A program made the translations under genes and the position numbers. Below the pieces are notes generated by a model. The model did not search any database. It saw only the letters and a list, made by a program, of their open reading frames with translations, and was not told the origin of the DNA. A stretch of 64,000 nt of DNA from Iphione sp. A-MEVVRFRX5 (lineage: Eukaryota), in the NCBI GenBank assembly GCA_976226885.1, contig OZ320313.1:160208001-160272000 (forward strand), in the 5' to 3' direction. Shown in pieces: positions 1-64,000 of this stretch; the stretch's first letter is position 1, and each line of letters opens with the position of its first letter.

Positions 1-176
1 ACATTGTATGTATATGTAGTGTCTTCTACCTAACCATACCACCTGTTCCGGTCAGAAAGTGATGGCTACCCTTTATATCAGGACGAAATGAGGATAAGGC
101 TCGTCCTAAATCCTGTGTAATTATTCTATTAACCACTGAAAATAATATCAGATACTTCATTTATTTCCTTTTACAG

Positions 177-3100
177 ACATATATTGGAGACATCCTCGTA
201 GCAGTCAATCCCTACAGACAGTTGGGCATCTATGACAAAGCTGTAAGTATATTAGAAATCCTTCCATGATATGTGACTCCAATCATGATTCATTTTAAGG
301 ACAAAAAAGTCGCAATGAGCTGGCATATTTCTTCATTAGCTTAATTGTTTTCTTCCTCATATCCGGATAGATGTTTACCATTTCCATAGGGCCTACTTGT
401 ATATATGTGCATGCGCGTAATGAAATTAAGAATATCATTAAAATGGCAGTTAAAGTGTATGGAAGCCGTTTTTTGAATCCTTTGATGATATCCAACATAA
501 CCGTTCTGCATGTGAATATAACTAACATTTTCACTTTCTTGTGGTGATGCGAAACACTGTTATATTTAGCGTCAAATATATATATATATATACATGTGAA
601 TACGTGTGTCTGTTTGTGTGTGTGTCAACGTCTTGATTCCGGTGCAAAAAAAAGCAGTAGGTCTCCCTCAGAATGTCCCGACCTAATTTTCACGGGGACA
701 GTTGTAGCTTCGAGCCTGTTCAACATGGTGTATCTCCCATGTATGACACTTCAACATCCTGTTTACTCTGATCATGGTAGGATATTATATGTTACAAATG
801 ATTAGTTATAAGGTTTATCTAATTTGCCTTCAGATACATCTGGATATTGTCGTGTATGAATGGTTATTGTTACATTGTGACGACACCGAAAGAACTGGAA
901 GGCCGACCAGAAATTGATTCAAAATTAGTGTAAATACAATCAAATCATAGGAACGTTAAGCATGTTTTCTGTGAATATTACTATATCCACAGACGCCATA
1001 TTTCAGTGCGTCTGGCCGCATATACCACAAGCATGCACCCTTGGATCACTGTATCAGCTACAACAAACTCTCACCGCCCTTCTGCACTCATCCTCATTCC
1101 CCTCTCACTCTCCCACTTACAAACCTACAAATACAGTCATGAGTATCTTTTACACTTTTAGATGCAAATAATCAGGCACACTAGTCATTTACACATTCCG
1201 CCTCTTATAAGACAATATAGAAACATGTCACATGGTCAAAGGCGAAGCTTGGTCAAGCCACCACCTGGCTTGGTTATGAAGCATCCTGATGGCAGTATTC
1301 AACAAAACCCTTCTTGGCCTCCCAACCTATAGACATAGTCACTAGTGTTAGTTGCCAAAGTAGATTAACTACTTCTCATCGTTTTTTAAGCCATCTTGCC
1401 TCGTCCTAGCACCGGATGACAACTTTTTCTTTCTTTATTTCCTCATTTTCCTTTCCTTGACGTTACGCATCAGAGCACTGGATAACATCCGAGTAGAGCA
1501 CATTCATTTTTTCTTCCATAGGACGATTTCTTTCGGAATATCTGTAAATTCTGTGACAGTTCTCATACACTTATGTCAAAAAATCTTTAACGAAATTCTG
1601 AGAGAAGGTAGAGTCAACCTAAGATAGAATGAACCCACCATACAGACGTCTACGAACAACGGATTTTTCACATGGCTTTCTCATTTAAACTATACGTACT
1701 TATTTCTAGGCATTTTTTCAACTTCCTGAGAACCAAATTCAAATTATTTAAGCATTCTACTGCAGATATTTTATCACTATTTTCGGGGTTGAGACCAGGC
1801 CCATTTAGAGTTGATCGGTCAGCGGGCAAAATGCTCTCCACTATGTCAGCCTAGTGCAGTATGGGCCAGTCTTGTGCCCTGACTGGTTGTATGCCATGGA
1901 TTTAGATAGGCCTGGAAGGGGGGCTTTACTGGGTGTTCATGGTGGTTTTGGAGAAGCACACGCCTCTACGCAGTGTTCGTGGTGGGTTTACATGTTGCAG
2001 CAAGTGGTGAAATAGCCACTGGATGACCATAGGAGGCTGTTAATATCCCTAATAGCAGGTGACAGCTGTTGTGTGAGTGCGTGTGTGTACACTGTGGACA
2101 TCATGTATAAAATATATTTATGTGCATCCTATTTGAATAAAAGAAATGCACAATCTGCACAGTAATGGTTCAGCTTCAAGATATTTTACACAGAATTGCA
2201 TAATTTACACAGTTCTGGTTCAGTTCATGAAATTTATACCAAGAAGAGCAAAGACTTTACACAGTTATGGCTGTTTCAAGAAATGTCCATAAAGAACATA
2301 CATATATGTATATATGCATATGTGTATGTGTGTGTATGTGTGGTCAGCTGCTACCCTGACCTCCACAATGCAGCTCATAGCTGCATCTCCCACTAGTACC
2401 ATTATTTAAGGGAAATGTCAATGTCAGTTGCAATACCTGGAACCGTGGAAAGAATTTGCCTTTATGTATTTAAAATGTACACATATATGAGCCTGATCTA
2501 TGTACATGTATATAAATTAAATGACATCACTTGAAACCTTGCCACAGAAACACTCACACCTACGTCTCATGTTGCTACATGGTTTTTGTATGCATGTACA
2601 ATCTTCTGGACATCTTCTGGATATACTCTCGTTTCTTAACGCTGTCTATTGGGCATCAGTTTTATGAACCAGCTCCTCTCGACACGTTCAAAGCGTTGTT
2701 TCTGTGATAGATCTTACGTGTTGAACACTTTTTCAGTCAAATAATTTGGAGATACATAAACATGCAGACCCCTTTTGGAGACGCGCTGGACATACAAATG
2801 CTTATATCAAATCAAATCATCAAATCTGAACTAACACGTGTACGAGAACTGTGACGAGGAAATGGCAAGGCTCTAACACATATGAAGTAGACGTGCATTT
2901 TGTTGGTGTGAAATGTATCACAATTATTTGAAATATATATATTTATACATATCACAGTGTAAATGCAGACAGACGAGCGCTATTCAATTTTGCAGCATAG
3001 TTCATCGGTATATTCTTATCTCTACTTCTTTAGAATTAATGTTCCTAATCTGGAACATATTTGTTTTCATTTTATACAGAAAAAGGAATAACCCTCCTTC

Positions 3101-6100
3101 GTTCTCTGGTCTTTAAAATATACTACACTCTATCGAAAGAATAGTAAAACATAAGTATTTATGTACTAGGTCAATTCCTTACCCATTTCCTGTACTTTCG
3201 TAACTATAATGTATCTCTGCAAATTAATCGTGTAAGAAGTACGAGATGGTATGGAACAAGGCAGGGATGAAGTAGTCCCTTCCGTTTGGTTTTAATCCAG
3301 TTAAAATAATTGTACAACATGGCGTTGAATTTACAGGAATCGAGCTTCCAGAGTTTAGTGGAGTGAACGTAGAGAATGTCACATCATGTAATCCCAAGTA
3401 AACTTCTTACTATCAAAATCAAAAGGTTCAGGTGTTCATACCTGATCTGATAACGATCTTCTGCAACGAGGCGAGGTCCGTCTAACGCTTCTAACAGATA
3501 GGCTGTATCTTAAGAATGTTTGTAATAAGAAATCATGTAAGACCCCCTAGGCAGAGTATAGGAACCACAATAGCTCAAAAAACCCACACCGCAATCATTC
3601 TAGTATCAGGTCACACAGATGTGGAACAGGTTAAACATTACAACAGCCTTGAAGTACTTAAACACCCCCGGGATATCAGCTTGATAAAGTCTAATACCTG
3701 GTGTTGTAATCTAAAATGTACAGCATAATTATACATATCTGGTTGAGCATAACAACTCCCTTTCTTTCTTGTTTTAAGTTCGCTGAAAGACGTTTCGGTA
3801 AAACATTGATAAATGAATAGATATTGCAAATCGCAAAGAAATATTGTGGGAATTTAAGTAAAGCAATTACATATGTATGTGTTCTTTTTCATATACATAA
3901 ACATGATCCCTTTTGGAGACGCGCTGGACATACAAATACTTATATCGAATCAAATCATCAAATCTGAACTAACACGTGTACGAGAACTGTGACGAGCGTA
4001 CAACCCAGTGTTTTCTTTCTAGCACTCGGATCAGTACAATGGCACCTCCCGCTCAAGCCAACCACCACACATCTTCGCCGTTGCTGATGCGGCTTACCAG
4101 CGGATGCGAGGAGTCACCAGTATCCCCAGGGATCAGTGCGTCCTTATTAGGTAAGGGGGATTCAACGTCGTCGAACACACACAAAGACAAAATATCCTGA
4201 GATTTACACAAATGAAAATAGTCTAAAATTCACACGACACTATGTCCCCCTTTCCGATGGTTACGCGACATTTGGCTTTACTGGCCATTATCAATAACAC
4301 GATGAAAACGTCTGCAAGACGAATTATGATGTAACCTTGTCATTTATGATAACGTTTATAAAATACGAGTATATATATAATGCGTCATTATATCTATTTC
4401 TCTGCATGTATATGGCTCATCGTCGAACCATTTTCAAAGGTCCTATTCTTAACATTTTTTAAATGAGTAGTCGGGCAATCTTCGCAGCAGATTCCCAGTC
4501 TTATAGGTATTATACTATTTTGTAAATCACATGCATATTTTTACATTCTCCGCCTCATTAGCATTTAATTATTCTGCTTTGTCTTGGTTTGTTAGTCGCC
4601 CTGTGCATCCTTGATTGATAATGTGGATTTTGCGTGAATGTTGCTTGGATAAGGGGAGAAAAAGGCAAGAGATTACCCGACTGTTCTTCTCATTTGCCAG
4701 TGGTGAATCTGGTGCCGGAAAGACGGAAAGTACGAAGTTGATTATTCGACAACTCATCGAACTCTGCAAAGGCAACACCTACATTGAGCAGCAGATCCTC
4801 CAGGTACGTGCATGCCGAAAAGGGTCAGCCGATCGTAAAAAATTCCTTCGCCATTCGCCATACTTCGGTTCTAATTGGGAAAATAGATTTTCCTCTACAG
4901 TAGGACTTCCCCTTGTGGACACCTCTGGGATAAGGACACCTCCCAAATGTGGACGATTTGGAGAAGAACCAACATGTTTCCTATAGTTAAGCAATGTAAG
5001 AGGACCTCCCTAATCAGGACACCCATTTTAGAAGAGCTTCTCCCTGTGGACACCCTCAAAGGGTAGAGCTTTAAGCCTGTGTACATGTTTTTGTGTGAAT
5101 TTGCACCTTAAAATGTGAATTTACACCTTGAAATCAGTCTAAACCCACCTATTTGCAGTTCAAACCCCCACAAGACCCCCCACCCACCCCCATTTGCAGT
5201 CTAAACCTGTGAATTAGCGGTCTATACCCACCGGGGGTGTCAACAGCGACCTTTCTGATGTCTCTCACACCTTGAAATCAGCACTTTTTTGAGCCTTATA
5301 AATTTTGAGGGACAAGAAATAATTGCATTTGCATTTAAATTATTCCACTTATGTATGTTAGTGGGTCTCTACATCGTGTAGTTCCTTTACATCCCCCAAC
5401 CCACCGACATATATGGGTAATTTTACACTTATACACATAACACAATCTTAGCCTTTCCAAATGTGTGCACGGTATCCTTCAGATCCAATGACTGTCCACA
5501 TTTCCACATTTAACTGTATTTCCTGACGATGAATGATTATGGGAAGACCGGGTAGAAAAGTACTTATCGTCGCGGTTTGTTATTATCATTCGTTAGATAA
5601 TTAGGACGTAGGAATGAGTCCCCTTCTGTGTACGTTTCCTTATATATGTATTTCCAAATGACCTCATAATTCAGTAGGCGATTTCCGTCCGCCTTGGCTG
5701 TATTCTAAACCCGACGTCAGTCAGCATGGTATCGATAGCCTTCTCGCTTAGCACGGGGTGATTCAGCCTAGGCGTTTGAAAAGGAGTGGCAGCTCTGGAC
5801 CACAGAAGAACCGTACACACATCGCATACAAATTTACATCATGCAGCTTCCTATTCACTGAGATAGGACCCACAAATATTGTTTATGTACTTTTCGACGT
5901 ATGTTGTTAGGTCCCAGTTGTAGGAGGAAATCAATAAAAGACGAAAACAATTGGCAAACGAAAACGGCAGTACTGAGAAAATTTGTCGTTTTAATCAAGC
6001 ATACGAAACTTAAATCTGGCCATGCCTGTGATATACAGCGGTCTGTCTATCACCGACATTTTTGGATCCTGATGATGCCGTCAGTTATGTGGGAATTATC

Positions 6101-9100
6101 GGTTGTGGAATTTTATTTGTCGTGAACTACACGTTCTCTTTCCTCAGTAATTAGTGGATAAAATAGTATTGTTCGTTATCCGGTTGTCAGTTATTTGGGA
6201 ACTACGTATATATTAACTTATATATAATTTAAATGAACAAAGAATATGTTGGCTGAATTGGAAGAGGTAACTAAATACTAGTTAAATAAATTAGTGGAAT
6301 AAATCCAATCTGAAATGCAATAATTTCTTTTGTGAGATTTTACTAGGAGAGTTAGCGAAAAGTTATACCTTGTAGTGTCTATGAAAGCTTGGGTACTGGA
6401 ACGTTCGGCCACGTTGCAAAACCAATGTATCCACATCAGAAGTTAAATATGTCGGAACTATATCCTTGGAGGGTTCTCATCCTAATTTATGTATGATCAG
6501 TACTGTTGAAGATAATATTCTGGAATTTTTTTGCTACACCATGTACTGCGCTCACCCTGCTGCCCTTTAATGTTGATAATAAAACTGCGTAGCAAACTTA
6601 TAATTATTTTATATTTCTGGCCATAGTTACCATTGAACAATGTTAGTTTGGAGACCTCTCCTTGACAGTGTTTTCTCACAAATACCCCATTCGCGTTTTT
6701 ACAGTGCAATCCCATACTCGAAGCTTTTGGGAATGCCCAGACATCTATGAACGACAACTCAAGTCGATTTGGACGATATATCCAACTCCGGTTTAAAAAC
6801 GGCCAAGGTGTGTTGAAAACTGCATCCAATGTAATCAGGAATATATTTTCTGTAGTCACTGTTGCCCCCACCGATCGCTTGCCTTTGAATTTAGACAAAT
6901 ATATTTAACCGATCGTGGTAATCTAGAGGTACCTTTCTGAGAAAGTGAACAAGGTAGCAATTTTAGCGGTATCCTGTATGGCTGTTTTCTCTCTCGCCAA
7001 ATGAAAAAAGCACGTGCTCTTATCTAGATCAACTATTGCTATACTTGGAAGGTCGTGCTACTTGCGTTTTTAAGAGCTGGCTAAATAGTCGCTTCAGTGA
7101 ATCGATATTCAGGGAATCGACATTCAATGTGTTTTGCACAGTTATAGACTCCCTTGTCTGATACCTGTAAAGAAAATTGCCAAAGTACGAATCGCCCTTC
7201 AAAAAAAGCCCTCAAAACAGTTAGCTCGATATTGTTCTTCGTCTTGGAAACGAAGGTCATCGGAATAATTTCTTTGAAAAACATGTTTGTATTCGTAGTA
7301 TAGAATAATGGAATTTTGTATCGTGTACGACTATTCGAGCAAAACCGCGAAAGGAATAATTTGAGTGTATTTATTCGCATTCCCGACTTTGCTTTTTGTT
7401 CTTTTCGGTTTGCTGAATTGAAGTAATGGGAACGAAAATTAATGAATACCTGCTGGAGAAGTCTAGGCTCGTAACACAGGGCCGCGGGGAGCAGAACTTT
7501 CATATCTTCTACTACATGTTTGCTGGGCTGCCCGAGGAGATTCAGCAAACTTACTGCCTAGATGATCCTTCAAAGTACAGGTAAATACACCCCCTGAAAA
7601 TCAACTCCTGCAAATGTTCGAGATCTCAGAAAAATCACAACAACGAGGTTAAGATTTGACAAAGACTTAGCACTGACGTCCATCTTGTTCTGTGCCTTAC
7701 TCTTTTCAATGACGGAAGTTATATGGGGCACTATATGCTTCGTACTATTAAACGATCCTCATTTTATATCGGGATTCATTTTTTCAGTTACCTGAGTGAC
7801 GGTCTTGGAGTACTGAAGACGGATAAGGAGGGTTTAGTGCAGAAATATGAGGAGCTGATAAATGCCCTCGACATTGTCGGATTCTCAGATACAGTATGTT
7901 TTTTTCATTACAAGTGTACATTGTAATAATTGAATCCGAAGGCATATCTGTGTTTCCAGTAGCCAGACTGACCCTTCATTGTGGCCGGTGTAACTTTGTG
8001 TTGCTTTGTATATACATGTATCTTGAGATGACTGGTCGTATGATACCAGGTCCATTAGGATCTATGCAGTAGAGGTGACATCACCATATACATTTGTTGC
8101 TTTTAGTATCACTTAACACTAAATAAATGAAAACTAAAAAGTCACCGACTGACCAACCCTATCATTTTTAACGTGATCGGAAACACAGATATATAAGCCT
8201 AATTATTCACCCGTGCAACAATTTCTTTGATGGCTCGTGTTGTTAATCTTATGTTTGTCACGATTAAACATCCTATGCCTTTCCCATAAATATAAAAGAG
8301 AATAAGCATTCTCTGAAGTTTCTGGCAAGTCCTCAAAAATCCATTGGATACTGTATCAGATGTATTCTATTTTTCATTTCAATGGGCGTGCTGTAAAAAT
8401 CACATTAAACTAGTTGGTATTTTGGACATAGTTAATGCAAAAAGAAAAGGATATATATCGAAACAACGTTCATCTACAAATAACGGTCGCCTTTCGCTCT
8501 TGGCATGATGCCCGTTGGCATGGTGTGTGGCCATTGTAGCTCTAATTATGGCTGCAAAATTGTAACACTTACCTACAATTTACCTAGGAGCAAAACGACA
8601 TGTTCACCGTCCTCTCCGGAGCCCTCAACATTGGTAACATCGAGATTCATAGCAATGACAAAGACGAGGCGGTCTTGGCAAATCCTGGATCGGCCAACAC
8701 AGTAGCGGTAAGTACAACGTATTAAGCATGCAGTCGAATCTCCGCAATAGAACCACTTTCCTAAGGTGAGAAACAGAGACAGACAGAGATGGTCAGGCAC
8801 AGAAAGAGACAGGTAGGCAGATAGTAAGCAAGACAAACACATTTTAATGTGCGACCAGGTGTATGAAGTGGAATGGTAATACATTCTGTTTTCCCGACCC
8901 CCCAATATCTGACAAGTACTGTGGATCGGAGAGGATTGTGGTGTCAACCAAAGTAAAACCCTAGATTTTAGGTGCCCAGTGCCCAGCTCCCTAGTTATCC
9001 TTCAACATCTACATAGTCCTCGTGTCCGCAAATAGGGTCTATCTTACTGAAGTGAATGGCTCATACCTTTTTCCTAACAAAAGTAATTTAAAACAATACT

Positions 9101-12100
9101 ACCCACACTAGAGGCACCACCGATTTCTGACTTTTCCTCTTAATAGGACTATGTTGCCAGAAAACACAGTCCAAAGTTTTAGGGGAAAAAATCAGATTAA
9201 TGACTGCATGCACCCTTCAGATGAAACGACATAAATTACATCTGGTCTGCGCTGGTGACAAAAACCTCAGTGATTGTTGTCTTAATAGCAGTCATTTCTG
9301 TAGTAGCGAATCCGGGGACGATTCCAATAAAGTCTGGTTTACCCTTGCAGTCTACGTGTAAGAAAGTGCCCAGAGGGGATGCATAGATCATGTCATGATC
9401 CACACTTCAAAATACATTGTTAAATTGATGTGTTATTCTTATTAACCTAGGTGTTTGTGTTAAAAAAACATGATGTCTGTCAACTTACATTTAACCTTTT
9501 CTGAAGTTATCGATCGCCATACATGTATTTTTTCTACCTTTGCTACCCTATCTCATTCTCTTTATCTTATACGTAAATTATTCTGCTTATCATTTGCGTT
9601 GTTCCCTTTCTGTATGTCTAAACATGTAGGAGAATCTGTGAAATATACGTTAATATCAACTAGAAAATATTGGCTTCATCGAGATATTAATGGAAAACAA
9701 TTGTGAAAGAGTGTAGTAACTATATTATCATGCCCCGTGTATGAGTGCCTTATCATTGTGTATATTCATATTACATGTAGTTTCAGGTACCTACTGGTAA
9801 TAGCAGAGAAATGAACTAGACAATTCTGCGGGTGCGAACTGTAATTCTGTATGAACAGGTGAAATACCAGAGCAGTATGTATCAGCAAATTAATAAACAC
9901 GGGTGAACATTTTCGTCTTCAACTAATTCAATCTTTCAATCGTTTGTAGAAGCTCATTGGCCTTGACGCTGCCGAGTTAAGAGGTCTGCTAACGTCTTCT
10001 GTGACCTTTGTCAAAGGTCAAGAAATTAAGAGAAACTACACGGTTGCTCAAGGTCTTGGTAAGTAACTTTCTGCGGCTCAAAACCTAAGGCCTGAGTATA
10101 CTTAAAAACCATGATTTTAGGCCTTAAGGTTCACTATCCATGCAAACGTTTTGGCTCACTGACCCATGGTTAAGGTCATATTTCTATGTATCTGTGAAGT
10201 GTGTAGGCGTTACCATGGCGTTGATGCCGTGTAAAGTCCATCATATTACATCTCTGTAGAAAACCATAGTTCACATTCCAAACACACATACACAGGCATG
10301 AGAGCACAGTGGAATGGGACACGCTCCATTCCAAAAACAACCTTCACAGAGACATGCAATATGCTACATGTTACATATGTACATAGATACTCTTCTGCTG
10401 TTATTCTGTGTTCAAAAACATTCTAAAATCACGTTGCCATGGTAGATGCAGACATATGTCCATTGATATTAAGCCTTTTTCCTGGAAATGAGCCATGGTC
10501 TGTGTAAAAGTCCGGAAGGAAGAATGACCCACGCTCATTCTTTCACTTGCCACCGGCCCACCAATGGGCCTAGTACCGCAAGCAGTACAATGTATTCCCC
10601 TGTGGACACAGAAGGTGTGGAAGCGATCGTGTTAGATGGTTTCATTTCAGACATATTCAAACTAGGTTTATATTATGCAGAATTCACCCATTTTTTTCTG
10701 AAATCTGTACATAATAGACACGTGTTATGCAGAAGCCACCCCTTCTTGTAAATAGTCAGCCCTAGTTAACCAAACAATCTATCTTTTTTCCAAACTATTT
10801 GGTCAACCAGAGGTTTCCGATAAATCATAGAATAGAGGGAAAATACCACGTTTTATGGATTAAAATGGTTGATATAACTAGGGAAATCAGTCATATGGGA
10901 TTTAGTTAGCTGATGATGACTCTATATATGCTTCATATCTATGTTGTGCAGTGCAGAAAGAACCATTTACATGTTATATTATCAGAATGCAAGTTTGAAG
11001 CAGATTACCTACTGGCCTTAGATATAAATGGCACTACCACATCCAGATATGATGTCAATGCTTCTTCTCCCGTCTTTAGATTCACGAGATGCCATCGCCA
11101 AGGCAGTGTATGGACGCCTCTTTGGCTGGATCATTAACAAGGTCAACCAGCTGCTTGCTCCAACAGAGATGCTTACTAAAGAGCAGACCCAGGAGATTGA
11201 TATTCTGGATATTTTTGGATTTGAGAAATTCGACAACAATGGCTTTGAGCAGGCATGCATCAACTTGGCCAACGAGCAGTTACAATTTTTCTTTAACAAG
11301 GTACAACCTGTTTACATAGATATATACTTTATATACATGTACATATATTTAGTTTTGAAATGAGACACACACAGTACTTGTTTATTGCTGCCCTAAAAAC
11401 GGCATTATTTTGGCTCAATCCATTTTAAGAGATATTCTTCGACCAATTATGAAGCCACCAATTATTATAGAGTGAGACTACAGTTAAACGTAGAACAGGC
11501 ACCCCATGCTGGTTTTCTTCCTCTCCTAATGAATAGAACACAGGGCAAATAGTTGACTTCTATTTCAAAGGTACTGCTTATATTTTCATTTCTGAAAATG
11601 AACACCGTTATGTGTTATTTCATACATTAAATCAGTCACCTATATGAACGGGGTCTGTTGAACAAAGGGATTCGTAAATATAGAGCAAAGTAAGTGGCTA
11701 ACCATACATGAATAAATGCACAACATTTTCCATATCTCATGAAAAGAACATGTCATATTATATGTTAGCATGCCTCGATTGAGGAGACCGGGATTCAAAT
11801 ATATTTGAACATGTACATTGATTCCAATACCCATACAAACCTCCTATCCAAACAGAATCACCTTAGACGGACTCTGTTCAGATGTCCAGAGTGCATTATA
11901 TGAACAAAAGATGGAATAAAATCTTCGCGACAACATGACCTTGAAACCAAATATGTTCCAATATGCGTGCTCCGTAATGTGTGAATGCGTCATTTCTTAT
12001 AGCATATTTTCCTGCTTGAACAAGAAGAATACCAGAGAGAAGGTGTCGATTGGCGAGAGATCAAATTCGTTGACAATAAGGACATTCTGGACTTGTTCCT

Positions 12101-15100
12101 CGGGCGCCCGATCGGAATTCTCAGTCTTCTGGACGAAGAGAGTCAATTCCCCAATGTAATTAGCACATTTTCGCATATTTCTTATGTGGGATTTTTAAAA
12201 AAAAAGTTCTATACACACGATTAGAGAAATGAAACTTTAATACATGTATATACCAACCCCCCGTAGACAAATATGCATCTTTGATCTTACAACGTTCAAG
12301 ACAAACTACACCCCCCGTCGCACCATGTCATGTAAAGAATACAAAGTTATTTCCTGTATTTTTTTTATCCAATGGCTAGGTTTTATCTATCTCACTCTAT
12401 CTTTCCCAGGGCACCGATTTGTCATTCGTAGAAAAAGTGACGAATAAATTTGACGATCATCCTAACTATGTCAAGTCACCTCACAGTGGTGTAGGAGTGT
12501 TCACCATCAAACACTACGCCGGAGACGTAAGCGGGCTTTGCATCCTATCTGTTACTTCCTGGGTCAATGCTATTTATATTGCAGTGGGATCAGTCCGTAC
12601 GTGTGCTAAGGAAGATCCTCTTACTTTTGCAACTATGTGTAGCGGCGACAAATGGGACTTATTGTGTACGAATGTAGGTCAGAATAAAAGGTTTAATACA
12701 AATCGGACTTGAATAATACTATGTGCAATGTTAGACATTGAGAGAAACAGCACCGGAGGAGAGGCTTAGTGCTTTCTTAAAGGTAAAATTACTGTCCAGT
12801 ATTCCTTAAAATGATTTGCTGTGTCAATTTTAAAAGTGCAACTTCCCTGCGGCTTTATCGCTACAACCGTGTTCCAATTCTGCAGATAGTGATTGCAACT
12901 TTTTCACATTTCAGATTAAGTACACAATCGACGGGTGGTTGGAGAAGAATAGAGACACAGTACCTCCTGGCGTTATGGAGATGCTTCAGCAGAGCAAGAA
13001 TGAGTTATTAGGCCTCATCTTCCGAGGTAAGAATTCAGGAAGGCCTCCTGCGGAGGCAGTGACAGGGCCATCTGTCATTCGTTCCCTCAAAAAGTCTCAG
13101 TCGTCAAGCGCATATTCAATCAACTCAGAGAAACACTTAAAAAGTTACTTTTCTACCCAATCTTTCACTGTAAGACTGATACGATTTCACGACGTATACG
13201 TACATCCACTGTACATATACATTTATACTGAAGTTACGTTTGTGACTCTCCTGGCCAAAGTAATTTTGATTTTTCCGTCCATTCCCTAAATCCTCCAAAT
13301 TGATTCCATCATGTGGAGTCGAAATGGCAAAATAAAAAGCTTGACTCAGAATATGCTCCTGTGGTGATAAAAACCCCTATAATCGTTCATAGGAAGGGTG
13401 ACACGTACTGGAACGCTTGCTCTACAAGGAGTGGGTGCCCGAGAAACAAAACGAGTGGTAAGCAACATTTGGCAATATAGCATTCAAGTTTATTGTCTAA
13501 GTTTGCTAACGGTTGATTTATATGTGCAATACTCATAACACTGTACATTCACATCCGTCTTATGAACTACTGCTGCTTTCCTTCGGTAGGCCAGAAATGC
13601 TGCCACGAGTGCTAAGGAGAGAAAGATGACCGTCAGTACTCAATTCAAGGTGAGGGACAAAAGACACATTTGTGATTCCCAAAATGGGGCAGGGAGGCTG
13701 AAACCGAGGTACCTATGTAATATGTAGCTGATTAAGTGAGCATTTTGAATATAAATACTTAGTCTATGCAGCACTCTCTTACGGTACTCCTCTGTTTGTA
13801 TATAGAACTCGCTACAAGTGCTGATGGAGCGAATGACCTCGGCTGAGCCCATCTTCATCCGTTGTATTAAACCCAATAACCAAAAGTCGGCCGGCGTCTT
13901 CATCGATGACTTCGTTCAAGCACAGGTAAGTCTTCCTCAAACAATGTGTACAGCCATTTTGCTTGTATCTATGTCAAAACGTAACCCACTGATATTCTAT
14001 CCGTGGCATCTGTAATTGGCATATTTACATTAGCTAAACTTTCATATGTCAGCCTTATGGCGCCAAGTCCTTCTTGGCAGGCTTTGTCCTCTTTAGTCAT
14101 AGGCTGTGTACTGTAGAGTGAGTCTATACTAGAGTACAACACAATGCAGGAAGTAGGGTCACTCGGTGCAGTTCGGTGGCACCACTGAGGCCACCTGAGT
14201 TTGATACACGGTAGCTAGAGAAAGGGCAACAGAGTGCACATCAGTGGCATTACCTAGGCCACTGCACCAGCGGTAATACTGAATAAGGTTATATCACCAG
14301 CATCACCTATTTTAGTATTGAAACAATGTATTCAAACTGCTAATCTATGATTGGCTGGTAGATAGGTCAGTGGCACCACTTCAGGCTTAGTTACACTGTA
14401 TTTATGTTAGTGGTTCCCCATTAGTTAAAAACATTTTATCGAGTGTGTGTATAGTTACTAAGTATACATTTGATTCCATACTGGAATCTGATTGGTTGCA
14501 CCTGGACTGGTAATCTGGCAGCTACTCAACTAGAAATATAGGCCCTGTGTGGCCAACAAACAGACTTAAAACTAGGACTGATTGTAGAACTGCTTTATTG
14601 AACCCACTTACAAATCACAATACCGGCATGGAAGGTCCATCTCAGAGATCAGAGTCCTTGAATCAGCAGACTAGAGTTCACAGCTCTCACCTGTCTCCAT
14701 GAGCCTGGAGCACAGCATGTCTGGTTCCATGCTGGCAAACTCTCATTCTTCTTTTAGCCTGAAGCATTATCATGCTGGCCGACAGCTCAGTGTAGAATAT
14801 TAAGAGGTTTGGTTTAAGCAACCACTGTCGAAAATATTCTGCGGGTATAGAGCATAGCCTGTTTATGCACTGCGCCTCTCATACTGATCATGCCCCTGGA
14901 GTTTTGAGAAAATACCACTTTGATATGTAGGCTCAGGCCTGTAGCGAAGCATTTTTGTTGGGGGTATCTGAAATTAGAGAGGTCACTCCTGTTCACCAGG
15001 TTTTTTTATTCTGTTGGTTGACCCCATGGCCTTAGTGGGGGGTATTGGGCATTACACGAATGAAGTCACGTTGCCTATCACAGTAGATGCACAAAGTAGT

Positions 15101-18100
15101 CGAAGTTATTTATACTATTGGGAGAGAAACTGATTCGTATACATGCACTTTGTACTTTTCATTTTGAAAGTTTTCTAGGTGGCTGTATTGAACCGATGGC
15201 ATAATTTTGTTTCAGCTGTTGTACACAGGAATGTTAGAAACAACGAAAATCCGAAGGGAAGGATTTGCTGTCAGGCCGTCCTTCGAGGAATTCGTGAACA
15301 AGTATGTTTTTTTCCGAATCAACTGATCATTATGAGTTAGAATGGTAATAAAATTCCAATATGCTTTTAACTTTCCGGTCATTAATTGTATACGATTTCA
15401 ACAAATGTTTCCTACTAAATGTAACATGAATAGACGAGTAAGCCACAAACCCAATCAAGATTACCCCGTGGTGTAAAGAGTGCGTACAAAAGCATGAGCA
15501 TATTTTTGTATGTACAGTACACGGGTACTTGTGGCGCCAAGTCCTCCTTCTTTTCCACCATGCAAAGTTAATGCACACATTTCCAGAATTACTCTTTTCC
15601 TGCCAAAATAAGACAAAAAATACCGGATACACTTTTAGTAAGGATTCCACATATGCTCCATTATGTCTCTACATGTATATCCTAGCAATAAAGTGCTAGC
15701 TCAAACCTATAATTTGCATCAATGCCCCCCCTCCTCACCGTCATGTTAAAGGCAGGGCATGCATGGTAAAAAGGTTTTGAAATACTCCCCTTTAACAGAT
15801 ATCTGGTTTCAGAAATATACTGACTTTCTTTGGATCGAAATGACGCACTGGGACATATTAAAAACTATTATAGGCAGAAAAAAATAAATTTAGCAGGTGA
15901 TCGTAATCTGCCATGATTTGTGATAGTTATCTTGGTAGTAACAAACTTTCGTTCGTCATGAATGTTCACCGTTTATCGGATAAGCAAAGTAAAACAGCTA
16001 AGATGATAGCTGAATATCTACTGCCTGGTTAAAAATTAAGGGGTAAGCATTTTCCCCAAAGCCTGTATTGTGTTGATGTAGGCGAGCACGTTTTCCCTAA
16101 GCATGAGAGTCAGCCTCCCAAACACCCGTGTAGTCCTGTTCACCACATACAGGCGAGTGGTCAGAAACACACAATATATAAAGGAGAACCGCAGCTTATC
16201 GATGTTTCATCGAACTGTCTGTAGCAATCTTATTCTGTTTTTAGATTCAAGGTAATTGCCCGGAGACTGTCAATGCCTGCAAACTCTGACTCCTGTCGTG
16301 CAATTCTAACTGCCAGTAAGCTGTCTGGATGGCACATAGGGTAAGTTTAAGCCATTAAGGGATCAGACAGGGATCAGATTACGCTACTAATGGGCAAGTG
16401 TGTCTGGCAGGATATCCTCCCAAAGGGCGAGAAGTATTACATAATTATACTATTTCAATGCATGTTACATAAAAAAGGCATGAATGATTATGAGTTTCTG
16501 TCTTTTATAGTGAATATTGAAATCATTATAATTGTATGATATTTTTTGTGGTACAAGCCACAAAAAGGTATAATTCGTCCTACCTATGGTAATGCCTCTT
16601 GGCATCACTCACCTCCATTGGGTTTAACGAATTGTTAATACACTACATGTACTTAGTTGCTGATCCCTAGCGAAGCACTGATCTATAGTTTCTCAGGATA
16701 TATTCCTTGTTTGTATATGAGAGTCTTCACATAATAATAACACAAATACACCAGGTAGCTTATATATGAATGTTGTCTTTTCAATAGGAAAACAAAAGTG
16801 TTCCTAAAGTACTGGCATCTGGAAAAGCTTGGAGAACTTCTAGAAGAATTAGGAAAACTAGTGATTCGTATTCAGAAAGGTATGTAAGCTTACACGATGT
16901 TCTGTCTCTAAATTCCTGTCGATAATCCTGGGAAATTGGAGTGGATACCATCCTTGTTCTTTTATCTGTTAGCATGTTAGCAATTCTCTCTCTGCCTTTT
17001 ATCCCATTCAGGGCTGGATTAGGTATGAGGTAATTGCCTTACAGGACGAGGATATCTGGTTAGATATCCTTCTGAAGAGTGAGGGACATTATTAAATGAT
17101 GGTATTTCAAAGCCTGCTACATAAAAGGTATACAAATTAGAATCACTTCTTGGCATTGCTCATAGAAAATGGCATAATAATAGCTATTTTAGACGTATTC
17201 TTTAATGAAAATTCTAGGAATACTGCAAAACTATACCCTGGTCCATGATGCCTGAAGGCATCCCTACCAAGGATTATGAGACCACATCTGGATTATAGCA
17301 CAGTATTTCTGGGACACCAACCAGAAAAGAAAATTAGATAGGCTTGAAAGGTTACAAAACAGAGTATTATCAATCATATACAAAGCAGGGAGCAAAACAA
17401 GTTCCTACAAATTGATGGTTAATTTACACTGTATCTATAACATCGAAAGCACTCAAAGAAGGATGTACTGTTTCCAGCTGTGCACCATCAACTGTATGGT
17501 TAAGAACAAACTACTTCCTATGAAACCTGTCCTATCCACAAGAAATGCTGCTAGCCCGCTAGTTCTTTTATGTAAACCAAAGAGTAATAAGGTAAAAAAT
17601 CAATACGTCATTCAGGTATAAAAACTGGAATGATGTAGATATAAATATAAAACGCCCTATGCGGGGCGAGGATCGGAATAAAATTCTTTTCAATTCAATT
17701 CAGTCAATTCAATCCTTCACCCTTTACATGGGAATGCCTTCAGGAATTCCCTCAAGTATCATCCGCCCTTATAGGGCTAAGCAGTTTATTTATATTCCCC
17801 CAAATAACACTTACACTGGGTTATATTTATCGCCTCCCTCAAGGAGACATTTAGTTCACTTACATGTGAAAAGGATGATATGTATAATGAAAGAATTATA
17901 TTCATGCATCAGATTAGAAAAATTGTACTGGCCTGTATTAAAATTATATCTGTTGATTGGCCTTGATTCGCTGCAGTTGTTCGAGGTTATCTCGCCAGAA
18001 GGCGGGTATATCATCTCCGCAAAGAAATAGCCCGACAAAAGGCAGAGGAGGAGAGGAGGCTCCGAGAATCCCGCAGCCTGCCTCCAGTACCACAAGTCGT

Positions 18101-21100
18101 GCCATCTGCTCCAGTGCCCGCAGAACTACCGGTGGGTTCAGTCCCTGTAAAATCTGAGCTGATAAGTAAAGTCGAGGAGCAATTTGATGTTTGCAAACTA
18201 AAACTGTTTAATGCAACATTCAAGATACTATCTAAATCTGTCTATTTTATTCATTGTGGTTGTGTAGCAGGAGGTGGACCATGCCCAATACGTTTGTATT
18301 TCCATTTTAGGTCGCTTATAATCAAGTTGCAGATGATGCGAATAATGCTCAAATACTGTGTTTCATCTAGCTCCAGTTGACATTAAAATGTGACTTCTAT
18401 ACACTAAAGGCTATGCTTTGGTGATAATATTTCTCTATGTCGAGGACTGTGGCTTATACATGAAGCCAGACGTATTAAAAGATTTTCTCTGTACAACATA
18501 GAAGCATTCTTCTTAATACACTGTCTGTTATGGAATACCATCTGAAGGTCAACAGTATCAGTACACTAGCACTACAGGAGACCTGGCTAAATGGGAAAAT
18601 AAGACATTTACTGTATTGATGGCAATGTCTGTCTAAGATTGGATAGAAATATTAAGAATTCAGTAATAATAATCTATGCAGTCTTTAGGCCAAAAAGAAA
18701 TATGTGTGTTTCTGGTAATGACCATGCAAAAAGCTAGGTAGTGAGGGAGGTATCTTTTTTTTTTTTTTTTTAGATTTTTTCCAGTTTCTTCCTCCAGTTT
18801 TAAATAATAAAAAAGACAAGATCAAGAATTTTGACCAATCTGTATGAGTTTTACAGTTTTTTAGTGAATTTCCATGGATTTTATTGTTTTTCTACTGAAT
18901 TTACAAAAAAAACATGTGTCATGAAAACACATATCTAAGGAAATTCAGCCTTGGGAATTCTTTGGGGCCAAAAACTTTTAGGTAGGGTGGTTTTGCTAGG
19001 TAGGCATGGGTTACCAGAAACACACCTATCTTGGGGGGGGGGGCCTTAATATCTGTAGAAACAAGATTACTTGTGCTGTTAACTGGTGGTTTCAGATCAT
19101 CAAGTTAAATGGAAAGAGAAAAAACGAAATGAAAATAATGTTTTCCCCACCAGAAACTCCAAAATTACTAATGAAGACTCTATTCATGCTAAATTGAAAC
19201 TATTTGGTTCTATGAGAAAGTGGTCTCCCCCCACCCTCCCTGTTATCTGGTCTCTAACCAGGAGTCCACTGTACCATAGAAATTTTATTCAATCTAATAT
19301 CAAAACTGCTAAAGGATGCATATGAAAAAAAAATTAGAATCTAAGAAGTAACACCGCTTATACTGGAATTTATACAAATTGCTTTGAGTGAGAAACAAAA
19401 TACGTGTACATGTAGTACGAAAGGTATTGCTATGGAAATACATGGATCTCAGTTTTAACCTGATAAAATACTATATATATTGAACAATCATGTGAATGTT
19501 TGCAGTTATATATTATTACCTACTCTCAATATGATTATGCTGAAATGAAAAAAATACCTTCTATTAGAAAAACCTACAACTTAGTTTTTGGAGACCTTTA
19601 AAAGGCGTTGATATGGTGAACGATCAATGAATTCTATTTTGCTATGAAGGCTTTAGACCGGTTCTCTATCTATCTTAATCACAAACATCAATTGTTTGCT
19701 GTAAACAATATGAACTCTAGCTAATATTTGTTGCTGGCATAGTGAAGGGACTGGCATAGCGAAAGACACATTGTATGTACAGACCGTTGTTTCGGGATAC
19801 ATGAATATCAACTCCACTGTTTCTTATTATGACAGAATGATTTCGACAAATGTTAAAATATCGACCATTTCTGATTCTCTATTTATCCTCAGACATATGC
19901 AACACAGTTACCGCAAAACCCACACGACGATGGGGACAATTTCGACATGGTGAAGGTCAACAAACCCTCTAAGCCCGACTCCAGGAAGATGTCACTTCGC
20001 TGGTTCCAGGAGACACAGCTGCCACAGCTTCAGGAGGCACCTGGCCAGTTTGCCGAATGGTTCCATGGCATCATCACACGCAAGTAAGCTGCTAATGAAA
20101 CTCTCTTAATGGATCAACATATTCGGCAAATGCAGCAAAAGAAAAACCAGTATATATTATATAAGTAGATGTCCTGGAATTAAGACCGAGGTATTATACA
20201 AGCGAACAACGGTGCTGGACTGTAGTAACCAGTATACATGTGCATGTACATGTCTTCTAGAGAGAAGACCTGGGACATATATACATGTATATTATATTCA
20301 ATGAATTATATGTGTTATGTCCCCCGCCCCTCTAAAAAAATATGTTCCATTTTTGCAAATGGACATCTCCACGTTATGTGATGCATAGAAACTGAGGGGG
20401 TATCACCTACACTTGATATGAAACTGGCGGACGTCAGCCCCCATTCCTACTTTCCTGATAAGATTGAGACTTTCTGTAAAACATAACTAGGGTGCATACT
20501 CCATGCTTGATTCGTGATTCTGAGACCAGTCCCTTCCTTGCAGGGAAGCTGAACGCCTTCTCAAACATCAGTCTATGGGTTGTTTCCTCATCCGTGTTAG
20601 TGAGAGCCGTTTTGGATACTCACTCTCTTTCAAGTAAGTCGCCTAATAGAAACAGCCTACGCCTGCACGTGCTATAAACAAAAAAAAAAGGTTTCAATAG
20701 GATGGAACACTCATTATTGTCTTTAAAATACAGGATGAATTCAGTTTTAGAACACGGACTGTAGTATGGTTCATATCGTAATGAATGTCAGCAAGGATGC
20801 TTAGTAAAGGGACACTGCTCAGACCCAGTTAGAGTACAATTTGGTGTTCCACAGGGGTCTACTCTAAAGGGACACTGCTCAGACCCAGTTAGAGTACAAT
20901 TTGGTGTTCCAAAGGGGTCTACTCTACGCGTTTAAATTTCCATTCCAGACATGATATGACGTTTCATGTCAATGAGGAAGGCATCTTATGTGATGCATTT
21001 CTGATCGTCTATGATAAAAAATTAGTCTAGCCATCTGGCATCAGCCCTGTACTGGAATATATACTACAGTAACCATGTCAGAGGCAACATGCAAAAGAAA

Positions 21101-24100
21101 AGAACACAGACTTTCAGGTACTATTAATTTCTGATCTTAAGTTTTATTTTTTGCCAATACCAAGCCCGTACTGGCACCAGAGGTAAACCTTAACAAATTG
21201 CCAGTACTGGACTAGGACTGGTGTAACTTTACTGTTCGTGTAGTATATATTCCAGTACAGGGCTGATGATAGACCTGCACTGCACCTGTACAGCACTGTG
21301 AGTACTGGGCCATTAGGCACCCAATGTGCATTTCAGTACTGGCCTGGTACTGATAGCCTGTACTGGACTGTTATCTTAAACTGTACTGGTCCAGCACAGG
21401 TCTATTACAGTCATGGTTACCTGGAAATCAATTGCCTATATAATGTCCATACTTTGGCTGTTTATATTTACCTACATAACATTGGCACAATTCTTAGCAT
21501 ATTCTTCACATCACTTACCTCTCTATTGACACTACCTATTAAAAATGTCTCCTAAAAGTAGTCCGTCCCCAGTGAAGTCTCATGGGGTGTGTGAGATTTG
21601 TGTGGGACTTCTTTGTTTTTGCATATTTGCTATACAAAAAGTTACTTTTTCTTAAAAATGGACAATATAATTGCTTCATACAGTTTAGTATTCAGCATAT
21701 ACAAAAATGTGTAGGATGAACTGCACTACTTGTTCTGTTAGTGTAAGGATATTGTCCTACTTTGCTTTGAGTTTCTATGTCATCCATACACATCTGTTGT
21801 TATGCAATAGACTGCCCAACTGTTTAGAACCAGTGCAGATGCTCAAGGCGCTTGTTAACATAAAACCTAATGGACTATTCTCCTCACATCAGAGGTTGCA
21901 TCGGGAGGTGACCTAGTTATGCACTGCCCCAACATTCCAGTGACAGTCTGCACTGACAGCTACCTAAAACACTGATTTTACACTGCTGCCATTTTGATAG
22001 TTATGCACAGAAATCATTCATATCTGGACTGAATGATCTTTGATACCTTAGGTATACAAATGCTGAAGCATTTCTTCCTACTTTTCATAGTTTTTTTCAT
22101 AATGGCTTAAGAGAGATCACCCTCTATCTGCAGTTTACTAGACCTGCTATGTGACTGTCATTTTCAGAACTAGGGCTTTCTCGCTCTGCATGCTGATTGG
22201 CTATGACTGGGTCACTGGTTAAAGATGGGTCATTGTAATGGGCAGAGGCAAAGAGTCCATTATCTGCTGTGGGGGAAACATTTCTTTACAATCAGCTAGA
22301 TCTCTTAACCTTAGAAATGGCATCACTATTGTGAGGTCGTGGGAAAAAAAAACAGCACATGCAGTATTACCTGGACTTTTATAGCATTCGAGACTCGATA
22401 TGGCAGGTTCTATAGCTTTCTGCATGGTTTTGCACCTCCGTATCTCCCCGCTTCCCCTGAAATGGTGAGAGCTCATTCTGTGCGTAAACTTGCAGTGTCT
22501 AATAGTAATGTAAGATACAAATTTGTATCGATGATTATGTTTTATGTACGAGGAGGAGGGATCTATATTGATAAATTCTAAAATTTTCCAGGGAAAAACC
22601 AACCTCATGGCTGTCCTGACTACCTCAGTTTTATATATGGTCGTGATATTTTATGAAGTATTTTATTCCAGCCTCGTGCTGGGATAAATTGAGGTTACTG
22701 ACCTCTAGTGGGGGGTATGGTAAACAAGTGTGTACCAACACTGTCACCATGAGAAAGAAAATAGTTTCACATACAATAAATAGGACATTTAAATAAATGT
22801 CAAGGCTGGAATAAAGACAAAACCTGTACCTATGGTGAGCTGGGGATGAAGCAAATACTTGTCCAGGCAGCATTATCATACCAAACTCGGCCTTCCTCCC
22901 TCTTTTGGTATGCATGCTACCTGAACTCGTATTTTTGCTTCATCCAAGCACACCATACCTGTTTTGTCTAAGAATCATATGAATCACTATCAAATAATAG
23001 CTATTGTCACTACATATATTTGAGGTTTTGAGGCATTCCAAGTATGGGGACTCTGAAGTAGCTAGCCCTGACCGTGTAAATATTAGGCAACAAACGCCTG
23101 ACTAAATATGTATCAACTAAAATAGATTCAAGCTTAATCTACAGTGTCTTAATCTACTTAATCTACCCTTGCCACGTCAGCACAGTTTTAATCTGGTAAC
23201 GTGATTCAACCAACAGAGCTGAGGACAGGTGTCGCCACTATATGATTGACCAGACACCTAGCGGCAAGTACGTTATCGTTGGCGAGCCTCGTGTGCACCG
23301 ATCTCTCAATGAACTGATCCAGTACTACCGACGAGTGAGTGATCAAGTTGCTCATATAGATTCCTAGATGGCTTAGTGGAGCCGACCTTTCGACAAACAA
23401 AACTTCCCTTGTGCCGTCCAGTCTTACTAATTAGATTTTCTTTCCATTAAATTCCATCCGAAATGGTCTAATCTCTCCAAATTTCTATGAACAAAAATCC
23501 AGTCAAGCTCTATCTGCCAATGTTTTGTTTCAATGAAAAAACGAATATACAACAATGCTTTCTGCTTATCCATTTAAATGAAATATGCCCATATTTTGGT
23601 CAGCTCACCAAACACACTCCCTGCAGTGCTATAAGATAGCAATATCATGACCAACATTTCAGAACTAAGGATTCCAGATCATCTTGGAATCTTGTATTTT
23701 CTCTAAATGAAAGCAGCTGGACATTACCAAATACATACTTGTACAATGATATCCATGTGTGTTTGTGATACAGTGCGTCAAAATATGGCTATTAAAGGTG
23801 ACTGCTTTGGTCAATCTTAGCAAATTGTTCCTTCGGTATGTAATCGTGATGTGTTTAATGCCTTGTTTAATGCAGACGGCCCTGTCAAACTGGGCCCACA
23901 CACTGGGTTCACCTTGTGGTCAGGAAGAGGGGCAGTGTGATTACTGGGATCTGCTCAACGAGGAGAACCGCCAGCTCCTGCAAGTATGTATGATTTATTT
24001 TTTTTACAGGACATCTTATAGAAAGATTGCCTCGAGACGTATCTTATTTTTTTAAAAAAACCAAGGTTCAGATCCCAAGGCATCTTCATTGTCTGCAAAC

Positions 24101-27100
24101 TTTAGTTTTAAAAAGTACGTGCCGTTGATGATGATTTTTTCTGTGTACTCGTTTCAGAGACCAAAATACAGTGCACCTACGGTAACGATGGTTTCTTAAT
24201 TGGCCTGCTTACATGGTTTATTGGGCTTATGTACTGCACTCACGACCAGACTAACACTTCCACAGCGTCTGCATGGCAATAACAATTTATCAAATTAATG
24301 GCAGTATCTTTCATTTACTACAACCGCTTTGAAAGTCCGAATGTCACAGTCCAAGAAAATTTAGGGCTAATCTCGAGTTTTTTAGAATGGAATATCTAAA
24401 CCAACTGCTCAAAGAGTTGCCTTTCGTATAAAAGTCCATAATGGACTGGTACCTAACAGGTTTCATAACAGCCATTATTTTCTGGCGAACGAAATGCATG
24501 TGATACTCTTCCCTAAAACATCCAAAATGTGTTCCATCACATGCATGCCTGTCCTAACGTTTTTCAAGTATAATATTCACTATAACAGAGACCGGTATCT
24601 AAGGTTATTTTGAGAATATCGGAATCATCAAACGGCTCATTACCATATAAGTACTGCATGTGAAGTTTTTATGCATCAATTATATTTACCTACAGTTCAG
24701 ATGGTTTTAGTCCCATTTTGTATTACAGAGTTTTGTGAAGAAAGAATAGCCTACATAAGCACAAATGCATTCGTTATATACCTACAAGAATTATGTTCCA
24801 TGTGGGTGATCCTTCATCGTCATGAAATCGAAGTTATGGGTTTTCTATGACACTAAGGATTGTCCAAAGCAAACAGCACAAGTATTATCCATAGAGTACA
24901 ACGTTTGGGTGCCAGCATATCCACTAAGCATCAAGTCAGCCATTGTTAGTATCTCCAACTTCTAATTATATATAACTGTATGGAGAGATGACCTCATGCG
25001 ACTGCATCTACATGCATTAGCACATCTATACAGAATTCAGTATATTACCCTTGACGGGAAGGGGTTCTTTTTGTAAACTTTGCTCTGATTAATGATCCAT
25101 TAGATAGGTTTGCCGACAGACCTCTATAATTATTGTCTTACAAAATTGGGTACATGGGACAAAAACATGTCCCGGCACTACATATACGACTTCTTGTCGA
25201 TAGGATATTGAGATAACGTTCTTGATCAGCAGTTTATAATAAAGCTGTGTCCATTCATGCTTCAATCCTAATGATTTAAGAGCTTTTTCTTAAAAAGAAA
25301 AGCATATTCCATTGGCCATGCTCTATATCAAATGGGTCTAAGCGAGCGTTGTGGCTTAAATGCCTGCGACACATAATTGTAATTTCCGATTTCGCTACAT
25401 GTACATCTACGCTACTTTGGGCATTGTGTCATGGGACCGCATTGCAGCGATGGCTTTTCTCTGTTACTGCTCAGCAGATTCATTTTCCCCTTTTGCTTGC
25501 ATGTTGGCTTATATTCCGAATTTCTTGCAGCCGAACGATCCCGATGGGAGTGGTGACACGTACCTCACGGCACTCGACCCGCCTCTTGTAAGAAGTGTTG
25601 CCCTCTAATAACACTTTGCCATTCACCTTCAGAAACGCTCAGGAGCTTAAGGCACCCTCCTCCGTAGCACACCTGACACTAGATGTTTTACCAACGTTTA
25701 ACACAAATCAAACATATATATGCATGTTTCCACGGAACCTGTAGATGTGGGTGGTCTCCTTAGAGTAGTCCACTAAGTTTCTGTCTTAATTTCCCTCGGT
25801 TTTTAATGTGGTTAATATTTCTAACAGATTTCTTTTCCATACTCAGGCTAGTGAAAGGCCTGATGGAAAACTCTCTTTGAAAAAAAACACAAGCTTTAAT
25901 TCCAGTATGACCAATCTAGTTAGTCTAACCTATGTTGATGAACACTGCCCACTGACATTTTCATAGGTATTGGTATTTGTCACATGGAATAACAAGAGTG
26001 TGATTAACCAATTTGGTAGTGCTTGGTTATTTTTGTCATCATTGTTCACCGAGTCATGTCGTCAACGCACGGTTCTTCAACGTTTTTGCCCTGCAGTAGT
26101 ACGTACATTATGCTCAGAAGAATTTAAGTACGCTTTCCCCCTTGACTCAGGATATATGCTGTCGGCATAGCATGTAGGCCAGCGTTTCAATATTCTATTT
26201 GATTTCCTGGAACAGAAGAAATCAGTATTGGATGCGTTTGATGACGGCAAAGTGGGCCTCCGAGGGGCCAATTCAAGACGAATAGCGGTAAATATAAGGT
26301 TGCCTTGCGTGGATTATCACCCTCTTTAATTTTCTAGATAGACGGCCGATGTGGAGTCCTTGTCCCTCTTTTGTTGCTATTATTTTCATTTTCCTAGCAG
26401 AATTTGTGGTGTTCTCTGTTCTTTCCCATGATTTAATATCCTTATTAGTGTGTTTACTTTAAGTTTCCATTTTGTTCCTCATTGCCCTCTTCATTTTTAA
26501 ACCCGTTTTTTTTATCCTGTTCTCCATTAACATAGCAGTATAACCATAATGGATTGGGAATCTCTGTTTGCAATCTACCAGTGGTATTAAGACTTTAAGC
26601 GAAGAGCAAAGTGCAGGGGCAGATTCAGTGGGAGGGGATCTGAGGAACATGTGCCTCTCCGGTCTGTGTCGCCAATCTGAAAGATCTCTCAGTAACTACC
26701 TAAAAGACATATATTTTCTCTATAGGTAACTCAAAAACCGAACACTCAAAAACCGAATTTTCCCAAATCCAAACATAATTTGCAGGAACCAATTGTTTTT
26801 CTGTTAAAATACTCATATAACCAAACATTTTCCTCCAAAATCTGAACGATTTTATGCCATTTCTGGCTAATTTTTGCCAATTTTGGGACAGATCTGGCTG
26901 GTTTTTGACGAATTTGGCTACTTTTTGGCAATTTTCGGACGATTTTGCCTAAATTTTGCCGATTTCGGGATGAATTTGGCTGAGTTTGGCCGATTTTCGG
27001 CCGAATTTGGCTGAATAATGCCCATTTTCGGACGAATTTGCCTAAACCTTGCCAATTCGGGAATTAAGAATATGACTTACATATGTATATGTTAAAGAGT

Positions 27101-29443
27101 GGCCCTAGGCCACTATTTGAAATCCGAATTTTCCCAAATCCGAACGATTTCGGCCAAAACGGCGATCGTTCGGATCTGGAGTATTGACTCTGCCTCCCTT
27201 GGACTACCCGTTCTGGGTCCGCCTCTGATGTGTGTGTTACGTTTCCACTTTTTATGTTCAGAGCAACTTAATAAAACTGACCAGCACCTTACAAATGTAC
27301 TTTGAACTAAAATGGTTGCATGTAGTGCCGTATTAAACACGCACATGCATATGGTTGTGTTAACCCTAAATCTACTCATACACTGATATGAATATACATG
27401 TACTTATACAGTTACTCATGGAACTTTGTCTTACGATATATAACTGTCGGTTTTGAAGTTTAGGTCTAGTTTTCGAAGGAAATCACATGCGCCTATATTT
27501 CTCATCAATCTTACACCTTCGCTACCGATGTGTATGTAATATACTTAAGTAATTTGCATCACAGCTGATGTAATCAGTTTAACCTGTTATTCTGTCATTT
27601 CCACTTTTTCCTTTCTTCTCTTACTGTAGACTCTAGTTTTGAAGCTTTTGTCAATCCAATCCCTTAAGCTATTCTCATAGCAAGGCGGAGAAATGTGCTT
27701 TTTTGGCTTTTTCTGGGATGAAAATTAGATAGTACTTTTACAATCACTAGCGGCGTGTGGTGGGGAATGAGATGATAGGATGATTCTGCTTGCGCATGGC
27801 TTTCCTTGCCTCATCTGTCCTTCCCCGCTTCTCTTCCCGCACCTGCCAGCGACTGGAGACGCTGATGGCCCCCGCCCCAGGGCCACCCCCTCCAGGAGCC
27901 CATCCTCCGGGAGTGGACTTGCCCCCGCCTCTGCCCCGGCGAAACAAGCCTCACCCAAAGGATAGTCCAGTTGCAGGGAGACCACTGCCAAACCCTTTGC
28001 AAAATCAAGACAAGGTGATAGAAAACATAATATTTTATGCCTACTTGGTCAAATGCACTATCCACCGGGAAAATTGTCGAACAAGACAAAAACGAAGCTC
28101 TGCATTTCAAATGACACACCAGAACTACTAATACGTACATCTACACGTACAGGTATCAGACAGCTACGGTGCCACAGGATATTCTACATGAAAAACTAAT
28201 GAACAAGGCTGACTTAGAAACATCCTTTTTCTGAGAGGCACTGTCCGACCAGTCACAGTGAGAACTCCTATGTTCATAGGCCTATAAACACCATATTTCT
28301 ATATTCTCATTTTGAATGGTTATCGCTCTGACCTCTTTTGGCAAAAGCAGCAGCATTTCTTCCACGTAAGTCCTTTTTCAACAGACCCGAAGTTGACGAA
28401 TGGAAATTTATTGTTCAGTCAATATAATATATTATGTGATGAATTCTTCATGTCCTACACATCAGTTAAAAGACTTATAATTGGCAGAACTGAAATTGTA
28501 GGAATGTACAGTTTTGTATGCTTATCTTAAAAGGTACATGTGTAATACTTTTACCGACAATTTTCAAGGAATTATACGGTAGGGTTCTGAAGATAGAGTT
28601 TTAAATCATGGTGAAATCATCACTAACTTGTGAGACTCTTCCACACCGTGCTCAGCAATATACAATAATTACATGTATTGACAAGTGTATGGAAATTGTC
28701 ATTAGGATGGCTGAGTGTTAAAAGAACCACATCAAGAGGTTGAATTATCCAAGTCTTTTCTCTGTTCAACAATGAAGGGATAATTTGGTGATAAATTATA
28801 AAACATGTACATGTTCTGCATTTACCCAAAAGATCAATGTTGTGCATTTCATCTCATTTCCTTTTTCCTTTTTTGTCAACCTCCAAAGAATAATTCACTG
28901 TTTATATACATGTGCCGTGCGTAACCTGTGCACAGAATACACTGTAGACAAAGTCTTTCCTGTCTCGATGACTTGAACAGCTTTTTTATATAACGATACA
29001 GAAGTAATATAATATGTAAAAAGTGCTCTCCTGGATAGGAAATAATTAAGTCTCTGTTTTCTTCGTTCACACACGACGTAGATTTCCATTTTTAGTCAAA
29101 ATAACCACGTTTCTTTCACACAGACTTCTATTTTTGTACCGATGTATGAGCCTGTATTTCGTGTTTGTGACTACTAACTCGTATGCATACAATGCGCTTT
29201 TTCTTCACCCCACGCTTCAATGTTTTGCCTATGCATTTTATAAACAAAGCTTCATCCCAATTTGCAATTTGGACACAGGTTCGGCAGATGTTTAACTACC
29301 CCTTTACTTTCATGTCCTCTCCATTATTATTACAGAGCCGGAACCAAGATAGTCTCCTGAATAAAGCGGCCCTGGACAGACGGGTTAAACTGTCTACAAC
29401 TCGTCAACGAACACTGAAAGCTCCGCATGGTCCATCCAATTGA
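177..29443 (+). CDS. Unconventional myosin of the MYO3/MYO16/MYO28 group with SH2-containing tail (class-28-like), 5'-partial
   Basis: Hand-assembled exons, all GT-AG and phase-consistent: 177-242, 4023-4150, 4701-4803, 6705-6807, 7424-7580, 7788-7893, 8588-8707, 9950-10058, 11080-11300, 12003-12155, 12410-12526, 12915-13026, 13393-13457, 13590-13649, 13806-13925, 15216-15301, 16245-16340, 16788-16879, 17977-18131, 19893-20083, 20544-20633, 23217-23334, 23876-23983, 25531-25587, 26216-26287, 27850-28014, 29336-29443 (3078 nt, stop TGA). Motifs: [83 protein letters not shown]. The last four exons have no homology support and are less certain. Confidence 0.93.
2752..3996 (+). repeat. Direct repeat of about 105 bp (2752-2858 and 3893-3996)
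   Basis: Both copies read atacataaacatg...ccttttggagacgcgctggacatacaaat...caaatctgaactaacacgtgtacgagaactgtgacgag. Confidence 0.9.
4898..5062. mobile_element. Partial MITE with TA-CAGTAG end and internal GGACACC repeats
   Basis: Starts ta-cagtaggacttcccttgtggacacc and has several ggacac(c) units. The right TIR is not clearly preserved. Confidence 0.35.
5694..5825 (+). mobile_element. Possible SINE body fragment
   Basis: GGTATCGATAGCCTTCTCGCTTAGCAC resembles the conserved central segment of invertebrate SINEs (recalled from memory). No intact tRNA head is seen. Confidence 0.3.
16861..18008 (+). other. Single IQ motif split across two exons
   Basis: Spliced translation [16 protein letters not shown] matches IQxxxRGxxxR. 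Confidence 0.85.
20805..20926. repeat. Tandem duplication, 60 bp x2
   Basis: taaagggacactgctcagacccagttagagtacaatttggtgttcc(a/c)...ggggtctactc repeated with one mismatch. Confidence 0.9.
21039..21268. repeat. Perfect 28-bp inverted repeat (foldback/MITE-like)
   Basis: catcagccctgtactggaatatatacta (21039-21066) pairs with tagtatatattccagtacagggctgatg (21241-21268). Many extra CCAGTAC/GTACTGG units continue to about 21400. Confidence 0.8.
26727..27180. repeat. About 32-bp degenerate minisatellite flanked by direct repeats
   Basis: Units such as ttggcaattttcggacgattttgcctaaattt, about 6-7 copies over 26846-27060. Flanks aaccgaatttcccaaatccaaac (26751-26774) and aatccgaattttcccaaatccgaac (27121-27145). 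Confidence 0.75.
27850..28014 (+). other. Proline-rich tail exon of the myosin
   Basis: Pyrimidine-rich acceptor ...cttcccgcacctgccag, phase 0. Translation [55 protein letters not shown]. The donor GTGATA is weak. Confidence 0.7.
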
Positions 29444-32266
29444 AGTTCTAACCTCGCCCTTACTCTTCTATATTCAAAGTTGCATTCTAGGATTCTAGTT
29501 CATATGAGACACAATATTATACCACTACATGTATATCTTTGCCAAGGTGTGATGATACATCACAAAAACAAAAAAACTATTGTCGATGCTGGTGTCTGTT
29601 GCAGGAAGTGGAAACAACTGTTGAAATGAAAATCTCCTTCCCCGTAAGATAACCATGCATGAGAAGCGAAATACCCGTGAAATTTACATTCCAAATATAT
29701 ATAAAGGAGTATCTGTACATGTACTTCACTAACGAGGACGTCGATTCTCTGTTGGTTTGACGTTTTATTTTCATGCAGTCATAGAAATAGAGATACTGCA
29801 GTTCTTTTTATCGTATGTCCCCTATGACAAATTATAAATGGTTTATCGGTGTTTCTCATCTCAGCAAATACGTTGAGGAAACCCTTTACTCAACGCTAGG
29901 GATTTACCTTACATTTTATTACTACATGTACATGTACATGTGTTATCCCACGAAAGATATTTTCATTACCTGCGTAGATATTACGGGCGTTAACAATACC
30001 GAAACAGAGAAAGATATCCCAGCCTTACCAAGATGTTACTATTTAAAAGGCACGCCAGCTGTGCATAATGTAGTATAAGACTCCTTGTTGATGCAGCATG
30101 ACGAAAGGTCACGTCCAAAAGTCTTCAAGTTCAACAAGGATATGGAATTTTTTATGGGGTGGGGGGCATCTTATTAGCCTGCTCTCCATAAATACTTTCA
30201 AAATCACTGTATGTAAAGTTTTAAAGAAGTCTTAATGTAACCATCTTCCAATGATTCGGAATTTTCTCGGTGAATATTAGGAAGACTTTCTAACGATGTT
30301 AATTACTCAAGTGATTCAAATTTCAGATTCCCAATCTCAAAGATTGTCATGAATTTTACCACTGTAGGCATTTATACTTTTGCATCACAGCTTGTATTTT
30401 TTATTGTGCTGCACTAAAGGAACCATGTGTATTAGAGTCGTATTTATGCAGAAGATAAAATTTAGTTGAGCATAATCGTATTTGGGAAAACTCGAAGATA
30501 ATTTTCAACTGAATGAGTCATACGAAAAAATGGTGCTCATCGTGAATGTAAATTAGACAGAAAAATTTCTATCGGAGAAAAGACTAGACCTCTATGTACT
30601 TACATTAGTTCCTGGATTTTACATGGTGAATTGTCAGTTTGGAAATTGGCAATAAACGGGATATCTTACATTGCATGTAGTTTTATGTACTCGCCCCATG
30701 TACGTCATCCAATTTAAATGTTTCATAATAAAACAATAGGTGAACCCATTAATTCATGTTTATACGTAGGCTTTTCGGGCGTTGGGTTGCTATTCAATAC
30801 GACAAAAAAGAGCTCTGTTTCAAGTAAGTTTATTTACGCTTTGGTTCTGCATAAGCGCATCAAGAATAACAAAAGAATACGCTTTCTATCATGACCTATT
30901 TCACGACCATCTTTAAAAAAAAAACGTCAACACACGCAATTGTCACAAAACTTGTTCTAACATTTCATATATTCAAGACACTGGCGCCAAGGCCTGTATT
31001 ACAAAATATACACGTCAAGATACACATCGGAAATCGAAGTATTCTGCTCATGTTCTCAGCCGCTCCAGCCTTTCAAGTGCTATGCCCCTTTTCTCATTGT
31101 GGCGCGGCAACTGACAATGGATAACTTATTTCGTGGCATTCGGAACGAAAGATGCTTCTCACTCTTGAGGCCTTAAATGGAGGGGCTCACCAGTCATTTC
31201 TGTTCAAATAAAACAGAATACATGCATGATCCGTGTCTTTGGCTTGCGTTTGCGGAAAAAAAACACTAAAATTAGTAATAGTTCTACGAATTTCCAACTA
31301 CACACGCTGCATTCTTAAGGAGATAATCCAGCGCGAGCTGTTGAAGAAAAACTGATTGCACTGAAAACACCAGAGATCCAACTTCACCATGGGCAGCTGC
31401 GCGTTTATATCTATACCGTTTCAACTTCGGGAGAGGGGGTATCATTTCCAAACCTGCCTTGGAGCATTCGCTAACTGTTCCAAGCGAAGACTGCTTCATG
31501 AATGACCCTGCTCGTGTTAGTCCTTATAAACATGCCGGGCTTTGTGTGCTCCGTTTTACTCTAGCGAATCTAGAGGCAAGCTCGGGGATACCAGCGTACA
31601 GCAGAAAAGAAAAACTTTCGTAACGTCTTGTTTTCTTGTTACAAAATTGTCTTTTTTTCCTCGATAATACAAGCTGTGGTGTGCAGTCTGTTCCATCGAT
31701 AGATTTTTTTTAATTCACAATGTGGATGTTTGCTGACTGTGTTCTGTTTTGATTGCTACTCGAATAAGCTAGGGTTGAAGACCAGTGTCCTCAATAAACC
31801 TTTACCTTTAGGTCTTAACAAATAAATATTAAGAGGGTTGTTAAGGGATCACCACCATTACGTTCAAGGATCGGGATGAAGCTGATGGTCGCTAGAATGA
31901 CATCGTCAGATCAAACAGAACTTTAATGGATTATAATATCAGCAAAAAAAAGGAGAAGATATGTTGAGAATGGCAGACAGTACTGGACCAGACGCATCAC
32001 ATGAATTCACTTCTACAAAAACTTGGCGGGGGGAGGGGAGGGGGGAAAGTAAACGAAAGCATCTACTTTTGCGGCCGTTGCCACGAAGTTCAAAACAAGT
32101 GACTTTACTATTCAACACGAACTGCATTCATAAGGCTTACAAAACTATAACTGAAAGTTCCACAAGACCCGATGATCATTTCAACCTTCTTAAAATGCTT
32201 TAAAATAACTTGACGTTTACATTACTAGATTACATGAAATTACCAGGGAAATGTGATCATGGCTTT

Positions 32267-32457
32267 GTACCAGGATGTGGACACAGACGTCTGAGATATA
32301 GTACAGGTGGCGCCACTGCAGTCAACCCGACCACAGTGACTACTGAATTAAAAACTGTGTGTGTGTGGGGGGGGGGGGGGGCGGGGGGGGGGAGGTTGAC
32401 AGCAGTGGCCCCACCTGTACTATTTCTCAAGGAGATACCTTGTGTCCACCCCGGTAC
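32267..32457. mobile_element. Palindromic MITE-like element (about 60-bp imperfect arms around a poly-G core)
   Basis: Left arm gtaccaggatgtggacaca...gagatatagtacaggtggcgccactgcagtcaaccc is the reverse complement of right arm ggttgacagcagtggccccacctgtactatttctc...tgtgtccacccccggtac. Confidence 0.7.
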
Positions 32458-35131
32458 TATAGTTTAAATTTAAGACGTAACTGTTCTCTCACTTGGGTGC
32501 CCATTTTGACACCAAATAATGAATAAATGTATTTAGTAAATATGTGAAATACCTAAATCAATGGAGGGGGAAGGGGTGGGTGAAGGAGATTTGTTTGGAA
32601 AGTTTGGCAAACAGACTTGTCTCCGTCCCGGTCGTCGATACACCTTGTGGTAAGTTCGCAGGCACTCTAAGCATCTTTCATACCATTACAAGGAAACACT
32701 CGAAATGACCAACCTGTCAGTTATTAGTAGTTAAAGGGCTTTTGTCTTGTACTCTTATTCATATTCCAACGCTCATATGAAGTCCACATAAGAACCTACT
32801 CCAAGTCATCCACACGGAAAGCTAAGAGCGTTCTTCTCCAAATATAGAGCTAACTTTGTGGATTGCTTCTCGAGTTGATCGATGTATATACAGATTGTCG
32901 AGCTGATGTTACTTCGGTGAACAGAATATATATATAGATGAATCTATTACACTTAATGTCTATCGAAATATCAACAAAACAATGTGGTAACAACAACATA
33001 GGCATCATTATGGTAGCCCTTGTTTTACAGCAATGCCCTTTTGTTTTATACACCTTTTCTCATGGGAAAAAATTTATTTACAGGTTTTAAATAGTAACGA
33101 CTATGTTTCTTCGGAGTCAACAATATAACCTTTCTTCGTCTTTAGTTTATACCCATAGCATCCTGATATTCCCGCAACCTAATAATTTGAGTCCCCTAAT
33201 AAGCGCTTTCACAATGAATTCGTCTAGCAGACAGCAGGTGTTAAACGTTCATATGACCAAAGACTATCGGCATCCTAATGACTAAACAATAAAGAAAATT
33301 CCTCAAACATACTGAAGACTATGTGCCACACTAACACACATTTACACAGACATAAATGTGTGATATTGACTTATGGAACCCTGCAGTGTCTGTTACTAAA
33401 GGCCTAGTCAGAGGTATAACACACTAAAATCACTTGACTGATTAAACATGGGAGAAAGCCAGGGTAAGATCTAGTATAAAAACAACCCTCCGTTTTGACC
33501 GTTTGGTTATGAGAATCGAATAACGACTCAGGATGACTGTTCCCATAAAAACGCTTTATAGTACGTCCTCCGAACGGGTCTAGTCTATTGTGTCACAATG
33601 TTCTCCATATTCTCCAGCCTTGTCAGCTGATGATGATAAAGCGACCGTGTGTCTGCAGGTATTGTCTTTCAGAAAAAGGTATAAAAAATAACTGTAGTGG
33701 TGCGCACGGACTGAAAAGGAAAAACTACGACATGTTTCCTTATTAACTGCTAGAATCAAATCACCGATACTCTACCGTGGACAGAAAAAGAGCCAACTAA
33801 ATCAACGTATTTAACAGACAGGGCCCACTGACTACCATACCCATGTTCATTGGTGACTACATACTAGCTAGTGACATCGGAAAATACCCCTCTTACAAAA
33901 TAACAATACCAAGTAAGGTTGCTAAATACTGCTAAGACACCACAAATCACACTCTTCACTTGATAAAACAAAGCATTCTACGTTAATGGTCCTGGACTTT
34001 TGTGTAATGTGTGAATATGTATATATTTATACTAATGTACATAAATGTATGCAGTGGCATAATTTAAATACATATATACACACAGTATCTTACCATGACA
34101 ACTTATTAATACAGGGTGTTGGAAGGAATATTTTACAAGGTATTACAGCAAATGAAGAATTCGCACATGCTACACTACACTCGCGTACAAGAATAGGAAA
34201 TCTAAAAGTCATACTCCAAATGTAAGTCACAAGAATGTAAATGTATACAAAATAGGTCCCAGCGATAGTTTGTCTTTGATGGAAAAAAAAGTAAAACTCA
34301 AAAGTTGATGGAATCAGCTAATGTACGCTCCTCATAAAATACGCGATCGGTTCATATTTACACAGCATGTACAGGAGATATACATCACATCAAAAGAAGC
34401 GTAAGTGCGGCGGCCAGTTGCCAGTCTTAACCTAAAGCCCTGGGCGCTAGAAGGCAAGCACATCCGCTACCAATTCAATATTCCAAGCTAAACACAAAGT
34501 ACAGGGAGGTCACACAAGACAGAGATCTTGTACATAATGCCATGCGACTAATACGGAGGAGAGAGACGTACGTATGAGGCTACTGCCGTCCCTCCTGCAT
34601 GACACACAAAGAAACTCCTCTCCTGGGAAGCAGATCAACTGGCGCTACAAAACACAATTGGCCGACGCTGTGCCACTGTGCAAAGCCACGGCCGGCGAGC
34701 ACATGTATCTATCAGGAAGAGGGGGTTGGGGGGCACTTGACGTTTGGAAGAATGTCATCTCATCAGTTCAGACGGGTGGTTAGGTAACAAAAATAGGAAG
34801 CTTCTGGTGAGTGAGTGGGGAACCGTTCGGTCGCTATATCGGCTCGTCGGGGAGCCAAACGTGGACGACATCTGGGGGACACGACACGAACCAACCACAG
34901 ATCCGGCTATTCACGTGGTCCATAGTAATGTGTTTGTGTGTGCGTGTGTGTTCTACTCCTTAGGTGGCGCGAACAGCCTTCAACATCTTATAAAACTATA
35001 AACAGTCGGTATCTTCTTCGTACAATATACTGATCCTCTATTTTATACCATAGCAATCTGAAAATTGAAAATAAAATGGGAACATTAACGACGGTAAAAC
35101 TCTATAGACAGGATTGATTTTCGGAATGACA

Positions 35132-35133
<2 letters not shown>

Positions 35134-35186
<53 letters not shown>
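35134..35186. repeat. (TA)n microsatellite
   Basis: Uninterrupted TA run. Confidence 0.95.
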
Positions 35187-35190
<4 letters not shown>

Positions 35191-35235
35191 CAGTAATACA
35201 GCACCATACATAAATGTTTAGCAAGACAAAGAGCT

Positions 35236-35241
35236 TTTATT
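35236..35241 (-). promoter_or_regulatory. Candidate polyadenylation signal for CERT
   Basis: TTTATT on plus (AATAAA on minus), about 135 nt downstream of the CERT stop. More distal signals could be used instead. Confidence 0.4.
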
Positions 35242-35375
35242 TATCTTGTAATCGCCCGTGCTACCTTTGGTCCTCTGACTCTCCTTACACGTCGCGTGAT
35301 ACATAGCATATATGATCATACAGGGACCATTATATTCGGTAAGGATAATGTGCGACCTGCCACGTATAGACCAAC

Positions 35376-38300
35376 CTAAAACATAATTGGCTTGTCAGAA
35401 GTTTTCTCCAGGACGTAAGACGTGAACGTTTTCAGGAACTTGGGCAGCTCCCTCTTTGAGATGACACGGATGACTGACGCTGGTGCCCAACCCCCTGGGT
35501 TGACTGTAAGCAAGAGCAGGAACGATCGACATTCAGCACCGATGATGCCATGTTACTACGAGTAAGGGGGAGGGGAAAAAAGATCTGTGTGCGAGACGAG
35601 CTCAGATGTTCAAAGTCTGTTTCTAAAACCATAGAAAAAAATGTTTCTACGAGACTAGAATGAATACAAATGTATTAAAAACGGTACATAAACAATGTAT
35701 ATGATATGTATCTTCTGCTCCGTGAAAGGAAATACAAGTGCACATGTGCTGTCGACGTCACCCCCCCCCCTGCTTGTATTGACAGATTATCGTAGCTCCA
35801 GCCTGTGATCTGGGGAGGACTTACCATTGGCCGAGTACTGGATCCGACAGGTGAGGTTCTCCCGGGTGATCTCCTGCCCATTCTCTGGTGGTTTTACTAC
35901 CGTCTGACAGATCATGGCTACGTTGAAGCGGATCCGCACACATTTGTTGACCTGCCAAAAGAGTGGGTCAGCGTCTAAAGCATGGTGGAATGTGGTGATG
36001 CTGTTCTGTGGTGCTTTTAGGTTACATTTTATATATTATGTTGTTGAAAGGGGGGAATACATCACTGCAGGAATGCCTGGGATACAGACTGTGCACGGTA
36101 AGGTGNNNNNNNNNNNNNNNNNNNNNNNNNNNNNNNNNNNNNNNNNNNNNNNNNNNNNNNNNNNNNNNNNNNNNNNNNNNNNNNNNNNNNNNNNNNNNNN
36201 NNNNNNNNNNNNNNNNNNNNNNNNNNNNNNNNNNNNNNNNNNNNNNNNNNNNNNNNNNNNNNNNNNNNNNNNNNNNNNNNNNNNNNNNNNNNNNNNNNNN
36301 NNNNNNNNNNNNNNNNNNNNNNNNNNNNNNNNNNNNNNNNNNNNNNNNNNNNNNNNNNNNNNNNNNNNNTTGAGCCATGCGTAGGACACCTAGCTTGTAA
36401 CTGGCTAATTTTGGTGTCTCCCATGGTTTGGTCTTATTAGACATACTCTACATAGAAGGAAATTTATGATTTGGTCTTAAATATCTTTCTTGTATCTTCC
36501 ACAATGTGGTCTCCTCTGCTAGTTGGTCTTTCACTGAGTTCTCACGGTATTACCACTTACGCAATACACTATGTGCTATATATTACGTGCTAAAAGAGAC
36601 TGGAGACCCTCACAGTCTTTCTTCAAATTAAAAACGTTTCTGCACGTTGTCACTTTCTAAGACATCTTTTAATATTATCGTCCGACGATCATTCAACTCA
36701 CCGGGCAGTCGTCGTGTTCGGCCGAGTGGTTGACGACGATCCAGTAGTCGGGACCTTCGTCGTCCTCGCTCGGACAGTGGCGGATGGTGGACCAGAAGAG
36801 CGAGTCGCGCTGCGTGGCAGGCCACACCCGCTTGAAGGTCTGGTGAGTGATCATGGTGTCCTTCGAGAGCCACTCGATCACTGTGGAGCCCTCAATGGTG
36901 CCTGATGACAGTGGAGAGTCGACAGTTAGATGCGTCTAAGCCGGCTGAACAACTGACCACGTACAGTGGAACCTTTCTACTATGGTCAGCAAAGGCAATG
37001 ACTCAAGTGTCCATAAAGACGAGTGTCCTTTATAGAGGGGGTATTTAAACATGCTTGTATAGATTCGGTTCTGTTTCCAGCCTGTTCATAATAGGTGTCC
37101 TTTGTGGAGGGTATCCTTAGTAGAGGGAGTCCACTATACTTTGATATATTTGAGTAGACAGTCCGCAAATAGACACGTCAAGTCGTGCTAGATAACAAAC
37201 TATAGGTTTTAAAACCAGTGAAACGTCAACAAATTTAGTATCGTAGGTTTAGCACTGACAGTCGCGTTATGTGTGTGTAATAAAATTTTCATTTGGACTA
37301 AGGAGATTGGAATACCAGTATATCTTTCTGAAGCCTAAAACTGGGCTGAACAGTAAATTTAAAAAAACTGTCAAGATAACTCTTATTACCAACTATAACA
37401 CTTTAAGCAATCAATCAACAACAGAGACAACGAGAAGTTTACCTCGACGAACACCTACCAGCTACAAATATAACAATTACGATAAAAAATTGAAAATGAA
37501 AATCAAAGGGACACGTCATGGATATGGCTGCATATCGTACACGAGTACCTTCTATTTAAATGGAAAAGATGATGTCATTTGAGAAATTTAGTGACAAATT
37601 TGAGAAATTTAGTGACAGAAAACAATAAATCGATAATTTCATTTAAACTTCTCTCACCTTCCCATTCCATGCGATACGTGGGGTCCCAGAAGTAATGGCA
37701 CAGCTCGTGGCCCGTTATACCCTACAAACCAAACACACAATGAAAACTTATCTAAACGTGAAGATCTGCTACAACTTTCATTATGCTAAGTCGCTTCATC
37801 TCCATGTGGCTTAAAATGATATGTATGTTTGTTTGTTTGTGTGTGTTTGTGTGCGCGTGCGTGTGTGTGTGCGTATATGTGTGTGTGACCCCCCCCCCTC
37901 CCTGGCTGGAGTGGCGCCACCTGTACTATTATCCGGTAGACACCTTGTGTCCACCCCTGGTAGTAAAATCCCCACCCGGGGGGGGGGGGGGGGTGACAGC
38001 GGATTCCATAACGACAGAATTAATTTTTCACAGCAAGTTTCAAGAAGTATTGCAAGCTACATATATACATCATAGAATAAATGATAAAAGAGCAAACTAC
38101 TGTTTTTTTCGGGGGGGCGAGGAGGTTGGGGAGGATCCAAGGAAGCTTTAGCAAGTGTCCGCCTATCTGCATAGGCCTTTATATACATGTATGTATATTA
38201 TATATACAACATTGGTGTCTGAGAAAACTGCTCACTCACCTTAATGGTGTGGACCGCCTTGAGTGGGTCGACAATAATTCCATCCTCCTCCATCTCGATC

Positions 38301-51028: not shown

Positions 51029-52132
51029 CTATAGAAAGGTCTGCAGGTGCATAATAGAACACAGCGCGTGTCTCTCAAAAAGCTTGCTACACGTTAGAAA
51101 ACGCATGAAGACAGGGATGGGCAATAACTGGTCAATAACTATGCTGACTGGTAAACAAGCGGGCGTACCCTCACAAGGGGGCAACTTCAGAGACATACCT
51201 TTAAGAAGATAGTTACTGTGACCTCTTCCTGGTCCACACTGTGCTCGCCTCTGTGATGATGGCAAGCATACGTGCTCCGGGAGGAGCCATTCTCTCGTCT
51301 CTTATTAAACGGATCAGGTATCTCGGTTTCTTGTGAGGCTGCCACGCACTCCAAGTCACACGACTTCAACAGATGCTGCTCCCCTGTCAGCGAAGTGTCC
51401 GCGCCCTCCTCCGATACGGCTAATTGGTCAGTGGGAAACAGATGGGACTCGGTCCCGACTACAGCGGGCCTCTCACATAGCCCGGTAAAGGCTGCAGATC
51501 CGGGCTTCTCGGCTGACCAGCTGCAGTGCTGCTCATTAGGATCGCTACTACTGCTTCCTGGGTCCCACTCAGGAGCAGTTAAATCGTGTAGCTCCTGCGT
51601 TTGACCATTACTGGCTCTAACACCCTTACGGGGTTGGTCGCCTTGGTTACACTGCACAGCGCCACCAGTTTCATTCACTTCTCCCACTTCAGTTCCATGA
51701 ATGCTTTCTGGCACCGGCTTCTCTTTCTTCCTCTTCTTTTTCTTCCACTGCATGACCCTTCTCATGTCGTCAGGATTTCAGATTTTAAGCCGTCGACACG
51801 TCTCGAACTATACCCTCTACCTGCTACTTTCTCTTCCTCCTTCTTTGTAGTAAAAGTAGGCAGCAACAGTTACCAGTCCATAAATACCACCCACTCCTGC
51901 TCCACTTCCATATAAAAGAAGCAGAGTTTTCCTTTCCTGTTAGAGTGTCAAGTGATAATCCCGACACCTCTTGCTACCTCTGTGTGTCTATCCCGAAAGG
52001 CCTCCACCCAGAATGACGTGAATGACGTCCGTTCAGCAGTAGTTACTGAACTAGATCGGTGCCAGCTGAAGCGAATCCATGGTCAAACCCGCCCCCTCAC
52101 CTACCGGTCTACTGTGCACAGCGTACTGTGTG
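51029..52132 (-). CDS. Candidate single-pass membrane protein gene (or pseudogene), 3' part
   Basis: Putative exons: 52105-52132; 51199-51936 (738 nt, acceptor ctctaacag, donor AAG/gtatgt); 51029-51040 (TFL*). Frame 0 gives ERKTLLLLYGSGAGVGGIYGLVTVAAYFYYK, then three stops (51817-19, 51808-10, 51778-80), then the 192-aa ORF in the same frame. AATAAA lies at 50704-50709 (minus). No recognised homology. Confidence 0.35.
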
Positions 52133-55100
52133 CTGGGAAAATTGTAATAGTTTCACAACAGGATAGCTATCCTAGAACAGAATAAAACCGGATGGTATAT
52201 CCCAACGTTTATCAGGGTAACGCTACAGCATGCTTTCACCAATATATGTGATAACAAATTGAAAGGTCTATCAGTATACATGTAATCATTTGAGCCTTAG
52301 GCCGTGTTTCAATGGATGCATGTAGGTGTTTCCATGCATGTGAGAACGTGTAAGGGCAATTTCTCAATTTCTACAAATCTACTTTCTCATTGTCATTACT
52401 GCTGAACTTGACATGTGGACTCAAGCATTCGATGTTCCTCAGCTGAACAGTTGATAAATCACCAATAAGGAACAGTGATGAAGAGTAGCATTTACAGCGT
52501 AATTTGACAAAATCTGGAATATTCAAGATCCAAGATTCTTTATTAAAAATTCTCCGCTTTTACACAGAGCTCTGCTTGTGTAATAGCAAACAAACAGGTG
52601 AGTGAAAAAATAATTGGTGTCGTGATCAAAAATATATGTATGGGAACTTTTTTACTATGATCAGAAACACCCATGCACTTTTCCAGATTGTACAAGTTTA
52701 CTGGCTGCCAAGCAATGCATCAACTGAACAATCACTGGGCAATGACCAGATAACTAACGGGTGCGGAGTACAGTGAATTTTAATTGGCTTATTTTCTCCT
52801 TCAATTTACTCTTATCTCATTTACAATCCACCCTATTTCCCCTTGATCAGACGAGAACAAGAGCCTAATATGAAGCAGGTAGCGCACAAATGCTATAATG
52901 TTGTTCAGAACGAGGCAATACCCAACCTTAAGATGCAACCGTGGCTAAGACTGTCAGACCATAAAGATGGCTGCCAGGAGTGGAGAAGTGGTGACGTTGT
53001 CATGGTAATGTGATGTCACAATGGGTGGGGTAGCTTTCCCATGGTGACAATGGTGGCCAGCATAAGATAAAATCTTTATTAGTTCTGGCCTGTGTATTCT
53101 TTAGGAAAGATAAAAGAATTACACATGGTTTCGACTTAGTGTCTCTTCAGGCATCTAGAAAAACACGGTGTCACCGAAGTTCAGTGAGCTTAAGGCCTGG
53201 AGCTGTGAGGTGTGGGTGGTCTCAGAGCTCCATGGGTGTATCATAATTGATAGAGCCCAGCCTGTACATGGATAGTCCCATGTGAGGTCTGGTATGGGTA
53301 CCAGACATCCACAAGCAGAGTTGTGGATAGGGAAGGGAAGGATGAAAAGTCCTTAGATTCCCTGGCAACTTCTCCTGAGTGAATGTGGAGGTTCACCAGA
53401 CATAACAGGTAAAAATAAAATTTAAAAAAAAAAAACAAAAAACAAATGCTATAATGATACACGTAATGATTCGTAATGTAAATGCCCATAACGGTCAGAG
53501 GAAAGCATTAATAGGTGTGTCCAGAGGAGGGTGGGGCATCAAGGCAAGTCACCATGCCTTCCCCTCGCCCCCAATAACGAGCAGGGATTTCAGGAGATGT
53601 ATCCAGAGGGAGTTAGCGCACTCCCCCCCCCCCCATCGAGACTGAGATGTTTGGGGGAAGGATTGCGTTTAGAAGAGTTGACACACTTTCTCTTTTGAAA
53701 GTACATGTAGTGTTCCAGAGGAGGGAGGGGCCAAAAAGGAGTCCACGTACACTTCCCCTGTCAATTTGGGGTGTTTGGGATGCATACAGGAGATTTAGCA
53801 TACTTTTCTCGGTAGAAAAACTTAGAATGATTGGTGATGCATCAACAAGTTTCAGCACACTTTCCCCATGGAGGATGGGGTACACAGGGGATAGGGCTAC
53901 TGAGAGGGATCTGCACTCTCTCCCAATCAAGAGCAGGCCATTCAGGGGAGGCCTGCAGAGAAGGCGGCATACACTCAATCCCGAGAAAGGGGGCATCCCG
54001 GGGCATATCATGACGGGCTGGAAAACATTACCCAACAAAAGGCAACCTTCTCCCAGTCAAGGTATCAATAGAAAACAGTCCTAGCAAATGTGTCCAGAAA
54101 AGAAGTAGGCGAGGTAGCAGCAGGAATATCATCACAGAACAACCGTATGCACGGCCATTCAGAAGTGGTCTGTAGCACATTGAGAGGTAGTGCAGCCCTT
54201 AGCAATCTCGGGTAACGCCATTCCGAAACCTTCAAGAAGCACGGCCATACATCTATTTGCAAATGTGAAAAGTCTTTCCCCCCAAAAATACTGCCCAATG
54301 ATTTAACGTGTTGTATTTAGTGGTGATCTGTTGTTCAGGTTATAGCAGTGTGTAGTGATGGATGCTGTTCCTCAACTTATTCTGTCCCAAAACAGAGAAT
54401 GTAACCCAAAGTAGACACTTCCTTGCTGTTGGCTGTGATGGACAGAATAAGATTATCGGGTCAGAGAAGTTTGAACATTCCGTCATGCTGCCATACAGCT
54501 TTTATGTCGGATGGTTTACACCTTCACTCAAACTCGAAACCCAGAAAATACCCTGCTCTGCAACGTTCAGGCTACCTCGCTGGGGATCTTCACGGGCTAT
54601 TTCCCATTGTAAAGGACCTCCTTCCCACCCACTCCATCTGCAGCTTACGTCCCCTGGACTATGCCTGAAAACGTGTGCTCGTATGGTACGGATGTATATA
54701 AGCATCATGAAAAAGGTGGCACTGCAAGCTTGCTTCCCAAGCATCCGTAAGACCAATGCTTGGTAATGAAAGAATATTGTGTATATAAACATACTTATCA
54801 TATGTTTTCGCGTGAGAGGTTATGTTCCAACTTCTGCCTTAAGTCGACACTTTAGCCCACCGAGCGACGATTTCCCGTCTGAACGGGCGTAGTAGTTCTC
54901 CCATGAAACAAACGGCGGCGCCACAGGACCACTGACTCGGCTGTGAACGGATGCTATTAGATATGTGCTGACCACGCCCCTTTCTCAACCATCCTCCCTG
55001 AATTACGGCGGGCGAGACTAACGATTATTTTGCCGAAATAATGACTCTGTCAGATCGGCACGTAGGATGGCCCTGCATACTTGAGCCGCTTAGGTAGGCA

Positions 55101-58100
55101 GAGTAAGTATAAAGCGGCAGACAGACCTGCAAACGGAGAGACAGACAGACAGACAAACACACAGACAAACTGTGACGGACAGACAAACTGTGAGATGCGC
55201 AGCGTTCCCTTAATCATCAATCCAAACTGATGCCGGACTCTACCGATATGCTACACGTATATCGACTGTTCTGGATTAATGCGTTTTCATTCACAGCGAT
55301 CATTTTCATTGTGTGGAGGCTCGGGTGATAGGCAGAGTGGTCGGTTACCTGACGTAACAAGCCGAAATGACTAAGCTCCCGATGATAATGATGAAAGGGG
55401 TCACATGATTCAACCTGTAAACCTTCGCACGTGACATTATATTGACTTGTTTGCCCTACTTCGCACCGCTTGGTTTAATCTTAGGTCAGCGAATGACAAG
55501 TAATAGTGCATAGATACACACAGTATACATATTTACATAATATGTACAATCAGGAGAAAAGTTCCCTTAGACAGTTTGTAGCCGCTGTGTGCGAACAATT
55601 AGTTTGTAAAAGCAGTACATGTATTGATTTGCGAAACAATTTGTATCCATCCGCCTTAAGTGCTAACAAAGGAGAAGTTTAAATAAATGATACTACAGAT
55701 GCTTATACACACCGTAAAATCAACAACCTTGAGGAGATCAATATGGCTGTGGAATTGACCCTAATCTTAAAACTGACAATGTACTGACACCAGGCAACAC
55801 TGTTACAAGGTGATGCTGGCAGAAGGGGGTATTGGTGAGTGGATGCATGAGTGTGAGTGCATTGTCAGACCTAGACACAAGATACATATGTTTGCGGGTT
55901 TGTTTGCAAAAGAGTAAATTGACAGAATTTCACCTTTAGAATCCTTGAATTACTACCCAAATTACTCAGTTCTATGGATCTATATACATATCATATGTCA
56001 AAATTAGCTGACTAATGGGTTTTAGAACAATAAGACCCACAAGAGTATGACGGAAGGTCGGATGGTCGGACAGCAGCATTCCTAAGGTCCCCCACTCTCT
56101 ATGAGGCTGGGGACAAAGTGTACATGTGTATGTACGTCTTCAAAGGTCTGGGAAATCATGTCGAACACGCGCAGGGTGAATTACATCGTTTCAAAGAGTG
56201 AGAAAAATTCTTCCCACAAGTTCTATCAGTCACCGGAGAATATGAACATGTACGGTGTACATGTATACATGGAAGCGGTCCAGAGGAGAGGACGAAACTG
56301 ATGCGCTGGAAACTATTCGGTGACATCTGCGTTCAGTGCTCTGGCAGAGACGCCACAACGAGCGGGTATACATGTATGCAGGCCTCGGGGATAAGGAGCC
56401 GCAGCCTGGAAACGCTGAGGCCCAGCCGTGTCACCAATCTAATATAAATCCATCAACTCACAGAGACATGAGATGGCTGCTCCTCCTTTCTGAGCATTCC
56501 AGGTCTATGACTACATAACTAAATATACATGGAGAGGACAACGCACGGGTGCGCTTGTCCCTAGCGAAAATTGCCAAATGACATACAAGAAAGAAGGAGG
56601 GGTGGGGCGGATCGGGAAAAGTATATATACATGTATACATGTATGTACATGTATATCTAAATAGGTGTATTCGAGATCACTAAGTGGTACGCGTCAAGGG
56701 TGAGGCATTGTGATTAGCAAAGGGAAACCATAAAGCAGACGAGTATTTACAAGATCCAAAGGCAGCTAAAATTGGTCATGCATCATAATACAGAACATAG
56801 CGACCATCGGGACGAGTGTAGACGCGAAGAGACAAGGACATAGACATTTTGGCGCGGACCCCTCCACGCACACACACACATACCAATATTTCAAACCACT
56901 CACAGGGGACCCACGACAAGATGACTCGTTAGATGTGGGGAAGGTCCGACATGGGCTTCCCCCTGGAATGTGGCGCTGAAAGTCGGCCTACTTGCATCCG
57001 AGGTGAGTGGGAGAGGGACTAGCGAGGACAACCCGTTCTGGCAGTGAACACACACACACCACACACATACAAACAAACACACACACGCGCGCAAGCACAC
57101 ACACACACACACACATACACACGATGAGTGTACCAGACCGCCATTCTTAGTCAATGAGTGGGGCACTACGGCACCCACGACAAGCTGCCCACCAGTCAGG
57201 TACGTGGAGCAGAGACATTCCTGGGCGACCGAGTCAACGCCGGCTAGGGTTCCCAACCCGAATAAAAAAAAACAAATCGAGAGATTCAGACCAAGGCGAC
57301 GACACTGTAAATAAATGTAGTGCCAAGAAATTGTCCTGACGGGTGCATCGACTGTTGGTCGTATTTTTGTTTTTTGTTGTTGTTGTTGTTGTTTTGATTT
57401 TTTTTTTTTTTTTTTTGGGGGGGGGGGGGCACCGCATCTGATGAAAGCTTACAAAAGGGTAGTGATCTCTGACAAAATCGACCCATTAGTATGCAGGGCC
57501 TTGCTAAACTCCCATCCAATATTAAGAGGACACTGGCTTCAGCTGGCTGCCGACTGGACTGCCGAACAGCGTCAAACTGCTCGGTCTGGGAAATCACAGG
57601 TATGAGTCTCGCCCCCTGATCCGGTTACGCTGTGCGGCCTTGATGCTGGTTCCGTGGTCTTCTAGGCTGATTGGTGCGGTCTGCCAGCTCTGCCCACAGA
57701 CTGACATACATACTAATGGTGCTGAATTGAGCACATAGCTTTCTAACACGTCGCGCGCGAGGGGGGGGGCGGTTACTGGATTGGTTGACGTGGTTACGGG
57801 CCATATAGCCAGTACATTGGAATACCTCATTCAGGACAACCTTCTAATCAGGACAACTGGGAGTAAAGATACGCAGGACAGAATAAAACCCATAAAACTA
57901 TGTTTAAATGTCGCTGCAATTCCGGATATCCCTCTTTCCTTAAACTTTCTTGCTCGTTCCTCTGCTGTTCGTATCAGAGAGATTACATTGTATTTTTTTT
58001 CAATAATGAAGGATGTTTTTACAGTTCTCCTACACATTTCAGAACGCATCCTCTGACACAACGCATTTTATAATCCATGTATACTGTAGATACATGGTTG

Positions 58101-59692
58101 ACATAGATCTGAATTTGTCAATTTATGATATCATTACGTCGCCATATACAGTCAGATCTCATTATTTCAAACCTGTATGGTTGCCAGAATTTCCCCTGGG
58201 GTGCTGAATCATCTGAAGTACTGACTCATTTATACAACAGAAATAACAAAGCTATTGTAACTATATGTATATATTAAGTACCGAAAAAACACTTTTATGT
58301 TTTGGGTCTTCGAAGTAGCATGTTCTAACTCTAGTTGATTAAAGACTGTGTTTAGCTCTAAGAACTTCACTAATACATGTTCACTGTGATTCGTCGGGGT
58401 AAAGATGATGACTGATTAACGCATTCACAGATTAACGCTTTACTGGAAAATGTTAGCATGGATAGAACCGGCTATCACTAGATTCTCTTGGTCAAGTCAG
58501 CATTTACAGTCTGGAACACTGATTACAACTGAATTGTCTTCATAGCAAATACTGTCAATTGCGGTGTATGCCTTCCACGTAGGAGGTGCGAGGGCAACGG
58601 ACAAAGACCTCAGGGTCCGTATACCGACTGCATCAAGAGTCCTGATTGAAAGCAAGAAAGGCAGAAGTCAATCCCAAGGCAGGCAAGAATGCCAGCGACC
58701 TCGGCAACAAATCGACTGTTTACCAGCGACCCACTAAGTCAATTAGGGGCGCGCAGCCGGGCTCCCGACACGTGGAGCCGCTCACAGATGGTAAAACCAG
58801 AACAGCCGAAAGCCGCAATTACAATGCTCATGCAGCGAGCAGTCCCGAGCTTCTTGTAAGAAGATAGCAACCTATAGCTGGGTAGTGGGATTCAAAGCGG
58901 CCAGCAGCTATTGGTTTGTCTATACAGCCATTACTGGGGTAGGTTTATGAGACTAGGAAGAGGAAGAAAACTCATCTCGTCTATATGAGAGGTTGGTTGG
59001 TTACGCAGGGAACCTGGAGCCGACCTGGCAGTAGAAGATGGTACTAGACAAGCTGTCCTGATGACTTCTTTTTGTCATCATCATGCAGGGTAGCGCTAGC
59101 TCCCTCATGTCCTAATACTTTGCCTTGACCTGGGACCTGATCAGGTGGTACTGGGTCAGTTTATTCGAACAGGTCTGCTTGAAACGACTCACACGGCGCC
59201 AAAAACAGATTCAACATTGGTCCGGTGTGTATATACGAAATTAAAACACGCAAACAACCTGGACAACGGAGCATCACAGACGAACAGTCAACCGCATGCC
59301 TGTCACATGTACATGCAGTCATCGACCTGGCTCTTTTCCAGGTGCGACGATCACCGACCTCATTGTGCACGGGAACAGTAGGGTAGCTCGAAATTTACCC
59401 CCTCCCCCCATCAACAAACACACACCTACCCTGGTCCTTCCGACCAAGCTTTAAATGCATGTGTAGTGACAAAACGTGTAGACTATGGCCTCCATCAGGA
59501 CAGGGCGATGGGCAATCGAGGAAAACAGGCATTTCAGGAGCCGGAGAACCAATAAGTATTTTGATAGCCCCGGAGACGGCCAGCCTACTACACGTAGGAT
59601 ATGGATTAGGGAAGAGCGTAGCTACCGAATGTAGACAGTGCCGCTCCCCAGGAAGTAGCACCATTCATGACAGAGCATTCAACCCTAGGCTA

Positions 59693-59862
59693 NNNNNNNN
59701 NNNNNNNNNNNNNNNNNNNNNNNNNNNNNNNNNNNNNNNNNNNNNNNNNNNNNNNNNNNNNNNNNNNNNNNNNNNNNNNNNNNNNNNNNNNNNNNNNNNN
59801 NNNNNNNNNNNNNNNNNNNNNNNNNNNNNNNNNNNNNNNNNNNNNNNNNNNNNNNNNNNNNN
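59693..59862. other. Assembly gap (170 N)
   Basis: N run. Confidence 1.
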
Positions 59863-60073
59863 TTCCGAACATTGACAGCATATACAGGACACTGAAAACC
59901 TCCTGACGACGGTATGAACGATCCGCAATACTCGTGCTGTATTAAACAACGGCAACCTATATACCTTGTCTGATCTACTGATCGATTATAATTTATGGAA
60001 ATTCCGTTATGATGATGACCTTACAAAGAGGTCATTTCATAGGTTTCAGGTCTCATGATGGTCGTTAAAAACA

Positions 60074-60263
60074 GCAAACAATACAACAAAGTTAATGATT
60101 ATGGAAAGAATTATACATTCCACAGACACGGCAGTGAGTTTGGCCATTTTAAAAAATTGATTACTGAAGCAAACAATACAACAAAGCTAATGATTATGGA
60201 AAAAATTATACATTCCACAGACACGACATTGAGTTTTGGCATTTTAAAAAATTGATTACTGAA
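60074..60263. repeat. Tandem duplication, 95 bp x2
   Basis: gcaaacaatacaacaaag(t/c)taatgattatggaaa...cacagacacg...ttttaaaaaattgattactgaa repeated. Confidence 0.9.
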
Positions 60264-63200
60264 ACTCTGTTAAGTACAATTAAGTAAAATGACATGGAAC
60301 TTTTACCGCCGGCAGACTACAGTACTGACGAAATGTACAATACACATGCATATTAGTGCCAATTAAAGCAATCGGGAGAAACTTCGCGAGACCGACTTTA
60401 CATAGAGACTGACTTAACAGAGCAATGTACAGGTATGCCTTAAGAAAGTTGATATTTTTTCTGACACCATTTCGTTCTCAGAAATTTCGTTATTTAAAGG
60501 AGGCATATTATCTCCAGCAGAAATGTTCATGTCTTTTGGCTGAATATTTACTAAATCATTTCTTCTACCAGCATAATTCGTCTTTGCCTCCTTCTATTTT
60601 TATTTCTTTCCATAATACGGTGAAGAAAGTGGTCTCAGACCACAAACCTGAAAAAAATTTTTTAGCCACTTTCAATCTAGGGAGGCTTTGACTTGTTCGA
60701 GATGGGAACAATAAACTAACCTGAAATGTGAAATGTGAAATCTGAGATACGTGCAAATACACTCGTGCTTTTAAAAGGCTCAGTGGGAAGATCCCCCCCC
60801 CCCCCCATCTATCTATCAAACGATGTAGACGGCAGTTCGCACGATGACTCAATGAAAAAATGGGGACGCGGTGTGAAATACCATTAAATACTGCGGCGCT
60901 TAAACGGTATGGGCGAATAAAAATAAGGCAGTCACATGTCATGCATAACTCTGATACGGCTGAGTGTATTATTATTAACGTTGTGGCGATAAAGGTCAAG
61001 AACGAAGGTTATCTGCAACAACAGGCCAAAAAACTGACCTATTATTTATATATACATATATTTCCTATGCCATCTGCATAGGTGAAACTAGTTGTTTTCT
61101 TATTATGTTCGTGGTGGATCTTATCAAGATACCTAACAGTACAGTGACAAAATGTAAAGAAAAATATATGCTCAAGTCTGAAGCTGAACGATCTCCGAAT
61201 GCCTCACTGTAAATCATAGCAAGGCCCATTTTGATGTGTTCCTTATCGATAAGACTTTTTGCGGTATTACACACTATGAGCAAATACCTTCCTGTTCCCC
61301 AAATGCTGTAAACTTTGACGAATGATTTTTTTCCCCTCAGTACTGTACAGATAGCAACAAATACACAGCATTGGTAAACGAGGAGAGAGAGGCATTCGCT
61401 CAGGCACCAAGGCGTCCCTGAACAAACTCTCCGCCCAAATCAGTTAAACTGCAGTCGAGTGAAAATGACAGACGAACAGACTTGGACCAATGTATTCACG
61501 GGGCATATTTACTATGGCTGAACTGCCTTGCGTCAGAGTGGAGTGTGAATTGATGTGCCTGACTGGTTATAACCTGTTATGTGAGTGATCATACATGCAA
61601 GACGGGCGCAAAGGCACACATACACACAACATAACCACTGCAACGCTCATCCTACTTAACACGACTAGCAGTAGAACAATCCAGCTTTGGAGACCTACCA
61701 CTATAACAAATACATTACTCGACCTTACCACCCAATCGACCTCTGTTTTACTGCTCACTGATAAAACCATTCAAATTAATTTGCGCTGTTGTTGGTACCA
61801 CATACTCTGTAACAACCACCCCCCCCCCACCATGTTTGTACGCCACAAACCATCAAATGGGCGTGTTTTTTTCCTCAACATGTAATAAATGATGACTATC
61901 ACTCGTGACGGATCTGTGCCACTTAAACTTTCATGTCGTGTGTGCATCTCTACTATCCACTGTATATCGTTTTATTTTGTTCGTAGTTTTTTTTGTGCTG
62001 GCTTTTGTTTTCCAGTGGTGTTCGTATTGGTATCCTTTGGCCGCCTCCCAAGCTGCACCAATTAGTACCTTATGGTAGAACCGGCGAGGTCAACGTTACG
62101 TCACCGTTTCCCAGCCCCGCCTGTAATGTGCCTAAACGCCGGCTGGGGGCGCACCGTCCTGCATGAGCGTCTCGTCGTCGTCGTCGGCGCCGACGATCAG
62201 GCTCAATTATTCAGCTCTCATCATGTAGAAGATAAGTATGATATACAAAGGCCGACTGTCTGGTCTGAATGAGTCGCCTGGTGGATCGGGCCTCGCGAGG
62301 TACTTTGTATTGCAGACGGTGAGGGTTACATGTATAAGGGCCACACTGTAGGGGGTGGGGGTGGATGGGGGACGGGGGGGGGGGGTACCCGCAAAGGAAA
62401 GTGGCTTGAACTTGTACGCGACTAGGATTGACTCGCCCGTATGTGATGAAGTGAATGGATATGACCATAGCATTATGATAAATGTACACTGTATTCACGT
62501 CCCAGTGGTCGTACTATCCACAGCCGCGGACATGTGAGCACGTCAATCGACCTGAAACCTATGCACATGGTCCAAGGCAAAATATGTTTTCTTTAAAACA
62601 ACCTACGTCCTTCGTGCACCCGCACATCTGCAAGGCCTCCGCCTCCCCTGGCTGCACGCCGTGAGAAGGTGGGCTGTACACGTAGGAATAAGATTCCTTC
62701 TCTCCTCTTGGAGGAATCGCACGTTAGCTGTGAGGTACATGTACTCTCTTAGACGATCTGAACGGTAATCAGGAGCCGACCACGACATGTTCATCAGCAG
62801 AGCCGGCTGCCATTATGAGATCCACAATACGTTACAACATGTCTGCTAATAGCATGCGTGACCAGCCACTATTAGCCACGGAGCTGGGCGCGGCTGCTTA
62901 CCATGCACGAAGGGTCAGCCTGAGACATGGTTTGACCACACCCTCCTCATCAATGACCACCATCTTCATGCCCATATATATATACATATACATGTATATT
63001 AAAAATGTATGGGCAATTAAAACAAGCGACCTAAACGGCGCCGTATCAGGACGACTGATTCCCTGTCTAGAGACCACACGCTATACTTGCACTTGGAATG
63101 ATTCTGTGGGTGAGGACAATTCATCAGGGTAGAATCTAGAGACACAAACATTATTTTCAATATGCTGTTCTTGCCGGAGTTATTACTGGCGATATAATAC

Positions 63201-64000
63201 GGTCATGAACCTCAACTCGGCAGGAAGAAACGCCTGCGTGAAACCCTGGTATTAAAGTTAGTCGAATTCTATATCTCCTGCATTCAGATCTGCCTAAACA
63301 GGGAGAGTTACGGGTGAAAAACACATTGGCCGCCCAATATTTACTTTGGACTGCATACGGATGACAGCAATGTCAGGAAATAAAAGTCAATATTCGCCTG
63401 CTTTTATCAGCGTGTCTATGTAGAAGGTTTTATGTCTCTCTGGTTTCAGGTATTACTCTAAAGTCCGATGTAATGTTATTTCAAACAGCTGAGAATGCGA
63501 CTGACCTATTATTTGGAGGACTGGGAAGGGTGAGCGGGAAATTCTGTAAACAAAACAATTTGGCACCAGATGTGAACCTTCTCGGCGATACAATTAAGGT
63601 CATAACCTATTCGTAAAGGCATGTAGATGAATATCATTTGTTTAAAGGTGAAACTATCTGAGGTCATACGATCTTGGTCTCACTTAAGTTATCCGAGGTT
63701 TTGCCCCATATAAATGTATCTGTTGTGCCATTATTAAAGGGACTGAGTTGTGTTCCATTCCTTACATCCACCCAAATATCCCTCCGCCCACTCCTATTGA
63801 AAAAAAAGAAAAAGAAACTATTTTGAAACGCAACTGCCCGCCTCAATCACTTAAGTGTCCACTTAGCTTAATGAAATCGAAAAGGACCATGTCACATAGT
63901 TTCGCTATCATCTCAAACGAAAATCGATACCCCGCTGTAGTACTTGTATACTAAAAAAATAAATGTTTAAAAAAAATCTAAAAAGATGACCCAATCAGAC

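Follow-up and report, generated by a model that had tools for sequence, protein, structure and literature searches.

The 64,000-nucleotide stretch of DNA analysed here (the window) very probably carries the ortholog of the metazoan SH2-tailed (class XXVIII) myosin, as one motor-IQ-SH2 gene. On the + strand, 24 exons between 177 and 29443 could be joined in phase, with GT-AG at every border and no internal stops. The predicted product had about 1008 aa (1008 codons), and its predicted domain order was a myosin motor, one IQ motif, a short charged/proline linker, an SH2 domain, a PCGQ..CDY motif and, last, a proline-rich tail. An earlier note on this DNA had claimed that exons join in phase from the converter through the IQ motif and the SH2 domain into a proline-rich tail. 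This was borne out by canonical junctions throughout: the gene model read from the DNA was intact, and the observation of the motor-IQ-SH2-polyproline order was confirmed as real. The exon coordinates are compiled in Table 1.

Table 1. Predicted coding exons of the SH2-myosin gene within the window.
Feature	Position	Strand	Content and evidence
First in-window motor exon	177..242	+	Acceptor and donor sites; equals exon 2 of gastropod genes
Motor exons	4023-4150, 4701-4803, 6705-6807	+	P-loop GESGAGKT (4701-4803), switch I (6705-6807); Pfam Myosin_head, GT-AG
Motor exons	7424-7580, 7788-7893, 8588-8707, 9950-10058	+	Pfam Myosin_head, junction enumeration, GT-AG
Motor exons	11080-11300, 12003-12155, 12410-12526, 12915-13169	+	Switch II DIFGFE (11080-11300), loop 2 (12915-13169); Myosin_head, GT-AG
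Motor exons	13590-13649, 13806-13925, 15216-15301, 16245-16340	+	Myosin_head, junction enumeration, GT-AG
Converter/IQ exon	16788-16879	+	Converter end and first half of IQ
IQ/linker exon	17977..18131	+	Second half of IQ (split as IQK/VVRGYLAR), charged stretch of ~25 aa, proline-rich linker
SH2 start exon	19893..20083	+	Acidic stretch, conserved RWFxETQ, SH2 start WFHGIITRK (Arg alphaA2)
SH2 exon 2	20544..20633	+	Arg betaB5; Pfam SH2, E 7e-6
SH2 exon 3	23217..23334	+	His betaD4, through domain end; Pfam SH2, E 1.3e-5
Post-SH2 exon	23876..23983	+	Family motif PCGQxxGxCDYxxL
Proline-rich tail exon	27850..28014	+	Splice sites, phase; PPLPRR (fits PxxPxR), GRPLP
Final coding exon (predicted)	29336..29443	+	Acceptor site; ..KLSTTRQR.., stop codon 29441-29443

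Exon 1 lies outside the window, 5' of 177, and should encode about 37 aa by homology to gastropod genes; counting this exon, the gene is predicted to have at least 25 exons. The first exon in the window aligned from homolog residue 38, and the gastropod genes carry an intron at 37/38. Sixteen motor-domain exons followed (4023..16879), among which the donor at 13169, in loop 2, was the least certain border. Splicing from a donor at 13026 to 13819 was rejected despite a good splice score, because the conserved VSTQFK-NSLQ segment would be lost and homology continues to about 13172. Junction 18131/19893 had the donor GTGGGT, an acceptor consisting of a pyrimidine run and CAG, and phase 0. Canonical sites were also found at 20083/20544 (donor GTAAGC, phase 2) and 23334/23876 (donor GTGAGT, phase 0). 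For exon 19893..20083, splice sites were seen at the borders and homology to relatives from about 19935 on. The SH2 exons were in phase with the motor exons, giving one predicted polypeptide. Downstream of the gene, Pfam matches were found in none of four long ORFs.

The Pfam Myosin_head profile was covered from position 22 to 635 by collinear pieces on the + strand between 63 and 15323. The ATPase motifs P-loop, switch I and switch II were all present in the predicted motor, which is judged from these intact motifs to be ATPase-competent. A regular expression for the IQ consensus IQxxxRGxxxR matched at model residue 695, and the motif is divided there by the intron 16879/17977; half the motif alone gave a weak Pfam match (E 0.88). 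With one IQ motif after the motor, the lever is expected to be a binding site for calmodulin or for a light chain. The charged stretch between the IQ motif and the SH2 domain could be a single stable helix rather than the short coiled coil of class XXVIII.

The SH2 domain was complete over three exons. Within the Pfam SH2 profile (77 positions), positions 9-41 were covered by 20524-20634 and positions 41-77 by 23200-23364. All three residues claimed for the pTyr pocket were present and were conserved among 122 aligned SH2 domains of the family: the Arg of GIITRK (alphaA2) was kept in every one, the Arg of FLIRVS (betaB5) in 120 and the His of CRHYM (betaD4) in 117. A pseudogene, that is, an unexpressed or decaying SH2-myosin copy, would fit a rather long branch in the motor tree (0.49 vs a median of 0.34) and a neck-to-SH2 linker of about 107 aa, shorter than the approximately 170 aa in relatives. 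Such a copy is highly improbable given intact catalytic and pocket residues and 24 exons with GT-AG borders throughout and neither stop nor frameshift.

Beyond the SH2 domain, exon 23876..23983 matched a profile of family tails with E 6e-7 when all stop-free segments of the window were searched; its PCGQxxGxCDYxxL-type motif was also found in HSH2D. The proline-rich tail contained 22% Pro, with PPLPRR and RPLP motifs. Exon 27850..28014 alone gave no significant match to the tail profile (E about 3), and the intron after it coincided with introns of gastropod genes. A basic STTR motif in the last exon was common to the tails of several lophotrochozoan homologs. Weak motif matches and agreement in intron position suggest that the two tail exons past 23983 belong to the SH2-myosin gene, as does motif order for the proline-rich tail.

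The model aligned end to end with motor+SH2 proteins of about 1050-1100 aa, of which more than 100 were found among animals, from sponges to birds. The best identity to any protein returned in the searches was 54%, with an Owenia protein (residues 38-975), for a 918-aa core in a single alignment; the window's own protein was not among the search matches. Several relatives came from contigs of 3.3-4.7 kb with uninterrupted ORFs of about 1050-1075 aa (e.g. contig L001, 4212 nt, ORF 238-3444); since such contigs are too short for introns, the motor-SH2 fusion is transcribed as one mRNA in these relatives. Gene records were found for neither the Owenia nor the Lingula protein, and intron positions were compared with the Gigantopelta and Pomacea genes instead, using an exact-match block finder, because tblastn missed many short exons of the gastropod genes. 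About 20 of 23 intron positions were common to these genes, including those within and flanking the SH2 domain; five introns of the gastropod genes were absent from the window gene.

Outside the myosins, the closest SH2 domain was that of the HSH2D structure 2cs0 (94 bits vs 78 for the next match, SYK), and the HSH2D alignment continued past the SH2 domain into an LTxPC(G/R)Q motif. In the tail search, vertebrate HSH2D and SH2D2A came after myosin fragments, with E values of 1e-37 to 1e-25. The HSH2D and SH2D2A (TSAd) adaptors have a similar SH2 module but are free-standing proteins of 300-450 aa without a motor. The SH2 domain in the window is a myosin tail, so the gene is not a member of this adaptor family.

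The free-standing vertebrate adaptors are, at the same time, a point in favour of reading the locus as two neighbouring genes: one for a motor-IQ myosin, with its end near 18131-18378, and another for an HSH2D-like SH2 adaptor from 19893 on. The reading frame beyond donor 18131 stayed open for 82 further codons before a stop, which makes an intron-retaining, motor-only product possible. Some annotations also split the gene, as in Elysia chlorotica, where the motor half (EGW08_012009) and the SH2 half (EGW08_012010) carry adjacent locus tags and are both marked partial. We nevertheless consider two genes very unlikely: canonical, phase-compatible splice sites connect the motor and SH2 parts, the fused order was found in more than 100 species and on the intron-free transcript contigs, and the introns around the motor-SH2 join match those of the gastropod genes. 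Moreover, all non-myosin tail matches with a source name were vertebrate proteins, whereas the window motor grouped with lophotrochozoans.

Class-XXVIII myosins were defined by a tail with an IQ motif, a coiled coil of short length and an SH2 domain, and were listed in 2007 for Nematostella, Xenopus, Gallus and some fishes (Odronitz and Kollmar 2007, PMC2375034). The earlier note had given motor-IQ-SH2 as the class-28 architecture, in agreement with this definition, and a motor-domain tree was likewise in line with it, the window grouping with SH2 myosins and not with class III or XVI. In this tree, constructed by a quick method and without any reference labelled class XXVIII by its authors, the window motor was placed within a clade of 24 SH2 myosins (SH-aLRT 93), in its lophotrochozoan part (SH-aLRT 91). 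The clade was split from class III plus XVI with an SH-aLRT of 97. Myosin-XVI-like sequences with an ankyrin-type N-terminus formed a clade of their own (SH-aLRT 100), apart from the window motor. As with class XXVIII, the family is metazoan; the window gene combines a motor near the N-terminus, one IQ motif, a short region that is charged or coiled and a C-terminal SH2 domain, and its motor clustered with SH2-bearing proteins from vertebrates, echinoderms, cnidarians and sponges. The gene differs in its host, which is apparently lophotrochozoan and thereby outside the groups given for class XXVIII in 2007.

Of the large named classes, class III (MYO3A/MYO3B) came closest in motor similarity (about 40-44% identity), and automatic names are shared with it. 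Relatives with Myosin_head and SH2 and no kinase domain were mostly named 'myosin-IIIb-like', so that the mislabelling claimed in the earlier note does occur, and UniRef labels some of them 'non-specific serine/threonine protein kinase'. These names, together with a 5' end outside the window, speak for a class III kinase-motor myosin with kinase exons upstream of the window and the SH2 domain as a lineage-specific tail. This reading is extremely improbable. Class III myosins differ in having an N-terminal kinase, several IQ motifs and no SH2 domain, and the window motor lay outside the clade holding Danio myosin-IIIa and Terrapene myosin-IIIb, separated from kinase-bearing myosins. A class III placement was rejected by the AU test (delta lnL 79.8, p 0.0004), with the class III group named after the tree had been seen. 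In relatives with the same SH2 tail, the motor began at residue 9-24, the SH2 domain lay about 170 aa behind it and no Pkinase match was found. In the gastropod genes, exon 1 accounts for no more than 37 aa, and the intron after it falls at the first exon border in the window. By homology, the basis used because the window does not include exon 1, the SH2 myosin would have neither an N-terminal kinase nor an ankyrin domain, with approximately 37 aa preceding the equivalent exon border in homologs. In this indirect evidence from sequence and relatives, neither of the outcomes that the earlier note named as refuting was encountered (SH2 exons in a separate gene, or an upstream kinase domain with a class III motor).

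Choanoflagellates and filastereans have Myosin III-like SH2 myosins, also with a myosin head and a C-terminal SH2 domain, which were described as having expanded in a lineage-specific manner and as diverse in architecture (Sebe-Pedros et al. 2014, PMC3942036). Unlike these unicellular-holozoan proteins, the window gene sits in the metazoan clade. Sequences from Salpingoeca kvevrii and Microstomoeca roanoka fell on the metazoan SH2-myosin side of the split from class III plus XVI. The 120 best relatives included birds, reptiles, amphibians and fishes but no mammal, which hints that SH2 myosins may be absent from mammals. The window gene is of an already known kind, an ordinary ortholog and not a new class, because the same tail architecture was defined in 2007 and appears in the annotations of well over 100 animal species.

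The module of SH2 domain, PCGQ..CDY motif and PxxP motifs in the myosin tail may share one origin with that of vertebrate HSH2D/SH2D2A, a tentative proposal that we hold to be somewhat less probable than separate origins. Under a common origin, either the adaptors would be a motor-less copy of the class-XXVIII tail or, conversely, the myosin would have gained its tail by capture of an adaptor. No paper stating such an origin was found in a literature search whose scope ended short of Liu et al. 2011 (SH2 families). If the origin is indeed shared, knowledge of TSAd and HSH2D ligands would be predictive for the partners of the myosin.

With its SH2 domain carrying an intact pTyr pocket, its PCGQ..CDY motif and its SH3-ligand-like PxxP motifs, the tail would be adaptor-like. 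Judged from these domains, the SH2 domain would dock the motor on partners phosphorylated at tyrosine, and SH3 proteins would be recruited through the PxxP motifs; tyrosine-kinase signalling would then place or load an actin motor. That the SH2 myosin could carry pTyr cargo on actin is a reasonable inference. Literature searches on SH2-tailed class XXVIII gave the 2007 and 2014 surveys only, and no functional study was found in them; matches to Myo28 were, going by their titles, unrelated and mostly on Drosophila.

The gene documents class XXVIII in a lophotrochozoan-type genome, and the distribution of the class is far wider than in its first description. The labels 'myosin-IIIb-like' and 'serine/threonine protein kinase' have been propagated onto proteins without a kinase domain. 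Tractable species that keep the SH2 myosin include zebrafish, Xenopus, chicken, Nematostella and molluscs, and in these the recruitment of an actin motor by tyrosine kinases could be tested.

Stop-free pieces of the plus strand matched the Pfam Myosin_head profile in strictly ascending order, with two Pfam SH2 matches located 3' of the motor pieces. The window was animal genomic DNA with a G+C content of approximately 40%. Donor–acceptor pairs were enumerated for each junction and scored against full-length relatives, and ambiguous cases were checked by hand. The resulting model had 1008 codons without internal stops, and every exon border was GT–AG. This upheld the in-phase joining proposed in the earlier note, from the motor through the IQ to the SH2 domain and a proline-rich tail; the three predicted junctions singled out there (18131/19893, 20083/20544 and 23334/23876) had canonical donors and acceptors with compatible phases.

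Features of the window and their coordinates
Feature	Position	Strand	Remark
Myosin_head matches (Pfam)	63 to 15323	+	profile positions 22 to 635
Gene model	177-29443	+	24 exons
Dispersed-repeat copies	2725-2928 and 3821-4084		intron 1
SH2 start (WFHGIITR)	19893-20083	+	model exon
SH2 match (Pfam)	20524-20634	+	profile 9-41
SH2 match (Pfam)	23200-23364	+	profile 41-77
Stop codon	29441-29443	+	model
N gaps	36106-36369 and 59693-59862		window
ORF pieces	43610-44062 and 40108-40518	-	protein-like stretches
Simple repeat	46646-47110	-	THSL/SLTH units

The model contained the ATPase motifs of the P-loop (GESGAGKT), switch I (NDNSSRFG) and switch II (DIFGFE), and a single IQ consensus interrupted by an intron (16879/17977). 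The IQ and the SH2 domain were connected by a charged stretch and a proline linker, and a PCGQ..CDY motif followed the SH2 domain. The 90-aa tail was 22% proline and contained PPLPRR and RPLP. Against a profile of family tails, the PCGQ exon matched with an E-value of 6e-7, while the match of the proline-rich exon was weak (E about 3), so that it was assigned to the gene by motif order, phase and intron position. The exact tail exons are a candidate assignment.

Elsewhere in the window, the two repeat copies in intron 1, approximately 1.1 kb apart, gave near-identical translated strings including TNTCTRTVT. The long simple repeat, read in two overlapping ORFs, is a low-complexity stretch rather than a gene. 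The minus-strand ORF pieces had no matches in a Pfam search; they may be exons of a second, minus-strand gene.

Relatives and gene structure provided indirect but strong evidence that the motor and the SH2 domain belong to one gene. Several relatives carried the whole ORF (1050–1075 aa) on contigs of 3.3–4.7 kb, e.g. at 238–3444 of a 4212-nt contig (L001). Contigs of this size are too small for introns and were therefore taken as transcript assemblies, which places the motor and SH2 on a single mRNA in those relatives. For the genes of Gigantopelta aegis and Pomacea canaliculata, exons were mapped and intron positions projected onto the model. Approximately 20 of the 23 window introns coincided with gastropod introns to within one or two residues, including one in the IQ, two inside the SH2 domain, one at its end and two in the tail. 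In the comparison of window 11080–13169 with both gastropod genes (L002 and L003), five introns common to the two were absent from the model (at residues about 338, 400, 499, 521 and 898), and its IQ-to-SH2 linker was approximately 60 aa shorter than in relatives. The 918-aa core of the model aligned continuously with relatives, e.g. with 54% identity to residues 38–975 of the Owenia protein; since the alignment starts at residue 38, the window probably misses only about 37 N-terminal residues. Residues 1–37 corresponded to gastropod exon 1, and gastropod exon 2 started exactly where the first exon of the window starts.

In two other gastropods the gene was annotated as two partial models, a motor half and an SH2 half: Elysia chlorotica (P0209 and P0315, on the same 429,643-nt contig with adjacent locus tags EGW08_012009 and EGW08_012010) and Candidula unifasciata (P0208 and P0317). 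This is probably split annotation and not real gene fission.

A set of 1.84 billion representative proteins was queried with one motor exon (11073–11303). In the long best matches, Myosin_head began at residue 9–24, SH2 followed approximately 170 residues past the motor, and no kinase domain was present. When the closest full-length relative served as query in a word search, the best 120 proteins listed were nearly all of 1000–1130 aa with PF00063 and PF00017. Their sources were sponges, cnidarians, molluscs, an annelid, a brachiopod, a bryozoan, echinoderms, hemichordates and amphioxus, and among vertebrates sharks, bony fishes, coelacanth, amphibians, alligator and birds; none of the 120 was from a mammal. 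As the earlier note had stated, these genes are often named after myosin III: the long best matches to the motor exon had the source name 'myosin-IIIb-like' for a crinoid, acorn worm, newt, hagfish, sturgeon and jellyfish. Among the listed relatives, many kinase-less motor+SH2 proteins were labelled 'non-specific serine/threonine protein kinase' (UniRef) or 'myosin-IIIb-like' (NCBI), and a few were labelled myosin-VIIa, -X or -Ia; these names have apparently spread from class III. In one predicted protein of Sanderia malayensis (P0023), the second motor half, IQ and SH2 were joined to fucosyltransferase domains (PF17039, PF00852), most likely through a mis-merged gene model.

Class-XXVIII myosins have been defined by a tail of IQ, short coiled coil and SH2, listed as metazoan-specific and recorded from Nematostella, Xenopus, chicken and some fishes (Odronitz and Kollmar 2007, PMC2375034). 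SH2-tailed myosins have also been described from choanoflagellates and filastereans, inside a 'myosin III-like' group related to classes III and XVI (Sebe-Pedros et al. 2014, PMC3942036). A maximum-likelihood analysis (quick method, LG+C20) of 56 motor domains placed the window motor inside a clade formed by 24 metazoan SH2 myosins (SH-aLRT 93), within its lophotrochozoan part (SH-aLRT 91). A split with SH-aLRT 97 set its side of the tree apart from the myosins that carry a kinase, among them Danio myosin-IIIa and a turtle myosin-IIIb, and from the myosin-XVI-like proteins with an ankyrin-type N-terminus, which formed their own clade (SH-aLRT 100). Forcing the window motor together with the class III clade, a group defined post hoc after the tree was seen, cost 79.8 log-likelihood units (p-AU 0.0004). 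The class-28 reading (motor-IQ-SH2) suggested earlier was supported, with class III placement rejected. The gene represents an ordinary ortholog within a known, widely annotated class.

The three pTyr-pocket residues noticed earlier were present in the model and nearly invariant among 122 aligned family SH2 regions: Arg alphaA2 was kept in 122, Arg betaB5 in 120 (two gaps) and His betaD4 in 117. The flanking motifs RWFxETQ and PCGQ..CDY were also conserved in the family. For the Owenia module (P0187:840-975), the top solved structure was human HSH2D (PDB 2cs0, 94 bits), followed by SYK (78 bits), and the HSH2D alignment continued beyond the Pfam domain to reach the PC(G/R)Q motif. When the Owenia tail was used as query against short proteins, selected by length, fragments of the same myosin ranked first and vertebrate HSH2D and SH2D2A proteins came next (E 1e-37 to 1e-25). 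These two were the best non-myosin matches to the module (window 19893–23983; P0187:840-975), and all named non-myosin matches were vertebrate. Vertebrate HSH2D was closest to this module, including the post-domain PCGQ motif.

Literature searches found no experimental work on class-XXVIII (SH2-tailed) myosins. PxxPxR occurred in 47 of 99 family tails, and the proline motifs fit the SH3-ligand consensus. The protein is predicted to be a motor with a short neck, either a monomer or a weak dimer, whose tail may behave like an SH2/PxxP adaptor. Given such a tail, tyrosine phosphorylation of a partner would recruit the motor or load it on actin.
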